From a virus (lineage: Duplodnaviria; Heunggongvirae; Uroviricota; Caudoviricetes), in IMG/VR virus record IMGVR_UViG_2850796239_000011, positions 29,227 through 93,226 of that record: a DNA stretch of 64,000 nucleotides; one strand, given 5' to 3'. Below the pieces are notes generated by a model that was not told the origin of the DNA, made no database searches, and saw nothing but the letters and a program-made list of their open reading frames with translations. Below are positions 1 through 64,000 of this stretch, one piece after another (positions within the stretch are counted from its first letter, which is position 1; each line of letters begins with the position of its first letter). A program made the position numbers and the translations under genes.

Positions 1-24
1 CAGATTCCGGAAAAATCAACCTTG

Positions 25-846
25 TTACCTAGTTACCTTTTTTAACTGCCGCTCAGCCCATGCTTCTTCAATATCAAACCGGGTCACCAGCGCATCATAG
101 AATTTCTTAACTGTTTTTTCCCATGACGCGCGTGTTATCTGGTTTGTCACCTCGCATATAGCATTAAATGCCTCCGTTGATGGTAGTCTTTCATAGCCAC
201 GACCACCACAACGCTGGCAGTCTCTGATAACAGGCATACCACGTTTTACCGACTCTTCACGATGAATGGCGACACCACGCCCACGGCAATCCTTACAGGC
301 GGTGGAAACCTCACCCTTTCCGCCACACTCCGGACAGGCAACTTTTACCACCTCCCTGACTTTTTTCCATTCTTCCCAGTAAGACGGATACACACCTTTC
401 GTACACTTTGCCCATACCGGCGGCTTACCATCCGGATACTGGACCTTGTTTGTAAAAACTACGCTTTCAATAAATTTTTCCCCATAGCAACAAGGGCACT
501 GCTTTTTACTCGCTGCGCTGCGGGCATAATCCTCAAAAGCGTACGAAGCCATAATGCGCATCACTACCGGTTTTATTTCTGCCGGAAGTTTTCTCAACGC
601 CGCCACACGATCGCACCGACTGAGTGCATAATCAGCCAGTAATTCTGTTGCCCGCGCCCTGTCATTCATACTGATGCCCATTTTCCCCAGGAACGCAGAA
701 AACCCCATCTCAGCCCGATTCTGTGTCATGCCCTGCGCGGCCATCACATCAGTGATACTCAGCGCATCTTTTGACGTTGAGGCCGATGCATCGGTCAGGC
801 AAGGGGATTTTGGGGAGTAGTATTTCGGTAAATCTTCCAGTTTCAT
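25..846 (-). CDS. Late-gene antiterminator Q-like protein (273 aa)
   Basis: N-terminus and Cys-rich zinc-finger region align by eye with lambda Q (compare the 207-aa Q at 42836..43459). Confidence 0.85.
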   Translation of the reverse strand: MKLEDLPKYYSPKSPCLTDASASTSKDALSITDVMAAQGMTQNRAEMGFSAFLGKMGISMNDRARATELLADYALSRCDRVAALRKLPAEIKPVVMRIMASYAFEDYARSAASKKQCPCCYGEKFIESVVFTNKVQYPDGKPPVWAKCTKGVYPSYWEEWKKVREVVKVACPECGGKGEVSTACKDCRGRGVAIHREESVKRGMPVIRDCQRCGGRGYERLPSTEAFNAICEVTNQITRASWEKTVKKFYDALVTRFDIEEAWAERQLKKVTR

Positions 847-1217
847 TTTTTGACCTGCTCTTCATGCATTATGGGGTAAATCTTCACCCCCAGACGTCCT
901 CCAGATACTGGCTGACCACGAACGATATTGATTTCATCAAACTGCTCATCGTCCATTAACACTCCCGCATGTGTCAGTGCATCCAGTGGTGCTTTCAGGA
1001 TATTGTCCAGGTCACGACGGCGCTTATCCGGTGGCTCTGCAATAATCTTTATCGCCAGTCTTCCGGACAGGCTTAATTTCAGTCGCTGCTGACGGAAAAT
1101 AAGCGCCACATCCCGGCGATAACGCTCACCGGCTTTTGATACAAAATATGTGTTGTCACGACGTCGCCAGTAAGTATTCACCGTCGGCGGATAAGGTAAA
1201 ATAAACTCATGGCGCAT
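843..1217 (-). CDS. rusA: Holliday-junction resolvase RusA
   Basis: PYPPxxNxYWRRR and RRRDLDN motifs; paralogue of 43641..44003; 4-bp overlap with Q. Confidence 0.9.
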   Translation of the reverse strand: MRHEFILPYPPTVNTYWRRRDNTYFVSKAGERYRRDVALIFRQQRLKLSLSGRLAIKIIAEPPDKRRRDLDNILKAPLDALTHAGVLMDDEQFDEINIVRGQPVSGGRLGVKIYPIMHEEQVKK

Positions 1218-1474
1218 CAGCGCAGCACCTCCTGCACCAGTTTTTCAAACTTTCCGACTCTGGTTTCCAGCTCTGCCACACAGTCCACCAGCTCATCTAC
1301 TGCTTTCTGTGCGCGATGCTTCGCCTGCATCAGTTCCCGAAGCGCGGGTACCATATCTTTACGGATAGCATCTTTTGTTATGCCCGTTTTTTCGAGTTGT
1401 TCAGCATGACGCAGCATTTCCTGCGCGTGTTTACGCAATTGTTCAGGGGTAAAAGTCATTGTCTGGTTGTTCAA
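1217..1474 (-). CDS. Hypothetical small phage protein (85 aa)
   Basis: ORF tightly packed between DnaB-like and RusA genes in the operon. Confidence 0.5.
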   Translation of the reverse strand: MNNQTMTFTPEQLRKHAQEMLRHAEQLEKTGITKDAIRKDMVPALRELMQAKHRAQKAVDELVDCVAELETRVGKFEKLVQEVLR

Positions 1475-2862
1475 AAGAAACGCTCCATCTTACTGCTGTC
1501 AGTTCGTTTATTACTGTATCTGCGCGGATTGCCGGGCTTCATGGGAGTGGAAAGCACCCGTGCACTTTCCTGGTCCACAGGCAGAAAATGTCCGTTATAA
1601 AAACGCCGGTAAATCGTTCCCAGAGAACCGTTACGTTGTTTCGTGATATTGATTTCTGCGATGCCCCTGGCCTGCGTATCCGGGTTGTACACTTCATCCC
1701 TGTAAAGCATCAGAATGATGTCTGCATCCGCCTCTATTTCTCCGGAATTTTTCAGGTCTGAGTTCATGGGACGTTTATTGGGTCTGGACTCCACACCGCG
1801 GGAGAGCTGGCTCAGCGCAATCAACGGAAAACCACCGGATTTTGCCAGGCCTTTAAGCCCCTTTGAGATTTCACCCACGGCAAGGTCATGACGCCCCGTG
1901 GTTCGGGTTTTTATCAGCCCGAGATAATCAACCACCACCAGCGCCGTTTCCGGATGTTTAATCAGATGGTGTTTCGTTGTTGCGCATATCTCATCAATGG
2001 TCAGGTTCGCCTGGTCCACCATCCAGATATTGCGCCCGGTCATCCGCCCCACCCCTTGTGAGAAACGCGCCCAGTCTTCATCTTCAAAGTGAGCCACAGA
2101 TTTCAGGCGTGATACTGGCATCCCTCCAGCCGCAGACACCATACGTTCACCAATCTGGATGTTCGCCATCTCCATGGTGAACAGAAGCACACCATGCCCC
2201 TGCTCAGTCACCTTGTCGATGATGTCCAGCGCAAGTTCGGTTTTCCCCATCGAAGGACGAGCCGCAATAAATACCAGGTCGCCGGGCTCCATGCCGCCTG
2301 TTTTTGCGTCCAGTTCATCAATACCGGTCATCAACGTCCTGGATTTCTCCAGTCCCTGATTCCGGCATTCAACACGCTCAACCACCTCCGGAAGCACATC
2401 ATCAATATGTACCGACTGAATAACGCCCTTTTCCGTCGACAATGAGGCCATCATGTTCTGTGCATCCTTAAGAGCATCTTCAGCTGCTTCACAGGTATGC
2501 GCATCGCGTAATTTCTGTAATGCCTCGTTCAGTGTTTTTTCTGCATCGCGCAGTGCGGCATTGCGCCGCAACGCTGCAACATAGTGCTCCAGTGAAGACT
2601 TCACCCAGGTTTTACGCCCGGTATCAGTAATCACCGGGGCAAGTTCTGGCATCTCATTGCACAACAGCACAGGATCAATCACGCCGGACACACGGGCCTG
2701 TCTGCAGATGCCTGTGTAGATATCCCGGTACGGTCGTACAGAAAAAACGTCCGCCGGTAGTGTGGCCAGAATATCCATCACTTCAGGATCTGCTCCGCGC
2801 AGAAAGAACGCGCCGATGACAGCGCCTTCAAGGTCATCGTTACGCCATACTGGAGTTGTCAT
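1471..2862 (-). CDS. Replicative DNA helicase, DnaB family (phage-encoded)
   Basis: 463 aa; Walker A PSMGKTE, DnaB C-terminal motifs SQLSRxxExR and ITKQRNG. Confidence 0.9.
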   Translation of the reverse strand: MTTPVWRNDDLEGAVIGAFFLRGADPEVMDILATLPADVFSVRPYRDIYTGICRQARVSGVIDPVLLCNEMPELAPVITDTGRKTWVKSSLEHYVAALRRNAALRDAEKTLNEALQKLRDAHTCEAAEDALKDAQNMMASLSTEKGVIQSVHIDDVLPEVVERVECRNQGLEKSRTLMTGIDELDAKTGGMEPGDLVFIAARPSMGKTELALDIIDKVTEQGHGVLLFTMEMANIQIGERMVSAAGGMPVSRLKSVAHFEDEDWARFSQGVGRMTGRNIWMVDQANLTIDEICATTKHHLIKHPETALVVVDYLGLIKTRTTGRHDLAVGEISKGLKGLAKSGGFPLIALSQLSRGVESRPNKRPMNSDLKNSGEIEADADIILMLYRDEVYNPDTQARGIAEINITKQRNGSLGTIYRRFYNGHFLPVDQESARVLSTPMKPGNPRRYSNKRTDSSKMERFF

Positions 2863-3746
2863 GCAGCCACACCTCTGATACGAGAACGGTAACTGGGCCA
2901 GTTAAACGACAACCAGTTGCGTCCCCCGTCTGTGATCCTGTCGGCAATTCGGGGACTGATGAACGCCCACAACTCTTCCGGTGAGAGGTTACTGATCAGA
3001 ATGGTGGGCAAGATACTTTCGTACCTGGCGTTGATAATTTCCTGCAAAATAGCCATTTCAGCCGCGCTGCCAAACTGAACGCCAACTTCGTCGATGATCA
3101 GCAAATCCATTGACGCATAACGCTCAATAACTTCATCCGCTGTTTTTTCGCTGTCATTCCGCCAGCAATTTTTCACAGCACGGGTAAGGCGCATCACGTC
3201 GGTGATCTCCACACTGGCCAGATAGTTACGGATGATGTGTTTTGCCATAGCCACAGCCAGATGATTTTTTCCGGTACCACAACTGCCGGTCATAACAAGA
3301 CTGGTACCGTTCTCCAGCATATCTGGCCAGTTCTCCGCATAGCGGCGACAGGCCGCAAGATTTCTGGCTGCGTCAGGATTAACCTCCAGATAATTATCAA
3401 ACTCGCAGTCCCGAAAACGCAGGGCAATTCCGGCGTTATCAGTCAGCTCTTCCGCCTTGATGGACGACAGCTCCATGGTCAAATCGTTGGCCTCAGCGAT
3501 TAAGCAGTCAGGGCAGCATGAAATTTTTTCTCTGTCCTCGCCATTACGATCGCTCCACACCAGTATATGCGTGTGATATTCGCCATGTTTTTCGCAATAT
3601 CCGCGACCTTCACGCATCAGGCAGGAACGATAAGGCCATGGCTTTTCGCCCTTCTGAGCAAATGCAATCTCTGCCCGTAACTCATCCATTCGCGCCTGTA
3701 GTCTTTTTTGTTGTTCACGCAGGTTAAACGTCATCATCGCTGTCAC
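2859..3746 (-). CDS. DnaC/IstB-like helicase loader ATPase with N-terminal Cys cluster
   Basis: Walker A GSCGTGKNHLA and Walker B LLIIDEVG; overlaps DnaB start. Confidence 0.8.
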   Translation of the reverse strand: MTAMMTFNLREQQKRLQARMDELRAEIAFAQKGEKPWPYRSCLMREGRGYCEKHGEYHTHILVWSDRNGEDREKISCCPDCLIAEANDLTMELSSIKAEELTDNAGIALRFRDCEFDNYLEVNPDAARNLAACRRYAENWPDMLENGTSLVMTGSCGTGKNHLAVAMAKHIIRNYLASVEITDVMRLTRAVKNCWRNDSEKTADEVIERYASMDLLIIDEVGVQFGSAAEMAILQEIINARYESILPTILISNLSPEELWAFISPRIADRITDGGRNWLSFNWPSYRSRIRGVAA

Positions 3747-3747
3747 C

Positions 3748-4662
3748 TCAGAATGTCAGTTTGTCACTGGATTTACCGAATTTGTCAGACATGGCTCCCA
3801 GGCCAGCCAGGACATCGACCTGTCGCTGTCGCCCACCTCCGGGAGCGGCTGGCTGTTGCCAGAAGTCTTCGAAGTGACGATCGGGTCCAAAGAACGTCGC
3901 TGCCTGCTTCACGAACTGTGTGCCGTTATTTCCTGTGGCACGTATCCAGGCGGCATACCGCTTCACGCCATCAAGCATGGTCTCCGGTTTTATTCCCTCC
4001 CTGATACGGGCTTTCCAGGCTTTGAAGGCTGCGGATTTTGAGTTACCACCAGCACGTTTTGGATATTCCTGCCAGGCCTGTTCAAATTCCGGTGAATATT
4101 CCTGTCGGGCAGAACGCGCTGGTGCAGACGCGTCAGCGGATGCGCCAATAGTGTTTTTACTCTCTGTAGTATTCTCTGAAGTAATCTCTGTTGTATTCTC
4201 TGTAAGATCGAAATTGGTTTTCCCTTCTCCGCGGCGAGGGGTTTCCCGTGTCCGCGGTGAAGGCTTTCCCTCCTCCGCGAAATTGGGTTTTACAGTTTCC
4301 CGAAAACGGGTTTCCCCATTTCGGGAAAACTGATTGTTTTCATTGATAATTTCATTAAGGCGCTCACAATCTATACGGTAGAACATTTTGTGCTCAAGAC
4401 GCTTGTTGGTTTCAACCAAAATGCCTCTGGACACAAGATGCTTACGCGCTACAGCCTGTTGTTCAAATGTAAGTCCGGTTTCGTGTTGTATCTCTTCACG
4501 CGTTTTATGTACGCCTTCCGCTGCATGTGCTTTATCCTGCCAGTAAAAAATCTGACCAAAGAAAATAACAGCGTGCGGACTTCCCATGTATTTAACGAGC
4601 CCAGGGTAATAAGCAACCGGATGTCCAAAATCGAGCAGAAGATCAGACGGACGCATAGCCAC
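3748..4662 (-). CDS. Replication initiator (lambda O-like) containing the origin
   Basis: Position upstream of helicase loader; internal iterons and AT-rich tract; repeated peptide (ENTTEIT) encoded by the repeats. Confidence 0.7.
   Translation of the reverse strand: MAMRPSDLLLDFGHPVAYYPGLVKYMGSPHAVIFFGQIFYWQDKAHAAEGVHKTREEIQHETGLTFEQQAVARKHLVSRGILVETNKRLEHKMFYRIDCERLNEIINENNQFSRNGETRFRETVKPNFAEEGKPSPRTRETPRRGEGKTNFDLTENTTEITSENTTESKNTIGASADASAPARSARQEYSPEFEQAWQEYPKRAGGNSKSAAFKAWKARIREGIKPETMLDGVKRYAAWIRATGNNGTQFVKQAATFFGPDRHFEDFWQQPAAPGGGRQRQVDVLAGLGAMSDKFGKSSDKLTF
4165..4360. repeat. Putative replication origin: TTCTCTG x3, five ~22-bp TTTCCC...TCCGCG iterons, AT-rich tract
   Basis: Direct repeats read directly at 4170..4206 and 4218..4331, followed by AT-rich 4332..4360, inside the O-like gene. 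Confidence 0.5.
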
Positions 4663-4876
4663 CTCCCAGGCGTTTAAACATTTTTCCGGACTGAAACGCC
4701 ACCAGCGGATAACTCAGGGTATGAGTACGTCCCTGAACCTGGCAGACAACCTTCTGGCTTTCTGTATTGACCAGGCAAACCCGCAGAACGTGGCCGTTGC
4801 TGGTGGTGAACCACTGCCCCACTCGGGGGCAACGGTTGTATCGGTGATACAGGGAATTAACGATGCGGCGAATCAT
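4643..4876 (-). CDS. Hypothetical small protein (77 aa)
   Basis: Start overlaps stop of upstream Rha gene (ATGA); overlaps O-like start by 20 bp. Confidence 0.4.
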   Translation of the reverse strand: MIRRIVNSLYHRYNRCPRVGQWFTTSNGHVLRVCLVNTESQKVVCQVQGRTHTLSYPLVAFQSGKMFKRLGGGYASV

Positions 4877-5436
4877 GGACGCACCTCCTTGTCAGAACCA
4901 TTCAGCCTGGAATCAACAAGTGCAGCACCAAAAACAGCATCACCTACACGGTCGTACAGTTTGCTGGCCAGCGGAGATTCAACAGCCTTAAGCATTGGGT
5001 AAAGCTGGCTTGTCCAGATTTGATGGATTTCACGCAAATGCAGGTATACGCCTCTGGCGTTTTGTGCGACAGATGACATGTCAGCCGCACCAGCTCCTGA
5101 TAAGCTCCTCTCCATCTGGTTAAAGGCATTGATGTATGCCTCTTTGAACCGGGCGGCACGTTTACCAGTGAAGCCCATAGCAAGGAAGGCGAAGCCGTCG
5201 CGGGTGATTTGGTAGCAGGGAAGTTTGCGAGTACCGCCGTTGGGCTGGCGTACCAAAATTGATGTCTCCGCAAAATTGCGGGCACAAAACTCTGGAGAAC
5301 AATCCAAAATGCGGATCTTTTTCAGAACATCGTCATGACGTTTAGAGAAGAAGTTGGCAACAGCCAGGGATGAAGTAACAGCCTGACCATCAACGATGGC
5401 AATTTCAGGTTGAGTGAGGGTTGGGATCGTAGCCAT
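4873..5436 (-). CDS. Phage regulatory protein, Rha family (187 aa)
   Basis: Rha-like N-terminal motif TSSLAVANFFSKRHDDVLKKI; only the 3' 187 codons of track ORF 4873..6735 are protein-like. Confidence 0.8.
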   Translation of the reverse strand: MATIPTLTQPEIAIVDGQAVTSSLAVANFFSKRHDDVLKKIRILDCSPEFCARNFAETSILVRQPNGGTRKLPCYQITRDGFAFLAMGFTGKRAARFKEAYINAFNQMERSLSGAGAADMSSVAQNARGVYLHLREIHQIWTSQLYPMLKAVESPLASKLYDRVGDAVFGAALVDSRLNGSDKEVRP

Positions 5437-5733
5437 GATGGCAGCCTCTTTGGTGATTTTTAATAACTCACCACCAAAGCTTCTCACGGCAATAGGTGGT
5501 GAGACGTACAGGGGTGAGAAACCGGTCACCAAAGAACCCGGCCCAACCGAAGTTGGCCCTGCACGCCCCACCATAATTTGGGCGTAATGCTGCTCATGAC
5601 ACAAAAAAACCGCAAGAGCGCGGTTGTGCGCTTTGGTGAATTCCGGGTTCTCACGCCCGGCACCCGCTTTATAAGGTGCGGAGACAGTGTAACGTCCCGA
5701 AATTGCAGAATCAATATCAAAATGTTGTAGCTG

Positions 5734-5772
5734 TGGACAACGCGAAGCCTTGTTGTTATTGTTTACAACAAG
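5734..5772 (+). promoter_or_regulatory. Putative promoter (-35 TGGACA, -10 TATTGT) overlapped by inverted repeat CTTGTTGT-N8-ACAACAAG
   Basis: Read from sequence; 17-bp spacer; palindrome 5749..5772 overlaps the -10; lies 20-60 bp upstream of 5791 start. Confidence 0.4.
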
Positions 5773-5790
5773 AACCAGAGGAAGCTTTAA

Positions 5791-6078
5791 ATGCCATCCA
5801 GACTGTATAAACAGTTCATCCGTCATCTCGGTGAATCTGAATACATACGAATCCGCATATGGGAAGTGGAGCCTGCTGTATTGGGTAGCCAGCACAACTA
5901 CAAATACAGCATGGCTTATGTCGTTGATGGCATGTGTGTGATGCGTTACGACAACGAACGGGGTAAAGGCGATCACAAACACATTGGTAGTCAGGAAGTC
6001 AGCACCAGCTTTGTCACCATTGAACAACTGCTCGCTGATTTTCTGGCTGACGTTGAATCCATCCGCAGAGGTATCTGA
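5791..6078 (+). CDS. TumE-like toxin candidate (DUF6516-like), 95 aa
   Basis: Motif YKYS...RYDNERGKGDHKH recalled as the DUF6516/TumE signature; good RBS GAGGAAG; stop followed by partner start one base later. Confidence 0.55.
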   Translation: MPSRLYKQFIRHLGESEYIRIRIWEVEPAVLGSQHNYKYSMAYVVDGMCVMRYDNERGKGDHKHIGSQEVSTSFVTIEQLLADFLADVESIRRGI

Positions 6079-6079
6079 C

Positions 6080-6439
6080 ATGAGAACCGTAACAATCCGA
6101 ATCGAGTCAATGGATAATTTCACGGCTGATGTGCTGTCTGCGTTCCAGGAAGCAGCTACCGGAGCAAAAGCAACCAGAGAAAACGTTATTTCATTTCCTG
6201 ACTGGCAAATGATGCATAAGGTACTGACACCAAAACGCATGGACATTCTGATGGCAATGACTGGTGCCGGAGAAATGTCCATCCGAAAAATTGCAGCCCT
6301 GGTTGGACGTGATGTAAAAAGCGTGCATACTGACGTGACCGCACTCATCAGCAACGGTTTACTGGAAAAAAGCGAGCGCGGAACGTCATTCCCGTATGAC
6401 GACATCCACTTTGATTTTACGCTGGGCAAGGCGGCGTAA
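6080..6439 (+). CDS. Winged-helix DNA-binding protein (HVO_A0114-like), putative antitoxin/regulator
   Basis: LTPKRxxIL...SIRKIAALVGRDVKSVHTDVxxL...PYDDI pattern recalled for partners of DUF6516 proteins. Confidence 0.55.
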   Translation: MRTVTIRIESMDNFTADVLSAFQEAATGAKATRENVISFPDWQMMHKVLTPKRMDILMAMTGAGEMSIRKIAALVGRDVKSVHTDVTALISNGLLEKSERGTSFPYDDIHFDFTLGKAA

Positions 6440-6460
6440 TTTTTCGTATATACCGTGCCG

Positions 6461-6637
6461 TCATTCCGGCGGCGCTTCACACTCCACAAAATCACGCCTG
6501 AACAACCACAACGGGCTGAAACATTCATATGGATAACCATCACGCAGATAAATAACCCGCTGTGTTTCAGGCTCCCAGCGTATAACGTGGACGCGGCGCC
6601 CTCTGCCATCACGGAACCAGCGATTGAGGACTTGCAT
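6461..6637 (-). CDS. Small phage protein, DUF4222-like (58 aa)
   Basis: Translated by hand: MQVLNRWFRDGRGRRVHVIRWEPETQRVIYLRDGYPYECFSPLWLFRRDF...; below the 60-aa ORF-track cutoff. Confidence 0.5.
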   Translation of the reverse strand: MQVLNRWFRDGRGRRVHVIRWEPETQRVIYLRDGYPYECFSPLWLFRRDFVECEAPPE

Positions 6638-6656
6638 AAATTACCCGTAAACATCG

Positions 6657-7370
6657 TCACACCTGCCAGCCAGTAGCCTGAAACAGGCCCATTCTCGGGT
6701 GATACCAGCGGGTACCACGCTGAACGGCACCACACATCATGTGATGAAACGCCTTCAGAAACGGTTCCACAGCAACAATTTCACGACGTGCCAGTAATCC
6801 ATCTGGCGTCAAAAATTCATGAGTGTCTGTCGGGATGTTGTATGCATTTACAAGCGTGCGACATTTCGCATCTGACATACCGGTTTTTGCTTTCAGCTGG
6901 CGATATCCGGCATAGCCCTCACGAATGGTACCCTTTTTGATTTGCTCAACTGTTTCGGCAACATGGCTGACTTTTTCTTCCACCTGAGTGATCCGTTTCT
7001 GCTGGCGAACGGCTTCAAGAGCCATCGCGGCAACCATTTCGATTTCGCTCATTGGCTTACGGATCTGTTCTTCCAGTTCGCGCCAGCGATCTACCAGGCG
7101 AGCAGTGAATTCAGGACAGAGCTGTGCGACGACAATGATACTGTCGCGCTTACCTTGTTCTCCTTCAAACAGGTAATGCTCATATTGAACTTTAAAACCT
7201 AAGTTATTGATTCTTTCGGAAACCTCAATTTGAGGAGACCGGACAACGCCACCTTTGGCTAATGTTTCAATAGTGCGTTTCACATTGTCATGACGCTTAC
7301 CCACCAGTTCTGCGATCTCAACGCTGGTCATGGATGCTTTGTCGTTAAAAATTGCGGTGTTCACTGCCAT
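6657..7370 (-). CDS. Phage antirepressor (Rha/KilAC-type), 237 aa
   Basis: N-terminal block matches paralogue 44350..45018; start reassigned to ATG at 7370 with RBS TAAGGAG. Confidence 0.8.
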   Translation of the reverse strand: MAVNTAIFNDKASMTSVEIAELVGKRHDNVKRTIETLAKGGVVRSPQIEVSERINNLGFKVQYEHYLFEGEQGKRDSIIVVAQLCPEFTARLVDRWRELEEQIRKPMSEIEMVAAMALEAVRQQKRITQVEEKVSHVAETVEQIKKGTIREGYAGYRQLKAKTGMSDAKCRTLVNAYNIPTDTHEFLTPDGLLARREIVAVEPFLKAFHHMMCGAVQRGTRWYHPRMGLFQATGWQV

Positions 7371-7504
7371 CTCCTTACGGATAAATTCTTTTAAGATTCC
7401 GCACATTCGTACTTGTTGGTGCCGAACCTTCCTTCAGTTATCCTTTTGATCCCTATAAACAAAAGAACCAAAGGAGGTTCGACATGAAAGTTCAGGCCGT
7501 TGGT

Positions 7505-7837
7505 TTATTCTGGTTTCGCGATGCTATTCAGTATCATGAGTTCAAAAAGATTTTTACTGATGCAGATGTGCTCTCCGACAGTTACACCTAGTGGAAACAC
7601 GACGCTGAAAAATTGATTAAGCGTGTCGAAAGAAGCGGGCAACGAGTTATTAAAGTTGAAGCGGATACAACCGAGTTCATCACCTGGTGTACAAGCGAAG
7701 GCATTGGACTCAATGCCAAAGGTAGAATGCAGTTCGCATCCTTTAAGGCTTACCAACAACTTCTCAGCGAACGCTAATGTGATTGGGGCAATCGAAATGG
7801 TTGCCCCATCGTATTTAATAGTTATTTTTTCGCTCAT
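7505..7837 (-). CDS. Hypothetical protein in cII position (110 aa)
   Basis: Directly downstream of cro-like gene in the same operon; no recognisable cII motif. Confidence 0.4.
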   Translation of the reverse strand: MSEKITIKYDGATISIAPITLAFAEKLLVSLKGCELHSTFGIESNAFACTPGDELGCIRFNFNNSLPASFDTLNQFFSVVFPLGVTVGEHICISKNLFELMILNSIAKPE

Positions 7838-7847
7838 ATCACCACCA

Positions 7848-8057
7848 TCACTTCTCATCCTCTGTGTGCGCTAAGCTTGGATGTGTATATGGAATGTTCG
7901 GATCCAGATGGCAGAGAATGGCAACATCCTCCGGAACGCCCCGCGTTTTCCACTTTCCAACTCCCTGACTACCACGAGGCTTTCCTTTCTTTGGAAACCT
8001 GCGGCCAATAGCGGCATTGGTTTTAAATTGAGTTTTTAATATTTCATAAAGGGTCAT
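7848..8057 (-). CDS. Putative Cro-like early regulator (69 aa)
   Basis: Divergent from cI across an operator-like region; sequence not a canonical Cro. Confidence 0.4.
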   Translation of the reverse strand: MTLYEILKTQFKTNAAIGRRFPKKGKPRGSQGVGKWKTRGVPEDVAILCHLDPNIPYTHPSLAHTEDEK

Positions 8058-8168
8058 TCTTTAGCCTCACACCGGATACTCTGTTATCCAAGAATGTTAA
8101 ACATGAGAATCCAAAGTATCAAGATATTCTGTTACTTTAGTATCAGCAGCCATGAAAGGAGAAGAAAA
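8058..8168. promoter_or_regulatory. Divergent immunity control region (OR-like) of prophage 1
   Basis: Intergenic between cro-like and cI; palindrome GGATAC-N4-TTATCC at 8073..8088 and repeated AAGTATC motifs. Confidence 0.45.
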
Positions 8169-8825
8169 ATGAAATCTTTAGGTGAACGCCTAATCAACGC
8201 ACGACAAAAAGCTGGGTTAACGCAAGATGCGTTGGCTAAAAAAGCAGGGGTCACCAGAGTTGCAATCAGTAAAGCCGAGCAAGGCCTTACAAAAAGTTTC
8301 AACGGTGACACCCTTTTTAAAGTCGCAGCTGCACTGCAGTGTTCACCGCAGTGGCTTCAGAACGGAGATGAGAAAGGTAAGCATTGGGAAAATAATGTTA
8401 AGAGTTGCCCCCAGAGGGACACAGCACACTCTTACCCTGTAATTAACTGGGTTCAGGCAGGATTATTCACAACTGCAGGTGATGACTACAACATGTATGA
8501 TCAGGATAACTGGAGGCATTCTGTAAAATACGCTGGTGAGAGGGGGTTCTGGCTGGAAGTGCACGGAGACTCAATGACTTCGCCTATAGGAATAACATTT
8601 CCTGAAGGAATGTCGATCCTTGTCAACCCAGATAAAGAAGTTTTTTCAGGGTGTTACGTCATTGCCAGAAAAAAATCCACCAATGAAGCAACATTCAAAA
8701 AATATATTTCTGAAATGGGAAAGGCGTTTCTAAAGCCCCTTAATCCACAATACCCAATCATAGAAATGGACAATGATTGCGAAATAGTAGGCGTTGTGGT
8801 TGATGCCAGATGGGATATTTTCTGA
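8169..8825 (+). CDS. CI-type repressor (HTH + LexA/S24 peptidase domain)
   Basis: N-terminal HTH, C-terminal HGDSM serine and KK lysine motif; RBS AAAGGAG. Confidence 0.85.
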   Translation: MKSLGERLINARQKAGLTQDALAKKAGVTRVAISKAEQGLTKSFNGDTLFKVAAALQCSPQWLQNGDEKGKHWENNVKSCPQRDTAHSYPVINWVQAGLFTTAGDDYNMYDQDNWRHSVKYAGERGFWLEVHGDSMTSPIGITFPEGMSILVNPDKEVFSGCYVIARKKSTNEATFKKYISEMGKAFLKPLNPQYPIIEMDNDCEIVGVVVDARWDIF

Positions 8826-8852
8826 CCAGATACAAAATACAAAAAGAAACCT

Positions 8853-8886
8853 AAGTATCAAAAACACTTGCAACACCTTGATACTT
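8853..8886. promoter_or_regulatory. Operator-like inverted repeat AAGTATCAA-N16-TTGATACTT (OL-like)
   Basis: Perfect 9-bp arms read from sequence, immediately downstream of cI and upstream of 8928 gene. Confidence 0.45.
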
Positions 8887-8927
8887 TAGTTACCATAAAA
8901 CAAAGTTCGTAACTGAGGTATCATCTC

Positions 8928-9377
8928 ATGATCAATAAAGCTACAACTCTTGACTGTCTCGAAGAACTGAAAAACCTCGGCAGCCTCATTACACTAATAG
9001 CAAAAGCAACGGCAGATGCTACGCTCTCTAGCGATATAGAGTCATGCGCAGGACTGGCATGGGATATGACAAATAGCATATCCAGAAAGCTATCGTCAGC
9101 AATGCTTTTACAGAACAAAAATTCTGCAATCAACAACCGCCTTCGCACCCAACGCGAAGCCTGCGGCTTAACAACAGCCGAACTCGCCAGGCTGCTCGAT
9201 CTCGATGAAGAAATTATCATCCAGTGGGAGAGCGGAGAGTATGAACCAACTATCAGTATGCTTATCCCACTGGCAAATATTCTTGGCTGCGATCCGATGT
9301 GGCTGTTAACTGGTGAGGTTACTCCTCCGGAGCAACCAAAAAGTGAGGAGCAGCAACACCATGACGCATCTCAATAA
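8928..9377 (+). CDS. HTH-XRE domain protein in the N-gene position (149 aa)
   Basis: C-terminal XRE-type HTH (GLTTAELARLLDLDEEIIIQWESGEYEP); unknown N-terminal domain; RBS GAGG. Confidence 0.6.
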   Translation: MINKATTLDCLEELKNLGSLITLIAKATADATLSSDIESCAGLAWDMTNSISRKLSSAMLLQNKNSAINNRLRTQREACGLTTAELARLLDLDEEIIIQWESGEYEPTISMLIPLANILGCDPMWLLTGEVTPPEQPKSEEQQHHDASQ

Positions 9378-9579
9378 GTTTGCCCCTTATCTCGCGAAGC
9401 TCTTCTACGGAAGAACCAATACCAATGGTGACATAATCGCCGCTTCGGCCCTCAAGGTACATGCGAACATTTTTATCAATCATTGCGGAAACAGTCTCAA
9501 TATGAAAACACTTCTGAGACTCGCTATATAGCAGAACATATAAGTCAGCTGAGGAAGCCATGAAAAAGTTCGAAAACAT
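9319..9579 (-). CDS. Hypothetical protein (86 aa)
   Basis: ORF with RBS GGAGA 6 nt upstream; start overlaps divergent start of 9560 gene. Confidence 0.35.
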   Translation of the reverse strand: MFSNFFMASSADLYVLLYSESQKCFHIETVSAMIDKNVRMYLEGRSGDYVTIGIGSSVEELREIRGKLIEMRHGVAAPHFLVAPEE

Positions 9580-9925
9580 AACTGTTCTCCATGTTGATGA
9601 CTTTGATTATACAAACCCGGAACTTCTCCCGGAGGTTGTAAAGGCAATAGATGTTGCCGATATAGTGATTAGAGGAAAGAGAATTGTCAAAAACAGGCTC
9701 GCATGCACTTCAGGAGCAATGACAGAAACAACCTCACAGCAAGATAATTACGAAGGCATTTGTCTGGAGCCTGATTCATTTGCGGTAAATGTTTATCATT
9801 TATTGCATGCAACACAGGTATTACATATGTCCAGTAACCTCGTAACGAAAGCACTTGGCAGCGATATTCTGGACTTTGCATGTGAGTATTCAAAAGCTGC
9901 TGCCGAAAAAGAATTAGCGCAATAA
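9560..9925 (+). CDS. Hypothetical protein (121 aa)
   Basis: RBS AGGAAG; no recognised family. Confidence 0.5.
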   Translation: MKKFENITVLHVDDFDYTNPELLPEVVKAIDVADIVIRGKRIVKNRLACTSGAMTETTSQQDNYEGICLEPDSFAVNVYHLLHATQVLHMSSNLVTKALGSDILDFACEYSKAAAEKELAQ

Positions 9926-10120
9926 CAACAAATATGCCCTGAACGTTTATTGCGGTTTTATCACCGGGGATTGTTACAACCTTAATCCACAGGAGGCTTT
10001 ATTATGACTTTTATAAAGAATATGGCATCACACAAGACCGCCAGCCTTATTGCACAATACGGTGAAAATTACATGCATATTGCCTGCTTATTTCTGCGTA
10101 AAGCATACGGGAAATAACAA

Positions 10121-10480
10121 ATGACACATGAACCCATTAATACATATCGTCGCCGTATAGCTGTTGCGGCACTCCATCGAATAAAACGTAAAACAGGTGG
10201 TGATCTGCTTATTGTTGACCTTCTGGATGGGAACATTACGACCATAGAAATAACAGAACAGTTTATAAACCAGTTGCTGTTGCGCTTTGAAGGTATTACC
10301 CGTGGTGAATTGGGTCGAGTGGAGGGTGAAACAGAAATCCGAACTGCATACCAGAATGCTATCGGGATTAATCAACATACTGAATACCAGGCTGAAACCG
10401 GAAAGTTAATTATAGACAACCTTTTACAAGAGGTTATTGATTACGCGAAAGAAAAATATATCAGAGGAGGAATTAACTGA
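10121..10480 (+). CDS. Hypothetical protein (119 aa)
   Basis: Preceded by a 37-aa ORF (10004..10117) with RBS GGAGG; stop overlaps next start. Confidence 0.5.
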   Translation: MTHEPINTYRRRIAVAALHRIKRKTGGDLLIVDLLDGNITTIEITEQFINQLLLRFEGITRGELGRVEGETEIRTAYQNAIGINQHTEYQAETGKLIIDNLLQEVIDYAKEKYIRGGIN

Positions 10481-10567
10481 TGGCTAATTTATCCCCTGTA
10501 TCTGTTGTGCACGAAAAAGTGCAGTGAGGTGTACTGGCAATAGCGGACACTACCATTTGTTCTTTTT

Positions 10568-11386
10568 TTAAGCAGCCATCTGATGATATTTTTCCCTGAA
10601 GGCTGCCGGGGAGATATTCCCCAGACGAGAGTGACGACGCTGACGATTGTAGAAAATCTCAATGTATTCCCGTATTACTGAGATGGCTTCATCCCGGTTA
10701 TTAAAACGATAGTGGCTCAGGCTCTCATTTTTCAGCGTTCCCCAGAAGCTTTCCATCGGAGCGTTGTCGTAACAGTTACCTTTACGCGACATTGATGTTT
10801 TCAGACCAGACTGCTCCTGTATGACCCGGTAATCGTATGCGCAGTACTGTGAACCTCGATCAGAGTGGTGGATTAGCCCGGCAGGTGGGCGCTGGCTCCT
10901 GAGCGCCATAAACAGGGCTTTACCTGTCAGCTCTTTTGTCATGCGCTCTCCCATGGCGTAGCCGACAATTTCGCACGTATAAACATCTTTGATGCCAGCG
11001 AGGTACAACCATCCCTCCTGTGTGGCAACATACGTCAGGTCCGCCACCCAGACCTGATTTGGTGCTGTAGGAGCGAACGTCTGGTTCAGCAGATTTGGCG
11101 CAACTGGCAGATTGTGGTTCGGGTTCGTAGTCGCTCTGAACTTGCGTTTCTGCTTACAGCGTAGCCTTAGCTCCTTACGAAGACGTGCCAGTCGGTCACG
11201 ACCAACGATGATGCCATTCTCTGCCAGCTCCGTCTGGAGCCGCCGGGTTCCATATGTTTCGCGAGTGCGGATATGTGCCACCTTAATCTCCAGTTTTAGC
11301 CGCTCATCACTTTGTTTTCTGTCTGAGGGTTCATGCTGTACCCAGTTGTAATAACCGCTCCTGGATACACCAAATACCTGACACAT
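10568..11386 (-). CDS. IS600 transposase OrfB (DDE domain)
   Basis: 272 aa, IS3-family catalytic core. Confidence 0.9.
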   Translation of the reverse strand: MCQVFGVSRSGYYNWVQHEPSDRKQSDERLKLEIKVAHIRTRETYGTRRLQTELAENGIIVGRDRLARLRKELRLRCKQKRKFRATTNPNHNLPVAPNLLNQTFAPTAPNQVWVADLTYVATQEGWLYLAGIKDVYTCEIVGYAMGERMTKELTGKALFMALRSQRPPAGLIHHSDRGSQYCAYDYRVIQEQSGLKTSMSRKGNCYDNAPMESFWGTLKNESLSHYRFNNRDEAISVIREYIEIFYNRQRRHSRLGNISPAAFREKYHQMAA

Positions 11387-11421
11387 CGCTTCAATGGGAA
11401 ATTGTTGTCGCCATTGTTCGA

Positions 11422-11724
11422 TTAACGCGTATTTTTCAGCGACTCCTGTGCAAAATACGCTGTTGCTTTTTTTAATATATCTCGCTCAAGGCGAGCTTCA
11501 TTTAACGCCTTACGCAGTTGCAGAATTTCAGATTCCAGTTCAGCCACCGTGCGGGAACCAGGAGTACCGAGCCCTTTTCTGGCGGCGGTAACCCATTGTC
11601 CTAAAGTGCCTTCAGGAAGGGATAATCGGGAAGCGCCTTCACTGATCGAAAGTTGATTTTCAAGAACCGTTCTGACAGCTTCGGCTTTGAACTCTTTAGA
11701 GTAACGTTGGGTTTTTCTGCTCAT
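11422..11724 (-). CDS. IS600 OrfA (HTH)
   Basis: 100 aa, MSRKTQRYSKEFKAEAV..., leucine zipper. Confidence 0.9.
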   Translation of the reverse strand: MSRKTQRYSKEFKAEAVRTVLENQLSISEGASRLSLPEGTLGQWVTAARKGLGTPGSRTVAELESEILQLRKALNEARLERDILKKATAYFAQESLKNTR

Positions 11725-12296
11725 TATTAGCTCCTTCTGATGCCATTCTATTTCAGGAAGGAGTGTCCGTTAAACTCAGGCTACCTCACAGATCGTTATG
11801 ACAATTGAAAATGGCCAGGTAACAGATGTCTGCAAAGTCCGCGATGGAGAGCTGATTGCCAGCATGGATACATTCATACGGCTGGCAGAAAGAGCGGGGT
11901 ATCAGATAACAGCACCTGCTCAGGAGGAAACCAGTGACATTAACAGCAACACGAATTCCTGAGTGGGTCCACCAGCAGGCGTTGCTGGTCCTGCGGCGGT
12001 ACAGATGCCGACGTATATTCCCGCATCGGATACAGCGCAACGGATATCTCAGTCTGAAGGTTAACCGTCGCTGGCGGCTGTTATCGAAAGACGACGGCCG
12101 GAACTGGGAAGTAATGAGTCATGAACGTTATTCGGGGGAAATAAAGAAATGATCGACAACCGCACCGCCAGCGCCATTGACCAGGCATTACAGAAACATG
12201 ATACACCCGTCGGCCCGTTATTTTTTGTAACACGCCACGGAAGAACAAAAAAAATGCCTCACCCGAAAAACGGCAATTCGTTACCTGGCATTCTTT

Positions 12297-12542
12297 ATGA
12301 CCACCCGCGCTTTTGAACGTTCAGGATTCCGACAACGCCATCCTGACAAGCGTTTTATCTTCAACGGGAATGAGATATGGAAACGTGGAGAATCAACCAC
12401 AGAGTATACCCGCGCACACCAGCGAACAATCAGACGACTGCGCAGACTCATCGCCAGGAAACAGTATACAGAAAAATGGTTCAGAAAATATGACACATGG
12501 AGCGCCGGATATTACGAACTGATGGCAACAAAACCATTCTGA
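12297..12542 (+). CDS. Hypothetical small protein (81 aa)
   Basis: One of several small same-strand ORFs (also 11934..12152, 12149..12322). Confidence 0.3.
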   Translation: MTTRAFERSGFRQRHPDKRFIFNGNEIWKRGESTTEYTRAHQRTIRRLRRLIARKQYTEKWFRKYDTWSAGYYELMATKPF

Positions 12543-12602
12543 CGTAAACGAAATTAACCATGACGCAATTAAATAAGGCAAGCCGAATACATCAGGAGGA
12601 CC

Positions 12603-12791
12603 ATGAACATTTATTTCAGAATAGTTATATCACTGGCAATTATCGCATGTATTTACGGATTAATCGTTCCGGCCCTCATATCAATGAAGGATACGGTAGC
12701 AGTGATTTCTGGCTTTGCTCTGGCGTGTCTGACCCCGCCCTGCATTTATGCCATTTATAAGGGTCTTTCTTTCCCCGGGAGGGAAAAATGA
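12603..12791 (+). CDS. Small hydrophobic membrane protein (62 aa)
   Basis: Hydrophobic sequence; stop overlaps start of SPFH gene. Confidence 0.45.
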   Translation: MNIYFRIVISLAIIACIYGLIVPALISMKDTVAVISGFALACLTPPCIYAIYKGLSFPGREK

Positions 12792-13016
12792 AAAAAACAA
12801 TTGCGCTTGTTTTCGCGGTCAGTCTGGCTGTCTTCGGACTTGTAGGTTGCGATCGCGTTGAACCAGGTAATGTGGGTATCAAAGTCAACAAACTGGGCGA
12901 CGACAAAGGTGTCGGTGAAGTGGTCGGTGTTGGTCGCTACTGGACTGGCTGGAATACTGAAGTGAACCGCCCCGGGAATCCTGGAGACTAAACTTCCTGA
13001 GAAAGAGGTAAACAGG

Positions 13017-13342
13017 ATGACTAAAAATACTCGTTTTTCCCCGAAGTCCGTCAGAGGGCGATTCGTATGGTTCTGGAAAGTCAGGGCGAATATGACTCAC
13101 AGTGGGCGGCAATTTGTTCCATTGCCCCAAAGATTGGCTGTACACCGGAGACTCTGCGTGTCCGGGTACGCCAGCATGAGCGGGATACCGGAGGCGGTGA
13201 TGGCGGGCTCACCACCGCTGAACGTCAGCGTCTGAAAGAGCTGGAACGTGAAAATCGTGAACTGCGCCGCAGTAACGATATCCTTCGCCAGGCTTCCGCT
13301 TATTTTGCGAAGGCGGAGTTCGACCGCCTCTGGAAAAAATAA
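13017..13342 (+). pseudogene. IS629 orfA with frameshift in a C4 run
   Basis: Translation leaves the OrfA frame after MTKNTRFSP at CCCC 13039..13042 and resumes at 13067. Confidence 0.6.
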
Positions 13343-14229
13343 TGCCACTGCTGGATAAGCTGCGTGAGCAGTACGGGGTCGGACCGCTATGCAGCGAACT
13401 GCATATTGCCCCGTCAACGTATTACCACTGTCAGCAACAGCGACATCATCCGGATAAACGCAGTGCCCGTGCGCAGCGCGATGAGTGGCTGAAGAAAGAG
13501 ATACAGCGCGTATACGATGAAAATCACAAGGTATACGGTGTGCGTAAAGTCTGGCGTCAGTTGTTACGGGAAGGTATCAGAGTGGCCAGATGCACTGTGG
13601 CACGTCTCATGGCGGTTATGGGACTTGCCGGTGTTCTCCGGGGTAAAAAGGTCCGTACGACCATCAGCCGGAAAGCCGTTGCCGCAGGCGACCGCGTAAA
13701 CCGTCAGTTCGTGGCAGAACGACCTGACCAGCTGTGGGTGGCTGATTTTACTTACGTCAGCACATGGCAGGGCTTCGTCTATGTGGCGTTCATCATTGAT
13801 GTGTTTGCCGGATACATCGTGGGGTGGCGGGTCTCATCGTCCATGGACACGACATTCGTGCTGGATGCACTGGAGCAGGCGTTATGGGCCCGTCGACCGT
13901 CCGGCACGGTCCATCACAGTGATAAAGGTTCTCAGTATGTATCGCTGGGCTACACACAGCGGCTTAAGGAAGCCGGATTACTGGCATCAACAGGAAGTAC
14001 AGGCGACTCGTATGACAACGCGATGGCGGAGAGCATCAATGGTCTTTACAAAGCGGAGGTAATACACCGTAAGAGCTGGAAAAACCGTGCAGAAGTGGAA
14101 CTGGCCACACTCACGTGGGTGGACTGGTATAACAATCGACGATTGCTGGAAAGGCTGGGCCATACTCCTCCGGCAGAAGCAGAAAAAGCTTATTATGCTT
14201 CCATCGGAAACGATGATCTGGCAGCCTGA
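13342..14229 (+). CDS. IS629 transposase OrfB
   Basis: 295 aa, DDE transposase. Confidence 0.9.
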   Translation: MPLLDKLREQYGVGPLCSELHIAPSTYYHCQQQRHHPDKRSARAQRDEWLKKEIQRVYDENHKVYGVRKVWRQLLREGIRVARCTVARLMAVMGLAGVLRGKKVRTTISRKAVAAGDRVNRQFVAERPDQLWVADFTYVSTWQGFVYVAFIIDVFAGYIVGWRVSSSMDTTFVLDALEQALWARRPSGTVHHSDKGSQYVSLGYTQRLKEAGLLASTGSTGDSYDNAMAESINGLYKAEVIHRKSWKNRAEVELATLTWVDWYNNRRLLERLGHTPPAEAEKAYYASIGNDDLAA

Positions 14230-14965
14230 GTTCACAGATAAAACACTCTCCAGGAAAACCGGGGCGGTTCAGAAGTTTACATTTTCCCGACCTTCAAGCA
14301 AATGAAGACCTACGATGAACCGTTCAGTTTCCAGATGAGTGACGGCACAACCATCGGCTATCACATCGGCGTGGCCTACAAAGTTGATCCATCCAAAGTT
14401 ACCACAGTCTTTCAGACTTACCGCAAAGGCGTGGATGACATTACCGACACTGACCTGCGCCAGAAAATTGCCGACGCACTCAATCGGCTGGCCAGCAAAA
14501 TGACCACTGACAAATTTATCGACGGCGGCAAGTCTGAACTACTGGATGCCGCACTTAAAGACATTCAGGAAGAGATGACACCCATCGGCATTCAGGTAAT
14601 GAGCCTCTCTTATGTAGGTAAACCGGAATACCCTCCAACCGTTATCGACAGCATTAACGCCAAAGTCACGGCAAACCAGAAAACCCTGCAGCGCGAACAG
14701 GAAGTCAAGCAACGTGAAGCGGAGGCCAACATGCTACGTGCGGAAGCTGCCGGACAGGCTGATGCCATTCGAACAAAAGCCCAGGCAGAAGCCGATGCCA
14801 TTCGTTTACGCGGCGAAGCTCTACGCCAGAACCCAGGCGTCATGGAGCTGGAAGCCATCAACAAGTGGAACGGTACACTGCCGCAATACATGACCAGTGG
14901 TGCCAATACACCATTTATCCAGATTAAATAACTTATATGCCCGGCAGGCCGCCGGGCTAAGGGAA

Positions 14966-15295
14966 ATGCAGATGAACACCCAGAATACTCAACCGCAAAT
15001 AATGAACTATGACCCGAATCTGACGTCATGCGGACGCATGGCAAAACAAACCGTTCGATTAACTTTCGGACTATGGGAATACCGCGAAACATTCGAAGTT
15101 ACTGTCGGCGGCAATCTGACCGGACTGGATGTTATCAGTTGCGCTATTGAAAGCCTGTACGCAACGCTGCCTTATGAAGAAGTCGAGGATGAGCGCACAG
15201 GGGAAACAGATATCATGGCCACCATTAATATTGGCGAACTGATATGTCAGGATGAAGACCTGTCCGGAGAGCTCTGGCTTGCCGGGATGCTTTGA
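14966..15295 (+). CDS. Hypothetical protein, 3' end interrupted by IS600
   Basis: Stop codon is the first TGA of the IS600 end; frame continues after the IS to ~16608. Confidence 0.45.
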   Translation: MQMNTQNTQPQIMNYDPNLTSCGRMAKQTVRLTFGLWEYRETFEVTVGGNLTGLDVISCAIESLYATLPYEEVEDERTGETDIMATINIGELICQDEDLSGELWLAGML

Positions 15296-15356
15296 GGTAG
15301 CCTGAGTTTAACGGACACTCCTTCCTGAAATAGAATGGCATCAGAAGGAGCTAATA

Positions 15357-15659
15357 ATGAGCAGAAAAACCCAACGTTACTCTAAAGAGTTCAAAGCCGA
15401 AGCTGTCAGAACGGTTCTTGAAAATTAACTTTCGATCAGTGAAGGCGCTTCCCGATTATCCCTTCCTGAAGGCACTTTAGGACAATGGGTTACCGCCGCC
15501 AGAAAAGGGCTCGGTACTCCTGGTTCCCGCACGGTGGCTGAACTGGAATCTGAAATTCTGCAACTGCGTAAGGCGTTAAATGAAGCTCGCCTTGAGCGAG
15601 ATATATTAAAAAAAGCAACAGCGTATTTTGCACAGGAGTCGCTGAAAAATACGCGTTAA
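15357..15659 (+). pseudogene. IS600 orfA with nonsense codon (Gln24 to stop)
   Basis: GAA AAT TAA at 15420..15428 versus CAA in copies 1 and 3. Confidence 0.8.
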
Positions 15660-15694
15660 TCGAACAATGGCGACAACAATTTCCCATTGAAGCG

Positions 15695-16513
15695 ATGTGT
15701 CAGGTATTTGGTGTATCCAGGAGCGGTTATTACAACTGGGTACAGCATGAACCCTCAGACAGAAAACAAAGTGATGAGCGGCTAAAACTGGAGATTAAGG
15801 TGGCACATATCCGCACTCGCGAAACATATGGAACCCGGCGGCTCCAGACGGAGCTGGCAGAGAATGGCATCATCGTTGGTCGTGACCGACTGGCACGTCT
15901 TCGTAAGGAGCTAAGGCTACGCTGTAAGCAGAAACGCAAGTTCAGAGCGACTACGAACTCGAACCACAATCTGCCAGTTGCGCCAAATCTGCTGAACCAG
16001 ACGTTCGCTCCTACAGCACCAAATCAGGTCTGGGTGGCGGACCTGACGTATGTTGCCACACAGGAGGGATGGTTGTACCTCGCTGGCATCAAAGATGTTT
16101 ATACGTGCGAAATTGTCGGCTACGCCATGGGAGAGCGCATGACAAAAGAGCTGACAGGTAAAGCCCTGTTTATGGCGCTCAGGAGCCAGCGCCCACCTGC
16201 CGGGCTAATCCACCACTCTGATCGAGGTTCACAGTACTGCGCATACGATTACCGGGTCATACAGGAGCAGTTTGGTCTGAAAACATCAATGTCGCGTAAA
16301 GGTAACTGTTACGACAACGCTCCGATGGAAAGCTTCTGGGGAACGCTGAAAAATGAGAGCCTGAGCCACTATCGTTTTAATAACCGGGATGAAGCCATCT
16401 CAGTAATACGGGAATACATTGAGATTTTCTACAATCGTCAGCGTCGTCACTCTCGTCTGGGGAATATCTCCCCGGCAGCCTTCAGGGAAAAATATCATCA
16501 GATGGCTGCTTAA
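15695..16513 (+). CDS. IS600 transposase OrfB
   Basis: 272 aa, near-identical to other copies. Confidence 0.9.
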   Translation: MCQVFGVSRSGYYNWVQHEPSDRKQSDERLKLEIKVAHIRTRETYGTRRLQTELAENGIIVGRDRLARLRKELRLRCKQKRKFRATTNSNHNLPVAPNLLNQTFAPTAPNQVWVADLTYVATQEGWLYLAGIKDVYTCEIVGYAMGERMTKELTGKALFMALRSQRPPAGLIHHSDRGSQYCAYDYRVIQEQFGLKTSMSRKGNCYDNAPMESFWGTLKNESLSHYRFNNRDEAISVIREYIEIFYNRQRRHSRLGNISPAAFREKYHQMAA

Positions 16514-16641
16514 AAAAAGAACAAATGGTAGTGTCCGCTATTGCCAGTACACCTCACTTATCTCAGCAGAAATTATCAGTATTGAACCCGCTACAAACAT
16601 ACGGCTCTGAAGTTCTCACTATTCAGAGAGCAGGAGAAAAA

Positions 16642-16884
16642 ATGTTCGCTTTGATTAATCAGGGACAACTGTATACCGACAGTGCCGGTTACCCGGTAAA
16701 AATTATTCGCTGCATAAACAACACTGTGTTGTACAGAAGAATGGATGGGCGAACACAGTCAGTAAAAATAAACGATTTCAATGAACTGTTTGAACGGATC
16801 GATCACCAGGAATACCGACAAATTCTGGCAGAAACAGAGCAGGAAGCTCATCTGAAAAAATTACGGGCCATGAAAAGGAAGTAA
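16642..16884 (+). CDS. Hypothetical phage protein (80 aa)
   Basis: RBS AGGAG; followed by a 48-aa ORF at 16888..17034. Confidence 0.45.
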   Translation: MFALINQGQLYTDSAGYPVKIIRCINNTVLYRRMDGRTQSVKINDFNELFERIDHQEYRQILAETEQEAHLKKLRAMKRK

Positions 16885-17042
16885 AGAATGAATAAAGCGT
16901 TTGAGCTATGGGTACGCCAGCGTTACGGCAATCGCTATGACCTGACGCGAGATGTTGACGGTTTCTACTGTCGTGAAATTGTGAAACGAATGTTTGAAGT
17001 GTGGTGCCACTGCCGTGGGCTGAGTGTTGTGTGAGGTAATGC

Positions 17043-17279
17043 ATGGGCAATGTGATTCAACTGGCTCCCAATGAATGGGTTTGTGAAAGCGTTCTTATCG
17101 CAATTACCGGGCTCAAACCAGGCACAATTCTCCGAGCCCGGAAAGAATGCTGGATGGTAGGAAGAGAGTATATTCACGTATCACCAGACGGTAATCCAAA
17201 GCCATCCAGCGAATGTATGTATAACAGAAAAGCAATAGATGCCTGGGTCTCTTCAATGAAAAACAAACAACCTGGGTGA
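17043..17279 (+). CDS. Excisionase-like DNA-binding protein
   Basis: 78 aa, immediately upstream of integrase; recalled excisionase-like pattern. Confidence 0.65.
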   Translation: MGNVIQLAPNEWVCESVLIAITGLKPGTILRARKECWMVGREYIHVSPDGNPKPSSECMYNRKAIDAWVSSMKNKQPG

Positions 17280-17334
17280 TTTAATGCCATGAAGTATGTA
17301 AGCTCGTATCGCTCTTGGGCGTCTGGAGGTATCA

Positions 17335-18648
17335 ATGGATAAAGTCAAATATCCAACAGGCGTCGAAAACCACGGTGGCACATTACGCATCTGGTTTAAT
17401 TTTAAAGGTAAACGTGTCAGGGAAAATCTTGGTGTCCCTGACACTGCCAAGAACAGGAAGATCGCCGGAGAGCTGCGGACATCTGTATGTTTTGCCATTC
17501 GTACAGGAAATTTTGATTATGCTGCGCAGTTCCCTGACTCTCCTAACCTCAAGGCTTTTGGGGTAAATAAAAAAGAAATTACGGTGAAAGAACTTGAAGA
17601 AAAATGGCTGGATCTGAAACGAATGGAAATCTCTGCAAATGCATTCAATCGCTATGAATCCATTGCAAGGATGATGGTTCCGAAGATTGGTGGCAACCGA
17701 CTGGTATCAGCAGTGACCAAAGAGGAATTGCTGTATATCAGGAAAGATTTGCTGACCGGATACCAAAATCCAACAAAAGGTAAAGCTCCAGTAAAAGGAC
17801 GAAGCGTTGTCACAGTAAATTATTACATGACAACAATCGCTGGAATGTTTCAGTTTGCTGCAGATCACGGTTACATAGAAGCAAATCCCTTCGAGGGAAT
17901 TAAGCCTCTTAAAAGAGCCAGGGCAGAACCAGATCCGCTAACTCGTGACGAATTTATTCGCCTGATAGATGCTTGCCGGCATCAGCAGACAAAAAACCTG
18001 TGGTCATTGGCTGTGTACACAGGAATGCGTCATGGTGAACTGGTCTCCCTGGCCTGGGAAGATATCGATCTGAAAGCAGGAACAATTACTATCAGGCGCA
18101 ATTATACGAAACTCGGTGAGTTCACTCTACCTAAAACTGAAGCAAGTACAAACAGGGTTGTGCATCTTATCCAGCCCGCTATCAGTGTCCTGAAAAATCA
18201 GGCTGAAATGACAAGACTGGGTAAGCAGCACAACATCAAGGTTCAACTACGTGAATATGGACGTTCAGTAAATCATGAATGTACTTTCGTATTTAACCCC
18301 CAGGTGGTTAGAAAAAGCAAACAGGTAGGTTTTATCTACAAGGTAGATTCCATTGGCGACTCATGGGAAACAGCCATTAAACGTGCAGGCATCAGGCATC
18401 GAAAGGCATACCAGTCACGACACACTTATGCGTGCTGGTCATTATCTGCCGGAGCAAATCCAAGCTTCATTGCCAGCCAGATGGGGCATGCAAGTGCCCA
18501 GATGGTGTTCAATGTATACGGAGCATGGATGACTGACAGCAATGCAGAACAGATCGCAATGCTGAATCAGAAGCTGGCAGATTATGTCCCAATGATGTCC
18601 CATGGTCACCAAAGTGACACAAGAGGCTTATTAAAATCAGTGAGTTAG
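17335..18648 (+). CDS. Tyrosine integrase (437 aa)
   Basis: Arm-binding N-terminus and C-terminal catalytic region with R...HxxR...Y context. Confidence 0.9.
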   Translation: MDKVKYPTGVENHGGTLRIWFNFKGKRVRENLGVPDTAKNRKIAGELRTSVCFAIRTGNFDYAAQFPDSPNLKAFGVNKKEITVKELEEKWLDLKRMEISANAFNRYESIARMMVPKIGGNRLVSAVTKEELLYIRKDLLTGYQNPTKGKAPVKGRSVVTVNYYMTTIAGMFQFAADHGYIEANPFEGIKPLKRARAEPDPLTRDEFIRLIDACRHQQTKNLWSLAVYTGMRHGELVSLAWEDIDLKAGTITIRRNYTKLGEFTLPKTEASTNRVVHLIQPAISVLKNQAEMTRLGKQHNIKVQLREYGRSVNHECTFVFNPQVVRKSKQVGFIYKVDSIGDSWETAIKRAGIRHRKAYQSRHTYACWSLSAGANPSFIASQMGHASAQMVFNVYGAWMTDSNAEQIAMLNQKLADYVPMMSHGHQSDTRGLLKSVS

Positions 18649-18751
18649 CTTTTAATACCCGTCATGTTAACTGTTAATGAGGGCATTGAGTCGGGGGCTG
18701 GCAGCATACTGCGCAAGCACAGTGGCAGCCACATTCTGCACGTTATGCCTC

Positions 18752-19984
18752 CTAGAGTTTCACACTGATATCCGACACATCCAGAACCGGAATCTCATCT
18801 ATCCCGAAAGTGACAGCCGTTGTCCATGACGAACCGTCACGGCTCACAGTAAGGCCCAGAATATCAATATGTTCCGGATCGGTTTTGTAAATGCCGGCAT
18901 AGTAGCGCCCGGCAGAGACAACAGAGGCAACCCTTGCCCGCAGACCACCATCTGTACCATTAAATGCGTCCAGCACGGATTGCTGTACCTGTCGGGTAAT
19001 ATCTGAAGGCAGGTAGTCACTTTTTTTCAGCGTCACACTGACATGCAGACTGACGGGTTTGAGTGTCTGCCAGCTGATCACGTATTCAGGATACGGCGGA
19101 TCGTACTCCTTATCTGCAACAGTGAACGTTGTGTTGCCATTCATATCAATACCCGGCGGAGCCTTACGCCAGATGGCCGCCGCGATATCTGCCGGGCTGC
19201 CGCCGTACACGCCAACATAAAGCGAACCGGGTGTTAATGGATACTGACTGACTCCGGCTTTTTGTTCTGTTTTTTTCGGATTATGGGTGACGTAAACATC
19301 CACCACGTTTTCTACCGTGGAGAGTATTTCACCCCGGATGGCTTCCAGAATATTCCGGGCATTACGGGCAACTGAATTACGTCGGCGGTTTTCAAAGTCC
19401 GCACGGGTTTCCTCATCGCTGCCCGGCACACCGGCACTGGCGTTAGTGACACCTGACCAGCCAGGTATTGCCTTATAAATTTTATTCAGCGTCCCCACAG
19501 GACAGCCGACGGGGCCGGTGGACAAATTCAGAAATACCGCATCAACCTGCCCTGATGCGCCGATAGTGACGTCTGACTGACTGACATACTTATAACCGGC
19601 CTCATCCTGCGCCATACTGCCCGCCGGGATCAGCGTGCCAACCAGCCCGGTACAGGTCGCTGTTACTGTCGTACCTGTGGCCCCGCGGCGCTCCAGGAAA
19701 TAAATCCTGCCTATTGCATCCTGAAAGCGACCACTGGAAAAGTCAGGGTTGATCTGGTTAACGATATACAGCAACTGGTCGTTTTTATCCGCAATAATGG
19801 CGCTTTCGCTGGATGCAAGTTGTCCCTGCGGACTGCTCAGACTGGTACTCATGGCCCCGCCCAGCGCCGCCGAAAAATCAGCAAGCCTGCCGCTCAGAAT
19901 ATCCGCTTCATCCGGCACATTCAGCCCGCGATCCGAAATCTGTACAGCGGGCACTGCGGTAGAAAAAGATTTATTTTCACTCAT
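18752..19984 (-). CDS. Baseplate J-like protein (Mu gp47 family)
   Basis: 410 aa; gene order sheath-tube-tape measure-baseplate. Confidence 0.7.
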   Translation of the reverse strand: MSENKSFSTAVPAVQISDRGLNVPDEADILSGRLADFSAALGGAMSTSLSSPQGQLASSESAIIADKNDQLLYIVNQINPDFSSGRFQDAIGRIYFLERRGATGTTVTATCTGLVGTLIPAGSMAQDEAGYKYVSQSDVTIGASGQVDAVFLNLSTGPVGCPVGTLNKIYKAIPGWSGVTNASAGVPGSDEETRADFENRRRNSVARNARNILEAIRGEILSTVENVVDVYVTHNPKKTEQKAGVSQYPLTPGSLYVGVYGGSPADIAAAIWRKAPPGIDMNGNTTFTVADKEYDPPYPEYVISWQTLKPVSLHVSVTLKKSDYLPSDITRQVQQSVLDAFNGTDGGLRARVASVVSAGRYYAGIYKTDPEHIDILGLTVSRDGSSWTTAVTFGIDEIPVLDVSDISVKL

Positions 19985-20337
19985 AGCAATACCGTAAAAA
20001 TGTCATTATTGGTATCTGTAATACGCAGCACACCTGTTACTGTCCGGGTTTGATCAGCTGTGACCTGGCAGACAGCGGCGCTCACGGTCGGCAGTTTAAG
20101 TGCTTCCTGTTGCAGAGTGGCATTCACCAGTTGTGTGCCGGGCCAGTGTCCGAGGATGCGTGGCCAGTAAGGTATGCCAGCCGTTGAGTCGTACCAGCAC
20201 TCCCCCAGAAAAGTACTGCACGCACACGCCACATCCTGAGCTACCGCATGGGGATTATCAGTAATGGCAAGATTTCCGGTATCATCAAGCAGGATATCCC
20301 ATGTCCCGGTGTCAAGAAGAAGTGATCGTGACTGCAT
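19981..20337 (-). CDS. Baseplate protein (Mu gp46-like)
   Basis: 118 aa, overlaps neighbours. Confidence 0.6.
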   Translation of the reverse strand: MQSRSLLLDTGTWDILLDDTGNLAITDNPHAVAQDVACACSTFLGECWYDSTAGIPYWPRILGHWPGTQLVNATLQQEALKLPTVSAAVCQVTADQTRTVTGVLRITDTNNDIFTVLL

Positions 20338-20349
20338 GTTTTCTCCTGT

Positions 20350-21027
20350 TTACCGGGGTCCCTGCGTGGTTGAGCCGCCGGACTCAACGCCGCCGTGAAC
20401 GTGGTTTCCAAAATCAATACCCCCGATGTTCGAACCGCCGGAAAGCCTGGACTGCCCGGTAACGTCAAGCCCCTTACTGACGGCGGTATCGCCGTTCAGC
20501 GCAATTTGTGGTGAATTAACGGTGAAGCTTTTCGGCGCATTAATCACACCCTCAGGCGCGGATATCTCCACTTTCCAGGGAGATACAATCCGTATCTGGT
20601 TGTCATCAAATACCACAAACTGGACGGGATCACCGTTGAGCACGCCACCCAGCCAGATGGCATCAGCATAATTATGGGTACGCTTTGATCCCGGCATCGC
20701 AGCCTGACGCGTGGCTTTTACCGCACTGATATCCCGATCGCAGATGGCAAGAAAACCGATATCCCCCACATGTGGCGGCATAATCACCGCATTACCGCCC
20801 CCCTGTAGTCGCCATACGGGAATGTTATAAATCACCTCATGTTCAACCGGGGAACCGTCTGCTGCAACGCCCATTACCATCGGTCGGGCCTCAATAAATC
20901 CCTCTTCCACGGCTACCACCCGTCCCAGAGTGATAAACGCATGACGTCCGAGAAACTGCCGCAGCATAAAGTCCTGTGCATTGATTTCGCTGTTCACGTC
21001 TGTCGGGTTACTGAGTGGTTGTGCCAT
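20350..21027 (-). CDS. Baseplate assembly protein V-like (spike)
   Basis: 225 aa; Gly-rich C-terminus. Confidence 0.6.
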   Translation of the reverse strand: MAQPLSNPTDVNSEINAQDFMLRQFLGRHAFITLGRVVAVEEGFIEARPMVMGVAADGSPVEHEVIYNIPVWRLQGGGNAVIMPPHVGDIGFLAICDRDISAVKATRQAAMPGSKRTHNYADAIWLGGVLNGDPVQFVVFDDNQIRIVSPWKVEISAPEGVINAPKSFTVNSPQIALNGDTAVSKGLDVTGQSRLSGGSNIGGIDFGNHVHGGVESGGSTTQGPR

Positions 21028-21877
21028 TTTCTTCAGCCCTCATCATGGTACAGTTGGAACTCCACGGACCGCCCACGGTTCGCGAAGTAATGGTGTGTAT
21101 CACCCCTGTGATCGTATAATCGCCCGTCATATCAGGCAGTGACGATTCCAGATGCGCTGGCCTGCCAGTAAAGAGATCGGGGCAGAATATCGTGGTGGCG
21201 CTGAGTCCGGTCATGGTGTAAACCGGATAGCCAGTCAGTCCGTGATCCGGCGAAATCAGTACCGGCGGAATATTCCGGTTCTGCCCTTTCGGCCAGATGG
21301 TGACTTTCTCCACATTCCCCAGATCAATGTTAATATCGGCGGCTGAAGCGACATCCAGCATTTGTTGTACAACATTACCGGAAAAATGCGGGTCAGACAG
21401 ACTGCGGCTGACCCCCTGGTTTTCAAATCCAAGCCCGACAGTTGACGCCAGCGCACGGATAATATCTGCAACCGCAACATCGCCCTTTGCGCTGAAATCT
21501 GCCGCCGGCTGATTACGCAGATTAAAATGAATCTGTCCTGTCAGAATGAGCGGAATATCCGGCGCCTGGTTGTAGTCGGCGTATGCATCAGTAATATCAC
21601 CTTCAAAAATAAGCCGCCCGTCGGCCCACAGCCGCATTTTATTTGCGGTACTCTGCTCCTGTCGCCACACACCGCGCCAGCTTAAATTCGTCATATGCGC
21701 CGGTGACATTCCCCAGATATACAGCGTGATTTGTGTACCAGCCACCCCTCCATATACGCCAATACTGGCAAAACAGCTTGCGTCGGTAATGGTCAGCATA
21801 TTGCCCTGGCCATTACCAAACGTTCGTCCGTCTGAAAGAGTGAACTCCACCGTTATTTTACGTTGTCTGTAGCTCAT
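21008..21877 (-). CDS. Baseplate hub/tail protein
   Basis: 289 aa, position. Confidence 0.5.
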
Positions 21878-22176
21878 ATCAGTTCCTCAGGTAACAGCCA
21901 GTAGAGCCGGTACCGGGATCCGAGCCCCCGCCAGTCAGGGTCACTATTCCCCTCCGTGTCGGTAAAAAACAGGTCCCCCTGAAACGGCAGGTATCCGTAC
22001 CGGACAATCCGGTTATTATTCAGACACAGCACGCCATACAGGCACGGTTCACCATTAACAATGATATCGATATACATCCCCGTAGTACGCTGATTCAGGC
22101 GAATGGTGCAGACCTGAGCGCCCAGTGTCACCGTAAACTGCTGGGCTTTAACGGGAGATAAAACAATTTCCAGCAT
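21874..22176 (-). CDS. Hypothetical tail protein (100 aa)
   Basis: Operon position. Confidence 0.4.
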
Positions 22177-22886
22177 CAGGTGATCCCCCTGTTCGTGGCG
22201 CTTCGTCTGTCAGCGTCTGACGGTTGTGTCACCGACGCCGTAACTGACTGCGTTTTAACCGATGCGGCCCCTTTTGCTTTATCGTTGTCCGTGGGAGACG
22301 ACTTATCCGTACTTCCCACTGACACCTCTCCTGTATTCATTACGGTCTGAAATACCGCAGTAACCGTCAGTAAGGTCGGACCATTATTACTTCGCATTCG
22401 GTAGTCATATTTCACAAGGTCGCAGGATGTCCATGTCTTGTCCGGCGTCTCAATATCGTAGAGTCCTGCCGTGGTACGCATCCTTTCAAGCGTTTCCAGC
22501 ACATTCGTCCGCGAGGTGGTGGAAAAATTTGTCAGGTTCGGGACGGATCCGGAAAAGGCCGTCCACCCCTCTACAGTGAAAGTCACATGCAGTTCCGGCG
22601 ATCTCTGGATTTTATTAAAGGTGGTATAAGCCCCCTGCTCCACGGGGACGGTGGAAACAGAAGCCTCCGCGCCCACCTCAACGACAACAAAAGAATCCGG
22701 GGAGAAAGGTTTGCCACCCTTCTGATGGGCACCTGCCGGATCATTCCGTGCGTAATAAATACCGAATGACGGTGCCAGTACACTGTTAATGAGTCCCAGG
22801 ACACCGCCGCCACGAACTGCACTCAGTACGTTACTTTCACTGAGCGAAAAGTTATTCAGGGAAATATTATCGAAAGAAAAACTCAT
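22176..22886 (-). CDS. Tail protein (236 aa)
   Basis: Operon position downstream of tape measure. Confidence 0.5.
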
Positions 22887-24373
22887 CCTGTTACCCCGCT
22901 GGAATAAACCGACACAAGCGCCGAATTCGTGATACGCCGACGTGCGTCATCGGTAATACCCTTCACATTGTCCGACGTTGTGGTGACATTCAGTGTCCCG
23001 ATATGCGTGGTTTCCGTTACGGTGGACTGCGATACAGGCGCAGGATGGCGCGACCGTATGGCCATTGCCGCACCCGGATAAGGCAGGTTCGCCAGCACCC
23101 GCGGAATATAGTTGCGGGTCTCCTCCGGAGCAGCAGCCAGTCCCTTACGCTGAACATTTCCCTCTCCCCAGTTATATGCCGCCAGAGCCTTAGCCAGATC
23201 GCCATGAAAAAAACGTATCAGGCCACCAAGTTTTCTCGCGGCGGCATCAGCGGCTTTTTCGGGATCAAAGGCATCGTTCCCCTCAGACCAAATTCACTGG
23301 CCGTCTTCGGCATGAACTGAAACAGTCCCATCGCACCAGCAGGTGAGACGGCAAACTGATTACCACGGGATTCGGTGATCGCAACGCTGCGCAGCAGTCC
23401 GGGCGGCAGGTTATATTTTTCCTCCAGTTGAGACAGTTTCGGTTGCAGCCAGCCTAACAGGGCTTCCCCGGTCTTCGTCGGTCGCTGGCGGTTTTGCATG
23501 GCATTACCGAGTTTTTCCTGCGTCGCACGCATACCCTGTAGCCAGGATTCACCGAAGGCTGCTTCCCTCCCGGTTGCCTGAGAAGCCTGAGTATCCAGCA
23601 TGCCCTGCTGCCATACTGTGGGTGATTGTGCCCGGGTGATGTTGCCAGGCTTTTCTCCGGCATCCAGTTTTGTCTGATACGTCTCCATCTCTTTCTTATT
23701 GAAAAAGAAAGTCCCGTCTGAAGCCCAGAAAAAACCATGTGAATCCAGCCAGTCCTTATTTTCCCTGCCAACAATGGATGTCAGTAATCCGTCAACAACC
23801 GGGTAAAGCGCCGTTATCGCAAAAAGAAGGCCTCCGGGGCCACTGAGGGCTTTTGTCAGCCCCCCGCACCCATGACGCCACTTTCAGCCCGATCAGCGTA
23901 ATAATGGCATTCTGCCAGCCCCCCAGTTCTCCGGCAGCCTTATTCGCCAGGGAGGCCACTGACTCAACGTCATTCAGAAATGTGGTGATAAACCTGTTCA
24001 CTTCCTCCGGATGTTGCTGCATCCAGTCACCGAGTGTCTCCAGCCAGTGGCTGAGCTTCAGCGCGTACGGCATCAACGCGGTGCTAATCGTCATCCCGAT
24101 GCCGGACCAGGTCTGATCGAGCTCAACAAGCTCTTTTCGTAGCTTACGGGCCAGCGCTATACGCCCCGGCGTAACCTGCGAACGGGAAGTAAATTCGTCC
24201 ACATCTTTCAGCGCATGACCGGAGCCAAGAAACTGCTGTCCGGCATAACTGAAGCCCAGCGCGTTGCCGTAGGCAGTTTGTTCGGACTTTGTCAGTCGCG
24301 GAAAAATAACCGCCAGCTTGCGCATGATGGCTTCAGTGCTGTCAGTATTTAAATCAACACTAGGCTGTGTCCC

Positions 24374-24889
24374 TTAATTACGTAAGCGTTGATAAAAGAG
24401 TCGGATGCAGCCCAGTTTCACCATCGCCAGGTAATTTCTCGCCGTTTTGTCGTAACGCGTGGCGATGCGGCGATATTCTTTCAGCCGCCCAAAGCACCGT
24501 TCAACGACATTACGATTGCGGTACGCATCACGATCAAGCTGTGCACGTCCATCCGATGCCATTTTCTCATTTGACTTTCGGGGGATTACTGCCTTTATAC
24601 CGTTATTTTTCAGCTCGTTGCGCAATGCGCGCCCTGAATACGCTTTATCAGCCAGTACCGCATGTCCACGGCGTTTCATGCTGCCGTTCTGACGCTGAAC
24701 GCCAATCCCGTCCAGAAGTCGTTGCGCGAACTGGCTTTCATGAGCTTGTCCGGGGCTTAGCACGATATTTAACGGGAGGCCACTTCCGTCTGTTGCCAGA
24801 TGGATTTTGGTGCCAAAACCGCCGCGAGAGCGACCCAGCCCATTATCTCCGTCGATATCGGGATGTTTTTTTGAGCACCGGCGGCACAT
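24374..24889 (-). CDS. IS5-family transposase OrfB (DDE part)
   Basis: Downstream overlapping frame; intact in this copy. Confidence 0.7.
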   Translation of the reverse strand: MCRRCSKKHPDIDGDNGLGRSRGGFGTKIHLATDGSGLPLNIVLSPGQAHESQFAQRLLDGIGVQRQNGSMKRRGHAVLADKAYSGRALRNELKNNGIKAVIPRKSNEKMASDGRAQLDRDAYRNRNVVERCFGRLKEYRRIATRYDKTARNYLAMVKLGCIRLFYQRLRN

Positions 24890-25218
24890 TTCAGCGCCCG
24901 GATATTACTGCCATCCAGCGCGGTGGCAGACCAGTCAATAAAGCCGTTTGCATCAAGTAGCGAAAGCAACCTGTTGAAAATAATATTAATCACGCCTGAC
25001 TTTGACCATCGGTTAAAGCGGTTATAAACAGTTTTCCATGACCCATATCGTTCGGGTAAATCGCGCCATGGTGCACCGGAACATAACACCCAGAACATGC
25101 CATTGATGATTTTACGGTGCTCAGCCCATGGGCGTCCGGCCCGTGGTGTGGCGGGTTCAGGAGGTAACAGGGGCTTGATGATGGTCCATGCCTCATCGGG
25201 AAGGTCGTAGCGAGCCAT
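24769..25218 (-). CDS. IS5-family transposase OrfA
   Basis: LPDEAW...GRP...WRDLPERYGSWKTVYNRFNRW motif. Confidence 0.8.
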   Translation of the reverse strand: MARYDLPDEAWTIIKPLLPPEPATPRAGRPWAEHRKIINGMFWVLCSGAPWRDLPERYGSWKTVYNRFNRWSKSGVINIIFNRLLSLLDANGFIDWSATALDGSNIRALKCAAGAQKNIPISTEIMGWVALAAVLAPKSIWQQTEVASR

Positions 25219-26029
25219 AGTTCAATATGTTGTGTAAACAGACAGTTACTATAGCTCAGATGATTAAGGGACACAGCCTAATGCCCGCCCTGGCTGCAAC
25301 CTGAAACAAATCCTGTAACACAGGATCAAAGGACCTTCCGGCTCTGAAGGCCGCTTTTGCATTTGCAAGCCGGGAAAATGCCCCAGACATTTCCCCTTCA
25401 TCAACATTATTTGCCCGCGCAGCCCGTAACCATCCGTCCAGATTTCTGGCCTTCATGCCAAAAGCATCAGATTCCACGGACAGACGGTTCAGATCACGGG
25501 CAAAACCTGTTACCAGGTTCTTCAGCCCCCCCAGCGTCAGACTGACACCCGCAAGAGCCAGAATCTCGCTACGGATCCCTGAAAAAAAACGGGACGCCCG
25601 TTTCCCGGCATCTTCCATTCGACGGGCCGTTTTATCAGCATCTTTTCCGGTTTTTTCCAGTGATTCACTGGTTTTCTTCTGTCCCTGACTGAATGTGTCA
25701 GCGACACCTTCCATCACCGTCGTGAGCCGGTTAAGGGCAGCATGTACTGCCTGTTCCCCGGCAGTAAAGTCCCTGTCATCAATCCCGAGGGACAGAACAA
25801 GCTCATCAAGTACCTGCGCCATTTCTGTTCTCCTGTATCACCTGTTCGTTATGGGCATCCACATGAATTATTTCCAGCAGATCCCATAAGTCCTGCACAC
25901 CAAGGACAGAATCCAGTTCAGCTTTTGAAGCCTTACCGGAGGAGATAACGGTCGCAATGGTACGGGGAACATTAACGTAATCCACCACCCCGAACGGTCT
26001 GTCGGGGTCGAGATAACGCGGGGGGATAT

Positions 26030-26434
26030 CTAGCTGACGACGGTAGCGAAAAAATCCACATGCAGCTTAAAGACCTCCGCACGCAGATTAAGACGGGTAA
26101 TGATTTCTTCAATATCCTCTTCAACAAGCGGTCTCCGGATGCTGCGTTTTTTCGGATCGGGAACAAACTGCACACAGTCCATCATTTCATCCATCAACGG
26201 ACGCGCCTCATCAGGCGGAATTTTCGATAATGCTTTCAGCCCTTCAAGGGCAAGCGCAGCCATCCCCAGACTACGAACATCATCCGGTAACTCCACGCCA
26301 CCACGCCCCATTGCCATAATGGCACGCATCGCCCACCATTCCGCCTGTAAGGCAGACATTTCGGTAAGATGAAATACCTTGCCCTTATCCCGTCCCTGAC
26401 CTTCAATAGTGATAAATTTCTCTTTACGGGCCAT
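26030..26434 (-). CDS. Putative tail assembly chaperone
   Basis: 134 aa between tube and tape measure. Confidence 0.45.
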   Translation of the reverse strand: MARKEKFITIEGQGRDKGKVFHLTEMSALQAEWWAMRAIMAMGRGGVELPDDVRSLGMAALALEGLKALSKIPPDEARPLMDEMMDCVQFVPDPKKRSIRRPLVEEDIEEIITRLNLRAEVFKLHVDFFATVVS

Positions 26435-26880
26435 CAGTTAAAAACCTCCGGAGTAATGGTTTCCCACTCAATAACCGCCTGCCCTGGCTGCAACGTACGA
26501 GCTGCATCAGGCAGCGCTTTCCATTGTTTGAGTACGCCATTCACGCAGGTATATTTACGGCCAATCGCCGGAAGCAGGACGACAGCGTTACAACGGAATA
26601 CAGCCCGACTGGCCCGGGATGTGGTTGACCAGGTATCAAAAATATCCCGGCTGGGGGAATCCGGCATGATATGAAACGTCTGGATAATGTTGCTGTACAC
26701 AAATCCCGCGGACAGTTTACCGTCAATACCGCGGGCAGTTTCCGCCAGTACCAGTGGATCGGTGCCATAAACGTTATCTGTTGCAAATCCCTGAAGTCGT
26801 ACGCCGGAGGGATACAGATTATTCACTGTCAGCGTGATAATGGCATCCGCCGCAGTGATGGTGTTGTTGTTACCCGACAT
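26434..26880 (-). CDS. Tail tube protein
   Basis: 148 aa immediately downstream of sheath. Confidence 0.6.
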   Translation of the reverse strand: MSGNNNTITAADAIITLTVNNLYPSGVRLQGFATDNVYGTDPLVLAETARGIDGKLSAGFVYSNIIQTFHIMPDSPSRDIFDTWSTTSRASRAVFRCNAVVLLPAIGRKYTCVNGVLKQWKALPDAARTLQPGQAVIEWETITPEVFN

Positions 26881-28365
26881 TTACTGGACCTCCGTGGATG
26901 CAATAACAAGTTTCTGGATACTACCGCCGTCACAGTACCAGAGCGTACAGGACGGACTGCTACGGGTTGCCCGCAAAGAGGGAAGCATATCGCCGATATA
27001 CAGGTAATAGCCGGTGGCAAACAACGTTGAAGAAACATCTGCCCCCACAACATTGTTAATCTGTTTCTTCTGCGCCTCCGTCAGTGTCACCCCTTCACGG
27101 ATCCCTCCCCAGCGTTTGTACTGCTGGATAACGTCACTCATTGACGCTGCAACCAGCGCCCGCCCTTCATTGTTGTAGGGGATCGTCTGGTTTGACTTGA
27201 ATAACGCGATCACCGCCCCCTGCAAACTGGCATTCAGCCAGATTTGCCCGCAGAAACTGTCCAGCCATTTAAAATCACCGGTAATAGTGCCATCCGCCCA
27301 GTAATCTTCCACCACACTGTTTTCCGCATATTTTCCGTAGAAATTGTAACCTGCGGCGATCAGCGCATCATAATCGCTGCCACTGGTAACATCAGCGGCC
27401 AGCCCCTCATACTCGCGGAACTTGAATGATACACGCCCCTCTGGTCGGACAAAATCAAGGCACGCTGCATACCCCAGTACCGCTGCAGCCCGGTTACCAT
27501 CAGTCGCGAAAACAGGTACAACAGAGCTGTAGTTATTGACAGCAATTATCTGGTAAGCGATGTGTTTAGTACTGCCTTTTACTCTGGCGTTGCCGCTGGT
27601 TGTCCATGCCACATAAAAGTAACGCTTGCCCTGCCCGTTTGCCCATGCAGAAAACGCCAGGTGTTGCTCGTCAGTGACCTCAGATACCGTGGAAAAACCC
27701 GCCCATTGCTGGGAAGCGGCCTTAATGGCTGCCATTGTGTCAGGGACATCAGATACAGGCGCGCCCCGGGATATCACCGCACCGGTGTTACTGGTCATCT
27801 TCAGGAGTTCTGCTGCCGATCCACTGCCGAACGTTATCGTGGTACTCCCGGGTTTCGCACCGGCGACAGTAATGACAAAAGCATTCTGTGTGGTATCGAA
27901 TACCACTGTAGCCACTGCTGCGGTCAGCGCTGTCTGTAGTGCCGTTGCAGCAGCGGCGAAGCTGGCGACACCGTTAAAATTCACTTCAATGCTGACGCTT
28001 TTCCCGTTAATACTCAGCATCAGCGTGCCGGAAAGTTTTTGTAGCTGTTCAACAGTCGCGCCCTTAAACGAACCGCTACGTAACCAGGCCGCCGATGGGG
28101 CAGGACTGAAACGGGAAAACAACAATTGCCCCGGCGTCCTGGTGGCATTTTTGAAGCCCTGGAAATAAAGCTGAGCGCGTGCGTACTCATCGGATAATGC
28201 ACCAAAATACGCGGCCACATCATCCGGAGAGGAAAACGGAACCACAGTGCCGACCGGAAGTAACGGATTACTGGTCAACAGCAGGCCGTTAAGATCAACG
28301 GCATTACCCGCCACAGCCAGCACACCGGGATTTATCTGTACATCTTTACTGAGTGGAATTGGCAT
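26881..28365 (-). CDS. Tail sheath protein
   Basis: 494 aa, position and size. Confidence 0.75.
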
Positions 28366-28891
28366 TATCAGCCTCCGTTGTCCGGGTGATCACGTTGTCA
28401 AAAAACATCAGGGAAGTTGTGACCACAGGGTTAATCTGCATCTGAATATCAAGCGTCCAGCGCGGTTCATACTGTTGCTGACCGTTGGGGAATGTGGTGT
28501 TAAAGGGCTCTGAGCAATACAGCGGGGAAATCAGCCCACCGCCCTGCCGGAAAAGCCGTACGGAAAATTCAGACCGGAAAAGCGTTGCCAGCACCTGCGC
28601 GTTATCTGCCGCGTGAGGGCCGTAGAAATCAAGCTGGCAACGCCATTTTGTGGTACGGGTGATATGCTGAGAGCCCTCACCAGCCTGCGCTGGCGCAGAA
28701 TATGCCACTACCGCAGTGGATAATCCGGTAACATCAATGCCCGTCATGGTGATGAAATTCCCCTGAGGCATCGGGACCTGGTTCTGCTGCGTTCGTTCAA
28801 TCCCGGCATCAGAAAAAAGCCCCCGGAGATAATCACCGAGGGCCTGATAAAGAGCGCTTTCCGTAACGGAGAGGGTCACACCTGAAGGCAT
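28346..28891 (-). CDS. Hypothetical tail protein
   Basis: 181 aa. Confidence 0.45.
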
Positions 28892-29241
28892 ACAATAACC
28901 CTCGTCCAGTCAGGCCAGATTTCCGGTACCTCAATCACCAGCCACGTTTCATCGCCAATAACAAATTTATCGCCTCCCTGTTGCCGGGCACGGTTAAGCC
29001 CGCACCAGTTACCATCGGTATACAATGTGGCGAAAACTCCCTGCTGGTTAAGATTATCAAGATGACGTAAATCAGCCTGGGTGACAGCCTGCTTTTGCAC
29101 CCTGACGGAAACCGGATCTTCATACTCAGGTACGCGGGAATAATCTGCCTGCTGTGTACTCCCGCGGGAACGATAAACCAGCGCGTCTGTAAAGGGATTT
29201 ACCCGACGTACTGCGCCGGAAACAATACCGTGAAAGTTCAT
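28876..29241 (-). CDS. Hypothetical head-tail protein
   Basis: 121 aa. Confidence 0.45.
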   Translation of the reverse strand: MNFHGIVSGAVRRVNPFTDALVYRSRGSTQQADYSRVPEYEDPVSVRVQKQAVTQADLRHLDNLNQQGVFATLYTDGNWCGLNRARQQGGDKFVIGDETWLVIEVPEIWPDWTRVIVCLQV

Positions 29242-29822
29242 TTTTTGCCCCCGTCTACAGAATAATCAACGCTGTCCATCATATGTCCGGTTTCAATAAG
29301 CGGGTTGTTAAAACCCTTTTGCCGGGCAGTGGATGCAGCGTTGGGCGGACTTTCCCAGTCGCGAACAGACATCTGCAACTGCCCTTTGATATGTTCTCCC
29401 ATACACACCAGAGCGGTCGCAGTATCAAAATCATTCGCCCGTAATAAGGTCGCCATTTTTTCGCCCCATTCGGGACTTTTATGTTCGATCATCTTACGGA
29501 AGAACGGACGGGGGGGAATGGTGACCGTGTGCTCAGGAATAACCACATCCTGAACAAAATTCCCTTTACCGGCTTTGACAAAGCGGTGCCCGGTTTCTCC
29601 CGTTTTTTCGTTATAGCGAAAGTGGAGCGTCTGCTCACGGGCGGGTATGACCGCTCTTCCACCAAACTCCTGAACTGCGGCAATATAAGCCACTGACGTA
29701 CCGTCAGGGTAAGTTGCTCCCTCAAGAAAACCCACTTTGAGTTTTTTACCCAATGAAAGGTTCGCGGCAACCTGTTTCAGCTTCTGCCGGAACTGTTTGC
29801 CACCTGTGACTTTATTTACCAT
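29238..29822 (-). CDS. Virion morphogenesis/tail completion protein
   Basis: Start reassigned to MVNKVTGG; upstream part of track ORF is out-of-frame overlap. Confidence 0.5.
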
Positions 29823-30270
29823 CGACGCCCCTCCCGTATCCCCGGTAATAATGCCCCGGATATCGCGAAGGTGACCCCCCGGAATGATACTGCATTGAGC
29901 GGTATGGCGCTGTCGCCTGCCAGTAGTCAGCACCCCAGGGGGTCTGGAGATACCACCACGACGCATCATTACTGCCGCTATTATCCACCGATACCGATAC
30001 AGAACCTTCCGACGCACTGGTGATACGCCCCACCAGACCAGCCTGCCCGTCTCTCCCGTTTCCCAGCCCCCGCAATGCGCACAGATGCGCAACCAGCAGG
30101 AACAGAAGCTGTTCCCGCTCCTTCAGGTCGGTAACCGGACTGTCGTCCGTGTTATCCAGGTACAACGCGGTCGCCTGGTTAAACACCGCCGTCAGTAGCT
30201 CCGGTGTCACCGTGGAAAACTCCGGGTACAGACTGACAAACATCCGACAGTCAAACGTCACCGTACCCAT
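29812..30270 (-). CDS. Head-tail connector-like protein (DUF4054-like)
   Basis: 152 aa. Confidence 0.45.
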
Positions 30271-30275
30271 AGCGT

Positions 30276-30614
30276 TTACTCCTGAGGTTTACCCATCACT
30301 TCATCATTGCGGTTAACGCCCGGAGCCGGATTTTTCTGCGGCAGCGGTTCAAGGCCGGATTTAACGGCTTTCTGCTCCGTAGCCTGCGAGACTGCACTGT
30401 TCGCCTTATCCTGCGCAAAAATAACGCCATTTTTCACATAAGGTTGCTGTCCGTGCTCCGCCAGCCAGGCGTCAAAAAACACCTTATCGACCTGCGTCAG
30501 ACCATAGCCCCCACAATTTTAACCGCGTTATTCCGCCAGCCTGCCACCTGAACCCGTTTCTGACCCACTTCCAGCACCAGACCGTTCGGCAGTTTGCAGC
30601 CCACTGTTACCATT
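30276..30614 (-). pseudogene. Hypothetical head protein with frameshift at a C5 run
   Basis: Two frames join into one ~110-aa protein across 30508..30512. Confidence 0.45.
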
Positions 30615-31652
30615 TCAGCCATAACTCACACCCCAGCATTTGTGCATACGCCAGCGGCTGGCGAATAATCGCCCCCAGGTACCAGCGGATTTTTTCTGTT
30701 TCCAGGAAGACGTATCTGCCACTACCGCATGGGCGCGCATTTTTTCAGTGAAAGCGCAATAGACTGTATCCTGTTCACCCAGACGCTCCGCGATAAGCTG
30801 TACCAGCTCGCCAGCGTCAGAGGTGTATTCCACCGCCGTTTCAATGGTCATCGCCGGGAAATTTTTCGCCAGCAGATCGGACACGTTAACCCTGTACTGG
30901 TTTGTTTTGGTGAGGTTCACCTCTGCCAGCGGCGACATGCACAGTTTCATTTTGTCGGTACGCTCAATATGACCGTTAGTCTGTTTCACCAGTTGCTTAA
31001 AGAGTTTCACGATATCGTCATACACGCCCTGTCCGTCCTTGTCGTCCCACTTCAGTTTACCGTCAACGGTATCCGGGGTGATTGGTGCAGATAACGACGG
31101 ATCATTCAGCAAACCGTAGTTCGTCAGTCCGGCAATACCGTAGAAATAGGACTTATTCTGGAACTTATTCAGCGTCAGTGCTGACGCCACGTTCAGCTCT
31201 GCCGCCCAGCCAATACGGGCTGCGCCGTACATCTCCAGCTCACGTTCGCCCCATACGGTGAAGGTCTGGAAGTGATAGCTCTGGCGCGGTACCCAGTTGA
31301 CGTTTGCGCTTACCACCCCGTTGTTGCTGTAATCCCCGTAGGAACTCACCTCCCCGTCAGATTCTGCAATCGGGAATTGTGCCGACAGTGTCGTCCAGTC
31401 ACCTTTTTTGGTTTCGCCCAGAATCTGAGCGGCTTTCATCGGCGTCACCAGCACGCGGATCAGTTCTGGCTCAACGTAATTGGTGAAATACGCAGGGATA
31501 CCGCTGTTAGCCGCTGTGACCAGCGCAGGCTGCGCGTCCATCGCCAGTCCGTAATCGGCGGCGTACTCCTTCGGCAAATAAGCCTGTGCTCCGGGAAGAA
31601 TAATCCCGTAGTCGCGACTTGCCGTCGCATAATGCTGTTTAAATTTATTCAT
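30615..31652 (-). CDS. Major capsid protein
   Basis: 345 aa after scaffold-like gene; C-terminal ~40 aa look out of frame. Confidence 0.7.
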
Positions 31653-32134
31653 TATTTACTCCAGGTACTGATCTTAATGACTTCTTTTGCCGCCGCAGCG
31701 CTGGCAACGGAAAACCAGGTTTCGACAAACCCCGCCATCGAGGTGCCAGCCGCCCCCGTGGCTATCTCCCCGGTGGCCAGTGAGGCAAATACTTTCTGCC
31801 CGATCGTCGCAGTAGTGGTGGTCAGCGCCCAGAAATCCCCCGACACCATCAGGGTGCATTCACGCCCCGGATAAATGGTGTTCGAGTCCCCGGCCAGCCA
31901 TTCCACAATGGAAGCCTGCCCGTCACGAGGAACAAAACCCGCCGGTGCGCCGACCCCCTTATTAGCGGCAACACCTTTGGTTACCCAGGCAAACCGGGCA
32001 ATTACCAGCCCGTCAGGGCCGGTAATCAGCCCGCCATCTCCCGCCACATACGAGGCATGAGGGTTAGCACTGGCAAACGCCCCCGGAATACCCGGTGCCG
32101 GGTACTGGTTCATGTGTGTCTGAAAAGTATTCAT
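31652..32134 (-). CDS. Head protein (decoration/structural)
   Basis: 160 aa, Gly/Ala-rich. Confidence 0.45.
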
Positions 32135-32135
32135 A

Positions 32136-33473
32136 TCAGTAACCTCGTTTCAGTTTTGCACCGGGGAAATCTGCCGCAAACGTCGATGCGCTGGCCTGAT
32201 CCATCGCCACACGAGGAGAGGATTTGGCCGTCTGCTTCTGCTCAACGGCAAACTTCACCATGCTGCGGTACGCACCGGGGTGAATACCCTGAATATCGAT
32301 CCCCGTCTGTTCCAGCGCGGTACGGTAAACATCTTCGGCGCAGTCCATCGCCACCACATCGCCAATCAGCGGTCGCACTTCAGCTTCAGCCACACGGACG
32401 GCGCGGAAATTTTCAGCAGCCCGTTTCGTTGCCTGGTCAGTTGCCAGCCTGATTGCTGCATCCATCGCAGGTTTATCGACTTTCACATCGTCGGGTTTCA
32501 CATCAGCCTCTTTTGTTTCGGGGGCTTCGTCGGTTGTCGGAGACAGTGCGGATTTAATTTTTTCCAGCACATCATCAGGAACTTTGCCGGACAGCAACGC
32601 CAGTACACTTTCCATCGGGCTGTCGGTATCAAATGCCTTCGACTCGTCAGTTAACCCGGTATCATCATCCCCGACCAGCTCCGGTACGGCTTCTGCTGAT
32701 TCCATCAGTTGCGCCAGCTCCGCCGGTTCAATATCCATATCCTGTGCCAGCCGTTCGCTGTAAGCAGTTTTTACCGCGCTGGCGATAGCTGCCGGACGCT
32801 TATACTGTAACAAATCCCCGGGAGCCGCATCCTGCGCCAGACGCGGCGCAAGATAGGTTCCCAGCGCGGTAAGCACCGCCACTTCTTTTTTACTCAGTTT
32901 CATGCGTTTTAGCTCCTGAGGGAGAGAGTCCATAACAAGACAGTCCGACCCTACCCGGCCATCGCCGACCAGGGCCACATGATTTCCCACGATATTCCGC
33001 ATAACGCCGTCATACGGCTCACCGTCGGGGGTGGTTCCCGGCGTCATATCTGCCACATAGGCATATGACGATGAGATTTCCCGTTGTTCATCCGTTTCTA
33101 TCCCCGCGATGGCGGAGTTGTCCCAGATGGACATGCCGTTAACCAGATAGGTACCGTCAAACTCGCTGTTGGCATGAGTCGTCCCCACCCGGTACTCGCG
33201 CGCGGGCGCGCCCGGATAATCGGGTTTGTGTCGGCACAGGACGGGAATATTGTTGAAGGTTGAAACTGCCTTGCGCAGTTCATCGGGGTCACGGTAAAGC
33301 TGATAAAGTTTTTTGGGGTCGAGTCCCAGCGCTTCCGCCCCCGGTATTTCATACCCGAAATAACCGCAGACGTTCGCCTTGCTGAGATTACTGCGCTCAA
33401 TCTGGAGGCGACCGACTTTATCGAACTGCCTTACCGATGCCCGGTCAAACGCCAGCATTTCGGTAATAATCAT
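32136..33473 (-). CDS. Prohead protease/scaffold-like protein
   Basis: Start reassigned to MIITEML; acidic Ala-rich C-terminal half. Confidence 0.5.
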
Positions 33474-34290
33474 TTTTTCTCCAGTCCGGGAATAACGGCC
33501 TCCCAGCCACACCGGCAGTTGATTTCTTCGCCCGGCAGTACCCACTTACCATCCAGAAACATCCCCTTTCGCAGGTCAAACCGTTTACCGTTCGCCTTCA
33601 CATGCGACGGACGCCATGTTTTACCCGCGCGGGAATGCCTCCAGACACCTTCAGTGATACCCACCGAACGCTGTCTGGCGGCCTGCATTACCGACGTTGC
33701 CTTATTGTTCTGGTCGCGGGCAATCAGCGCCGCGCGCCGTCGTGTGATGCCGTAACGTTTTTCCAGTTCATCGGTCAGCGTTTTCAGGTCACGTCCCCGG
33801 CCAACAGACTGCATGACCAGTGTTTCCACCTGGGTGAGATGTTGCTGCGGGATGGAGCGAATGAGGTTCACATTCTCCGTGATGCTGGCCTGAAGTGCGG
33901 TATTCATCTCCGTTGTCATACGGAAAGGAACCGTAAACCCGGCATCACGGAGCGCAGTGTACAGTGACGCATCGCTGTTTTTCAGGACATCACCGGCAAA
34001 CCGCCTCGCCAGCCGCAGGGCCATTTCGTCAAAATTTTTCTGCCAGCGCCGGGCAAGTTGCTGCATGGCACCACGCATCAGGTTAACGGGGACGCATCCT
34101 GCGCGAGGTCTGTTTTACGGTACTCAGCCCGCAGCCAGTAAAGTACACTGTTGTGCATCCCACTGACGGCATTATCCAGTTGTCTGCGGTACCAGGCCTC
34201 AATCCCCGCGTTGGGTGAAATCCGCCTCAGGGTCTGCATTCGGGCCTTGCGGCGGATTTTCTTCGGTGTTGTCAATTTCAGTGTCGTCAA
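33470..34290 (-). pseudogene. Head morphogenesis protein (Mu gpF / SPP1 gp7 family) with frameshift
   Basis: N- and C-terminal frames rejoin if GGGG at 34088..34091 gains one base. Confidence 0.55.
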
Positions 34291-35749
34291 TTTCGATGTC
34301 CCCGCTCAGGTCAATACCGCTGTACGGGCTGTCCTGCGCAGTCGCCAGCCGTTCGCGTACTTCGTTATTGGTCACTGCTCCGGTGCTCTCATAAATCTGA
34401 TCCGTTTCCGCCTCAGTTTTACGGATATTCGCCAGTTGCTCTCGCGTCAGTTCATGCAGGGGTTCAAATTCAAACGTGATATCAGGATCGATATCGCCGA
34501 ACTCAGACAACTGGATAATATCCAGCACCTTTTTCAGCGGTTTCTTCAGAAGACGGGTGGCAAGTGCAGCAATGGTGTCGTAAAACACCCGGATTTCACC
34601 CTCACTCGACGCATTCAGTCCCGTTGGGCTCAGCCCGGCGAATTTTACGGACGGTATGGCACTGACAAAGAACATGTGTTCCTGTGCCTGCGCCTGAAGG
34701 GTGTCGAGGCCGCTCAGGGGAGTGTTGAACTGGAAAAACTCTTCGTTCGTCTTGTCCAGCATCAGCAGCCCGCGGTTATCACGGGTACGGTTAAACAACT
34801 CCGCGCGTTTTGCGTAATTCGGGTCCCTTTTACCACTTAATACCTGTGTCATATCCGTCTTAATCCCGCTCAGCGAAAACGAATGCAGCATATCGCCCAC
34901 GCTGTCGCGTGTTCGCAGCCAGTTATCAACATAAGGCTCAGCAATCTGAACCAGTGACAGGCCGCCAAAGTTGTAGGCCGGCTTCAGCATGTCCGGAACC
35001 GGACGGGAGATCAGATCAATCATGCGGCTGGCGTGAACCGTTTTTCCCATTACGTACCATTCGGACGGACGGTAAAAATCATCACTCAGCGGATCATCCG
35101 CGTTATATATACCCGGATACGTCCAGACGGGTTCAATAACACGAAGCCCCAGCAGGGAACCTTTCGGGATTTTTTTGTCGGAAATAAACAGTCCGGATCC
35201 CAGCTCCGCCGGGTCAGTCCAGGCAGATATACCCGATGGCGAACGCACATCAATATAAATCTGCCCTCGCCCGAAAAAGCCGTCGTGCTCAATCGCCAGT
35301 CTGAAAACGTCCTGTACGTTATAGTGCTCCAGTGCGTCAGTAAGCTGCGCTATGCGTGACGCGTGGCTGTCGTCCCCTTCTCCGACCGCCTTAACCTTTA
35401 TCCACTTACGGGTCATCTCCTCGGCAAGCACACTGACCATACGCCGGTACTCCGGTAACTGCGCCTGAAGTGCCAGATACGGATAGCCCGGGAAACCACC
35501 ATAAACAAAATCAGGATAATGACTGTTCAGGGTGTCATACGGTGTTGCATCCATTGCCAGCACAGCGTCGCGAACCGGTGCCGGGATAACGCCCGGTGGT
35601 GGCTCATAGCGAACAAACTCCCTCCGTGGTTTCTGCCGGACGGAAGCGATCACCTCATCGTTAATTTCCGGTGGCTGTGGTTCAGGTTGTTTGTCCGGTA
35701 CCGCCGGCGCTGACGGTTCTTTTCGTTTAAACGGCCACATCAGATCCAC
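34199..35749 (-). CDS. Portal protein
   Basis: 516 aa between terminase and head morphogenesis genes. Confidence 0.8.
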
Positions 35750-37359
35750 TCCATAAAGTCATCAGAAATTACGATGGGCATTTCCATCGGGGCATAAGCA
35801 ATCATCACAGAATCAGCCAGGTTTGGAGATTTCGTTCCGTCAGGTTGCTTATCCACAAGAATTTTTCCGGTGGCATTTTTTGACCAGGTAGGTTGTGACA
35901 GCTCCATCAACAACCGGTCTTTATTTTCCATTGTGCTGCTGATGGAAATAATCTCATCCGGGTCATACTCCATACCCTGTAGTGCACGAAATGTATTGCG
36001 GAATAATTTGCGAAGATGCCACCACCCCTGGGCTTTGGCATTGACAAAAAAGTCCTTATTCAGACGAGCCGGTTTACCATTATCACCGGGAACAGCTTCA
36101 TTTTCAGGATGAAACACGCTCCCGCTGCCCCGGAATGGAGTGGCGGTGATTTGACAGATGCCCTCCGCTTCACGCAGTTCGTTGATAGCGCGCGCATCAC
36201 CACGAACGCCAGCACCCAATCCGTCCTCATCAAAGCGAAACTCATCGGCACCAAAGTCATCGCACAGACCAAAAACCTTAACCACAGAGTCATAGATGTC
36301 ACTCCCCTTACCTGACCACTCCTGTACGTCATTCAGCAGGATGCCATAACGGAGCGAACAGGCGTTTTTATCCCGCCCTTCGTCGGCGACATCCATTGCA
36401 CCAAGCCGTTGGCCGCCGGGCTGAATGCCCAGTCTGATATGTGCATCAACCGCAGCCTGTACCCATTCTGAGGGGATCAGGATGCCTTCTGCTGATGCCT
36501 GGTAATTAAGATCCAGTTCCTGGGCAACGATGACTGGGTTATCAATTTTATCGCACTCCTTGTGATACCACTCATCGTCTTTACGCGGATCGCTACGCCA
36601 GTGAAACGTAAACACCGGGATTTTTCCACTGTGCCGCTTCTGTGCGAAGGGGTTGTTCATGCCGTTAACCGATGAGAGATCGATACGACATCGGGTTGTC
36701 TGAGAAAGCGCGGCATCAATAAGTAATGGTCGCTGGAGAAAAGCAGCCTCATCCACAAAATAAAGGGTCGTACGGTCACCACGACCGATATTATCGCCAG
36801 CCTCACCTTTGATAACCGCGCCAGTTTCAGGAAACTCAACACGCATATATGGCGCGTGCTTCTTCTCGCTCCACGAACCGCGAAACTCTACAGGTAGCGT
36901 TTCCACGAACTTGCGCGCCTTCCAGAACAATGCCTTCGGGTCACCGGTGCTGTCGACGTATTCCTCTTTACGGGAGCCGAAACCGATAACCATTTCTTTG
37001 TTGAAGAGACAAAGCGAGCAGGCCAGTCCGATCGCGGTCCAACTGAGCCCCATTTCACGGGATTTTTCGGTAATACCATTCTCCCGATTGCTCCAGCGTT
37101 CCATAATCCAGTGGATCCACTCCTCCTGCTTAGGGAAGAGTAAAAACGGAATGGTCACCGGCAGGCCATAATCAATATTACGCGGGTCCGTTGTCATGCC
37201 CCAGTCGATGATGAACTGAGCCGGATTGGTTCGGTAAAACTGCTTCAATACGGGCAATATTTCAGGGTTCTGGCGAATGCGCTGTAGGCGTTCCATCCGC
37301 CATTCAAAAACCATCTGGTAATCAGGATGTTTAAAATCGAAGGGGAATGGTAACGGCAT
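35740..37359 (-). CDS. Terminase large subunit
   Basis: 539 aa; Walker-like motifs and nuclease-domain acidic residues. Confidence 0.9.
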
Positions 37360-37491
37360 ACTTAGCCCATCATTTTTCTATACACCTCTGCGGCCTGCTC
37401 AGGCGTTAATTTGGTAATTTCTGTTCTGACTGGTCCTCCGTCAGCGCCTGAGGTGTACTGGCAATAGCGGACACTACCATTTGTTCTTTTT

Positions 37492-38310
37492 TTAAGCAGC
37501 CATCTGATGATATTTTTCCCTGAAGGCTGCCGGGGAGATATTCCCCAGACGAGAGTGACGACGCTGACGATTGTAGAAAATCTCAATGTATTCCCGTATT
37601 ACTGAGATGGCTTCATCCCGGTTATTAAAACGATAGTGGCTCAGGCTCTCATTTTTCAGCGTTCCCCAGAAGCTTTCCATCGGAGCGTTGTCGTAACAGT
37701 TACCTTTACGCGACATTGATGTTTTCAGACCAAACTGCTCCTGTATGACCCGGTAATCGTATGCGCAGTACTGTGAACCTCGATCAGAGTGGTGGATTAG
37801 CCCGGCAGGTGGGCGCTGGCTCCTGAGCGCCATAAACAGGGCTTTACCTGTCAGCTCTTTTGTCATGCGCTCTCCCATGGCGTAGCCGACAATTTCGCAC
37901 GTATAAACATCTTTGATGCCAGCGAGGTACAACCATCCCTCCTGTGTGGCAACATACGTCAGGTCCGCCACCCAGACCTGATTTGGTGCTGTAGGAGCGA
38001 ACGTCTGGTTCAGCAGATTTGGCGCAACTGGCAGATTGTGGTTCGGGTTCGTAGTCGCTCTGAACTTGCGTTTCTGCTTACAGCGTAGCCTTAGCTCCTT
38101 ACGAAGACGTGCCAGTCGGTCACGACCAACGATGATGCCATTCTCTGCCAGCTCCGTCTGGAGCCGCCGGGTTCCATATGTTTCGCGAGTGCGGATATGT
38201 GCCACCTTAATCTCCAGTTTTAGCCGCTCATCACTTTGTTTTCTGTCTGAGGGTTCATGCTGTACCCAGTTGTAATAACCGCTCCTGGATACACCAAATA
38301 CCTGACACAT
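37492..38310 (-). CDS. IS600 transposase OrfB
   Basis: 272 aa. Confidence 0.9.
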   Translation of the reverse strand: MCQVFGVSRSGYYNWVQHEPSDRKQSDERLKLEIKVAHIRTRETYGTRRLQTELAENGIIVGRDRLARLRKELRLRCKQKRKFRATTNPNHNLPVAPNLLNQTFAPTAPNQVWVADLTYVATQEGWLYLAGIKDVYTCEIVGYAMGERMTKELTGKALFMALRSQRPPAGLIHHSDRGSQYCAYDYRVIQEQFGLKTSMSRKGNCYDNAPMESFWGTLKNESLSHYRFNNRDEAISVIREYIEIFYNRQRRHSRLGNISPAAFREKYHQMAA

Positions 38311-38345
38311 CGCTTCAATGGGAAATTGTTGTCGCCATTGTTCGA

Positions 38346-38648
38346 TTAACGCGTATTTTTCAGCGACTCCTGTGCAAAATACGCTGTTGCTTTTTTTAAT
38401 ATATCTCGCTCAAGGCGAGCTTCATTTAACGCCTTACGCAGTTGCAGAATTTCAGATTCCAGTTCAGCCACCGTGCGGGAACCAGGAGTACCGAGCCCTT
38501 TTCTGGCGGCGGTAACCCATTGTCCTAAAGTGCCTTCAGGAAGGGATAATCGGGAAGCGCCTTCACTGATCGAAAGTTGATTTTCAAGAACCGTTCTGAC
38601 AGCTTCGGCTTTGAACTCTTTAGAGTAACGTTGGGTTTTTCTGCTCAT
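38346..38648 (-). CDS. IS600 OrfA
   Basis: 100 aa, intact. Confidence 0.9.
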   Translation of the reverse strand: MSRKTQRYSKEFKAEAVRTVLENQLSISEGASRLSLPEGTLGQWVTAARKGLGTPGSRTVAELESEILQLRKALNEARLERDILKKATAYFAQESLKNTR

Positions 38649-39284
38649 TATTAGCTCCTTCTGATGCCATTCTATTTCAGGAAGGAGTGTCCGTTAAACT
38701 CAGGCTACCTCAGCCAGTCACTTCATTTTTGACGTTGTCTTTAAACGCCTGAACAGAAACATGACGCCCAAGCAACTCAAGGTTTTTAACCTTATCAGGC
38801 CATTTGATTTTCTTCAGAAGTGCGGCGCTATCTGCGGATACCATCTCCACGACATCCATTCCTGATAGCGTTGTGCGCCATACCTTAGGCCAGTCTTTAA
38901 TGGGCTTTAGCTCACCGTTTTGCAGGAGAATGTCGAGCACATCCATCTGGTCGATTTCAACCAATCTACGAAGAACATAGGCGGCATCTATACCCGTCTG
39001 CTCAACGCGGGCGGATTTAAGTTCAGCAACGAATTTTTGAACATTAACATTTGCTAATAATCGAGATGCCTGCTCATTGGCGGTCTTCTCGCTGTAGCCC
39101 GCCCTGATAGCTGCCTGTGTGCCGTTCAGATCTTTCAGGTACTCACGGGCAAACAGCTCTTGTTTGTCGGTGAGCTTTGCCATTATTTGTGCTCCGTTTA
39201 TCCGTTAAAAGGGATATCAGTTAAGTTATCCCGTGTAGGGTATAAGCCATTATCAAGCCCACCCGTAGATGGGCTTTGTAATGG

Positions 39285-39542
39285 CTACTTCGCTTTTGCT
39301 TCCGCTCGCTTACGCCGGCGCTCTTCTTTCCTCTCGGCTTTTGCCATGTCCATGAATGCCTGCATGATCGAGTTCCGCATCATGTAGCTAACAAAGTGAT
39401 GATTGACACAGCCGTTGAGGCGCAGCTGCTCGCCAAACTCATCCACCGAGGCCAATGCTTCCATCATGCCCTTCTCGCCTTTCATGAACTCTGAGAAGTC
39501 GCGCCCCGCTCTGGAGGCGCATTCAATGACACGATCACTCAT
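39285..39542 (-). CDS. Hypothetical protein (85 aa)
   Basis: Coupled to upstream KilA-N gene. Confidence 0.45.
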   Translation of the reverse strand: MSDRVIECASRAGRDFSEFMKGEKGMMEALASVDEFGEQLRLNGCVNHHFVSYMMRNSIMQAFMDMAKAERKEERRRKRAEAKAK

Positions 39543-40036
39543 CCCGGAAGCCCGGGGATCGTTATCTGCAGCTGGTTAGCCAGGGAGTTAATCTCAGCGA
39601 CCAACACTGGCTTCGTATAGCGCCATGCCGCCAGCCCTTGTCCACAGAAGCTCGCCATATCTTTTTTCTGATCAAACTCATGACACTTCATATTGAGCTG
39701 CGCACTTAATCTGTTGCGATGCTGAAGTTCTCCGGTGAAGTAGTCATCCAGGACTTTATAGGCTGCATATTTAAATCCGGGGTTTAGCCATGCTGCATAA
39801 TCATAAGCAACAAACTTCCCGCCATATGTTCCACCGTGTACACCGCGCTCAGTAAAAACCACAGATTCGTGGTTTTTCTCCAGCTCGGCTAAGAACTCTT
39901 TGGTCTGCTTGTTTCGCAGGTAGTGGTACGGAGATTCAGATTCACTTTTACCACTGGCTTTCCACATATCAGTGAGGCAGATCATTCCTGATTCATCAAC
40001 ACGGATCGGTGTATTAAAAAGCGTGATTGCTTTCAT
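39539..40036 (-). CDS. KilA-N domain protein
   Basis: MKAITLFNTPIRVDESGMICLTDMWKA N-terminus typical of KilA-N. Confidence 0.7.
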   Translation of the reverse strand: MKAITLFNTPIRVDESGMICLTDMWKASGKSESESPYHYLRNKQTKEFLAELEKNHESVVFTERGVHGGTYGGKFVAYDYAAWLNPGFKYAAYKVLDDYFTGELQHRNRLSAQLNMKCHEFDQKKDMASFCGQGLAAWRYTKPVLVAEINSLANQLQITIPGLPG

Positions 40037-40185
40037 GGCGTCTTTACCTTTTAGAAAGATGAGCCTGTTCGCACAGAAAAGCCGTCCCCGAGATGGTCGC
40101 CACCATATACGGCAATTCTCAGGCTCAGCTTTCTGAAAGACTCGGGGTTTATATGCGCTGCGATGCGCGGTTTACTGCGGACATA

Positions 40186-40209
40186 TAAAAGCCCCGCAAG
40201 TGCGAGGCT
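40186..40209 (-). terminator. Putative intrinsic terminator downstream of Rz
   Basis: 7-bp GC-rich stem, tetraloop, then TTTTAT on minus strand. Confidence 0.4.
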
Positions 40210-40241
40210 CATTAAATGGACTTTGTGATTTGCAAAAAAAT

Positions 40242-40709
40242 TTATTTCAGGCACTGAGTCCTGATGTACTCCTGAAGCATTCTCAATGCTGTCTGGTCGC
40301 TGATGATTCCGTCCCGGATACCGAGAACGTTTCGTCCAGCAACTGGAGAGAGTTCGACGGTGGCATCATTGCCCATGCCGGAGGCGCTGGAGGTTTCGGC
40401 TGAGGATGGCACAGGGCATTTTCCTTTGACGAGCACCCGACCACCATTATCAAGCTTGCGCCGAAGAGCATCATTTTCAGCTTTCGCATCAGCTAACTCC
40501 TTCGTGTATTTAGCATCGAGTGCATCAGCAGAACGCTGGCGCTGCTGCATGTCAGTAATGGTTGCGTTCGCCAGCTTCAGTTCTCTTGCGTTTTTGTCGC
40601 GCTGCTCTTTGTAGGTAATGGCGTTATCACGGTAATGAATAACAGTCCATGACAGGCAGACGATGATGCAGATAACCAGAGCGGAGATAATCGCGGTGAC
40701 TCTGCTCAT
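40242..40709 (-). CDS. Rz: Spanin, inner-membrane subunit Rz
   Basis: Close match to lambda Rz ([17 protein letters not shown]...); start taken at MSRV. Confidence 0.85.
40283..40489 (-). CDS. Rz1: Spanin, outer-membrane lipoprotein Rz1 (embedded in Rz)
   Basis: +1 frame inside Rz; lipobox VVGC; Pro-rich. Confidence 0.7.
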
Positions 40710-41193
40710 TGCTGCCCCCACAAACAGACTTCACGCTCAATCTCACGACGGGTCATCAGCCCTTTCCATTGCTTACCGCCAGCATATGTCCAGCGACGTA
40801 GCTGGTCACATGCGCCTTTGATATCGCCCTGGTTTATTTTGCGAAGAAGCGTCGATGTTCTGAAATTGCCAGCGCCCACGTTGTAAACGAACGAGTAAAG
40901 AGCGCCGCGCGTTGTTTCCGGTATATCGACTTTGATGTACGGGTTAATTTGTCTGGCGACAGTGGCAAGGTCTTTATTCAGGAGAGCTTTGCATTCTGCT
41001 TCGGTATACGTTTTACCAGGCATGATGTCTTTTCCGGTGTGTCCGTGACATACAGTCCATACACCAATGATATCTTTGTATGGTATGTAGCTGACACCTT
41101 CCAGACCATCGTTACCACCTGGGCCAGTGATTAGGCTGTGTCCCTTAATCATCTGAGCTATAGTAACTGTCTGTTTACACAACATATTGAACT

Positions 41194-41643
41194 ATGGCTC
41201 GCTACGACCTTCCCGATGAGGCATGGACCATCATCAAGCCCCTGTTACCTCCTGAACCCGCCACACCACGGGCCGGACGCCCATGGGCTGAGCACCGTAA
41301 AATCATCAATGGCATGTTCTGGGTGTTATGTTCCGGTGCACCATGGCGCGATTTACCCGAACGATATGGGTCATGGAAAACTGTTTATAACCGCTTTAAC
41401 CGATGGTCAAAGTCAGGCGTGATTAATATTATTTTCAACAGGTTGCTTTCGCTACTTGATGCAAACGGCTTTATTGACTGGTCTGCCACCGCGCTGGATG
41501 GCAGTAATATCCGGGCGCTGAAATGTGCCGCCGGTGCTCAAAAAAACATCCCGATATCGACGGAGATAATGGGCTGGGTCGCTCTCGCGGCGGTTTTGGC
41601 ACCAAAATCCATCTGGCAACAGACGGAAGTGGCCTCCCGTTAA
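41194..41643 (+). CDS. IS5-family transposase OrfA
   Basis: Identical to copy A OrfA. Confidence 0.8.
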   Translation: MARYDLPDEAWTIIKPLLPPEPATPRAGRPWAEHRKIINGMFWVLCSGAPWRDLPERYGSWKTVYNRFNRWSKSGVINIIFNRLLSLLDANGFIDWSATALDGSNIRALKCAAGAQKNIPISTEIMGWVALAAVLAPKSIWQQTEVASR

Positions 41644-42037
41644 ATATCGTGCTAAGCCCCGGACAAGCTCATGAAAGCCAGTTCGCGCAACGACTTCTGG
41701 ACGGGATTGGCGTTCAGCGTCAGAACGGCAGCATGAAACGCCGTGGACATGCGGTACTGGCTGATAAAGCGTATTCAGGGCGCGCATTGCGCAACGAGCT
41801 GAAAAATAACGGTATAAAGGCAGTAATCCCCGAAAGTCAAATGAGAAAATGGCATCGGATGGACGTGCACAGCTTGATCGTGATGCGTACCGCAATCGTA
41901 ATGTCGTTGAACGGTGCTTTGGGCGGCTGAAAGAATATCGCCGCATCGCCACGCGTTACGACAAAACGGCGAGAAATTACCTGGCGATGGTGAAACTGGG
42001 CTGCATCCGACTCTTTTATCAACGCTTACGTAATTAA
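41523..42037 (+). pseudogene. IS5-family transposase OrfB with frameshift
   Basis: CCCC at 41828..41831 versus five in copy A; frame diverges after KAVIP. Confidence 0.7.
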
Positions 42038-42119
42038 GGGACACAGCCTAACACAGATGCTATAGCAACAGCCCCGCCACCAATAGCAACTGCAACAGCC
42101 TTGCGTAATGATGGCGACA

Positions 42120-42335
42120 TTATTCACCTCTCGCAGCCTTACGCTTGTCTTCTCTTATTTTGAAATACAGATTCGTCAGATAAGTCAGAAGCCCCAGAAG
42201 CAGACTTCCCAGCACACCAATCGCAGCCCACTGTGATGGACTGACCTGATCCAACCACTGCAAAAACCAGTAGCCGGCACTGCCGGCGGAGGTGCCGTAG
42301 GCAATGCCCGTTGAAATTTTGTCCATGGATTTCAT
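42120..42335 (-). CDS. S: Holin, phage 21 S-type (pinholin)
   Basis: [28 protein letters not shown] matches recalled S21; stop overlaps endolysin start. Confidence 0.8.
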
Positions 42336-42450
42336 AGCCTCACCTCCGCAAATAACGGATGGCGTAGTTCTTATATTGGGAAGGGGAAAAGAAGGCCGCA
42401 GCGTAACTGTCACTGATGAATTCAGGATAGCCAGTGGCTACGGCTCAGTT

Positions 42451-42526
42451 ATGGTGCTGGTTAACGGACTTGAACCGCTACCCATTCGCTTACAAGGCGA
42501 CTGCTCTACCATTAGAGCTAAACCAG
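42451..42526 (-). tRNA. tRNA-Thr (anticodon UGU)
   Basis: Hand-folded cloverleaf: perfect 7-bp acceptor stem, 4-bp D stem, loop CUUGUAA, TTCAAGT T-loop, 3' CCA. Confidence 0.7.
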
Positions 42527-42531
42527 CATAT

Positions 42532-42606
42532 TTGGCGGGACAGCGTGGACTCGAACCACGATAAGAAGGTTAACAGCCTTCCGTAATGACCTTTATACGA
42601 CTGACC
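42532..42606 (-). tRNA. tRNA-like gene (possible Asn, anticodon GUU), imperfect
   Basis: Perfect anticodon stem, loop CUGUUAA, GGTTCGAGTCC T-arm, 3' CCA; one acceptor-stem mismatch and 3-bp D stem. Confidence 0.45.
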
Positions 42607-42796
42607 CAAATAAAAAATCCCGAAAGCAGGCTCTATTCCTATGTGCTCTCGAGTTTATGATGCGCATGTCAGTGCGCTTAGCGAAAAACGCCGTAAACCC
42701 TCGCCCGACAGGGCGGGGAGCAGTCACAACTTAAAGATGAGGTGGGTAAAAAACCGAAAGAATGTGAACGGATATAAACCTGCCATTCTTGAGTCA

Positions 42797-42825
42797 AATT
42801 TACCCAACTTTATTCAAAAAGTCAA
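42797..42825 (-). promoter_or_regulatory. Late promoter PR' (-35 TTGACT, -10 TAAATT)
   Basis: Same hexamers and context as recalled lambda PR', just downstream of Q. Confidence 0.6.
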
Positions 42826-42835
42826 TATCATGCCG

Positions 42836-43459
42836 CTAACGTGTGACCGCATTCAAAATGTTGTCTGCGATTGACTCTTCTTTGTGGCATTGCACCACCA
42901 GAGCGTCATACAGCGGCTTAACAGTGCGTGACCATGTGGGTTGGGTGAGGTTTGGGATTAGCATCGTTACAGCGCGATATGCTGCACTTGCTGGCATCCT
43001 TGAATAGCCGACACCTTTGCATCTTCCGCACTCTTTCTCGACAACTCTCCCCCACTGCTCTGTTTTGGCTATATCAACTGCCAGACCTGTTCCGTGGCAA
43101 TCTCTGCATCTTGCGCCCGGCGTCGCGGCACTACGGCAATAATCCGCATAAGCGAATGTTGCGAGCACTTGCAGTACCTTTGCCTTAGTATTTCCTTCGA
43201 GCTTTGCCACACCACGGTATTTCCCCGATACCTTGTGTGCAAATTGCATCAGATAGTTGATAGCCTTTTGTTTGTCGTTCTGGCTGAGTTCATGCTTACC
43301 GCAAAATGCAGCCATTCCGAATCCGGCTTGTGATTGCGCCATCCCCATAGCAGCCATCACATCAGTACCGGAAAGAGAGTCAGAAGCCGTAGCCCGTGGT
43401 GAGTCGCTCATCATCGGGCTTTTTGGCGAATGAAATTTAGCTACGCTTTCGAGTCTCAT
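42836..43459 (-). CDS. Q: Antiterminator Q (lambda type)
   Basis: 207 aa, near-identical to recalled lambda Q. Confidence 0.95.
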   Translation of the reverse strand: MRLESVAKFHSPKSPMMSDSPRATASDSLSGTDVMAAMGMAQSQAGFGMAAFCGKHELSQNDKQKAINYLMQFAHKVSGKYRGVAKLEGNTKAKVLQVLATFAYADYCRSAATPGARCRDCHGTGLAVDIAKTEQWGRVVEKECGRCKGVGYSRMPASAAYRAVTMLIPNLTQPTWSRTVKPLYDALVVQCHKEESIADNILNAVTR

Positions 43460-43644
43460 CGTCTTCCCCTCTTGCCCTGTTTGACCATCAGGACGCCGTT
43501 AACTATTACGTGACGCTCGCCTTTGCTGTCTCGGTTGTACTTGAGCACTGTTCCTCTTGCGCAGGAAAGCATCCTCGCCACTTCGGTCTGATTGCCTCGT
43601 GTCTGGATAAGAAGCTCTGGTATCGTTTGAATTGTGGCGTTCAT
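43456..43644 (-). CDS. ninH: NinH-like protein
   Basis: 62 aa; resembles lambda NinH. Confidence 0.6.
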   Translation of the reverse strand: MNATIQTIPELLIQTRGNQTEVARMLSCARGTVLKYNRDSKGERHVIVNGVLMVKQGKRGRR

Positions 43645-44003
43645 ACGTTCTCCAGTTCGGTGATTTTTATTCCAAGCCTTCCGCCTGGTACTTTCACACC
43701 ACGAATTACGCGAATGTCATCGAATTGCTCGTCGTCTTCCGCAAATCCGGCGTGGATAAGAGAGTCGAGTAGCCCCTTCAGGATGTTGTCGAGGTCGCGG
43801 CGGCGGGAGTCTGGAACGTCTGCGATGACTTTGATGCGGAGTCGTGCTTTGGTGAAAATATCTAACTTGAGTTGGCGGATGATTTGCTGAACGTCTTTTC
43901 GGTATTTCTGGCCTTTATCGCTGATGTAGTATCGGCTTCCCCGTCTTCGCCAGTAGGTGTTCAGCGACGGTGGGTATGGAAGCACAAACTGATATTCGTT
44001 CAT
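43641..44003 (-). CDS. rusA: Holliday-junction resolvase RusA
   Basis: 120 aa; RusA motifs. Confidence 0.9.
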   Translation of the reverse strand: MNEYQFVLPYPPSLNTYWRRRGSRYYISDKGQKYRKDVQQIIRQLKLDIFTKARLRIKVIADVPDSRRRDLDNILKGLLDSLIHAGFAEDDEQFDDIRVIRGVKVPGGRLGIKITELENV

Positions 44004-44290
44004 GGCTTAATCTTCCCCTCCTTCAGCAGTATCGCCTGCGTCCTGATCACGCCTTCGAGGTGGTAAAGTCTGGCGTCTTTGTTGTCGAGGTTATGGGTGC
44101 GTCGGTCGATTTCATCGTGACACGCGCTACAAGCCCATGCGCCGATCAGGTCGTCAGGCTTCATTCCCGTTCCGCAAATTCCAGCCATCCGGTAATGTGC
44201 CAGAACTGTAGTTTCAGGATTGCCATTGCATACGCCGTAAATACGTACCTGGCATTCTCTGCCGCGCGCTTCTTTGCGTAAGTTAGCCAT
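44000..44290 (-). CDS. YbcO-like protein (DUF1364)
   Basis: Cys-rich pattern recalled from DLP12 YbcO. Confidence 0.7.
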   Translation of the reverse strand: MANLRKEARGRECQVRIYGVCNGNPETTVLAHYRMAGICGTGMKPDDLIGAWACSACHDEIDRRTHNLDNKDARLYHLEGVIRTQAILLKEGKIKP

Positions 44291-44349
44291 TAAGCAGCCT
44301 CCCCTGTTACTTTCAGCATTCCGTTATAGAGCAGCTTTCTGGTCAGCCA

Positions 44350-45018
44350 CTATTGGCCACGCCCGGTGATTTTTGTGGTGAACGATATCTGTATTCCGTG
44401 ATTTGTGTTGACTGCTGTTTCTTTCACTGTGAAATAGCCGCGATCCATATATTCCTGCATTGGCACATTGCGCCGGGAACCTGAAGCAATAAGGATTTTG
44501 TGATCGCGCATCCACGCAAACAGTTTGTTTGGACCAATTCCAACAACCTTTGCAAAGTTTCCAATCAAAATTCCGCTGGCCTCGCTAACGCGATCGGCAA
44601 ACTCAACTTTAGGTGCTGCGAGAGCAAGCTGTTTCTCCAGTTCAGCCTTCTGGTCTTCAAGGTCGGCCGCAAGGCGCAATGCCTCAGAAAAGGTTTGTGG
44701 GATTTTCGCGGTTGCCCCTTCAAGCTCTCGCCAACGGTCAACAAGACGAGCGGTGAATTCCGGCGACAACTGGGCAACGACAATAATGCTGTCGCGCTTA
44801 CCTTGTTCGCCTTCGAAGACGTAATGCTCGTACTGAACATTGAACCCTAAGTTATTGATTCTTTCGGAAACCTCAAATTGAGGATGCCGGATAACACCAT
44901 TTTTAGCCAGCGTTTCGATGGTACGTTTCACATTGTCATGACGCTTACCCACCAACTCAGCGATTTCAATGCTGGTCATTTTGATGGCGTTGCTATTTAT
45001 CAGCTCGTTCATTGTCAT
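44350..45018 (-). CDS. Phage antirepressor (KilAC domain)
   Basis: Paralogue of 6657..7370. Confidence 0.8.
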   Translation of the reverse strand: MTMNELINSNAIKMTSIEIAELVGKRHDNVKRTIETLAKNGVIRHPQFEVSERINNLGFNVQYEHYVFEGEQGKRDSIIVVAQLSPEFTARLVDRWRELEGATAKIPQTFSEALRLAADLEDQKAELEKQLALAAPKVEFADRVSEASGILIGNFAKVVGIGPNKLFAWMRDHKILIASGSRRNVPMQEYMDRGYFTVKETAVNTNHGIQISFTTKITGRGQ

Positions 45019-45086
45019 GTCCTCTCATATTGAAAATTCAGCAATAAAAAACCCAGCCGAAGCTGGGTCGTTGCGTTGGCAATCTG

Positions 45087-45773
45087 TCAGTAGTGATGTA
45101 GTGAAGGAGGTAATTCTTTGTTCTTAAGTCTTACCCATGCAGAAAGATTCGTTGGTCCGTCTGGCTCATTAATATCAACATCTCGTGTGTGATTGATTAA
45201 AACGTCTCTCGCCATTCCGATAACATACGAGAACTCATGACCGTAGTCGTGGCATCTGCCGGAATAGTTAGACTGAATTTGTCTTAGCGCCGGATACAGT
45301 TCGCGGAATAATGCCTGTGAGCGGTTGGCATAATCCCACAACCATACCAGACTGTTTGCATCTTTTGCAGAAAGCTCGCTGGTTTTCTTCTCGTGATGAC
45401 CTGCGCTTTTCGAAGTCTGGCTGAAATAGCAGTCTTCCAGTTTTTCGAACACGTCCCATGCCTGATCGGTTTCGAGCATCTTCGCGTGACGAGCTGCGCC
45501 GCGTTCTGTCCAGAGGATGAGGGAGCGGGTTTTTGGAGAAATTTTCACCTCATTTTGCGACTCGTTTAAAACTAGTCGCAAATTTTTGAGCTCATCACCA
45601 ACAGCTTTAAAGAAGTGTTTTCCCTCAATAAATCGAGATTTATTTTCATGGTGATTCTGCTGTATACGGATTGCTTCTGTTCCGTAAAGGCGGGCGAGTA
45701 ACTCAGTTGTGATTACAGGAATCTGGTTATAAGTGACAGGGGAAAGGTTTTTGACAGCAACTTGAACAGTCAT
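45087..45773 (-). CDS. Roi-like DNA-binding/antirepressor-family protein
   Basis: 228 aa; ORF6N/Bro-N-like N-terminus by recall. Confidence 0.55.
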
Positions 45774-45939
45774 AACGACCTCGCGTTTCGATAATTTTTA
45801 CCTCACCACCTTCAGGTTCCAATCATCGGGTGGCGAACTGTGCAGGGTTGGAACTACCGGTCGAAACATCCGGCGCACCTTTCGGTGCCCCCACACAGCC
45901 CGCCATAAATCGCGAATGTGACTGTGCTTAGCGCATAAA

Positions 45940-45965
45940 AAAACCGCCAGCGCGGTATGCACCGT
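45940..45965 (-). terminator. Putative weak intrinsic terminator (tR-like) in nin region
   Basis: Short GC stem followed by U7 on minus strand. Confidence 0.3.
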
Positions 45966-46091
45966 TTCGATATCCGGGGTTCCAATCCCGACGCCAGATT
46001 TTGCTGGCGCGTGAGGAATATAGCCCCGGATATGTGTTGTCGTCAACTACAGGCCTTGAATGCATATAACGATTTTGTTATGTTGATACCT

Positions 46092-46421
46092 ATGAACTAC
46101 ACTATCGAATACTACAGTGAAGATGTAAGGCTGGAAGTCGATCGGCTTCCATTGAGTATGCGTGCCCGATACCAACATCTCGTTGAACGTATGAAGATAT
46201 ATGGCAGCAATCTCGGAGAACCTCACACCAGCGCCTTTGGTGACGGACTTTTCGAACTCAGAATTAAAGGCAACGATGGGATCGCGCGTGTTTTTTACTG
46301 CACTCTGACAGGGAAACGCATCATCATGCTGCATAGTTTTGTAAAGAAAACGCAGAAAACACCGCCAGCCGAACGCAAGAAAGCTGAAACCAGAATGAAG
46401 GAGGTTAAGCATGACTGGTAA
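46092..46421 (+). CDS. Type II toxin, RelE/HigB-like (Gp49 family)
   Basis: ARVFY...IIMLHSFVKKTQKTP motif; 11-bp overlap with downstream antitoxin. Confidence 0.7.
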   Translation: MNYTIEYYSEDVRLEVDRLPLSMRARYQHLVERMKIYGSNLGEPHTSAFGDGLFELRIKGNDGIARVFYCTLTGKRIIMLHSFVKKTQKTPPAERKKAETRMKEVKHDW

Positions 46422-46719
46422 ACGCACTCTCCCCACCATGACACACGACGAAATGGCAGCCAAATGGATGGAAGACCCGGCTTTTAAAGCAGAATACGAC
46501 GCTATCGCTGACGAATTCGCACTGCTTGATGAAATGCTGGCAGCACGCAAAGAAGCTGGCTTAACTCAGGCTGAAGTTGCCGAGCGAATGGGAACAAAAG
46601 CGACCGCGATCACCAGAATGGAAAGTAATCTCGCATCAGGTATCAGCGGCCCATCATTTGCCACCCTAAAAAAATTCGCCCGCGCTACTGGAAAAAAACT
46701 CCAGATCCGCTTCGTTTAA
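46411..46719 (+). CDS. Type II antitoxin, HTH-XRE (HigA-like)
   Basis: HTH GLTQAEVAERMGTKATAITRME...; operon partner. Confidence 0.7.
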   Translation: MTGKRTLPTMTHDEMAAKWMEDPAFKAEYDAIADEFALLDEMLAARKEAGLTQAEVAERMGTKATAITRMESNLASGISGPSFATLKKFARATGKKLQIRFV

Positions 46720-46760
46720 CCACACCGCGCCGTCATTCTGGCGGCGCACCGGATAAATAG

Positions 46761-46937
46761 TCATTTCCTCGCACGATGTCTTAGCCACCGGATATCCCAC
46801 AGGTGAGCCGTGTAGTTGAAGGTTTTTACGTCAGATTCTTTTGGGATTGGCTTGCATTTATTTCTGGAGCGTTTCGTTGGAAGGTATTTGCAGTTTTCAC
46901 AGATGATGTCGGTGAAACTTCGTCGCTGTCGCCTCAT
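46761..46937 (-). CDS. ninE: NinE
   Basis: Hand translation [27 protein letters not shown]... matches recalled lambda NinE; ATGA overlap with NinB. Confidence 0.75.
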
Positions 46938-47344
46938 TCATACCTCCTGTCGGTAAATCTGACACCCTGACCAATAGCCCAGGCTGTCGTGTACTCAATC
47001 AGACTTGCCATACGCTTCACACTCATCTGCGCGCTGCTTTCGCGAATGTTGACGAATTCGCCTTCAAGGCCGCGCAAAACATCAGCTTCCTGTTTTGTTG
47101 CCACTGCATGACCGCTAATCAACAAAACCTTCCATTGTTCCGGTTTTAACCATTTGCCGCACCATTGAACCTGACGAGCGATATCCGCCAGCATCGCGTG
47201 AAATTTTGCGTTCTGGTCAAGATTTCGCTTGTAGTCAGTAATGCGGATTGTGACTGGCTTGTCTTTATCGAGTGGTGTTGAGAGGATGGCGTTGATTGCG
47301 GCTTGCTGTTGTTGCTTACTTCGGAGGAAGATTGTTTGCTTCAT
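46934..47344 (-). CDS. ninB: NinB recombination protein
   Basis: 136 aa; resembles lambda NinB. Confidence 0.8.
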
Positions 47345-47346
47345 CG

Positions 47347-47619
47347 TTACTCCTTCACTTTGACTCCAGCAGCGCGGATGTTTTCCTCATAAGCATCCAT
47401 TGCATCACCGAAGCCATTGGAATAATCAACAGTAAACCCTTTGGATAATGCTTCTCTGCTGTCGATAAACTTTGGCGCGGTTATTTCAATATCTGCTCGC
47501 GATGCCTGCCACGCCTCCCATGCAATCTCAACCTTGATGTGCATCATCTTCATCACGTCACTTGAAACGTGATATTTGTTTTTAAACCATTCTTCAAACT
47601 GCTTTCTTGATTCATCCAT
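47347..47619 (-). CDS. Hypothetical phage protein (90 aa)
   Basis: Operon position. Confidence 0.5.
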   Translation of the reverse strand: MDESRKQFEEWFKNKYHVSSDVMKMMHIKVEIAWEAWQASRADIEITAPKFIDSREALSKGFTVDYSNGFGDAMDAYEENIRAAGVKVKE

Positions 47620-47636
47620 CGATACTTACCCTCAGT

Positions 47637-47843
47637 TCAACTCACAAAACGCCACGCCATTTTTGCTATAGCGACAGGCATAACACCGATAATCACCCAG
47701 ACAAATGTAGCGCCAAACAACGTATACCATGGGTCTTTACCGTCATTCACAAGACGAATGTAGCCATGCAGAACAATAAAAAACGTCAGAAGAATCCATC
47801 CAACGCCAACGCATTTGAGTGCGACGAGCATAAACTCAACCAC
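47637..47843 (-). CDS. Small membrane protein (68 aa)
   Basis: Two hydrophobic segments. Confidence 0.4.
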   Translation of the reverse strand: MVEFMLVALKCVGVGWILLTFFIVLHGYIRLVNDGKDPWYTLFGATFVWVIIGVMPVAIAKMAWRFVS

Positions 47844-47918
47844 GATTTACTCTCCCCCAAATAAAAAGGCCTGCGATTACCAGCAGGCCTGTTATTAGCT
47901 CAGTGATGTAGATGGTCA

Positions 47919-49370
47919 TCAGAATCCTCCTTTCTTCTTGGACTGCGGTTCCTCGCGTTCACGTCGGCGCATTTCAGCAGACTGTTGGTCTGTGTCATAA
48001 ATAGCGCCATTTGCCTGAATGCAATACACCGTGCCGGTATTGCCATGACGATTGAGACGAAGGATTAGTTCGGTTTCACCAGGTGGAACACTGTCATCAA
48101 AAGCACCTTCACGATGGATCCCCACCCAATAATCGCAATCCTGTTCAATCTGCCCTGTATCTCGTGAGTCACTTGGTAATGGGCGTTTATTGGTTCGGCT
48201 TTCCAGTGCGCGGTTAAGCTGCGTCAGAAGCACAACAACGCAATCAAGCTCTTTGGCAAGGTTCTTCAGTCCTTTGGTGATCATGCCGTAGGCAAGGTCG
48301 TTGCGATCGGCCTTTTCAGCGGTCATTAGTGTCAGGTAATCGACCAGAATCATGCCAACACATCCTTTTTCTCGCTTGATTCGACGGCTTTCGCTGACGA
48401 TTTGAGCCAGAGATAATCCCGGCGTGTCGTCGATGTAAAGCAGGTCGATTTCACTCAAGCGATTGGCTGTTTCGATCGCCCTGTTGAAGTCACCATCGTA
48501 ATCACCCTGATAGCCGTCATCGGCGTCATTTGTCGCCGGAAGGTAAAAAATATTCGGGTTAACACCAGACTTCTGCCCTACCAGTTTTTCCAGTATCTGA
48601 TCACCTGGCATTTCAAGGCTGAACATCAGAGCGGGCTTTTTCTCATGCACTGCGCAGTTGATTGCCATCTGGCTGTATAGCGTCGTTTTCCCCATCTTAG
48701 GGCGAGCGCCAATGACAAACAGAGAGCCTTTCACCAGACCTTTCGGTGACAGCATCCTGTCCAGCGATGGGATCCCTGTGCTCATTCCTCGTTGTTCGCC
48801 TGACGGGTCAAAACGCTTCTCAAGGTCGCTAACCCAGTCTTCCATGACCTCACCAAATGAGCGAAGGCCGCGACGTGATCCGGTTTTTGCATGGTCTGTC
48901 AGTTGCGTGAAAATCGCCTGAATAGCTTCGTACTTCTGCGTTGCAGTCATTCCGTTGCGGGAATAGAGCAATTCCGTCGCTTCAGTCATGCGGTTGATGG
49001 CGTAGCGTTCCATTGCGGTTTCGCGAACCTGCATTGCATAGGCAACGATGTTTGCGGCGCTTGGCGTGTTCTTTGCGATCTCAGCGATATAAGCAAAACC
49101 GCCAACAGACACCGTTAACGATTTACGCTCCAGTTCATCGAAAAGCGTCAGGCCATCTACTGGCTTTTGCTCCCGGTGCATTCTGGTTATTTCTTCGAAA
49201 AGGATTTTGTGTGGCCGGCTGTAAAATGAGTCAGGCTTCAGCATCGCAAGAACCTTCTGGACGCGCTCACTGCTGTCATCATCCAGAAGCAATCCACCAA
49301 TCACCGCCTGCTCTGCCTCGATGCTATGGGGCGGCGCATAAAAATTATCGGTCATCGTGTTCACCCTCAC
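47919..49370 (-). CDS. Replicative DNA helicase, DnaB family
   Basis: 483 aa; Walker A GARPKMGKTT; start may be at MTDNFY. Confidence 0.9.
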   Translation of the reverse strand: MRVNTMTDNFYAPPHSIEAEQAVIGGLLLDDDSSERVQKVLAMLKPDSFYSRPHKILFEEITRMHREQKPVDGLTLFDELERKSLTVSVGGFAYIAEIAKNTPSAANIVAYAMQVRETAMERYAINRMTEATELLYSRNGMTATQKYEAIQAIFTQLTDHAKTGSRRGLRSFGEVMEDWVSDLEKRFDPSGEQRGMSTGIPSLDRMLSPKGLVKGSLFVIGARPKMGKTTLYSQMAINCAVHEKKPALMFSLEMPGDQILEKLVGQKSGVNPNIFYLPATNDADDGYQGDYDGDFNRAIETANRLSEIDLLYIDDTPGLSLAQIVSESRRIKREKGCVGMILVDYLTLMTAEKADRNDLAYGMITKGLKNLAKELDCVVVLLTQLNRALESRTNKRPLPSDSRDTGQIEQDCDYWVGIHREGAFDDSVPPGETELILRLNRHGNTGTVYCIQANGAIYDTDQQSAEMRRREREEPQSKKKGGF

Positions 49371-50232
49371 GAACTTTCAGGTAGGTATTATCGTTAAGCA
49401 GGTAATCAAATCCCTTTTTGTACCAGACGGTTCCGCGCTGATGGTTTGGGCGCTCTTCGAACATCCATCGGCAATTTTCGCCTACGTAGCTCAAATAATT
49501 TCTCCAGTCCTGCATCGTGAACCCATGCCCGTCAAGCTGGCGGGTTATCACTCCGGCTTTGCGCCAGAACGTTCGGCTCTGGTTTTTACGCTTGTCATTC
49601 AGTGCGCGGATTCTTGGCGCTTCAGGAAGGATTTCGTGGTAAGCATCGACAACATCCTGACAGCTAACGGAAGGTTTTTTCTTGTCAGACTTTTTGTCTG
49701 CTGTGGCACTCTCTAATACGTCAGTATTAGAGATATTATTTATATTCTTGTTAATACCTTCTTGTTCATGATGTGCGGTTGTTTGTGCGGCTTCATGTGC
49801 GGGTGAATTGTCCATTTTTTGAGCATATTCATGGTAATTTGTGATGGTGATCACACGACCTTTTTGCTTCTCTCCATCAATGGAGATCATCCCCTCTTTC
49901 ACAAAAACCTGAAGCATCCGCTCAACCTGATCACGGCTTGCTGGCTTGCCATGCCTGTCGCATAACTGAAGACCTAAATCAGCTGCTGTCACAACCAGTT
50001 GACCGGGTTGCACATGCCATTCATGACCTTTGAAATTCGCTTTGTATGGCTTTCTGGCAGCATTCAGGAGAAGGTTTTCCCACAGGGTGCGAAGATAAAC
50101 ATCTTTCGCCCATGACTGTTTCAGAATGCTCCGGTACAACGGAATGTAACCAGTTTTCTGGTTCTCCATCCTGTTGCTCCTGCGCTCGTGTGCGGCGCTG
50201 AAATCGTAGATTTTTGCTGTATTGCTCATCAC
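49345..50232 (-). CDS. Replication initiator (O-like) containing the origin
   Basis: Position; internal iterons and AT-rich tract; start ambiguous. Confidence 0.7.
   Translation of the reverse strand: MMSNTAKIYDFSAAHERRSNRMENQKTGYIPLYRSILKQSWAKDVYLRTLWENLLLNAARKPYKANFKGHEWHVQPGQLVVTAADLGLQLCDRHGKPASRDQVERMLQVFVKEGMISIDGEKQKGRVITITNYHEYAQKMDNSPAHEAAQTTAHHEQEGINKNINNISNTDVLESATADKKSDKKKPSVSCQDVVDAYHEILPEAPRIRALNDKRKNQSRTFWRKAGVITRQLDGHGFTMQDWRNYLSYVGENCRWMFEERPNHQRGTVWYKKGFDYLLNDNTYLKVREGEHDDR
49715..49802. repeat. Putative origin: TGTGCGG x3 at ~11-bp spacing plus AT-rich tract
   Basis: Repeats at 49773, 49784, 49796; AT-rich 49717..49760. Confidence 0.5.
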
Positions 50233-50504
50233 TACCTGCCTTGACGAAAGACCTTAAGAACATCGTTAAACTGACTTACGGATATGTCTTCTTTGAGCAG
50301 CTTTTCCAGAAATGCGTTTGGAATGAACGTATATCCCTCCTCTTTTGGTAGAGACGGGAGCAACGCCCTCGCCTCAGCTTTCAGAAGCTCAGTTCTGGCA
50401 ACTTTCACAAAAGAGATTTGAGTTCTTTCATCAATGGAACGAAGGAAGCGCAAACGCTTAGCTTCTTTGTGTGTATCAGGTGGATTAAAGCCTTTGTTTC
50501 GCAT
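50232..50504 (-). CDS. Hypothetical protein (90 aa) between cII and O
   Basis: Start reassigned to MRNKGF with RBS GAGGT. Confidence 0.45.
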   Translation of the reverse strand: MRNKGFNPPDTHKEAKRLRFLRSIDERTQISFVKVARTELLKAEARALLPSLPKEEGYTFIPNAFLEKLLKEDISVSQFNDVLKVFRQGR

Positions 50505-50526
50505 ATAATTACCTCGTTGGATGTTG

Positions 50527-50826
50527 TTAAAATTCCATCTGGATTTGTTCAGAACGCTCGGTCTTGCACACCGGGCGTTTTTTATTGGTGAGTCCATCAA
50601 GCGCATACTTAAAAGCCCTGCTAATCGGACTGATGTCTGATGCCATTCCGAAAGCACACAAGACCGAAGCAATAAACCGCCAGTCGGTACGACTGATCTT
50701 CGATTCATGGCAGCCAATCATCTTTGCCAGACCGCGCTGTGTAAGCGTTGACAGGTTGATAAGTAAATCTGTTTCTGCGCGATCAACGTCGCGCTGTGAT
50801 AGTTTGCTGTAACTTGTTTGTTCCAT
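50527..50826 (-). CDS. cII: Transcriptional activator CII
   Basis: C-terminus TNKKRP..ERSEQIQMEF as in lambda CII. Confidence 0.85.
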   Translation of the reverse strand: MEQTSYSKLSQRDVDRAETDLLINLSTLTQRGLAKMIGCHESKISRTDWRFIASVLCAFGMASDISPISRAFKYALDGLTNKKRPVCKTERSEQIQMEF

Positions 50827-50911
50827 TTCTTAAGATTTCCAATAGTGAATAGTTAGTTGAAAGGTATGCATGGAAACGCATATGGCCTTAGTTGGTCAGA
50901 TATCTTGGGGC

Positions 50912-50926
50912 TCGCTTTGTCAGCGA
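50912..50926 (-). promoter_or_regulatory. nutR boxB-like hairpin
   Basis: TCGCTGACAAAGCGA hairpin on the transcribed strand between cro and cII. Confidence 0.5.
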
Positions 50927-50964
50927 CGTAGGACGAATGCCCATTGTGAAAATAGCGGTGTTAC

Positions 50965-51189
50965 TTATGCTGCCTGATTCGGTTTTGGAAACAGGTGTGG
51001 TAAATCTGGGCGAATTTCGTAAGCCTTGATCTGCCCTCCAGTGGCGTTAACGATGGCGGTAACTTTCTCTGGAGAAACCTGCCCGCCTTTCAGCCATTTG
51101 TGTACTGCTGGCTGCGTTACACCACACTTGTCGGCAAGCCGCTTTTGACTACCGACAATCTTCAAGGCTCGTTGAATTACTAAATTCAT
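50965..51189 (-). CDS. Cro-like repressor
   Basis: HTH LADKCGVTQPAVHKWL; start chosen at MNLVIQ with RBS AGAGG. Confidence 0.75.
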   Translation of the reverse strand: MNLVIQRALKIVGSQKRLADKCGVTQPAVHKWLKGGQVSPEKVTAIVNATGGQIKAYEIRPDLPHLFPKPNQAA

Positions 51190-51225
51190 GAGCATACCTC
51201 TTTCAGCCATTACTTATAACCAAGG

Positions 51226-51288
51226 ATAACCCAAGTTATAAAAGATAGCAATAACCTTTATTATTTTACTTTGGATAACCGTAGTTAT
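51226..51288. promoter_or_regulatory. OR operators ATAAC-N4-GTTAT (two sites)
   Basis: ATAACCCAAGTTAT at 51226..51239 and ATAACCGTAGTTAT at 51275..51288 between cro and cI. Confidence 0.5.
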
Positions 51289-51300
51289 AGATTTGTGGAT

Positions 51301-52008
51301 ATGAAAACATTCGCAGAAAGACTAAATGCAGCCATGAGATCGGCAGGGGTGTCGCAATCACAGCTTGCGGACATGGTTGGAATATCTCAGCCAGCCATAC
51401 AGAAGATGTCATCCGGTAAAACAAACGGATCTCGCAAGATGGTTGAGTTAGCTAATGCTTTAAAAGTACGCCCTGAATGGCTTAGTTCTGGTATTGGTGA
51501 AATGAGGGATGGTACACATGAAGAACCATCCAATATCCGTGAGTCATCTTTAAAAGCTGTGGTATGGGAAGACATTAAAAAAAACGATGACGAGTTTGTC
51601 GCATTGCCTCTTCTTAACGTTTCGCTTTCGGCTGGAAGCGGTAGCTGCGAGATAGAAGAATCATCAGAGTTCTCTTTGGTTTTCAGAAAGTACTATCTGA
51701 AAAAGATGGGGGTAACTGAAAGTTCTGCCAAGCTGGTAAGGGTAACAGGTCAAAGCATGGAACCAACTCTTCACGATGGCGATGTTGTTGGTGTTAACAC
51801 ACAAGATACCACCATCAGAGATGGTAAAACCTACGCTATTTGCCAGTCTGATTTGTTGCGAGTAAAAACATTAATCGCCACTCCTACATCGGTGATAATC
51901 AGATCAATAAATCGCGAAGAGTACCCGGATGAAGTAATGGATAGAGATGAATTTCATAAAACCGTAAGGATTATTGGCAGAGTATTCTGGTCATCGCATA
52001 GCTGGTAA
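51301..52008 (+). CDS. CI-type repressor (HTH + S24 peptidase)
   Basis: HTH at N-terminus, GQSMEP serine motif. Confidence 0.85.
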   Translation: MKTFAERLNAAMRSAGVSQSQLADMVGISQPAIQKMSSGKTNGSRKMVELANALKVRPEWLSSGIGEMRDGTHEEPSNIRESSLKAVVWEDIKKNDDEFVALPLLNVSLSAGSGSCEIEESSEFSLVFRKYYLKKMGVTESSAKLVRVTGQSMEPTLHDGDVVGVNTQDTTIRDGKTYAICQSDLLRVKTLIATPTSVIIRSINREEYPDEVMDRDEFHKTVRIIGRVFWSSHSW

Positions 52009-52045
52009 CCAGTGGCCTGAAGAAACGTTTGGGTGAGGAGGATAG

Positions 52046-52387
52046 ATGGCGTTCACTGACCTTGAATATCAAGCGGTCAAAAAAGAAGTTCACCAATTCA
52101 TTGAAAGCATAAGGCCGCCTGAACATATCCGCAATGAACTGGATATTGTTTATAGCATCAATGACCAAACGATAGATATCGGCGAACAGCGCCCCGTGTG
52201 GCAGGGCAACCCAGGTGAAACAAACATCCTGCCATCAGCAAGAATCAAGTACATACGTTCTCTGGATAGATGGAAAATCTATTGGATGCGGAAGGATATG
52301 AAATGGCATCAGTACAGTACTGAACTTTCGCTGACTGATGCGCTTGAGCTTGTGCGTGCTGACCCGGATTGCTGCTTCTTCGGATGA
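52046..52387 (+). CDS. DUF3024-like protein (113 aa)
   Basis: Recalled family resemblance (C-terminal CCFFG); 38 bp downstream of cI. Confidence 0.5.
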   Translation: MAFTDLEYQAVKKEVHQFIESIRPPEHIRNELDIVYSINDQTIDIGEQRPVWQGNPGETNILPSARIKYIRSLDRWKIYWMRKDMKWHQYSTELSLTDALELVRADPDCCFFG

Positions 52388-52549
52388 GTGAAGAGACATT
52401 TTGGTGATGGATGGTCGCAGAAGTGCGGCCTTTAATGTAATCGAAGAAAAGTAATCCTTGTAAAACTTGATTTGACTGTATTGTCACAAAGAAAGGAATC
52501 AACGATCGTTTCTTGGGTCTTGATTTGTTTTGACGATCAAATTAGTATT

Positions 52550-52576
52550 GCCTCATCAACTGTATGAGGCTTTTTT
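52550..52576 (+). terminator. Terminator/attenuator-like hairpin abutting the 52577 start codon
   Basis: GCCTCAT-N7-ATGAGGC then TTTTTT; stem contains the only SD-like GAGG. Confidence 0.45.
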
Positions 52577-53110
52577 ATGCAAACCAAAAGCTACACCATC
52601 AAAGCATTTCAGGACTTCTTACAGATGCTTCCTGAGCTTGGTATCGTCAATGATGCTACAGCCCGCAATCTCCGTGACTCTTCCCTGCGCCTTCTTACTG
52701 TTCTTGGGTCGGATTTCACCGATGCCGATATCCGTGATTATAGCGTTGCCAACTTAGCAAGTTCGTACGCAGACTCAGCAGAAAGCAAACCCTCTGAATC
52801 ATCTTTGCAGGCATACAAAAGCCGGATGCAAAGTGCTATTGATAAATTTATCTCCTACCAGAATGGTGAGATTAATGTGTCAGTTGGTGATGTAAATAAA
52901 AAAAAGGAGCGTAAAAAGATGGCACCTAAGAAGAAGGCGGTAGCTGACGTACAGGTTGGTGTAAAAACATTTGAACTGCCGATTCCATTGCGCGGAGATC
53001 TTATCGTCACCATTGGCAACCTGCCTCGCGACCTGACAAAAGATGAAGCCAAGCGTATCAGTCTGATTGTGGAATCTTTTGCGATGATTGATGGCGGAAC
53101 AAAAGAATAA
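52577..53110 (+). CDS. Hypothetical protein (177 aa), no recognised family
   Basis: Two-domain protein with Lys-rich linker; possible promoter TTGATT-17-TAGTAT at 52520..52548. Confidence 0.55.
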   Translation: MQTKSYTIKAFQDFLQMLPELGIVNDATARNLRDSSLRLLTVLGSDFTDADIRDYSVANLASSYADSAESKPSESSLQAYKSRMQSAIDKFISYQNGEINVSVGDVNKKKERKKMAPKKKAVADVQVGVKTFELPIPLRGDLIVTIGNLPRDLTKDEAKRISLIVESFAMIDGGTKE

Positions 53111-53134
53111 AGCCCCGAGGGAACGGGCTTTTTG
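53111..53134 (+). terminator. Putative intrinsic terminator
   Basis: GCCCC...GGGC hairpin followed by TTTTT just after stop codon. Confidence 0.45.
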
Positions 53135-53283
53135 GGTCGGAAATATATCCAGTATTTCCGAAGTGTATGGAGGATTACCTACCGCTACACCCTTGGCAAC
53201 CGCAAGCCAAGGATAGCGGTTCTCCCAACAAACTACAACCTGTTCGGGTAAACAGGCTGTATACAAAAACAGGAGAAAAGCTA

Positions 53284-53418
53284 TGGCTCACGATGTTAAT
53301 CGCGATAACTTCATCTACGAACACGACAAGCCGGTTTATGTGCGCAGTTACTGCCGCATACGTTTCGGTGAGCTCGAACATGTTCGTCAGCACTTCCGCT
53401 CTTATCCGAGCTGCTGAA
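53284..53418 (+). CDS. Small hypothetical protein (44 aa)
   Basis: Hand translation MAHDVNRDNFIYEHDKPVYVRSYCRIRFGELEHVRQHFRSYPSC; RBS AGGAG. Confidence 0.35.
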
Positions 53419-53648
53419 AATAACTAAATCTCAAACCCGGCTTCCGCGCCGGGTTTTCTTTGCCTCGCGATCGTCCCCCATATTTAACAGCCGCAAATGC
53501 GGTAAACCACGAACCAACACGCCAGCAATACAGCGCCCCCCTTCCAATACCGACCAATCCGCAACATTTACAAAAATAAAATACCTTTATTATCCATCAC
53601 TTATAACTTATTTATCAGAATCCATAAATTAAGTTATTGACCACCGTT

Positions 53649-53662
53649 ATAACCTAGGTTAT
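53649..53662. promoter_or_regulatory. OL operator ATAACCTAGGTTAT
   Basis: Perfect palindrome matching the OR consensus. Confidence 0.5.
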
Positions 53663-53733
53663 CTTTAAGCCATCAGCAGGACGCACTACTCACCAGGGCG
53701 GTGAATATACAACGATTCGAATATGAATCTACG

Positions 53734-53748
53734 GCGCTGACAAAGCGC
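53734..53748 (+). promoter_or_regulatory. nutL boxB hairpin (P22 type)
   Basis: GCGCTGACAAAGCGC as recalled for P22 boxB; upstream of P22-type N. Confidence 0.6.
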
Positions 53749-53913
53749 AATAACCAAAGTGAACTTTGGGGTGTGGTGAAGGGTTCATGGATGGGAATAT
53801 GTCGCACGTAAAGCGGCGAGGCCTGCGGGACTATTGCCGAATTGAAGTAGGCCGAAACAGGTCAAAATGGGTCTCCCACTTACCACACCACCAAAGTTCA
53901 TCAGGAGGTCTAT

Positions 53914-54297
53914 ATGACACGCAGAACTCAGTTCAAAGGCAATTCACGTTCTCGTCGTCGTGAGCGTTTAAAGGCAAAGGCATTAGCTAACGGCGTGCTG
54001 GCCCGCGAAGAAGCAATAAGTTCAGAAGTATTACACCGCCCTACTCTAAGCAGAGCGCAGATTCAGGCTAAAGGTACTCACGAAACGCCTGAGCGCATAG
54101 AAGACGCTAAGCCAATTAAGTTCATGGCACAGGACGTGATCTGGCAACAGAAAGAATACAGACGCAATCTGGAGCGAGCGGCCATTGTGTACGCGAATGA
54201 GTTTGGACATAAGCAACCAGAAACTGGTGTATGTCTTCCAAATGTAGCTCTTTACGCGGCAGGCTACAGGAAATCCAAACAGCTGACAGCGAGGTAA
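53914..54297 (+). CDS. Antitermination protein N (P22 gp24 type)
   Basis: Arg-rich N-terminus; C-terminus VALYAAGYRKSKQLTAR resembles P22 N. Confidence 0.75.
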   Translation: MTRRTQFKGNSRSRRRERLKAKALANGVLAREEAISSEVLHRPTLSRAQIQAKGTHETPERIEDAKPIKFMAQDVIWQQKEYRRNLERAAIVYANEFGHKQPETGVCLPNVALYAAGYRKSKQLTAR

Positions 54298-54299
54298 TT

Positions 54300-54731
54300 A
54301 TGGATTTAAATAAATTAGAAGCGTTATTAGAAGCATCAGTAAAAAATTTTATCTCAGTACTTGATGAAAAAACTGAAGATATTAAGAAGGCAAATATTGT
54401 CGAACTTGTAAAAACAAGAGCCAGTACATTTGATCATCTTCCTGATGATGTCCGGTCAGCGGCAATTCGCGTATATGTAACGGCACTAAGCAATAGTGAA
54501 CCACCAATTGATGAAGAATCAAGAGATATTCAGAAAAAACGGTTTGAGATGTTAGCCAGCAACATTATCGCTGGTTTCACACGGCTCTTAACAAAAGAGC
54601 ATGCCAGTGAAGCTATTCGCCAGCAGGCTCAGGTAATTATTAATCAGGCAGAAACTATTTCACGTGAGCGAAAAGAATTTCGTAAAGAGGTTTCTGAGCT
54701 TCAAGCATCTCAACCGCAATCCACTATTTAA
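54300..54731 (+). CDS. Hypothetical protein (143 aa)
   Basis: Translationally coupled to N; followed by a 28-aa acidic ORF at 54740..54826. Confidence 0.5.
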   Translation: MDLNKLEALLEASVKNFISVLDEKTEDIKKANIVELVKTRASTFDHLPDDVRSAAIRVYVTALSNSEPPIDEESRDIQKKRFEMLASNIIAGFTRLLTKEHASEAIRQQAQVIINQAETISRERKEFRKEVSELQASQPQSTI

Positions 54732-54809
54732 GGTGATATATGGAAGAAGAATTTGAAGAGTTCGAAGAGCATCCTCAGGATGTGATGGAACAATACCAGG
54801 ACTATCCTT

Positions 54810-55010
54810 ATGACTACGACTATTGATAAAAATCAATGGTGTGGACAATTCAAGCGATGCAATGGATGCAAGCTGCAATCGGAATGCATGGTTAAGCCTG
54901 AAGAAATGTTTCCTGTAATGGAAGATGGGAAATATGTCGATAAATGGGCAATACGAACGACGGCAATGATTGCCAGAGAACTTGGTAAACAGAACAACAA
55001 AGCTGCCTGA
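54810..55010 (+). CDS. ral: Restriction alleviation protein Ral
   Basis: 66 aa, matches recalled lambda Ral. Confidence 0.8.
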   Translation: MTTTIDKNQWCGQFKRCNGCKLQSECMVKPEEMFPVMEDGKYVDKWAIRTTAMIARELGKQNNKAA

Positions 55011-55192
55011 TAGTGGCCTTTATTTTTGGCATAAATAACAGAATAAACACTACACTGTGTATTCATTCCAACGAGTGAATACACGGAGCAATGTCGCTCG
55101 TAACTAAACAGGAGCCGACTTGTTCTGATTATTGGAAATCTTCTTTGCCCTCCAATGTGAGGGCGATTTTTTATCTGTGAGGATATGAACAG

Positions 55193-55561
55193 ATGCCAAA
55201 CATCAAAAAATACATCATTGATTACGACTGGAAAGCATCAATAGAAATTGAAATCGACCATGACGTAATGACAGAGGAAAAACTTCACCAGATTAATAAT
55301 TTCTGGTCAGACTCTGAATACCGACTAAATAAACACGGCTCTTTATTAAATGCTGTATTAATCATGCTGGCGCAACATGTTCTGCTTATAGCAATTTCGA
55401 AAGACTTAAATGCATATGGTGTTGTGTGTGAGTTCGACTGGAATGATGGAAATGGTCAGGAAGGATGGCCTCCAATGGATGGTAGCGAAGGAATAAGAAT
55501 TACCGATATCGATACATCAGGAATATTTGATTCAGATGATATGACTATCAAGGCCGCCTGA
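55193..55561 (+). CDS. Lambda Ea10-like protein
   Basis: 122 aa in the lambda ea10 position. Confidence 0.55.
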   Translation: MPNIKKYIIDYDWKASIEIEIDHDVMTEEKLHQINNFWSDSEYRLNKHGSLLNAVLIMLAQHVLLIAISKDLNAYGVVCEFDWNDGNGQEGWPPMDGSEGIRITDIDTSGIFDSDDMTIKAA

Positions 55562-55633
55562 GTGCGGCTTTACCGCATACCAATAACGCTTCACTCGAGG
55601 CGTTTTTCGTTATGTATAAATAAGGAGCACACC

Positions 55634-55798
55634 ATGCAATATGCCATTGCAGGGTGGCCTGTTGCTGGCTGCCCTTCCGAATCTTTACTTGAACGAATCA
55701 CCCGTAAATTACGTGACGGATGGAAACGCCTTATCGACATACTTAATCAGCCAGGAGTCCCAAAGAATGGATCAAACACTTATGGCTATCCAGACTAA
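55634..55798 (+). CDS. cIII: CIII (FtsH inhibitor)
   Basis: 54 aa identical to recalled lambda CIII. Confidence 0.9.
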   Translation: MQYAIAGWPVAGCPSESLLERITRKLRDGWKRLIDILNQPGVPKNGSNTYGYPD

Positions 55799-55910
55799 AT
55801 TCACTATCGCCACTTTTATTGGCGATGAAAAGATGTTTCGTGAAGCCGTCGACGCTTATAAAAAATGGATATTAATGCTGAAACTGAGATCAAGCAAAAG
55901 CATTCACTAA
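55767..55910 (+). CDS. kil: Kil (host killing protein)
   Basis: 47 aa, lambda Kil; overlaps cIII 3' end. Confidence 0.85.
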
Positions 55911-56281
55911 CCCCCTTTCCTGTTTTCCTAATCAGCCTAGCATTTCGCGGGCGATATTTTCACAGCTATTTCAGGAGTTCAGCCATGAACGCTTATTACA
56001 TTCAGGATCGTCTTGAGGCTCAGAGCTGGGCGCGTCACTACCAGCAGATCGCCCGTGAAGAGAAAGAGGCAGAACTGGCAGACGACATGGAAAAAGGCCT
56101 GCCCCAGCACCTGTTTGAATCGCTATGCATCGATCATTTGCAACGCCACGGGGCCAGCAAAAAAGCCATTACCCGTGCGTTTGATGACGATGTTGAGTTT
56201 CAGGAGCGCATGGCAGAACACATCCGGTACATGGTTGAAACCATTGCTCACCACCAGGTTGATATTGATTCAGAGGTATAA
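55865..56281 (+). CDS. gam: Gam (RecBCD inhibitor)
   Basis: 138 aa, near-identical to lambda Gam. Confidence 0.95.
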
Positions 56282-56286
56282 AACGA

Positions 56287-57072
56287 ATGAGTACAGCACT
56301 CGCAACGCTGGCAGGGAAGCTGGCTGAACGTGTCGGCATGGATTCTGTCGACCCACAGGAACTGATCACCACTCTTCGCCAGACGGCATTTAAAGGCGAT
56401 GCCAGCGATGTGCAGTTCATCGCATTGCTGATCGTCGCCAACCAGTACGGCCTTAATCCGTGGACGAAAGAAATTTACGCCTTTCCTGACAAGCAGAACG
56501 GCATCGTTCCGGTGGTGGGCGTTGATGGCTGGTCCCGCATCATCAATGAAAACCAGCAGTTTGATGGCATGGACTTTGAGCAGGACAATGAATCCTGTAC
56601 ATGCCGGATTTACCGCAAGGACCGCAATCATCCGATCTGCGTTACCGAATGGATGGATGAATGCCGCCGCGAACCATTCAAAACCCGCGAAGGCAGAGAA
56701 ATCACGGGGCCGTGGCAGTCGCATCCCAAACGGATGTTACGGCATAAAGCCATGATTCAGTGTGCCCGTCTCGCCTTCGGATTTGCTGGTATCTATGACA
56801 AGGATGAAGCCGAGCGCATTGTCGAAAATACCGCATACACTGCAGAACGTCAGCCGGAACGCGACATCACTCCGGTTAACGATGAAACCATGCAGGAGAT
56901 TAACACTCTGCTGATCGCCCTGGATAAAACATGGGATGACGACTTATTGCCGCTCTGTTCCCAGATATTTCGCCGCGACATTCGAGCATCGTCAGAACTG
57001 ACACAGGCCGAAGCAGTGAAAGCTCTTGGATTCCTGAAACAGAAAGCCACTGAGCAGAAGGTGGCAGCATGA
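56287..57072 (+). CDS. bet: Bet (Red-beta single-strand annealing protein)
   Basis: 261 aa, lambda Bet. Confidence 0.95.
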
Positions 57073-57749
57073 CACCGGACATTATCCTGCAGCGTACCGG
57101 GATCGACGTGAGAGCTGTCGAACAGGGGGATGATGCATGGCACAAATTACGGCTCGGCGTCATCACCGCTTCAGAAGTTCACAACGTGATAGCAAAGCCC
57201 CGCTCAGGAAAGAAGTGGCCTGACATGAAAATGTCCTACTTCCACACCCTGCTGGCTGAGGTTTGCACCGGTGTGGCTCAGGAAGTTAATGCTAAGGCGC
57301 TGGCATGGGGAAAACAGTACGAGAACGACGCCAGAACTCTGTTTGAATTCACTTCCGGCGTGAATGTTACTGAATCCCCGATCATCTATCGCGACGAAAG
57401 TATGCGCACCGCCTGCTCTCCCGATGGTTTATGCAGTGACGGCAATGGCCTTGAGCTGAAATGCCCGTTTACCTCCCGGGATTTCATGAAGTTCCGGCTC
57501 GGTGGTTTCGAGGCCATAAAGTCGGCTTACATGGCCCAGGTGCAGTACAGCATGTGGGTGACACGAAAAGATGCCTGGTACTTTGCCAACTATGACCCGC
57601 GTATGAAGCGTGAAGGACTGCATTATGTCGTGGTTGAGCGGGATGAAAAGTACATGGCGAGTTTTGACGAGATGGTGCCGGAGTTCATCGAAAAAATGGA
57701 CGAGGCACTGGCTGAAATTGGTTTTGTATTTGGGGAGCAATGGCGATGA
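57069..57749 (+). CDS. exo: Exo (lambda exonuclease)
   Basis: 226 aa, lambda Exo. Confidence 0.95.
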
Positions 57750-57928
57750 CGCATCCTCACGATAATATCCGCGTAGGCACGATCACTTTCGTCTACTCCG
57801 TTACGAAGCGAGGCTGGGTATTTCCCGGCCTTTCTGTTATCCGAAATCCCCTGAAAGCACAGCGGCTGGCTGAGGAGATAAATAATAAACGGGGAGCTGT
57901 ATGCACAAAGCATCTCCCGTTGAGTTAA
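57740..57928 (+). CDS. Lambda orf60a-like protein
   Basis: 62 aa, position after exo. Confidence 0.6.
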
Positions 57929-58092
57929 GAACGAGTATCGAGATGGCACATAGCCTCGCTCAAATTGGAGTCAGGTTTGTGCCAATACCAGTAGAAACAG
58001 ACGAAGAATTTCATACGTTAGCCGCATCCCTTTCACAAAAGCTGGAAATGATGGTGGCGAAAGCAGAAGCAGATGAGAGAGACCAGGTATGA
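57901..58092 (+). CDS. Lambda orf63-like protein
   Basis: 63 aa. Confidence 0.6.
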   Translation: MHKASPVELRTSIEMAHSLAQIGVRFVPIPVETDEEFHTLAASLSQKLEMMVAKAEADERDQV

Positions 58093-58168
58093 CAACCACG
58101 GAATGCATTTTTCTGGCAGCGGGCTTCATATTTTGTGTGCTTATGCTTGCCGACATGGGACTTGTTCA

Positions 58169-58384
58169 ATGACACCTCAGCAAGAAAACGCCCTTCGCAG
58201 CATTGCCCGTCTGGCTAACTCTGAAATCAAAAAAGCCAGACAGCAGTTTCCGGATAAAAACGTCGATGACATTTGCCGTAGCGTACTGAAGAAGCATCGC
58301 GAAACGGTAACGCTGATGGGATTCACACCGACTCATTTAAGTCTGGCGATCGGCATGTTAAACGGCGTCTTTAAGGAGCGATGA
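58169..58384 (+). CDS. Lambda orf61-like protein
   Basis: 71 aa from ATG 58169. Confidence 0.55.
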   Translation: MTPQQENALRSIARLANSEIKKARQQFPDKNVDDICRSVLKKHRETVTLMGFTPTHLSLAIGMLNGVFKER

Positions 58385-58482
58385 ACATGAAAAGCAAAAT
58401 CATCAGGGAGCTACAGGCTCCTTTTTTATTGTTCGCATTCACCCTCAAGCGTATTAACCAACAATTCAGGGATTAATGGAAG

Positions 58483-58704
58483 ATGGCAGACATCATTGAT
58501 TCAGCATCAGAAATTGAAGAATTACAGCGCAACACAGCAATAAAAATGCGCCGCCTGAACCACCAGGCTATATCTGCCACTCATTGTTGTGAGTGTGGCG
58601 ATCCGATAGATGAACGAAGACGCCTGGTCGTTCAGGGTTGTCGGACTTGTGCAAGTTGCCAGGAAGATCTGGAGCTTATCAGTAAACAGAGAGGTTCGAA
58701 GTGA
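58483..58704 (+). CDS. DksA/TraR-type C4 zinc-finger protein
   Basis: CCECGDPIDERRR...CRTCASCQ motif. Confidence 0.7.
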   Translation: MADIIDSASEIEELQRNTAIKMRRLNHQAISATHCCECGDPIDERRRLVVQGCRTCASCQEDLELISKQRGSK

Positions 58705-59072
58705 GTGAAATTAACTCTCAGGCACTGCGTGAAGCGGCAGAACGCGCTATTCCGGCAATGGAACGATTGTTGATACTTTCATTTGATGATAGGTTGTTAA
58801 GCGACCAGGAACTAAAAGATTACGACGTGGATATTGATGCGATTAACAACTTCAAACTGCTGGCCGGTCCGAAAACGGTACTGGCGCTGCTAGATGAACG
58901 GGAAAGAAACCAGCAATACATCAAACGCCGCGACCAGGAGAACGAGGAAATTGCGCTAACGGTAGGAAAGCTGCGCGTTGAGCTGGAAGCAGCAAAATCA
59001 AAACTCAACGAGCAGCGTGAATATTACGAAGGTGTTATCTCGGATGGAAGTAAGCGTATTGCTGAACTGTAG
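58701..59072 (+). CDS. Hypothetical protein (123 aa)
   Basis: Coupled to upstream gene; coiled-coil-like C-terminus. Confidence 0.5.
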   Translation: MSEINSQALREAAERAIPAMERLLILSFDDRLLSDQELKDYDVDIDAINNFKLLAGPKTVLALLDERERNQQYIKRRDQENEEIALTVGKLRVELEAAKSKLNEQREYYEGVISDGSKRIAEL

Positions 59073-59322
59073 GCCTAGGTTGTATGTACAAGATTTGCAT
59101 ACGTAAGAGCAAAAGACAAGGGAGAATTGATCAGAGTTATTACCTGCCAACCAACGGGATATTACGCTTACGTACCATGTAACTAGGAATCCTTGAAGTG
59201 GCAGCCTAACTGTGGATACACTGAAATGGCGATTTGGTAACATGTTTCGCACAAGGCTGTTACTACGCTTAGAGATAATCAGTCATGATTAAATGCTTTG
59301 TAAAAAGTAAAAGGAAATTACA

Positions 59323-59937
59323 ATGAAAAAATCAACACTAATTTTAGGGCTTACGTTAATTGTCTCATCTCAAATACCATCGGCAATGGCAAAAAATGAA
59401 TCAAAACTTTGGGTTGTTGTTGATCGAACGGAAAGACATACCTGCCCTTCAAGTAAATGTGGAGTGGCTGGGAAACTATTTTTCAGGGAAGGCGTAGATT
59501 TTCTAGAAAAAAAAGGTGAATGGGTTCGTATAACTGAGCCATATTCAGCCTCATGTATGGGAGGGGAAAGCGAATATATTAAAGAAGGTAATAAATCCTG
59601 CACAAGAAAAAACGGAATCGTTAATGGCAAGTTTTCAGAATGGGTTAAACTTAGTGATCTTAGCAGTGAAAGGCCATCAGATCCTGCTGAAAATGCGAGC
59701 GGAAATGATACCTTAATCAAAGGATCTGATGACTACCGTATATACAAAAAAGAGTTTTCTTCGGCAGCTAGGAAGTTAATAAGTGAAGGTGTCTGCACGG
59801 AGAGCGATTTTAAGGAAATTGGAGGGTGGATGGCATCAAGCAATAAGGGTGAAAACATCTATTTCACATATTGCGGAGGAATGACGTTGTCGAACAGAAT
59901 ATATCTAGACGTTAAAAGTGGAAAGACTTTTAGATAA
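59323..59937 (+). CDS. Secreted protein of unknown function (moron)
   Basis: Signal peptide ending AMA; several Cys; visibly AT-rich; followed by hairpin. Confidence 0.6.
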   Translation: MKKSTLILGLTLIVSSQIPSAMAKNESKLWVVVDRTERHTCPSSKCGVAGKLFFREGVDFLEKKGEWVRITEPYSASCMGGESEYIKEGNKSCTRKNGIVNGKFSEWVKLSDLSSERPSDPAENASGNDTLIKGSDDYRIYKKEFSSAARKLISEGVCTESDFKEIGGWMASSNKGENIYFTYCGGMTLSNRIYLDVKSGKTFR

Positions 59938-60005
59938 TATGATATTACCAATGACAGCATTAATTTAATGCCTCCATAGAATTATCTCTAGGAAGTAAGT
60001 ATAAG

Positions 60006-60040
60006 AAAAGCCCGCACAATGAGCTGCTGCGGGCTTTGTG
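60006..60040. terminator. Putative terminator hairpin after moron
   Basis: AGCCCGCA-N11-TGCGGGCT with T-rich flank. Confidence 0.4.
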
Positions 60041-60239
60041 TTATTCGCCATATTTTATGAAGCAAATACGACACTATAGATAATTAAGCGTTACTGGTTG
60101 TCGATTCCTCACTCATTCCTGCTGATGGCTGTCTTCTTGTATGTGCCATTGAAGGGTAATATCGCGTAAAAAGATACCGGAAGTATCCGCGCCGCCATGA
60201 TTGTCTTTCTCCTGATGCAGGAAAAGCAGAATGACTAAA

Positions 60240-60570
60240 TCAGCAGCAGAGCGCAAAGCCGATCAGAGAGCCAAGCAAGCATCATCCGGTATGCGTAAGC
60301 TGGAGCTTGTACTTGATGCTCAGGAAATTGAAATGCTGGAGCGTAACTGAGCCACGCGCCGCTTCAGGCGTGCGCCTTACGAGTTTGGTGAGTACATAGC
60401 GTTACTGAGCCGCCAGGATGATGCACGTGTGCGCTGGCGTATAAAATCGATTAGCAGAAAACGTTGCCGTAAGTGCGGCGAGAGAGTTCCTGTTAATTCA
60501 TGCCCGTGTAATGGTGACTCACAATACTGGGTGACCAAAGGCTGGCACGAAACAAAATTAATGATATAAA
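60240..60570 (+). pseudogene. Small Cys-rich ORF split by an in-frame TGA
   Basis: Hand translation: 39 codons, TGA at 60357..60359, then 70 in-frame codons with CxxC...CxC. Confidence 0.35.
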
Positions 60571-60597
60571 TCTCTGTGACATGTCACGGAGGCGGCA

Positions 60598-61026
60598 ATG
60601 AAATTAGACCAGCAATATCTAAAAGATCTACTTATCGCATTCGAAAAAACTTATGGCCCTGACACGATGCTTAGTGAACTAGAGGATAATGGCTTTAATA
60701 GATATGACCAAAATTTTATTTTCCATATGCGATTATTATGTGACTACGAATTAATAGTTAGGGTTGATGGAAAACCTGGGTTCGGTCATATAATGTCCAA
60801 CGAGTTAGGGGAAGGTGTTGAATATAGTTGGATCGAAGTACCACTGAGGTTGACAGCAAGAGGGCATGATTTTATTGCTGACTTACGTCAAAAGGAGGTC
60901 TGGCAAGCTATAAAAACAAACTTTAAGGATGAGGGAATTAGTACTCTTATGAGTGTTTCAAAATCACTAGCAAAAGGCTTTGCAAGGAAAAAAATAAAAG
61001 ATATTACAGGAATAGATATTGAATAA
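60598..61026 (+). CDS. DUF2513-like protein (142 aa)
   Basis: AT-rich gene near int; family by recall. Confidence 0.5.
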   Translation: MKLDQQYLKDLLIAFEKTYGPDTMLSELEDNGFNRYDQNFIFHMRLLCDYELIVRVDGKPGFGHIMSNELGEGVEYSWIEVPLRLTARGHDFIADLRQKEVWQAIKTNFKDEGISTLMSVSKSLAKGFARKKIKDITGIDIE

Positions 61027-61316
61027 TTCTTAGCATCAAGCAACTACTGCCTTTGGTAAAAATTATATCTGAACTCGATACGGCGAGTTTTGTTTTACGG
61101 AGATGATAAATGCACTTCAGAGTCACTGGTGAATGGAATGGAGAACCATTCAACAGAGTTATCTAAGCAGAGAACATCAATGACTGCTATGACCACTGGA
61201 TGATATGGGCGCAGATAGCACATGCAGACATAACCAATATTCGAATTGAAGAACTGAAAGAACACCAAGCCGCCTGATGGCGGTTTTTTCTTGCGTGTAA
61301 TTGCGGAGACTTTGCG

Positions 61317-61535
61317 ATGTACTTGACACTTCAGGAGTGGAACGCTCGCCAGCGACGCCCAAGAAGCCTTGAAACAGTTCGTCGATGGGTGCGCGAATGC
61401 AGGATATTCCCTCCTCCGGTTAAGGATGGAAGAGAATATCTGTTCCACGAATCAGCGGTAAAGGTTGACTTAAATCGACCAGTAACAGGTAGCCTTTTGA
61501 AGAGGATCAGAAATGGGAAGAAGGCGAAGTCATGA
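61317..61535 (+). CDS. xis: Excisionase Xis (lambda)
   Basis: 72 aa, near-identical to lambda Xis. Confidence 0.95.
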   Translation: MYLTLQEWNARQRRPRSLETVRRWVRECRIFPPPVKDGREYLFHESAVKVDLNRPVTGSLLKRIRNGKKAKS

Positions 61536-62583
61536 GCGCCGGGATTTACCCCCTAACCTTTATATAAGAAACAATGGATATTACTGCTACAGGGACCCAA
61601 GGACGGGTAAAGAGTTTGGATTAGGCCGAGACAGGCGAATCGCAATCACTGAAGCTATACAGGCCAACATTGAGTTATTTTCAGGACACAAACACAAGCC
61701 TCTGACAGCGAGAATCAACAGTGATAATTCCGTTACGTTACATTCATGGCTTGATCGCTACGAAAAAATCCTGGCCAGCAGAGGAATCAAGCAGAAGACA
61801 CTCATAAATTACATGAGCAAAATTAAAGCAATAAGGAGGGGTCTGCCTGATGCTCCACTTGAAGACATCACCACAAAAGAAATTGCGGCAATGCTCAATG
61901 GATACATAGACGAGGGAAAGGCGGCATCAGCCAAGTTAATCAGATCAACACTGAGCGATGCATTCCGAGAGGCTATGGCTGAAGGCCATATAACAACAAA
62001 CCCGGTCGCAGCCACTCGCGCTGCAAAATCAGAGGTAAGGAGATCAAGACTTACGGCTGACGAATACCTGAAAATTTATCAAGCAGCAGAATCATCACCA
62101 TGTTGGCTTAGACTTGCAATGGAACTGGCTGTTGTTACCGGGCAGCGAGTTGGTGATTTATGCGAAATGAAGTGGTCTGATATCGTAGATGGATATCTTT
62201 ATGTCGAGCAAAGCAAAACAGGCGTAAAAATTGCCATCCCAACAACATTGCATGTTGATGCTCTCGGGATATCAATGAAGGAAACACTTGATAAATGCAA
62301 AAAGATTCTTGGCGGAGAAACCATAATTGCATCTACTCGTCGTGAACCGCTTTCATCCGGCACAGTATCAAGGTATTTTATGCGCGCACGAAAAGCATCA
62401 GGTCTCTCCTTCGAAGGGGATCCGCCAACCTTTCACGAGTTGCGCAGTTTGTCTGCAAGACTCTATGAGAAGCAGATAAGCGATAAATTTGCTCAACATC
62501 TTCTCGGGCATAAGTCGGACACCATGGCATCACAGTATCGTGATGACAGAGGCAGGGAGTGGGACAAAATTGAAATCAAATAA
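61513..62583 (+). CDS. int: Integrase Int (lambda)
   Basis: 356 aa, near-identical to lambda Int. Confidence 0.95.
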   Translation: MGRRRSHERRDLPPNLYIRNNGYYCYRDPRTGKEFGLGRDRRIAITEAIQANIELFSGHKHKPLTARINSDNSVTLHSWLDRYEKILASRGIKQKTLINYMSKIKAIRRGLPDAPLEDITTKEIAAMLNGYIDEGKAASAKLIRSTLSDAFREAMAEGHITTNPVAATRAAKSEVRRSRLTADEYLKIYQAAESSPCWLRLAMELAVVTGQRVGDLCEMKWSDIVDGYLYVEQSKTGVKIAIPTTLHVDALGISMKETLDKCKKILGGETIIASTRREPLSSGTVSRYFMRARKASGLSFEGDPPTFHELRSLSARLYEKQISDKFAQHLLGHKSDTMASQYRDDRGREWDKIEIK

Positions 62584-62671
62584 TGATTTTATTTTGACTG
62601 ATAGTGACCTGTTCGTTGCAACAAATTGATAAGCAATGCTTTTTTATAATGCCAACTTAGTATAAAAAGCA
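62584..62671. other. attL (lambda P' arm plus core) at the prophage-chromosome junction
   Basis: P' arm sequence, core TTAGTATAAAAAGC (five A), then chromosomal arm AGGCTTCAACGGATTC. Confidence 0.8.
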
Positions 62672-62716
62672 GGCTTCAACGGATTCATTTTTCTATTTTA
62701 TAGCCCGGAGCAACCT

Positions 62717-64000
62717 GTGAACACATTTTCAGTTTCCCGTCTGGCGCTGGCATTGGCTTTTGGCGTGACGCTGACCGCCTGTAGCTCAACCCCGCCCGAT
62801 CAACGTCCTTCTGATCAAACCGCGCCTGGTACCTCTTCTCGCCCGATTCTGTCGGCAAAAGAAGCGCAGAATTTCGATGCTCAACACTATTTTGCATCCC
62901 TGACACCAGGTGCGGCAGCGTGGAATCCTTCCCCGATTACCCTGCCTGCGCAACCTGACTTTGTTGTCGGCCCGGCGGGCACTCAAGGTGTAACGCATAC
63001 CACGATTCAGGCGGCGGTAGATGCGGCAATTATCAAGCGTACCAACAAGCGCCAGTATATTGCCGTGATGCCTGGTGAGTATCAGGGAACGGTATATGTC
63101 CCTGCCGCTCCGGGTGGAATTACTCTGTACGGTACAGGTGAAAAACCGATTGATGTGAAGATTGGGCTTTCCCTTGATGGTGGCATGAGCCCTGTCGACT
63201 GGCGTCACGACGTCAACCCGCGCGGCAAATATATGCCAGGTAAACCAGCGTGGTATATGTACGATAGCTGCCAGAGCAAACGCAGCGACAGTATCGGTGT
63301 TCTCTGTTCTGCGGTCTTCTGGTCACAAAACAATGGCCTGCAACTGCAAAATCTGACCATCGAAAACACGCTGGGCGATAGCGTAGATGCAGGTAACCAT
63401 CCGGCGGTGGCACTGCGTACTGACGGTGACCAAGTACAGATTAACAACGTTAACATTCTCGGTCGTCAGAACACCTTCTTTGTCACCAACAGCGGTGTGC
63501 AGAACCGTCTGGAAACGAATCGTCAGCCGCGTACGCTGGTGACCAACAGCTACATTGAAGGGGATGTGGATATCGTTTCTGGTCGCGGCGCAGTGGTGTT
63601 CGATAACACCGAATTCCGCGTGGTGAACTCACGTACTCAGCAAGAAGCGTATGTGTTTGCACCGGCAACGCTGTCCAACATTTACTACGGTTTCCTCGCC
63701 GTAAACAGCCGTTTCAATGCTTTCGGTGATGGCGTGGCGCAACTGGGCCGCTCGCTGGATGTTGATGCAAATACCAACGGTCAGGTGGTGATCCGTGATA
63801 GTGCCATCAACGAAGGTTTTAACACGGCTAAACCGTGGGCCGATGCGGTGATCTCTAATCGTCCGTTTGCGGGTAATACCGGCAGCGTAGATGATAACGA
63901 CGAAATACAGCGCAATCTGAATGACACTAACTACAACCGCATGTGGGAATACAATAACCGCGGCGTGGGTAGTAAAGTGGTTGCAGAGGCGAAGAAGTAA
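62717..64000 (+). CDS. ybhC: YbhC, pectinesterase-family outer-membrane lipoprotein (chromosomal)
   Basis: 427 aa matching recalled E. coli YbhC; lipobox LTAC; GTG start. Confidence 0.9.
   Translation: MNTFSVSRLALALAFGVTLTACSSTPPDQRPSDQTAPGTSSRPILSAKEAQNFDAQHYFASLTPGAAAWNPSPITLPAQPDFVVGPAGTQGVTHTTIQAAVDAAIIKRTNKRQYIAVMPGEYQGTVYVPAAPGGITLYGTGEKPIDVKIGLSLDGGMSPVDWRHDVNPRGKYMPGKPAWYMYDSCQSKRSDSIGVLCSAVFWSQNNGLQLQNLTIENTLGDSVDAGNHPAVALRTDGDQVQINNVNILGRQNTFFVTNSGVQNRLETNRQPRTLVTNSYIEGDVDIVSGRGAVVFDNTEFRVVNSRTQQEAYVFAPATLSNIYYGFLAVNSRFNAFGDGVAQLGRSLDVDANTNGQVVIRDSAINEGFNTAKPWADAVISNRPFAGNTGSVDDNDEIQRNLNDTNYNRMWEYNNRGVGSKVVAEAKK

Follow-up and report, generated by a model that had tools for sequence, protein, structure and literature searches.

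A hybrid attachment sequence at the junction of two convergent prophages in Shigella: a candidate scar of integrase action at a secondary site

Two convergent prophages

The stretch of DNA analysed here (the window, 64,000 nucleotides) contains parts of two prophages, which converge on a spacer of 103 bases (18649-18751). On the plus strand, the right-hand part of a lambdoid prophage (prophage 1) runs into the spacer with its excisionase and integrase genes; on the minus strand, the late module of a second element (prophage 2) runs into it from the other side with a gene for baseplate protein J. A preliminary description of this locus had placed the end of the integrase gene at 18648 and the convergent end of a baseplate J-like gene at 18752; both were confirmed by the ORFs and by domain matches, the Baseplate_J ORF occupying 18752-19984 (minus strand). 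The features of the locus, together with the sequences compared at the junction, are collected in Table 1.

Table 1. Features of the two prophages and of their junction (window coordinates)
Feature	Coordinates	Strand	Description
Prophage 1, right-hand part	1..18673	+	Lambdoid, ipaH-carrying type; Q, replication, immunity, xis, int
IS600 copies in prophage 1	10525..11788 and 15293-16556	- (first copy)	Source genome only; absent from L004 and L008
IS3-family element, 1308 bp	12964..14271	+	Within Band_7/SPFH gene; transposase domains rve, HTH_21
Excisionase-family gene, 78 aa	17043..17279	+	PF06806 (L006 9709-9945, +7334); annotated excisionase in phiP27 and E. coli records
Tyrosine integrase, 437 aa, heterobivalent, intact	17335..18648	+	Arm-DNA-bind_2 E 4.6e-24; Phage_integrase E 2.9e-18
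P-arm end of attL	18649..18666	+	CCCGTCA (18658-18664), then 2-nt spacer TG
TTAACTG	18667..18673	+	First 7 bp of 11-bp att core TTAACTGCGTG
DUF2612 (Phage_Wedge1) 5' remnant	18667..18741	-	GTG start 18741-18739; 24 native codons to 18670
Prophage 2	18674..62670	-	At lambda attB beside ybhC; truncated inside DUF2612
Baseplate J gene, prophage 2	18752..19984	-	PF04865 match; 410 aa
Lambda-type att core, ybhC side	62657..62670	+	Lambda attL, B-O-P', here reversed P'-O-B; sole prophage 2 att site in window
phiP27 attL			Reads ...CCCGTCATG TTAACTGCGTG; last 11 bp annotated att core
attL at yecE			Reads ...CCCGTCATGTTAACTGCGTGGAGGGCAAC...
Intact DUF2612, same strand			Reads ...GCGCTGCGTTAAAGCTGTTAATGAGGGCATTG...
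Window junction			Reads ...CCCGTCATGTTAACTGTTAATGAGGGCATTG...

The usual site of prophage 1 is yecE, and its int/att module is of the phiP27 type. Window positions 1213-18673 align with positions 5-13795 of phiP27 at 93% identity; over 17000-18673, which covers int-xis and the P arm, the DNA identity to phiP27 is 96.4%. Positions 5570-18673 are 99.5-100% identical to a prophage resident at yecE (L004). The part of prophage 1 to the left of the window could be followed in L028, which reaches 8.5 kb further, ends in the portal gene and carries lysis, terminase and portal genes. The exact 437-aa integrase protein occurs in 132 blocks of the collection and adjoins yecE in most of the contexts shown. 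An equivalent of the complete element, 48 kb long, is present in the enteroinvasive E. coli (EIEC) FDAARGOS_944, where the order is yecD, the yecE 5' part, TTAACTGCGTG, DinI, ipaHd, a lambda-like tail, Q, int, TTAACTGCGTG and the yecE 3' part.

The yecE locus itself is a double hot spot: two genomes have a second element inserted at one and the same point, ~400 nt downstream from the phiP27-type core. In one of them (L004, 11341-19000) its first gene encodes a 507-aa large serine recombinase, and phage tail genes come next; in the other (L007, 11315-19300) it consists of an IS21-like pair and tail genes.

Prophage 2 combines lambda-type int/att and early genes with phage tRNAs and an E217/Pam3-like contractile-tail (myovirus) late module. 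Its int/att region is 98-99.5% identical to those of lambda and mEp332. The A-run of its att core counts five (TTAGTATAAAAAGC), against six in lambda; EIEC FDAARGOS_944 (L037) has the same variant, and the attR in L021 has six. This change sits in the core-binding part, outside the TTTATAC overlap. Between its Q and holin genes, prophage 2 has two tRNA genes (42452-42607), for tRNA-Thr(TGT) and tRNA-Asn(GTT), and the same pair is annotated in EIEC FDAARGOS_944. Prophage 2 has been inactivated further by two insertions: ~915 bp at about 24363-25277 with a DDE_Tnp_1 transposase fragment, which splits a 673-aa SLT-domain tail protein, and an IS600 at 37448-38712 in the head/terminase region.

At the end facing prophage 1, the tail module of prophage 2 is incomplete. 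The preliminary description had found no further baseplate or tail-fibre gene and no attR there, and we agree: beyond baseplate J only 24 codons of DUF2612 are left, with no further complete wedge, tail-fibre or tail-fibre-assembly gene, and the attR of prophage 2 is absent from the window. The full set of tail genes is present in L001, L021 and L026. A matching attR (P-O-B') was seen only in L021, between ipaH and ybhB.

Anatomy of the 103-base spacer

The integrase ORF ends with TAG at 18646-18648. What follows is made of three parts: the P-arm end of an attL, TTAACTG, and the 5' remnant of DUF2612. The statement of the preliminary description that no att site lies between the prophages is thus not confirmed, as the spacer holds the P-arm end of attL, the first 7 bp of the 11-bp core (18667-18673) and the first 24 codons of DUF2612.

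The extent of each parental sequence was determined by BLAST of positions 17000-20500 against E. coli genomes (n=5,426) and the phage collection. Up to 18673, the window matches the int-xis-attL end of phiP27 and yecE-resident prophages; from 18666-18671 on, it matches a contractile-tail prophage of enteroinvasive E. coli at 99.6-99.8%. No hit in the 5,426 E. coli genomes spanned the join. Positions 18649..18673 are identical to the P-O-B' junctions of yecE-resident prophages in L002, L004, L005, L007 and L009-L013. Identity to the yecE-resident attL reaches 18673 (...CATGTTAACTG), while identity to intact DUF2612 begins at CTGTTAATGAGG; the crossover is therefore confined to CTG (18671-18673), which is common to both parents and lies inside the 11-bp core.

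This core, TTAACTGCGTG, is the annotated attL/attR of phiP27. Its surroundings in attP and attB suggest a lambda-like geometry: CCCGYCA, 2 nt, TTAACTG, 2 nt, TGRMGGG. The heptamer CCCGTCA in the P-arm end is a putative core-type Int binding site, to judge from the sequence; it has imperfect inverted partners (attP, reverse complement CCCGTATCA; attB CCCGCCA, reverse complement CCCTCCA). By the symmetry of this arrangement TTAACTG is predicted to be the 7-bp overlap region, in which case the attL-derived sequence stops exactly at the right edge of the overlap. A full attL of the phiP27/yecE type is not what the window contains: TTAACTG is followed by DUF2612 sequence, and the yecE 3' part does not adjoin. 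As to a second copy of the core in the window, the sole one-mismatch match to the 11 bp is remote from the junction and no better than expected by chance. No IS element and no longer homology was found at the junction. A different register of exchange, at the repeat TGTTAA, was considered and rejected; it would make the junction 7 nt shorter than the one seen.

The DUF2612 remnant encodes the peptide VQNVAATVLAQYAASPRLNALINS and ends at TAA (18669-18667), a stop codon supplied by the predicted att overlap. Intact DUF2612 has 201 aa in both L001 and L021 (PF11041, E 2.7e-65), and in the contractile-tail prophage of EIEC it normally follows baseplate J. The neighbouring baseplate J protein has 410 aa instead of 413: a CAG>TAG change at 18752-18754 cuts off the last three residues, the ancestral stop being at 18743-18745. 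The 410-aa variant occurs in four public contigs only, on three of which the integrase converges on it; the fourth stops immediately beyond what is left of DUF2612. The change is a handy marker of the lineage.

Genomes with the junction and genomes with the parental sites

The junction is a unique sequence, without a repeat, and it recurs. In Shigella dysenteriae CP026875.1 (GCA_002950355.1; L006), a complete sequence, 21,314 of 21,314 bases are identical to the window; S. boydii ATCC 9905 (L008, AERN01000089.1) has the junction base for base; and the integrase converges on the 410-aa baseplate J also in two short-read assemblies, GCA_012668945.1 and the Logan assembly of SRR3793777. An assembly artefact that joined two prophage contigs, for which only the general risk in IS-rich and prophage-rich genomes can be cited, is practically negligible in view of these occurrences. 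Misassembly, which the preliminary description had named as grounds for refutation, is thus countered by independent assemblies. Both parental sites are found unrecombined in one sister genome, GCA_900450175.1: P-O-B' at yecE (L004) and an intact copy (L021) of the DUF2612 site at which the window sequence breaks off, below called X.

The L021 sequence shows what prophage 2 has lost. Its order is baseplate J, DUF2612 (201 aa), tail fibre (410 aa), an assembly protein (tfa), a 422-aa tail protein, DUF4376, ipaH (587 aa), attR, ybhB and bioA-bioBFCD, and it is 99.8% identical to window positions 18666-29067. With L021 as the reference, about 535 nt of DUF2612 and about 6 kb beyond it are missing from the window.

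The insertion elements of prophage 1 give an order of events. The window, S. boydii ATCC 9905 and the yecE-resident L004 all carry the 1308-bp IS at one and the same position, and three other copies at yecE (L002, L005, L007) lack it. Since it is common to L004 and to the genomes with the junction, prophage 1 with this mark was resident at yecE prior to the event. The two IS600 copies are younger than the junction, since both are absent from the junction-bearing L008.

The orientation of the two halves differs between genomes. In EIEC FDAARGOS_944, prophage 1 from int to the core and the ybhC-side lambda-type prophage from int to the tail are both on the plus strand, ~1.2 Mb apart; in the window the halves are convergent, i.e. 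head-to-head relative to the K-12/EIEC order. Given co-oriented halves in that order, a one-step deletion is excluded, and a single inversion fits.

CP026875.1 has a second myovirus-tail remnant, beside sitABCD (L022, 3119204-3140436; also L023), in which DUF2612 and the 410-aa tail fibre P0124 are intact; L022 is 99.85% identical to window positions 18666-22773. As this paralogue at the sit locus keeps its DUF2612, site X is present at least twice in such genomes, and only the copy at lambda attB has recombined.

Origin of the junction and comparison with known systems

A breakpoint inside the 11-bp core, an intact cognate integrase next to it and the lack of an IS element or longer homology together point to catalysis by the integrase at a secondary site. 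On balance, and with some reserve, we favour the reading that the spacer is a hybrid att site, P-O-X', made by the integrase of prophage 1 from attL and X, with inversion as the simplest route. The tyrosine integrase would have recombined attL (P arm, TTAACTGCGTG, yecE) with a pseudo-att site X, which lies at codon 24 of the wedge gene DUF2612 in prophage 2, the latter residing at lambda attB, and the exchange would have taken place within the 7-bp overlap TTAACTG or at its edge. The window would have retained the P arm and the overlap, followed by the DUF2612 5' remnant, baseplate J and the remainder of prophage 2 up to its int and ybhC; the reciprocal product would have taken what remained of DUF2612, together with the tail-fibre genes, ipaH and the lambda-type attR. 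In the K-12/EIEC order ~1.2 Mb separates yecE from the lambda attB region, and the event would be a single Int-mediated chromosomal inversion between the two, probably in an ancestor that S. dysenteriae CP026875.1 shares with S. boydii ATCC 9905. Rearrangement has been extensive in Shigella chromosomes, and that the ancestral order was K-12-like is assumed, not proven. The inversion predicts GCGTTAAAGCTGCGTG followed by GAGGGCAACACC (yecE) elsewhere in the genomes with the junction.

As a target for the integrase, X is a weak match: it shares CTG at the crossover, 4/7 positions of the overlap and 10/25 positions ungapped. A B'-like heptamer, GAGGGCA, is shifted by one base relative to the expected register; noticed post hoc, it is only suggestive. 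The weak similarity of X to attB (10/25), with 3 nt only in common at the crossover, would suit illegitimate recombination that owes nothing to the integrase, in which a CTG microhomology happened to be used at the end of the prophage. The chance that a random break in a prophage of ~48 kb falls within the 11 bp is about 2 in 10,000 by our estimate, and here the break lies moreover at the predicted edge of the overlap, with no IS element or longer homology at the junction; we therefore regard this explanation as very improbable and rank it last among the biological ones.

The preliminary description had offered two origins for the fusion: either prophage 1 integrated into, or next to, the distal end of prophage 2, or a deletion brought the two together. 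That two prophages are fused and that prophage 2 lacks its distal end is borne out, L021 supplying the missing stretch. A simple deletion does not agree with a junction inside an att core or with convergent halves. The first origin is still live, though less likely than the inversion. The attP of prophage 1, excised from yecE or brought in by infection, would have recombined with the pseudo-attB X in DUF2612, so that prophage 1 is nested in prophage 2, with the remainder of DUF2612, tail fibres, ipaH, attR and ybhB beyond the left end of prophage 1; GCGTTAAAGCTGCGTG would then be followed by ATACGGGATTTTT (P' arm). Such an integration would give an identical P-O-X' junction, integration at secondary sites is a classical property of lambda Int (Shimada et al. 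1975, as cited in PMC6379469), and left of the window prophage 1 seems to retain most of its full length. The sister lineage has this IS-marked prophage at yecE, so that excision would have had to be followed by re-integration at a very poor site when the preferred attB at yecE had just been regenerated. A weaker point is that no exact X-O-P' in-frame fusion protein (235, 215, 208 or 187 aa) was found in a collection of 15 billion proteins, in which alleles and gene calls may differ. Taken together, these points make the nested integration unlikely, and attL x X, leading to inversion, remains our preferred reading.

The reciprocal junction expected from the inversion was searched for in several ways. 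The predicted X-O-B' string GCGCTGCGTTAAAGCTGCGTG was absent from viral, GTDB-representative and JGI metagenome contigs in exact-pattern scans, collections in which the window's own junction was likewise missing where tested (viral contigs). A synthetic X-O-B' query gave no spanning hit in 5,426 E. coli genomes. Exact look-up of DUF2612 fragments returned only two, of 120 and 115 aa, both on short contigs of other strains. No exact copy of the ipaH and tail proteins of the displaced end was found on the 5.16-Mb source contig, with the tail-fibre protein P0124 present once only, which suggests that this end has been mutated, pseudogenised or lost.

Several candidates for the displaced material were rejected. 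The P0124 copy of the source genome belongs to the paralogous prophage remnant at the sit locus (L022), and P0131, a homologue of the tail fibre, belongs to another genome. A search of DUF2612 homologues for C-terminal fragments and chimeras returned P0010 (202 aa, on a Salmonella-like Logan contig), in which the first 28 residues of a sheath initiator are fused to DUF2612 from residue 26. This is an unrelated Salmonella fusion and not the reciprocal chimera: it implies a deletion of baseplate J and is unrelated to any att sequence, even with its fusion point two codons from the break in the window.

Neither the reciprocal junction nor the exact ipaH, tail-protein and tail-fibre sequences having been found in the source genome, an Int-mediated deletion comes into consideration, by which the DNA between the sites would have been lost and no reciprocal product would survive. 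Earlier rearrangements, of the kind for which IS elements are responsible in the heavily rearranged Shigella genomes, would have had to bring attL at yecE into direct orientation with the tail end of prophage 2, on the same arm. This requires an additional rearrangement that has not been observed. In the sister genome and in EIEC the order past yecE (yecN, cmoA, cmoB) and past ybhB (bioA, bioBFCD) is K-12-like, and the housekeeping genes yecN/cmoAB and ybhB/bio, which such a deletion would have removed, are unlikely to have been lost. We consider this deletion quite improbable, and the single inversion is preferred to it as well.

Most large rearrangements in Shigella and E. coli are attributed to IS elements or to homologous recombination between prophages. 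The junction described here is a clean natural case whose scar suggests that a phage integrase acted at a secondary site. In one event the wedge/tail-fibre/attR end of prophage 2 was removed and the attL of prophage 1 was spoiled by conversion to a hybrid. Both ipaH-effector prophages would thereby be locked in the chromosome (grounded), which offers one concrete route to prophage domestication. A more specific version can be put forward only tentatively: that the integrase of a resident, IS-damaged prophage acted on its attL and a pseudo-site ~1.2 Mb away, and that the resulting terminus-spanning inversion became fixed in the S. dysenteriae/boydii lineage, grounding the two ipaH-carrying prophages in a single step. 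Taken more soberly, the locus is a tidy and ordinary example of prophage immobilisation in Shigella. It also carries a warning for the prediction of prophage boundaries, as tools that rely on paired att repeats would merge or mis-call both elements.

A reaction of attL with a pseudo-site would resemble the 'straight-L' reaction of lambda, attL x attB. To our knowledge, that reaction has been described only in vitro, and for lambda. Among the closest known systems are phiP27 and other lambdoid (Stx) prophages that integrate at yecE: int-xis is 96% identical, and the P arm and the 11-bp core TTAACTGCGTG are the same. The Shigella/EIEC prophage differs from phiP27 in its late genes, which are of the lambda-like siphovirus type, and in carrying ipaHd instead of stx; in the window, moreover, the core is cut after 7 bp and yecE does not adjoin.

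With the secondary sites of lambda Int (Shimada, Weisberg and Gottesman, as presented in PMC6379469), the junction shares a heterobivalent integrase, partial identity to the core, a crossover in the core or overlap and a hybrid att left behind. Relative to that account, the partner here lies inside a structural gene of another prophage, the integrase is of the phiP27/yecE type, and the starting site was probably a resident attL and not attP. In lysogens of HK022, Int has been reported to promote inversion between an att site of the prophage and a secondary site (Dorgai, Oberto and Weisberg 1993, as cited in PMC6379469). According to that citation, the resident prophage's own Int acted there, too, on an att site and an inverted pseudo-site, with the result that the segment was inverted and the prophage irreversibly grounded. 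The HK022 secondary site, as cited, lay in the same prophage and the inversion was local, whereas X lies in a second prophage, ~1.2 Mb away in the K-12 order, and natural lineages of Shigella have the product in fixed form.

Homologous recombination between prophages or IS elements also causes large inversions that have prophages as end points, e.g. in E. coli O157 (Iguchi 2006, cited in PMC6379469); as cited, these depend on long homology, whereas here the parents share CTG only and the break is at an att core. Chromosomal inversions driven by an integrase are known also from Thermococcales, where the pTN3 integrase is responsible (PMC5495485). In both cases the integrase of a mobile element would produce inversions on the scale of the genome at non-canonical sites; the pTN3 enzyme is archaeal, with relaxed, homology-like specificity and frequent events, whereas we are dealing with one rare event and a conventional phage Int. 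Against this background, the event at the Shigella junction is a fresh instance of an already known kind.

Follow-up and report, generated by a model that had tools for sequence, protein, structure and literature searches.

Evidence for a mosaic and defective lambdoid prophage beside ybhC, with a DUF3383-sheath contractile-tail module

Boundaries and overall organization

Prophage 2, one of two lambdoid prophages in the 64 kb stretch of DNA analysed here (the window), is very probably a defective mosaic lambdoid prophage at attλ, with modules whose closest relatives differ and with virion genes of the DUF3383-sheath, E217/Pam3/XM1 type. It spans window positions 18674–62668, occupies the lambda attachment site by ybhC and shows the canonical lambdoid gene order: attL, int–xis, Red genes, N/nutL, cI–cro–cII, replication, nin, Q/PR′, tRNAs, lysis and virion genes. 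At the DNA level, any one phage record covers at most 46% of the early half and at most 10% of the late half, and coverage of the early half stays below 80% in every complete E. coli genome. A preliminary description had already read the region as a mosaic, and the differing closest relatives of its segments, with no single phage covering the whole, bear this out; its treatment of the element as a phage genome has to be replaced by that of a truncated, IS-riddled remnant.

At the right end, the attL (B-O-P′) junction at about 62584–62668 directly adjoins ybhC; in it, the P′ arm and the core meet the bacterial B arm beside that gene. The core is T5, not T6; since FDAARGOS_944 also has T5, this is no sign of decay. 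No second copy of the core was found in the 64 kb window, and attR is missing. The true left end is at 18674 (breakpoint 18673|18674), where a gene stump remains:

18674..18751, minus strand: stump of a DUF2612 baseplate/tail gene, 78 bp, first ~26 codons; aligns to L001 13913–13990, inside the DUF2612 gene of CFSAN029787

The left junction alignment shows CTG microhomology only. Here prophage 2 is fused to the integrase of prophage 1, which normally abuts yecE. Of the span proposed earlier, 18752–62671, the right end thus stands with attL by ybhC, and the left end, which missed the DUF2612 stump, does not.

Integration and recombination genes

The left arm combines lambda-like segments with accessory genes:

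61317..62668, plus strand: xis (61317–61535), int (61513–62583) and attL, lambda-like
58701..61026, plus strand: accessory non-lambda ORFs, Ea22-like (58701–59072), phrog_8310 (59323–59937) and DUF2513 (60598–61026)
54713..58741, plus strand: lambda-type block of ral, ea10, cIII, kil, gam, bet, exo, orf60a, orf63 and orf61

Positions 61062–62668 align to lambda 29333–27727 with 97.6% nucleotide identity, and Int and Xis share 99% of their amino acids with those of lambda. The ral–orf61 block aligns to lambda 34384–30355 with 98.0% nucleotide identity over 4030 bp, and its proteins are 95–100% identical, in agreement with the lambda-like integration and recombination modules described before. 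Lambda (NC_001416) also shares with the window the attP′ arm, Q, PR′/qut, the gene order and attB by ybhC. However, the window lacks the lambda head and tail genes; N, nut, cI/cro, O, P, S and R differ, and lambda P is replaced by a DnaB-type helicase.

Antitermination, immunity and replication

54297–43456 hold the following features:

53734..54297, plus strand: nutL boxB (53734–53748, GCGCTGACAAAGCGC) and N antiterminator (53914–54297, 127 aa, Pfam N_peptide)
52577–53110, plus strand: ORF without assigned family
52046–52387, plus strand: DUF3024 ORF
51271–52008, plus strand: cI repressor, with HTH_3 and Peptidase_S24 domains
50965–51210, minus strand: cro
50912–50926, minus strand: nutR boxB
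50527–50826, minus strand: cII
47919..50232, minus strand: O-like initiator (49345–50232) and DnaB-like helicase (47919–49370)
43456..47619, minus strand except for a toxin–antitoxin pair: nin region with NinH, RusA, YbcO, two Ant-type antirepressors and NinB
45957–46719, plus strand: this pair within the nin region, a HigB-like (Gp49) toxin and an HTH antitoxin

N and both boxB hairpins had been called P22-type, which holds for the hairpins and fails for the protein. Both hairpins (nutL and nutR) carry a GACAA loop, and the nutL boxB is identical to that of P22 over all 15 positions. Comparison of P22 with the window N gave no DNA match, and the protein similarity is confined to the last 30 residues. 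The window N is 100% identical to N of the Stx-like phage phi315 and has the arginine-rich motif RSRRRER at residues 12–18; the H-19B N protein has the same length, 127 aa, and the same motif at the same residues (PMC3526286). Thus, N is of the H-19B/Stx-phage type and not P22 gp24, with the P22 likeness lying only in the boxB hairpins.

The immunity region (50527..53110) is 94.9% identical in nucleotides to Stx1 phage SH2026Stx1 and 99.4% identical to the FDAARGOS_944 prophage, which occupies the same chromosomal site; its type is Stx1-phage-like. The Stx-type lambdoid phages vB_EcoP_phi315 and SH2026Stx1 share the N, immunity and helicase types with the window, and the nutL region is 96.8% identical to phi315; in contrast, the window has no stx genes, its Q type differs, and these phages have short-tailed (Sepvirinae) virion genes. 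The helicase is of the HK620/HK630 type (100% amino-acid identity to HK630, 99.8% to phi315). The initiator, O-like by its PHROG match (replication initiation), is only 55% identical to HK630/phi315. NinB is 96% identical to that of HK630, and the nin region is 95–96% identical in nucleotides to the RMDEC465 prophage.

Late control and lysis

Downstream of nin, all late-control and lysis features lie on the same strand:

42836..43459, minus strand: Q antiterminator, lambda type
42612..42835, minus strand: late promoter PR′ (42825–42797, TTGACT-17-TAAATT) plus qut region, then leader; from alignment, promoter scan and fold
42452..42607, minus strand: tRNA-Thr(TGT) and tRNA-Asn(GTT), between PR′ and the lysis genes (ARAGORN)
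42120..42335, minus strand: 71-aa pinholin, a class II holin of the phage-21 S type; MKSM dual-start motif
40706..42120, minus strand: SAR endolysin of R21/RrrD type, interrupted after about codon 23
40242..40721, minus strand: Rz spanin (Pfam Phage_lysis, 4e-30; 64% amino-acid identity to lambda Rz)
40283–40489, minus strand: Rz1 lipoprotein ORF embedded in Rz, lipobox VVGC
39285..40036, minus strand: two late accessory ORFs, one of 85 aa and one whose product matches Pfam KilA-N and ORF11CD3

Q is 96.4% identical to lambda in nucleotides and 99% in amino acids, and 97% identical to P22 gp23 in amino acids. The PR′/qut 37-mer equals P22 P-late and deviates from lambda at two positions; the near-lambda Q/PR′ module of the preliminary description is retained, its type being lambda/P22. 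The fold centroid of the leader ends in a tR′-like terminal hairpin followed by a U-run, AUUUUUUAU. The same tRNA-Asn/tRNA-Thr pair has been reported downstream of Q in SfI (PMC3636060).

The lysis genes are of the phage-21 type, as had been proposed. The holin matches Pfam PF04971 (Bacteriophage P21 holin S) at 1e-35, and the endolysin rebuilt without its IS has 165 aa and matches PDB 3hde at 4e-107 and RrrD (4zpu) at 6e-108. It differs from RrrD at about eight positions and keeps E35, D44 and T50, which we take to be the R21 catalytic triad. Phage 21 and DLP12 RrrD (PDB 3hde, 3hdf, 4zpu), compared at the protein level, thus show the same pairing of pinholin and SAR endolysin, but the window endolysin gene is IS-interrupted. 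In HK620 and Stx phages, similar DNA occupies the position of the accessory late ORFs.

When the prophage was intact, cI would have kept PL and PR repressed. After induction, the H-19B-type N would bind the GACAA-loop boxB hairpins and antiterminate early transcription. Q would then act on RNA polymerase at PR′/qut to read past the tR′-like terminator, and the Q-modified polymerase would transcribe the tRNAs, the lysis cassette and the virion operon.

Virion module

The virion genes (~20 kb) form a DUF3383-sheath contractile-tail module of the E217/Pam3/XM1 type:

18752–19984, minus strand: baseplate J (Pfam Baseplate_J)
19981–20337, minus strand: sheath-initiator-like
20350–21027, minus strand: spike with gpV apex (Pfam gpV Apex)
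21008–21877, minus strand: hub
21874–22176, minus strand: plug
22176–22886, minus strand: Dit-like baseplate protein (Pfam Dit_like)
22883..25822, minus strand: tape-measure/lytic-transglycosylase pseudogene
25806–25988 and 26030–26434, minus strand: two small tail ORFs
26434–26880, minus strand: tube (E217_Gp32, 2e-17)
26881–28365, minus strand: sheath (DUF3383, 4e-140; PHROG tail sheath, 2e-115; PDB E217 gp31 sheath, 1e-16)
28346–28891, minus strand: tail terminator (Pfam Phage_tail_terminator_9)
28876–29241, minus strand: collar-like (E217_gp28, just below the Pfam cut-off)
29238–29822, minus strand: 194-aa gene
29812–30270, minus strand: DUF4054 gene (Pfam DUF4054)
within the neck/connector block 28346..30623, minus strand: neck gene, originally 115 aa, truncated by a frameshift
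30615..31652, minus strand: major capsid protein (PHROG major head protein, 8e-86; 70% amino-acid identity to that of RCIP0114)
31652–32134, minus strand: cement/minor capsid protein (Pfam XM1_gp53/Phage_cement)
32136–33545, minus strand: DUF2213 protease/scaffold (Pfam DUF2213; PHROG protease)
33470–34078, minus strand: Mu-F-domain head morphogenesis protein (Pfam Phage_Mu_F)
34199–35749, minus strand: DUF1073 portal (Pfam Phage_portal_3; PHROG portal)
35740–37359, minus strand: TerL (PHROG TerL; 85% amino-acid identity to SEN34)
37362..39183, minus strand: small terminase gene (terS), interrupted by IS600

The sheath, tube and baseplate genes noted before are all present, together with hub, plug and spike. 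The baseplate block (18752..22886) matches Pfam Baseplate_J, gpV Apex, E217_GP41, Pam3_gp18 and Dit_like and PHROG baseplate wedge and hub, and is collinear with RCIP0114 at 33–56% amino-acid identity. Pfam families from the virions of the structure-solved simple myoviruses Pseudomonas phage E217 (PB1-like), cyanophage Pam3 and Vibrio phage XM1 match the window sheath, tube, hub, plug, cement and collar. The relation to E217 is distant (sheath E ~1e-16); E217 is virulent, has a genome of ~66 kb and is not known to have lambdoid regulation.

Isolated or induced temperate phages, Klebsiella RCIP0114 and its relatives (ST15-VIM1phi2.1, KP12, klb_E) and Salmonella SEN34 (Brunovirus), join exo, ninB, Q and a SAR endolysin, all early genes of lambdoid kind, to the same kind of contractile tail, with likeness to the window at the protein level only. 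RCIP0114 is collinear with the window from portal to baseplate J at 33–70% amino-acid identity, but its TerL differs; SEN34 TerL is 85% identical, but its portal, head, spike and baseplate J reach only 23–30%. The textbook examples of contractile tails on lambdoid phages are SfV and SfI (PMC3636060). A lambdoid early region with a contractile tail is already well documented (SfV, SfI, SEN34), and the combination pointed out earlier, a siphovirus-type early region alongside genes for a contractile tail, is real but, with RCIP0114 as a further case, not unusual.

The virion had also been called Mu-like. An intact mosaic temperate phage with a Mu-like or SfV-like virion module could draw on the sheath, tube and baseplate genes, the single Phage_Mu_F head protein and the baseplate J family shared with Mu gp47; the common ground with Mu is limited to this Mu-F head domain and the Baseplate_J superfamily. 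In tblastn with a cut-off of E<=1e-3, however, none of the window virion ORFs matched Mu or SfV, and the sheath is DUF3383, matching E217 gp31; the sheath of SfV and Mu belongs to a different family. With three IS insertions, several frameshifts and neither tail fibres nor attR, such an intact phage is extremely improbable, and this candidate is refuted at the sequence level.

Relatives of the late half and origin of the mosaic

Near-identical virion modules occur in a few enteroinvasive E. coli; there, tail-fibre genes close the module and ipaH follows. The prophages of RMDEC465 (NZ_CM177019, 5.05–5.10 Mb) and CFSAN029787 (NZ_CP011416, 0.52–0.55 Mb) adjoin ipaH and share 99.4–99.8% of the module's nucleotides with the window. 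Unlike the window, both keep DUF2612, the tail-fibre genes and ipaH and lie at a different locus, and their replication, immunity and early-left genes are unlike those of the window. The RMDEC465 prophage is collinear with window 18666–46937 at 95–99.6%, through lysis, tRNA-Asn/Thr, lambda-type Q and nin.

Instead of being what is left of a single phage, prophage 2 may be a chromosomal chimera, a reading that we regard as possible but rather unlikely: two resident prophages, a lambda-int attλ prophage (FDAARGOS_944-like) and an ipaH-linked myovirus-type prophage normally near yfaQ/rcsC, would have recombined via shared Q–tRNA–holin/nin sequences, during large rearrangements of the sort that mark Shigella and enteroinvasive E. 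coli genomes. In FDAARGOS_944, the ybhC site carries a prophage with the same int and with matching immunity (99.4%) and Q (99.7%) up to 42119, beyond which the endolysin differs; the best match switches at the holin/endolysin boundary, 42049–42119, and the late half sits at another locus in CFSAN029787 and RMDEC465. The left-end fusion to an integrase that normally abuts yecE shows that rearrangement has struck prophage 2. However, recombination of lambdoid phages at module boundaries gives the same pattern, and the window alone cannot discriminate between the two. Furthermore, RMDEC465 already joins the late module to lambda-type Q and nin in one prophage, so no chromosomal event is required for that combination. 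The sequence is compatible with the mosaic as a former free phage genome or as a chromosomal assembly.

Insertions, frameshifts and loss of function

In the defective mosaic prophage, three late genes are split by IS elements:

37449–38712: IS600 in terS, 1264 bp, 3-bp duplication
24363..25278: IS5-family (ISSfl7-like) IS in the tape-measure gene, 916 bp, TA target duplication, DDE_Tnp_1 transposase domain
41134–42048: second ISSfl7-like IS, in the endolysin gene

Without IS600, terS encodes a 184-aa TerS, and the gene is intact in CFSAN029787. This IS600 is 99.8–99.9% identical to the window copies at 10525–11788 and 15293–16556. The two ISSfl7-like copies show 99.9% identity to each other and have the terminal inverted repeats GGCTGTGTCCCTTAAT; PGAP labels copies matching this IS as ISSfl7 family. 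RMDEC465 and CFSAN029787 lack the IS600 and ISSfl7-like insertions of the window, but an IS66-family element does lie in the tape-measure gene of RMDEC465.

With its five IS copies and its pair of lambdoid prophages, the window contains classic causes of misassembly, and the mosaic could be an artefact in which contigs of different prophages were joined via Q/holin or IS repeats. Module switches lie away from the IS copies, except for the holin/endolysin switch at 42049–42119, which abuts the right end of the 41134–42048 IS; each IS has clean target duplications inside an otherwise continuous gene, and several joints recur in independent complete genomes, which makes an artefact most unlikely.

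Further lesions of the defective prophage affect the virion genes. The tape-measure homologue is intact in CFSAN029787 (673 aa, SLT domain); in the window, indels (−1 at 23279, +1 at 23860) leave even the IS-free reconstruction in three reading frames. The 115-aa neck gene keeps 68 of its 115 residues after a −1 frameshift at 30508. In the major capsid gene, 1-bp deletions at 30631 and 30672 replace the last 15 residues by 18 out-of-frame ones. The DUF2213 gene has a 12-bp in-frame deletion, and a frameshift at 34088 removes the N-terminal 27 residues of the head morphogenesis protein. The frameshift calls rest on CFSAN029787 as sole reference, and single-base ones could be sequencing errors, whereas the IS insertions and the left truncation cannot.

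Tail-fibre genes are absent; with these and attR gone, prophage 2 is therefore unable to excise or build particles. With terS, tape-measure and endolysin genes split by IS elements and four virion genes frameshifted, the sequence shows that the lytic programme can no longer run to its end. The three late-gene IS insertions, several frameshifts and the loss of the tail-fibre genes and attR had previously been missed. The source strain probably still obtains repressor immunity and accessory products from prophage 2, for example the HigB-like toxin–antitoxin pair, which may be expressed.

Overall organization of prophage 2

Prophage 2, the element at 18674–62668 beside ybhC, is a defective mosaic lambdoid prophage. 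The preliminary description had called it a mosaic, a reading to which a single known phage running collinearly over the whole region would be opposed. Since nothing in the collections compared, whether phage or genome, covers the whole 44 kb by itself, no such phage was found among them and the description holds. Each module and the overall architecture are already known, and the significance beyond annotation is small: both lambdoid mosaicism and the driving of contractile-tail genes by lambdoid early regions are long established (SfV, SfI, SEN34). Two labels change, as the late module is of the DUF3383/E217 type and not Mu-like, and N is of the H-19B/Stx type and not P22-type.

Lambda-type blocks and the early region

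Blastn against lambda gave three main matches in the early half, which runs from 62668 back to about 42800.

61062–62668, xis, int and the P′ arm (lambda 29333–27727, 97.6%)
54713–58741, ral to orf61, including gam, bet and exo (lambda 34384–30355, 98.0%)
42783–43469, Q/PR′ region (91.9% to lambda)

The Q gene alone is 96.4% identical to lambda by megablast, and the Int, Xis, Bet, Exo, Gam and Q proteins are 97–99% identical to those of lambda, in agreement with the initial claim that the integration, recombination and Q/PR′ modules are near-identical to lambda. The order is also lambdoid: att–int–xis lies at one end and is followed by the leftward-transcribed recombination module (gam–bet–exo), and Q with PR′/qut is followed by the lysis genes and then by a single late virion operon. 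The PR′/qut 37-mer matches P-late of P22 exactly, and the lambda sequence has two mismatches to it. The leader past this site diverges, yet it closes with a tR′-like hairpin and U-run; a strict intrinsic-terminator scan did not find tR′, and it was folding that pointed to a hairpin with a long loop and a U-run after it. Lambda-type head and non-contractile tail genes (A–J) are lacking, with neither blastn nor tblastn giving a match to lambda 1–23 kb, which places the prophage outside Lambdavirus.

The repressor gene cI encodes HTH and S24 domains and is divergent from cro and cII, which lie on the opposite strand, and the whole is bordered by N together with nutL and nutR, the lambdoid arrangement. 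This cII–cro–cI–DUF3024 immunity region is 99.4% identical to the prophage of FDAARGOS_944, an E. coli with a prophage at the same ybhC site, and 94.9% identical to the Stx1 phage SH2026Stx1. The DnaB-type helicase shows 100% amino-acid identity to HK630 (HK620-type) and 99.8% to phi315, a Stx-like phage, and the O initiator shows only 55% to either. By homology, regulation would proceed from cI immunity through N/boxB antitermination to Q/PR′ antitermination into the lysis and virion genes. Within the nin region, a HigB-like (Gp49/DUF891) toxin gene and an HTH antitoxin gene lie on the opposite strand (45957–46719, + strand); a different pair, RelE/HigA, occupies the same nin position in FDAARGOS_944.

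N protein and nut sites

N and both boxB hairpins had been described as P22-type, and we compared each with P22.

53914–54297, N, 127 aa, 100% amino-acid identity to N of phi315
53734–53748, nutL boxB, 15-mer GCGCTGACAAAGCGC, exactly the P22 nutL boxB, with a GACAA loop
50912–50926, second boxB, between cro and cII, TCGCTGACAAAGCGA, with the same GACAA loop and a stem that differs only at the terminal base pair

The boxB loops bear out the P22 assignment, and for nutL the entire 15-mer does so; N does not. At the DNA level, the N gene does not resemble P22 gene 24. The N protein has a Pfam N_peptide match, and its BLASTP alignment with P22 gp24 is confined to the C-terminal 30 aa (70%), short of full-length homology. 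The ARM motifs are alike (GNSRSRRRER in the prophage and GNAKTRRHER in P22). The length of 127 aa and the ARM 12-RSRRRER-18 match the description of H-19B N, for which both length and ARM have been given (PMC3526286). Unlike the P22 nut sites, in which a canonical boxA is present, the regions around the two boxB hairpins (50890–50965 and 53700–53750) hold no canonical boxA (CGCTCTTTA or YGCTCTTWA). Because the gp24 match is C-terminal only, the phi315 protein is identical, the length and ARM are those of H-19B and boxA is absent, N is of the H-19B/Stx-phage type, paired with a boxB loop like that of P22.

Lysis genes and tRNAs

The lysis genes had been described as of the phage-21 type, with a pinholin and a SAR endolysin, and the searches agree, with the qualification that the endolysin gene is broken here.

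42120–42335, class II holin, 71 aa, beginning MKSM (dual-start motif); Pfam PF04971 'Bacteriophage P21 holin S', 1e-35

A 915-bp IS splits the endolysin ORF after about codon 23. Reconstruction without the IS gives a 165-aa SAR endolysin that matches PDB entry 3hde over its full length (4e-107) and RrrD (4zpu; 6e-108). It is R21-like, with an N-terminal Gly/Ala-rich SAR domain whose SAR segment is AVAVAIGGGAVAIASVLITG. The endolysin gene is followed by Rz and Rz1. Two tRNA genes, tRNA-Asn and tRNA-Thr, separate PR′ from the holin gene, and the same two tRNAs are reported at a like position in SfI.

Virion module

Pfam, PHROGs and PDB searches covered the late half.

18674–39183, virion module

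As first described, the module is myovirus-like, with sheath, tube and baseplate genes. The head and packaging genes encode TerL, a DUF1073 portal, a Mu-F-domain head protein, a DUF2213 protease/scaffold, a cement protein and the major capsid protein. These are accompanied by neck and tail genes (DUF4054, tail terminator, DUF3383 sheath, E217_Gp32 tube and SLT-domain tape measure) and by baseplate genes (Dit-like protein, Pam3-type plug, E217-type hub, gpV-apex spike and baseplate J). The sheath matches PF11863 (DUF3383) over its full length (4e-140) and E217 gp31 in the PDB (1e-16). E217_Gp32, E217_GP41, Pam3_gp18 and XM1_gp53/Phage_cement each exceed their cut-offs, in conserved order; E217_gp28 reaches 26.3 where the cut-off is 27. 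The Mu-like label is withdrawn: tblastn of all virion ORFs against Mu and SfV returned nothing at E ≤ 1e-3, including homologues of the Mu gpL sheath, gpM tube, gpN and gp44–48 baseplate proteins (SfV orf11–20). The gene content indicates instead a simple-myovirus virion module of the DUF3383/E217/Pam3/XM1 type, with genes for a predicted contractile tail.

Megablast of the module against 50,697 phage records gave no match outside the lysis genes, and its phage relatives are seen solely by protein-level search. The nearest by protein are temperate Klebsiella phages like RCIP0114, which is collinear at 33–70% amino-acid identity and also has lambdoid early genes. SEN34, a Salmonella phage, is likewise a lambdoid myovirus, but its TerL alone is close (85%). 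The module itself is mosaic in this respect: TerL (35740–37359), with its SEN34 match, has none in RCIP0114, whereas the adjoining portal is 59% identical to that of RCIP0114 and only 25% to that of SEN34. Over portal, capsid and sheath, amino-acid identity to isolated phages does not go beyond about 57%. At the DNA level, the module is 99.4–99.8% identical to prophages of a few enteroinvasive E. coli, and coverage of the late half reaches 80% or more in 5 of 5426 genomes. The prophage of one such strain, RMDEC465, is collinear on through the lysis genes, tRNAs, Q and nin (window 18666–46937).

The two halves may have been united within a phage. Alternatively, recombination of two resident prophages may have joined them at the holin/endolysin boundary (42049–42119), and in favour of this the best match changes there from the FDAARGOS_944 prophage to the enteroinvasive E. 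coli prophage.

One modest lead follows from the neighbours of this module, which lacks an isolated close relative. In enteroinvasive E. coli (9336–13990 of the CFSAN029787 locus L001 and 6540–12987 of a further locus, L011), the same module runs on into DUF2612 and the tail-fibre genes, with ipaH, a T3SS effector gene, after them, an order suggesting that this type of prophage carries ipaH as cargo. It is conceivable, if rather doubtful, that the late half is a remnant of an uncharacterised temperate myovirus lineage of the E217/Pam3 type, with lambdoid regulation, that carries ipaH past the tail fibres in enteroinvasive E. coli and Shigella. If so, prophage 2 would show the lineage trading its early half with lambda- and Stx-type phages and relocating to attλ, and the vehicle of chromosomal ipaH copies would be an as yet unstudied phage type, given that isolated phages reach no more than about 57% amino-acid identity over portal, capsid and sheath.

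Ends of the prophage

The right end of prophage 2 is the attL junction of the classical lambda attachment site.

62640–62672, attL core
62717–64000, ybhC

The 150 bp past int correspond at first to the P′ arm of lambda attP and change over to bacterial sequence at the core TTAGTATAAAAAGCAGGC. The core has five T/A compared with six in lambda, and the lambda core GCTTTTTTATACTAA gave no match in a search of the window allowing up to one mismatch; no second copy of the core lies within the window. Decay or a sequencing error was first suspected and then dropped: since FDAARGOS_944 has the identical five-T/A core at the same site (L005 24380–24410), this is a variant of the lineage and not damage.

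At the left end, similarity to the intact relative in CFSAN029787 continues 78 bp beyond the start given in the preliminary description, into the 5′ end of the DUF2612 gene, and ends at 18673|18674. The adjoining sequence is the end of the integrase gene of prophage 1 (17335–18648), the separate element to the left. That integrase end adjoins yecE in CFSAN029787; here it is joined straight to the DUF2612 stump. A second att copy or an IS was sought as the cause of the truncation, and only a 3-bp microhomology with the prophage 1 end was found: CTG is the sole sequence shared at the junction (region 18600–18760). The left joint is a chromosomal rearrangement breakpoint without an IS at the joint, and prophage 2 is truncated through rearrangement. 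Similarity stops at this joint with a foreign integrase end, and the tail-fibre genes and attR are therefore absent. Insertion of prophage 1 into prophage 2 was also considered and rejected; the first 1.2 kb of the window is the late/Q region of prophage 1 itself and has no match to the tail-fibre region of the CFSAN029787 locus.

Decay

Damage was judged by comparison with the enteroinvasive E. coli relatives.

37449–38712, IS600, in terS
24363–25278, ISSfl7-like IS5-family copy, in the tape-measure gene
41134–42048, ISSfl7-like IS5-family copy, in the endolysin gene

The two ISSfl7-like copies (915/916 bp) have TA target duplications. In addition, 1-bp indels frameshift four genes, namely the tape measure, a 115-aa neck gene, the major capsid gene at its C-terminus and the head-morphogenesis gene at its N-terminus. 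Because of the IS insertions, the frameshifts and the absent tail fibres and attR, prophage 2 is incapable of excision, packaging, tail assembly and lysis. It is a fixed, non-inducible remnant, so that prophage predictors ought not to score it as intact.

Among 5426 complete E. coli genomes, just 46 have the ISSfl7-like element, and the best-matching genomes listed overlap with carriers of the same virion module. IS600 is present in three near-identical 1264-bp copies, and the other two (10525–11788 and 15293–16556) are in prophage 1. Prophage 1 (1–18673) is a separate lambdoid-like element that extends past the left edge of the window. Its first 1.2 kb is unlike the CFSAN029787 relative, and it encodes a replicative helicase, a Rha regulator, a LexA-type repressor, an excisionase and a 437-aa integrase.

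Follow-up and report, generated by a model that had tools for sequence, protein, structure and literature searches.

The window (the whole 64,000-nt stretch of DNA analysed) carries two copies of one insertion sequence in opposite orientation, copy A (24363-25278, minus strand, 916 bp) and copy B (41134-42048, plus strand, 915 bp), delimited by repeat arms, end mapping and alignment of the copies. A repeat search of the window detected two inverted arms, both 100% complementary, pairing 24581-25282 with 41130-41831 (702 nt) and 24361-24583 with 41828-42050 (223 nt). The perfect 16-bp terminal inverted repeat GGCTGTGTCCCTTAAT was found at all four IS ends and occurs exactly four times (none expected by chance); in copy A, IRL is at 25278 and IRR at 24363. 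The sole difference between the copies is one base at IS position 695, CCCCC in copy A and CCCC in copy B, with no substitutions. The earlier note had described two IS5-family copies of about 920 bp with identical ends and opposite orientation, and these points were borne out. Its coordinates take in the flanking TA dinucleotides; the element bounds are those given above.

The fused orfA/orfB product aligned end to end with the NCBIfam model NF033580, 'IS5 family transposase', at 321.5 bits (cut-off 110 bits), and matched the Pfam families DUF4096 and DDE_Tnp_1. E. coli CFSAN029787 and FDAARGOS_943 carry copies that match copy A at 100% identity, and plasmids of S. dysenteriae, S. boydii and S. 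flexneri carry copies at 99.5% identity that PGAP labels 'IS5-like element ISSfl7 family transposase'. By this 99.5-100% sequence identity to PGAP-labelled ISSfl7 family copies, from which the name is taken, the element is assigned to ISSfl7, IS5 family. In copy A orfA and orfB are intact and an A7 run, the putative slippery site of a -1 programmed frameshift, is present at IS positions 407-413, inside the orfA/orfB overlap. A conceptual -1 fusion of the two frames gives continuous domain coverage, and a 99.9%-identical copy is marked 'programmed frameshift' by PGAP, suggesting that the ISSfl7 DDE transposase would be made from orfA/orfB via a -1 frameshift at the A7 run. Compared with the ISSfl7 that PGAP annotates on chromosomes and virulence plasmids of Shigella and enteroinvasive E. 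coli, the element has the same putative programmed-frameshift transposase and nothing substantial differs; copy B is one C shorter in the C5 run, probably by a consensus error.

ISSfl7 inserts at TA and duplicates it. Copy A is flanked by TA at 24361-24362 (outer side) and 25279-25280 (inner side), and copy B by TA at 41132-41133 (inner side) and 42049-42050 (outer side). The intact prophage of E. coli CFSAN029787 has both sites empty, CAACACTAATGCCC for copy A and CAGTGATTAACACAG for copy B. Since each empty site has a single TA, the TA pairs are true 2-bp target duplications, and the duplications described previously were upheld on re-inspection. Removal of each IS with one TA restores continuous frames, 375 aa of the tape-measure N-terminus and a complete 165-aa endolysin, in agreement with the previous observation that each copy sits inside a gene whose frame continues across the insertion.

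Copy A lies in codon 181 of the gene for a 673-aa tape-measure/lytic tail protein, which it splits. The N-terminal fragment (codons 1-181; 25281-25822, minus strand), assigned by frame restoration, the intact homologue and PHROG matches, reads into the IS as written, giving a 188-aa chimeric ORF at 25256-25822. The C-terminal fragment with the SLT lytic-transglycosylase domain (22883-24362, minus strand) was delimited by restored frames and comparison with the reference. It carries a real +1 frameshift at 23860, found in seven independent assemblies, and a -1 frameshift at 23279 that is probably artefactual, judging by the sequence comparison. The intact 673-aa homologue lies at 6884-8905 in the CFSAN029787 prophage record, between the tube (E217_Gp32) and baseplate genes. 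Over its full length it matches phrog_2013, 'lytic tail protein', its best PHROG hit, and it also matches phrog_2276, 'tail length tape measure protein' (1.2e-29, residues 1-607); the N-terminal 370 aa gave no Pfam match. With these two matches and the position between the tube and baseplate genes, the previous naming of the gene as a tape measure is reasonable.

Copy B interrupts codon 24 of a SAR endolysin gene of the RrrD/R21 type and cuts off the SAR membrane segment from the catalytic domain. The C-terminal catalytic fragment (codons 25-165; 40706-41133, minus strand), identified by the restored frame, Pfam and a structure match, is fused as written to 17 IS-encoded codons, giving the ORF 40706-41185. 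The N-terminal fragment (codons 1-24, with the Gly/Ala-rich SAR segment; 42051-42120, minus strand) was placed by the restored frame and RrrD alignment. The GH24 phage lysozyme domain scored 155.6 bits (Pfam PF00959), the E-8-D-5-T motif is visible, and the restored endolysin matched PDB 4zpu (RrrD) over its full length (E = 5.6e-108), as well as 3hde, also full length (E ~1e-107). Residues 8-25, AVAVAIGGGAVAIASVLI, align with the RrrD N-terminus and are the predicted signal-anchor-release segment. The Phage_holin_2_1 gene (class II, pinholin-type) lies directly upstream. The full-length structure matches and the class II holin gene show that the gene had been rightly called a SAR endolysin.

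The 15.85-kb segment between the copies (25281-41131, minus strand, in the ancestral orientation) is collinear throughout with the intact prophage. Encoded within it are the N-terminus of the tape measure, the tube, sheath, neck, capsid and portal proteins and TerL; IS600, a truncated terS, the KilA-N and Rz genes and the C-terminal part of the endolysin are also present. Contrary to the earlier proposal, the head-tail module is not bracketed as a whole by the pair: the baseplate genes (about 18.7-22.9 kb) and two thirds of the tape measure, at its C-terminal end, fall outside, and the Rz, KilA-N and terminase genes fall inside. Near the 3' end of terS lies the IS600 copy (37449-38712, minus strand, 1264 bp), flanked by a 3-bp GCC duplication and 99.4% identical to PGAP-annotated IS600; it is a third, independent IS hit within the bracketed segment. 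At least six ISs are present in the 64 kb (two ISSfl7, three IS600 and one other IS3-family element), and the tail-fibre end of the prophage is lost, with the truncation at 18666-18673.

The prophage has a contractile-tail (E217-like) structural module and lies in the ybhC / lambda-att region. A close relative of the whole structural module was not detected in the phage collection searched, in which the lysis/Q region only matches known phages, e.g. HK620 and HK97. Two independent ISSfl7 transpositions appear to have occurred into this lambdoid prophage, which is integrated beside ybhC in a lineage of Shigella boydii; the window matches CP026875.1. Both are simple in situ insertions common to several strains of the lineage, and the flanking and intervening DNA keeps the order and orientation of the uninterrupted prophage. 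The combination of the two ISSfl7 copies, IS600 in terS, the tape-measure frameshift and the loss of the tail-fibre end is predicted from sequence to leave the prophage unable to assemble tails or to lyse the host. We give a probability of about 0.9 to the whole account, i.e., two independent ISSfl7 insertions in a defective prophage, no inversion between them and an artefactual frameshift in copy B.

Both copy A junctions were found in at least nine independent assemblies (each junction ORF in nine contigs). The inner junction of copy B is present in AERN01000103.1, and its outer TA coincides with the end of the short-read contig QWSH01000075.1. An assembler error that duplicated or misplaced a single real copy might be suspected from the near identity of the copies and the consensus errors of the assembly, but independent assemblies from other runs contain three of the four flank/IS junctions and a short-read contig stops exactly at the fourth, making this explanation extremely improbable. 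Misassembly of the IS pair was rejected, with all four junctions supported outside this assembly, and the collapse of a single copy, raised before as a possible objection to the pair, is excluded by the independent junctions.

The window aligned to the intact prophage in five blocks, every one of them plus/plus, and their order is ascending. Given this full collinearity with the uninterrupted prophage, the inter-copy DNA, as judged from the alignment, has not inverted in the assembled state. The junction ORF 25256-25822, identical in either isomer, was used as the query to fetch every carrier assembly. Only one complete genome with both insertions was found, in the ancestral orientation; the remaining carrier assemblies are short-read contigs that stop at the IS, in which linkage across it is unreadable, and a single long-read assembly, with demonstrable consensus errors, is the basis for the orientation of the 16-kb segment. 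TA flanks every ISSfl7 insertion, and the duplications by themselves do not exclude a past exchange between copies; the case against inversion therefore rests on gene continuity and collinearity. RecA-dependent recombination between 916-bp inverted repeats 15.85 kb apart could invert the segment. The earlier note had presented the copies as inversion substrates, which stands as a generic possibility only, with nothing inverted and the window collinear.

An IS-bounded invertible segment with two isomers, in which the 16 kb is, or was, inverted via the copies, would be in line with 916-bp inverted repeats free of substitutions, with the frequent rearrangement of IS-rich Shigella genomes (PMC8072062) and with a sister-strain contig joining the endolysin-side IS to yehL, which suggests that the copies can recombine. 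We consider it improbable: the assembled orientation is ancestral, no inversion isomer was seen in the one complete genome that has both insertions, and a further inverted IS pair of the window (IS600 copies at 10525 and 15293) is likewise uninverted. That IS600 pair (10525-11788 and 15293-16556) has its own 3-bp duplications (CAG and CTT) in a region collinear with the reference prophage, and was rejected as an inversion precedent on both grounds. Inversion of the segment, if it occurs, would be neutral, the prophage being dead.

Tn5 (IS50) and Tn10 (IS10) are composite transposons with inverted IS arms. The present locus resembles them in having two inverted copies of one IS around a central segment, with the four ends intact. 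The near identity of the flanking copies and the intact terminal repeats would suit a 17.7-kb composite transposon that arrived, or can move, as a block, yet this reading has very little probability. Both inside and outside the pair the DNA is collinear with the uninterrupted prophage, and the gene that borders each IS on its inner flank resumes on the outer one. Each copy is bordered by its own TA duplication, CFSAN029787 has both sites empty, and database searches did not find the IS-bounded unit in any other context. Transposition of the unit as a whole was not detected, the flanks and interior being collinear and the gene halves lying on either side of each IS, and collinearity with the intact prophage led us to reject a composite-transposon origin. 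Unlike in Tn5 and Tn10, there is no evidence that the unit moved; the arms are independent insertions into a pre-existing prophage and the cargo consists of broken phage structural genes.

The C run of copy B reads C4 (41828-41831) where copy A has C5, which breaks orfB as written; the product is 135 aa instead of 171 aa and the DDE domain is truncated. Compared with the short-read SRR3793777 contigs (17.1 kb covered, no substitutions), the window has five one-base deletions, all in G/C runs of 5-6 and all absent from the contigs, affecting five of 39 G/C runs of at least 5 (~13%, about 1 in 8). Since deletions of this type are absent from short reads that show no substitutions, the orfB frameshift is likely an artefact, with a long-read consensus error the most probable source of the one-base deletion in copy B. 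A mismatch-repair mutator behind the homopolymer deletions was rejected, with no substitutions over 17.1 kb beside the five indels.

A genuinely defective, non-autonomous copy B, mobilised only in trans after a real -1 frameshift in orfB, would explain the truncated DDE domain and the C4 that differs from the C5 of copy A and the database copies, and the C4 could be a real mutation. We regard this as unlikely, given that the same assembly has five G/C-run deletions missing from a substitution-identical short-read assembly and that the copies differ in nothing else. The full IS beside the endolysin fragment in AERN01000103.1 has C5 as well, which also speaks against a defective copy B, a weaker point in that this copy may be recombinant. 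Under the preferred reading, a consensus error, both copies are probably intact and autonomous; the frameshift of copy B orfB described earlier exists in the sequence as written and is probably an artefact in view of the five similar deletions absent from the short-read assembly. Because one-base deletions affect about 1 in 8 G/C runs of at least 5, frameshifted genes in this long-read assembly, including copy B orfB, should not be called pseudogenes without short-read confirmation.

The defective lambdoid prophage DLP12 of E. coli K-12 carries the rrrD lysozyme gene and IS insertions. The prophage analysed here is similar in its RrrD-type endolysin and in having become defective and non-lytic through IS hits and deletions, and differs in its contractile-tail (E217-like) module, its ybhC / lambda-att site and the inactivating elements. 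The element and the process are already known and represent ordinary Shigella genome decay. ISSfl7 has been reported to disrupt fimD in S. boydii (PMC4374849), and IS-driven pseudogenisation and frequent rearrangements have been described in Shigella genomes (PMC8072062). Our locus shares with that decay the dense ISs and interrupted dispensable genes, and differs in that insertions are all that is documented here, no inversion having occurred between the copies. The pair has little importance beyond annotation. The locus records the stepwise disabling of a prophage in a Shigella boydii lineage by IS hits (tape measure, terS, endolysin), frameshift and loss of the tail-fibre end, and the inverted repeat pair could confound assembly or yield neutral inversion isomers.

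In the sister S. boydii strain (AERN01000103.1, GCA_000193915.2) the endolysin-side IS is joined to yehL/yehM and not to the holin gene, which suggests that a rearrangement in the lineage may have involved at least one of these copies. The yehL/endolysin hybrid is unconfirmed and could be a misjoin across the repeat; its reciprocal junction was not found in GCA_000193915.2 with the Q gene, a 77-aa ORF or Rha/ANT as queries. The Q gene occurs too widely to tell anything about this junction, and the 77-aa ORF, between Q and holin, is present only in the source genome. The Rha/ANT query retrieved AERN01000016.1, which stops at the holin start, ~260 nt short of the IS, probably at a repeat boundary. 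The yehL join, if real, implies that a megabase-scale inversion between copy B and a third copy spans the terminus and splits the prophage.

It is possible, though we consider it doubtful, that the interrupted genes are recurrent targets and the copies already recombination hubs; repeated hits may stem from selection for disabled lysis and tail assembly. In other lineages with the same prophage, different ISs lie in the same two genes within 100 nt of the ISSfl7 sites: FDAARGOS_943 has IS600 in the endolysin gene, 35-40 nt from the ISSfl7 site, and RMDEC465 has IS66 in the tape-measure gene, ~80 nt from the ISSfl7 site.

The two inverted ISSfl7 copies of the window were detected by a repeat search as inverted arms of 702 and 223 nt, each 100% complementary. 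Reading the ends directly gave 916 bp for copy A (24363-25278, transposase on the minus strand) and 915 bp for copy B (41134-42048, plus strand). A perfect 16-bp inverted repeat, GGCTGTGTCCCTTAAT, is present at both termini of both copies, and the window has exactly four occurrences of this 16-mer, versus 0 expected by chance. No substitution separates the copies, the sole difference being one base, CCCCC in copy A and CCCC in copy B. The near-identical, oppositely oriented pair described in the earlier note is confirmed, the coordinates reported there comprising the elements and their flanking TA dinucleotides.

The -1 join of two overlapping frames at an A7 run gives, as a conceptual fusion, a 281-aa transposase matching Pfam DUF4096 and DDE_Tnp_1, and a programmed frameshift is annotated in a 99.9%-identical copy. 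The fused protein scored 321.5 bits (cut-off 110) against NCBIfam NF033580, 'IS5 family transposase', bearing out the family membership proposed earlier. By the ISfinder subgroup scheme, the small size, the two frames and the 2-bp duplication presumably fit the IS427 subgroup of this family. Copies with 100% identity to copy A occur in E. coli CFSAN029787 and FDAARGOS_943; many plasmids of Shigella dysenteriae, S. boydii and S. flexneri have copies of 99.5% identity that bear the NCBI label 'IS5-like element ISSfl7 family transposase'. Because of these labelled, near-identical copies and the earlier report of fimD disruption by ISSfl7 in an S. boydii strain (PMC4374849), the element is identified from its sequence as a catalogued IS, ISSfl7.

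Among uninterrupted relatives, L001, the intact prophage of enteroinvasive E. coli CFSAN029787, is the one closest to the surrounding DNA (99.6% identity). At both ISSfl7 sites a single TA stands in the empty L001 site and a TA stands on either side of the IS in the window, so the 2-bp duplications are real; their presence, noticed from the window alone, held on re-inspection and was validated against these empty sites. Removal of each IS plus one TA restores the reading frames. Copy A is inserted at codon 181 of a 673-aa protein (NCBI 'lytic transglycosylase domain-containing protein'), whose gene has the tube gene on one side and the baseplate genes on the other. The match to phrog_2013 ('lytic tail protein') spans the entire protein, and phrog_2276 ('tail length tape measure protein') matches at 1.2e-29; with gene position and both matches in agreement, the tape-measure name used earlier for the interrupted gene is reasonable. 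Copy B is inserted at codon 24 of a lysozyme of 165 aa. In its restored form this protein gives full-length alignments to RrrD (PDB 4zpu) and to 3hde, the phage 21 endolysin (E about 1e-107). The N-terminal stretch AVAVAIGGGAVAIASVLI is Gly/Ala-rich, as is typical of a SAR segment; copy B parts this segment from the catalytic domain, and a class II holin gene is directly upstream. Together these features substantiate the interruption of a SAR endolysin.

Misassembly of the pair is ruled out by junction support in independent assemblies. The window itself matches CP026875.1 of assembly GCA_002950355.1 exactly. Chimeric ORFs at both copy A junctions were found in nine contigs each among other NCBI and Logan assemblies. 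The copy B inner junction is present in AERN01000103.1, a contig of a sister S. boydii strain (GCA_000193915.2), and the short-read contig QWSH01000075.1 terminates exactly at the outer-junction TA of copy B. Since the junctions recur in other assemblies, both insertions are real and common to a lineage. In the sister strain, where AERN01000103.1 1-6081 corresponds to window 39197-42050, the C-terminal endolysin fragment is followed by a complete ISSfl7 with TA on both sides and then by truncated yehL and yehM, not by the holin. Either copy B truly recombined with a third copy of ISSfl7 or the contig was misjoined at the repeat; the reciprocal junction was searched for and not recovered.

Every block in the alignment of the window to L001 is plus/plus, and the blocks follow one another in ascending order, parted by three clean insertions (ISSfl7-A, a 1264-bp IS600 and ISSfl7-B). 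This collinearity with the intact prophage, which extends through both copies, indicates that the 15.85-kb segment between them is in the ancestral orientation, and it excludes a composite-transposon origin. The 916-bp inverted repeats are in principle possible substrates for RecA-dependent inversion, and IS-linked rearrangement is a known trait of Shigella genomes (PMC8072062); inversion of the segment is hypothetical. The comparison for isomers covers one complete genome with both copies (CP026875.1), short-read contigs stopping at the IS. The inverted IS600 pair at 10525-11788 and 15293-16556, 3.5 kb apart, shows no inversion between its copies, each having its own 3-bp duplication (CAG, CTT) and the pair being collinear with the reference, and thus provides no local precedent. 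Between these two copies lies a 1310-bp IS3-family element (12963-14272) with an ALIL frameshift pseudoknot (Rfam match at 13297-13413).

The bracketed segment carries the TMP (tape measure) N-terminus, tube, sheath, neck, capsid, portal and TerL genes, together with IS600, a truncated terS, a KilA-N gene, Rz and the endolysin C-terminus. The earlier statement that the pair brackets the whole head-tail module is too strong, because the baseplate genes (about 18.7-22.9 kb) and two thirds of TMP lie outside it. The IS600 within the segment (37449-38712, minus strand, 1264 bp) is near the terS 3' end, with a 3-bp GCC duplication; the three IS600 copies of the window are 1-3 substitutions apart. 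Ordinary phage mosaicism is seen in a 748-bp module at 39284-40031, where a KilA-N gene and an 85-aa ORF stand in place of another gene in the CFSAN029787 prophage. At 32807 the DUF2213 gene has lost 12 nt in frame compared with CFSAN029787; the short-read assemblies share this deletion, so it is real.

The frameshifted orfB attributed to copy B is present in the window as C4, but is most likely a sequencing artefact. Ten indels distinguish the window from L001, and eight of them are single-base changes in G/C homopolymers. Over 17.1 kb of the window, contigs of the short-read set SRR3793777 show 0 substitutions, and relative to them the window is one base short at 23279, 30508, 30631, 30672 and 34088, all in G/C runs of 5-6; at 23279 seven independent assemblies agree against the window. 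The compared region contains 36 G/C runs of at least 5. No indel was found in a further 9 kb compared, where only three such runs occur, and about 13% of the runs are shortened overall. A mutation or mutator origin of these deletions is rejected because a mutator would also leave substitutions, and the five deletions are probably long-read consensus errors, judging from this pattern. Because of them, the tape-measure, capsid-region and Mu-F-like head morphogenesis genes look frameshifted. The IS has a single C5 run, and it is there that copies A and B differ, by a change of the same kind; the full-length IS beside the endolysin fragment in AERN01000103.1 has C5. Copy B is thus very probably intact, at odds that we place just under nine in ten. 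The additional C at 23860, in a C5 run of the TMP gene, is found in seven of seven independent assemblies and is therefore a real +1 frameshift, a second lesion in the gene already carrying ISSfl7-A.

With TMP hit twice, by ISSfl7-A and by a real frameshift, terS carrying an IS600, the endolysin split and at least six IS copies in the window, the prophage is thoroughly defective in this lineage. This prophage, the ybhC-side one, stops abruptly at 18666-18673, within its DUF2612 baseplate gene, and the tail-fibre genes are gone. There it adjoins the integrase end of a second prophage (yecE site in CFSAN029787) with microhomology of only a few bases (GTTAA..CTG); the two prophages could have been rearranged here either by an integrase or illegitimately. 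The pattern is the usual IS-driven decay of Shigella: a known element and a known process in a genome famous for it, and the core interpretation of the earlier note is right.

Other lineages with this prophage have different ISs in the two interrupted genes, close to the ISSfl7 sites. In E. coli FDAARGOS_943 (L014, about 23004-24267) an IS600 is at endolysin nt 107-113 versus nt 71-72 for ISSfl7-B, 35-40 nt apart, and in E. coli RMDEC465 (L002, about 6286-8753) an IS66-family element is at TMP nt 621-629 versus nt 543-544 for ISSfl7-A, about 80 nt apart. In this post hoc comparison of few events, the independent hits may be due to selection for disarming the prophage, or to chance where ISs are abundant.

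Genes for tRNA-Thr (TGT) and tRNA-Asn (GTT) were detected at 42452-42607, with the Q antiterminator on one side and the holin on the other; the tRNA set at this position varies among relatives (Val/Thr/Arg/Ile in CFSAN029787). Rfam matches gave two C4 antisense RNA/isrK pairs, one per prophage (5492-5679 and 45826-46023, the second with a c4-a1b1 target site), and a lambda CIII thermoregulator element at 55621-55679, which are ordinary immunity/regulatory RNAs of lambdoid or P1/P7 type.

Follow-up and report, generated by a model that had tools for sequence, protein, structure and literature searches.

A phage-21-type tRNA-Asn/tRNA-Thr cassette in the late leader of a lambdoid prophage: probable nuclease-resistant replacements for host tRNAs

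According to ARAGORN, the window, that is the whole 64-kb stretch of DNA analysed here, contains exactly two tRNA genes, a tRNA-Asn with anticodon GUU and a tRNA-Thr with anticodon UGU, which are transcribed in this order (Table 1). Both lie above the Rfam RF00005 gathering score of 29 (tRNA-Asn, 55.3 bits, E 3.4e-9; tRNA-Thr, 63.2 bits, E 2.3e-11) and are real tRNA genes, far above chance. A first-pass annotation had folded the same two elements by hand. The anticodons it gave are borne out by both programs, and the ARAGORN run it proposed called a tRNA at either locus; its coordinates were one nucleotide too low and left the minus strand unsaid. Elongator tRNAs of the RF00005 family are characterized by a 7-bp acceptor stem, a D arm, a 5-bp anticodon stem closing a 7-nt loop with U33 and a purine at position 37, and a T arm with a GTTCRA loop. 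From this pattern tRNA-Asn deviates by U4·U69 and U13·U22 and tRNA-Thr by G27·A43 and U14.

The two non-pairs of tRNA-Asn are located in the acceptor stem and in the D stem, which is thereby reduced to 3 bp, and the anticodon arm (GAAGG-CUGUUAA-CCUUC) and the T arm are perfect, exactly as hand-folding had indicated. U8, A14, G18G19, U33, A37, the GTTCGAGTC T loop, G73 and the CCA end are all present. The asparaginyl-tRNA synthetase of E. coli recognizes G34-U35-U36 and the discriminator G73; this identity set (GUU, G73) is complete in the phage molecule (GGGUCAG...CUGUUAA...CUGUCCC-G-CCA), and charging is predicted from sequence. For the E. coli threonyl-tRNA synthetase the identity set consists of G1-C72, C2-G71, G35 and U36, all four of which occur in tRNA-Thr (GCUGGUU...CUUGUAA...AACCAGC-A-CCA). 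The latter had been described as clean and canonical. It is indeed an intact tRNA of 76 nt, but G27·A43 shortens the stem of its anticodon arm (GUCGC-CUUGUAA-GCGAA) to 4 bp, and position 14 is U where the consensus is A. Single-sequence minimum free energy folding did not return the cloverleaf even for the host genes asnT and thrU, with weak z-scores of -1.4 to -3.1, and was left out as evidence for or against function.

Table 1. Features of the late-operon region and of the recombination genes within the window
Feature	Position	Strand	Basis and remarks
gam (RecBCD inhibitor)	55865..56281	+	Pfam Gam PF06064, 215 bits; bet and exo come next
lambda-type late antiterminator gene Q, 207 aa	42836..43459	-	Pfam Antiterm PF03589, 191 bits
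PR' late promoter TTGACT-17-TAAATT	42797..42825	-	alignment with lambda PR'; lambda-like qut region around it
late leader, 6S-RNA equivalent	42654..42790	-	lambda-like only to ~+12; aligned with lambda, Kapi1, FDAARGOS_944 and RMDEC465
tR'-like intrinsic terminator	42608..42653	-	10-bp stem CUCGAGAGCA/UGCUUUCGGG, then AUUUUUUAUUU; last base adjoins tRNA-Asn
tRNA-Asn(GUU)	42533..42607	-	75 nt, CCA encoded, G73, G1-C72; ARAGORN and Rfam
inter-tRNA spacer AAUAU	42528..42532	-	5 nt; polymorphic: AACAT / AATAT / GACAT
tRNA-Thr(UGU)	42452..42527	-	76 nt, CCA encoded; ARAGORN and Rfam
spacer between tRNA-Thr and holin start	42336..42451	-	116 nt, holds the holin ribosome-binding site; variable among copies
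phage-21-type class II pinholin S21	42120..42335	-	Pfam PF04971, 121.8 bits; dual start MKSM...
ISSfl7-like IS5-family insertion sequence	41134..42048	+	915 bp; Pfam DUF4096 and DDE_Tnp_1

The pair occupies the slot between PR' and the holin gene in which the first-pass annotation had put it. The upstream Q gene is ~97% identical in DNA sequence to Q of mEp235, HK97 and Kapi1. Between 42000 and 44000, PR' is the only sigma-70-like site on the minus strand, and the promoter scan of this interval returned no further promoter-like site between PR' and the tRNA genes. The late transcript presumably starts at ~42790, as placed by homology with the known lambda PR'. Its leader carries a 46-nt insert (~42682-42727) that folds into a GC hairpin followed by a U-run; a megablast search of the phage collection with the stretch ~42626-42788 came up empty, but the stretch does match E. 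coli prophages. The tR'-like element shares homology with lambda tR' in its 3' arm and U-tract and has a deletion of 7 nt. The hairpin appears in the centroid fold but was not listed by a simple terminator scan, probably because its loop is long. The junction of U-tract and tRNA-Asn, TTTTTTATTT/GGGTCAG, is common to 21-type and lambda-type leaders.

The pinholin is the first protein encoded in the late operon and has the same place in the phage 21 record. Directly downstream, the insertion sequence, 99.7-99.9% identical to IS5-family/ISSfl7 copies and delimited by aligning it with RMDEC465, in which the cassette is intact, sits ~70 nt into the SAR-endolysin gene and breaks the operon. The carrier, a lambdoid prophage, is inserted next to ybhC in the attLambda region and is a mosaic: of the 20 kb queried, the best place in an annotated genome accounts for 68%. 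This context was assembled from open reading frames, Pfam and partial matches; the two reading frames behind gam have RecT and YqaJ matches. The prophage is riddled with insertion sequences and probably defective, and the cassette may therefore no longer matter in this particular element.

As an object the cassette is well known and widely shared, and its novelty is low. The Asn/Thr pair was found in 369 of 5426 complete E. coli genomes and is annotated in phage 21, Sf6, SfI, Kapi1, BTP1, mEp506 and others; the same pair is described in the papers on SfI, L and epsilon34. This agrees with the earlier remark that tRNAs in the late-leader slot are a known lambdoid feature. According to the SfI paper and the Sf6 annotation, reports of the cassette in this place go back to early work on the late region of phage 21. 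In the phage 21 record itself (CPT_21_64/65, GenBank OL657228) the order, the 5-nt spacing, the junction with the tR' U-tract and the adjacent S21-type pinholin are the same as here, tRNA-Asn is identical (75/75) and tRNA-Thr nearly so (75/76, C14 in the D loop instead of U14), and one base of the spacer differs. Phage 21 possesses a 21-type Q, PR' and leader, whereas Q, PR' and most of the leader in the window are of the lambda type, like in Kapi1, mEp506 and HK446; the 7-nt deletion in tR' and the 46-nt leader insert also set the window apart from phage 21. The window pair shows the arrangement typical of the class, with tRNA-Asn and tRNA-Thr in this order, 5 nt apart, 3 nt past the tR' U-tract and upstream of the holin gene. 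The two-gene architecture is the same in 124 of 156 related loci; other specificities carried in the slot among these loci are Phe, Gly and Arg. A search of species genomes with an anticodon-arm pattern gave 15 matches, ten of which were dropped as unrelated terminator-like hairpins.

Both tRNA genes are under strong purifying selection. Among 91 haplotypes the mean minor-allele fraction is 0.004 for tRNA-Asn, the lowest of any segment, and 0.006 for tRNA-Thr, against 0.177 for the leader, 0.120 for the downstream spacer and 0.189 for the holin gene, so that tRNA-Asn varies ~30-40 times less than its flanks. Most of the sites that do vary are tolerant ones (D-loop 20, T-loop 59/60 and position 26). 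Where stems change, they do so in a compensatory manner: in tRNA-Thr, G5-C68 is replaced by U5-A68 in five copies and the 49:65 pair A-U by G-C, tRNA-Asn allele B has compensatory changes at 6:67, 7:66 and 28:42, and in allele C the D, anticodon and T arms co-vary fully. The cloverleaf is thus backed by covariation among homologues for both genes. The shortened anticodon stem of tRNA-Thr belongs to the conserved features, as G27·A43 is kept in 127/127 copies; U14 occurs in 9/127.

These data bear directly on the proposal that tRNA-Asn is a degenerate tRNA or a sequence error and that the Thr gene alone is functional. The molecule does combine two non-standard pairs with a lower Rfam score than tRNA-Thr, and its cloverleaf is 4 kcal/mol less stable than that of a version repaired by U69A. 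A decaying pseudogene should exhibit an elevated substitution rate, accumulating uncompensated stem breaks and lost universal bases. What is found is a value of 0.004 versus 0.12-0.19 in the flanks, intact universal bases and the same non-pairs in nearly all copies: U4·U69 is present in 140 of 145 copies, including alleles with adjacent compensatory changes. Phages and chromosomes that were sequenced independently have an identical gene (phage 21, Sf6, L, JLK-2012, Kapi1 and an E. coli chromosome, 75/75 each), as do 99 of 130 public-contig copies; the comparison with related prophages, suggested as a check in the first-pass annotation, thus speaks against degeneracy. The D stem GUAU...UUAC with U13·U22 is the same in glyT tRNA-Gly(UCC), an ordinary E. 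coli gene. Furthermore, it is the Thr slot and not the Asn slot that gets replaced or scrambled within the family (phage L, JLK-2012 and Asn-Gly architectures). Because of this conservation the pseudogene reading is contradicted and barely credible. For annotation in general this advises caution, as a mismatch in a phage tRNA may be a conserved part of its design and no sign of decay.

A function for the pair is suggested by recent work on tRNA-cleaving Toprim nucleases. P2-OLD kills by cleaving the host tRNA-Thr(UGU) thrU at paired CNG motifs (nucleotides 28-30 and 40-42) and is triggered by phage Gam; thrU is the primary target, and host tRNA-Asn is also cut, more slowly (PMC12445682). Phage tRNA-Thr(UGU) genes rescue, and tRNA-Thr21 of phage 21 'also protected against P2-OLD' (Govande et al. 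2025, PMC12445682). Resistance requires that the CNG be altered and the anticodon stem shortened, both together (PMC12445682). In vivo, ACA decoding was restored by tRNA-Thr21, and rescue from OLD toxicity by phage tRNA-Thr was only partial, with small colonies (PMC12445682). Scoring of these determinants gave CUG/CAG, a 5-bp stem and UAAUCA for host thrU, and UCG/CGA, the 4-bp stem caused by G27·A43 and UAAGCG for tRNA-Thr of the window, the anticodon arm of which is identical to that of tRNA-Thr21. The gene thereby combines the UGU anticodon, the altered paired CNG and the shortened anticodon stem of the tRNA-Thr21 class, and it shares the loss of the paired CNG and the 27·43 non-pair with the P2-OLD suppressors tRNA-Thr21 and tRNA-Thr6 (Govande et al., NAR 2025, PMC12445682). 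The tRNA-Thr21 allele assayed carries C14 where the window has U14, and it was expressed from a plasmid promoter whereas the window gene is part of a late leader (PMC12445682). With a single D-loop base separating the two, the window tRNA-Thr would most likely resist P2-OLD and rescue OLD plus Gam toxicity in the way demonstrated for tRNA-Thr21. The initial contrast between a canonical tRNA-Thr and an imperfect tRNA-Asn is therefore misleading, as only one deviation has a documented role, the short anticodon stem of tRNA-Thr, which had been overlooked. Because the prophage encodes Gam, together with Bet and Exo the genotype that triggers OLD, the tRNA-Thr is relevant to this very phage. As to timing, Gam is an early product and the tRNAs, behind tR', are expected late, an order that does not fit evasion well.

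For tRNA-Asn the same scoring yields CGG/CCG and UAAUCC in host asnT and AAG/CUU and UAACCU in the window. The second of these motifs belongs to the site recognized by AriB, the nuclease of the PARIS system, for which we scored U36-A-A-U39-C40/N41 and the D-loop base U16. AriB attacks tRNA-Lys and tRNA-Thr(UGU) in the first place, with tRNA-Asn(GUU) as a biologically relevant target of secondary rank; on tRNA-Lys, substitution of U39 abolishes cleavage and U16-to-C impairs it (PMC12409363; PMC11464382). Our search for Asn and Thr targets in the PARIS Nature paper and in a retron/PrrC paper yielded nothing usable; they are named in the AriB specificity paper. Both window tRNAs have lost the AriB site (UAAGCG and UAACCU versus UAAUCA and UAAUCC in the host), with A at position 16 and a base other than U at position 39. 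The two genes hence lack every published OLD and AriB cleavage determinant, while their host counterparts carry all of them. As these motifs were defined mainly on tRNA-Lys and tRNA-Thr, tRNA-Asn may be regarded as a candidate for nuclease resistance. None of the OLD and AriB determinants accounts for the conserved U4·U69.

E. coli thrU and asnT/U/V/W have 7-nt anticodon loops identical to those in the window (CUUGUAA, CUGUUAA) and share the discriminator bases and synthetase identity elements, but overall identity amounts to only 70% (Thr) and 58% (Asn). The anticodon stems of the window genes lack the CNG and UAAUC of the host genes, phage tRNA-Asn has G1-C72 where the host has U1-A72, and U4·U69 in tRNA-Asn and G27·A43 and the missing A14 in tRNA-Thr are further differences from the host genes. 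A parallel exists in phage T5, whose tRNA-Lys is required for bypass of PARIS (PMC12409363; Burman et al. 2024, PMC11464382). Two of the three anticodons of this T5 set are shared with the window pair, and the T5 genes likewise have a non-U39 and lack U16 (PMC12409363; PMC11464382). The T5 genes have only 59-64% identity to the window tRNAs, and T5 is a lytic phage with ~24 tRNAs whereas a two-gene cassette of a temperate phage is present here, for which AriB resistance is predicted. A tRNA-Lys(UUU) is found neither within the 64-kb window by ARAGORN nor as any Lys tRNA in the arrays of the 156 related loci. The pair by itself would therefore not be expected to suffice against PARIS, and we do not class it as a complete anti-PARIS set.

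The tRNA genes ileZ-argN-argO of Stx phages (933W-type) occupy a comparable slot of a lambdoid phage, downstream of Q/PR' and before the first late-region genes, they read rare Ile and Arg codons, and codon supply is the usual explanation. A related ileX report is cited in the SfI paper. Applied to the window, this would mean that the tRNAs simply boost decoding of ACA and AAC/AAU during late synthesis and that nucleases are irrelevant. ACA is in fact 2.45-fold enriched in the late genes of the window (12.8 per 1000 codons versus 5.2 in a 39-gene K-12 sample; its share of Thr codons is 18.8% against 10.1%, Fisher p = 4e-5), so that simple codon supply could explain the retention of tRNA-Thr. 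The authors of the SfI paper found this ACA bias as well, and 24 of 25 Asn codons in the capsid gene of phage L are AAC according to the phage L paper. On the other hand, the excess of Asn codons is slight (42.5 versus 35.4 per 1000, p = 0.016), and the SfI authors saw no Asn bias and regarded the function of tRNA-Asn as unclear. AGG, AGA, CGG and AGT are enriched above ACA, yet matching tRNAs are not carried, and the early genes, which are translated before late transcription, are richer in ACA (35% of Thr codons). Codon supply furthermore leaves unexplained that the anticodon arms differ exactly at the nuclease determinants and that G27·A43 is invariant. Finally, host tRNA-Thr, when over-expressed, protected little or not at all from OLD while phage tRNA-Thr was protective (PMC12445682). 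We therefore regard codon supply as the only role of the pair as unlikely. An additional contribution from the plain supply of an ACA-reading tRNA is likely and compatible with evasion of nucleases.

The fixed place of the cassette, straight after the tR' U-tract in 21-type as well as lambda-type leaders, might also point to a structural role, in which the tRNA folds act as entry sites for RNase P or RNase E, by which the leader is parted from the late mRNA, or stabilize the 5' end of the latter and decoding is incidental; the authors of the phage L paper call excision of the tRNAs from the late mRNA unknown. Lambda, P22 and many relatives have no tRNA at this place and show normal late expression (phage L paper; lambda record), the conserved anticodons, identity elements and encoded CCA are needless for a mere processing site, and the varying cargo of the slot (Phe, Gly, Arg) is a better fit to selection related to decoding. 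A purely structural element is accordingly very improbable.

A benefit for the lysogen, with the tRNAs as 'moron' cargo, is likewise improbable: tRNAs expressed from the prophage could shield the host, for instance from tRNase toxins that competitors deliver, such as CdiA-CT(EC869). This toxin cuts host tRNA-Asn and tRNA-Gln, it needs G73 and the weak U1-A72 pair, and a G1-C72 variant, the state of the window tRNA-Asn, is poorly cut. The tRNA genes have stayed intact despite the condition of the prophage. For the BTP1 prophage, the tRNA genes are set apart in a list of highly expressed lysogen genes (TPM >100), with the lytic operon beginning right after them, an observation that also counts in favor of the replacement reading; tRNA read counts are unreliable in standard RNA-seq. 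Since CdiA-CT(EC869) destroys tRNA-Gln and tRNA-Trp too, a resistant tRNA-Asn alone should not rescue, and the genes lie behind a late-operon terminator and not under a lysogenic promoter. The CdiA-CT(EC869) determinants were also considered as the reason for U4·U69 and ruled out, as they reside at positions 1, 72 and 73 and not at 4:69.

We consider it probable, at roughly 0.6, that this phage-21-type cassette provides functional late-leader tRNAs which serve as nuclease-resistant replacements for the host tRNAs with the same anticodons. The replacement role has been demonstrated for tRNA-Thr21 and would extend to the near-identical tRNA-Thr of the window; for tRNA-Asn we infer it. PR' transcription would pass through tR' by Q antitermination, with the tRNAs forming the 5' end of the late transcript. 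Since they lie immediately 3' of tR', they would be transcribed from PR' mainly upon Q read-through. Host tRNA-processing enzymes would then excise them by RNase P cleavage and 3' trimming, the CCA ends being already encoded, and both tRNAs should be aminoacylated. When Toprim tRNases of rival mobile elements destroy thrU and tRNA-Asn(GUU) of the host, as would be the case for P2 Old set off by the phage's own Gam with thrU cut first and tRNA-Asn more slowly, the phage tRNAs would keep decoding of ACA and AAC/AAU going, and late proteins would be made. The protective part of tRNA-Asn in this scheme is likewise conjectural. If correct, the value of this ordinary cassette lies in exemplifying tRNAs of temperate phages as counter-measures to tRNA-cutting nucleases and not as codon helpers. 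Our comparison would extend the 2025 result on tRNA-Thr21 to its constant neighbour.

A more far-reaching proposal is tentative and, in our estimate, falls somewhat short of an even chance. It regards the whole pair as a two-gene counter-defence cassette of temperate enterobacterial phages directed against Toprim tRNases of P2/P4-type elements, with tRNA-Asn as a stand-in for its host counterpart, with U4·U69, G1-C72 and A16 serving evasion or a decoy function instead of being tolerated flaws, and with P1 and P7 as convergent cases. Against evasion stand tRNA-Asn allele B, which keeps CAG/CUG, and P1, in which tRNA-Thr retains the CNG pair (CUG/CAG) and tRNA-Asn retains UAAUC. [quoted passage not shown] The pair is likewise present in the P1-like phage Cyrano, also a temperate enterobacterial phage; in P1 and P7 it is located near plp and not in a late leader.

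Two tRNA genes and no others are detected by ARAGORN in the 64-kb window. Both lie on the minus strand and encode their CCA ends, and the Rfam tRNA model scores each above its gathering score of 29. In the direction of transcription tRNA-Asn is followed after a 5-nt spacer by tRNA-Thr. The first-pass annotation had located both genes, at positions 1 nt too low and with no strand stated, and its anatomy of tRNA-Asn, an acceptor mismatch and a 3-bp D stem next to perfect anticodon and T arms, agrees with the Rfam alignment and a cloverleaf check; the non-pairs are U4·U69 in the acceptor stem and U13·U22, which closes the D stem. The tRNA-Thr, there termed clean, is a tRNA with irregularities of its own. 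Its anticodon stem comprises 4 bp because G27·A43 does not pair, a feature invariant in 127 of 127 copies, and it bears U at consensus A14, which precludes the usual tertiary pairing of U8 with A14. Relatives carry C14 (118/127) or U14 (9/127) and never the near-universal A14. The D-loop reading reported for AriB, the Toprim tRNase of PARIS, concerns U16-U17, not position 14.

Features of the window (Rfam E-values refer to the whole window against all families)
Feature	Position	Strand	Remarks
tRNA-Thr(UGU)	42452..42527	minus	ARAGORN; Rfam 63.2 bits, E 2.3e-11
tRNA-Asn(GUU)	42533..42607	minus	ARAGORN; Rfam 55.3 bits, E 3.4e-9
Q antiterminator, 207 aa	42836..43459	minus	Pfam Antiterm; upstream of tRNAs
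PR' hexamers TTGACT/TAAATT	42825..42797	minus	lambda type
Phage-21 pinholin	42335..42120	minus	PF04971; downstream of tRNAs
ISSfl7-like IS5-family element, 915 bp	41134..42048	plus	DUF4096 and DDE_Tnp_1 ORFs; terminal repeats TAGGCTGTGTCCCTTAAT
IS3-family transposase orfB	37492-38310	minus	rve domains; inside late operon
Lambda cIII thermoregulator RNA element	55621-55679	plus	88.5 bits
gam, bet, exo	55865-57749	plus	after cIII thermoregulator element
Lambda-type int beside ybhC-like pectinesterase gene	61513-64000	plus	
C4 antisense RNA + isrK (+ c4-a1b1 target), copy 1	45826-46023	minus	Rfam
C4 antisense RNA + isrK (+ c4-a1b1 target), copy 2	5492-5679	minus	Rfam
Remnant Q-like antiterminator	25-846	minus	
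Remnant DnaB-like helicase	1471-2862	minus	
Remnant CI-like repressor	8094-8825	plus	
Remnant integrase	17335-18648	plus	
ALIL frameshift pseudoknot	13297-13413		in second prophage remnant

The suspicion that tRNA-Asn is a degenerate gene or a sequence error is ruled out by independent identical copies, low diversity and conservation of the mismatch itself. The 75-nt gene is the same in the window, phage 21, Sf6, L, JLK-2012, Kapi1 and one E. coli chromosome, and 99 of 130 copies found in a scan anchored solely on the Asn anticodon arm are identical, variants mostly affecting D-loop position 20 or T-loop 59/60. Mean minor-allele fractions, computed over 91 distinct 485-nt haplotypes, are 0.004 in tRNA-Asn and 0.006 in tRNA-Thr, compared with 0.177 in the leader, 0.120 in the downstream spacer and 0.189 in the holin gene. 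When the scan was repeated with its anchor in the Thr gene, 140 of 145 Asn genes had U4·U69 (otherwise U·C in three, G·U and U·G in one each). The mismatch is retained in allele B despite compensatory changes at 6:67 and 7:66, and also in allele C, in which D, anticodon and T arms all differ yet remain paired. The D stem (GUAU...UUAC) is that of E. coli glyT, and GUU and G73, the AsnRS identity elements, are present. U4·U69 is conserved, and no determinant considered accounts for it; those of CdiA-CT(EC869) require G73 and a weak 1:72 pair rather than 4:69, and are altered in the phage tRNA-Asn by G1-C72.

If anything, it is the Thr slot rather than the Asn slot that is unstable. In phage L (L003:681-752; same in ST64T and PS3) it holds a 72-nt element not called by ARAGORN, which shares the Thr acceptor and D arm, has a rewritten anticodon arm and, although annotated as tRNA-Leu(UAA), does not have the long variable arm typical of Leu tRNAs. 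It may represent a tRNA that has decayed or acquired another role. JLK-2012 (L004:681-834) and about ten IMG/VR loci contain a Thr chimera, missed by ARAGORN and followed by a glyT-like tRNA-Gly, that joins a phage-type 5' half to a host-thrU-type 3' half in which UAAUCA is restored. Together with an Asn-5'/Gly-3' fusion in two loci, such chimeras suggest that the cassette has recombined with the thrU-tyrU-glyT-thrT operon of the host. Asn-only and Asn-Gly loci have either no Thr gene or another gene in its position, and larger IMG/VR arrays in the same slot, Asn(GUU)-Phe(GAA)-Thr(UGU)-Arg(UCU) with or without Gly, carry Asn allele B.

Phage tRNA-Thr(UGU) genes, explicitly including that of phage 21 (tRNA-Thr21), rescue cells from Old, the tRNA-cutting nuclease of P2 that is triggered by Gam (Govande et al. 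2025, PMC12445682). Rescue is only partial, resistance requires a change in the CNG together with shortening of the stem, and host tRNA-Asn(GUU) is also cut, at a slower rate (PMC12445682). AriB recognizes U36AAUC/N41 (slash, cut); substitution of U39 abolishes and U16-to-C impairs cleavage (Belukhina et al. 2025, PMC12409363). These determinants were scored in the window tRNAs and their host counterparts.

Nuclease determinants of host and window tRNAs
tRNA	nt 28-30/40-42	Anticodon stem	nt 36-41
Host thrU	CUG/CAG	5 bp	UAAUCA
Window Thr	UCG/CGA	4 bp (G27·A43)	UAAGCG
Host asnT	CGG/CCG	5 bp	UAAUCC
Window Asn	AAG/CUU	5 bp	UAACCU

Because of these scores, A at position 16 in both window tRNAs, the invariant G27·A43, the gam gene of the same prophage and the occurrence of adjacent genes with these two specificities in the unrelated temperate phages P1 (L147:401-554) and P7, we favor, with a probability of roughly 0.6, that the pair, produced as part of the late transcript, supplies replacement tRNAs that resist the nucleases. 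Q-dependent expression, processing and charging of both tRNAs would be steps of this route. The pair in P1, with which the Cyrano locus (L005:573-725) is grouped, may reflect convergence. For the Thr member resistance has been shown by others on the near-identical tRNA-Thr21, whose anticodon arm is the same, and should by analogy apply here; that tRNA-Asn belongs to the same strategy is suggested by its sequence, and this case is the modest new element of our analysis. Timing counts against evasion, as the tRNAs lie behind tR' while Gam acts early, and some relatives retain the nuclease determinants. PARIS is neutralised by three T5 tRNA variants together (PMC12409363). ARAGORN reports no tRNA-Lys in the window, and the pair therefore cannot be a complete anti-PARIS set.

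Codon supply is a rival explanation, and codon counting reproduces the published ACA bias, with 12.8 ACA per 1000 codons in the late genes versus 5.2 in 39 K-12 genes (p = 4e-5). Asn codons, on the other hand, are hardly enriched (42.5 versus 35.4 per 1000 in the K-12 sample), ACA is surpassed in enrichment by several codons for which the phage has no tRNA, and ACA usage is higher in the early than in the late genes. Nuclease evasion explains the cassette better.

The cassette as such is already known, one member having an experimentally supported counter-defence role. It is annotated in phage 21 (OL657228), Sf6, SfI, Kapi1, mEp506, BTP1 and others, and the SfI, L and epsilon34 papers place it at exactly this position, in line with its earlier description as a known lambdoid feature. 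Of 5426 complete E. coli genomes, 369 contain it; in the species-representative set the only genuine copies are those of Escherichia sp., E. albertii, Shimwellia and two short, probably mis-binned metagenome-bin contigs.

The placement between PR' and the holin gene holds. The Q gene is about 97% identical to lambda-type Q genes at the DNA level, the leader downstream of PR' diverges from lambda, and no other sigma-70-like site lies beside PR' on the same strand within the 2 kb scanned. The leader ends in a hairpin, present in the centroid fold, and a U-run 3 nt before tRNA-Asn, the 3' arm aligning as a homolog of lambda tR'. The joint TTTTTTATTT/GGGTCAG follows a 21-type terminator in phage 21, Sf6, L and JLK-2012 and a lambda-type terminator in Kapi1 and two E. 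coli prophages. Upstream of tR', a 46-nt leader insert (42682-42727, minus), missing in E. coli RMDEC465, adds a further terminator-like signal, made up of a GC-rich hairpin (CCCCGCCCUGUCGGGCGAGGG) and, after it, UUUACGGCGUUUUU. Compared with lambda and RMDEC465, the tR' 3' arm (42619-42628, minus) is 7 nt shorter (ATAACGG deleted). E. coli FDAARGOS_944 has both changes. For the region equivalent to 42336-42607 (plus strand), RNA-seq papers describe a clear antisense transcript over the tRNAs in Kapi1 and a similar signal between tRNAs and holin gene in BTP1.

Since int adjoins the ybhC-like gene, the prophage appears to occupy attLambda. The pinholin gene is followed by a split SAR-endolysin gene (40706-42120, minus), spanin, terminase, head and tail genes, ending at about 18.75 kb. 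The ISSfl7-like element sits about 70 nt into the endolysin gene, directly after the holin gene, and leaves behind an ORF that lacks the SAR signal; the prophage is therefore probably unable to lyse its host, its tRNA genes nonetheless being intact. The IS3 orfB, between the small-terminase and Rha/lysis regions, is a second break of the late transcript. The IS load (ISSfl7, IS600-type) points to Shigella or enteroinvasive E. coli as the background.

The nin region holds overlapping ORFs for a RelE/ParE-type toxin and an HTH antitoxin (45957-46719, plus), opposite to the early-right operon; the RMDEC465 equivalents are annotated as type II toxin-antitoxin. In tandem with the tRNA-bearing prophage, positions 1-18650 hold the remnant of a second lambdoid prophage, which is studded with IS3-family copies. 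The C4/isrK copies (63.6-83.4 bits) are P1/P7-style ant-control modules in two different lambdoid prophages, each upstream of antirepressor-type genes (KilAC/P22AR, 44350-45773; Rha/Ash, 4873-7406). Two IS3-family 272-aa ORFs of the remnant (10568-11386 and 15695-16513) have the same length as the rve-domain ORF in the late operon.
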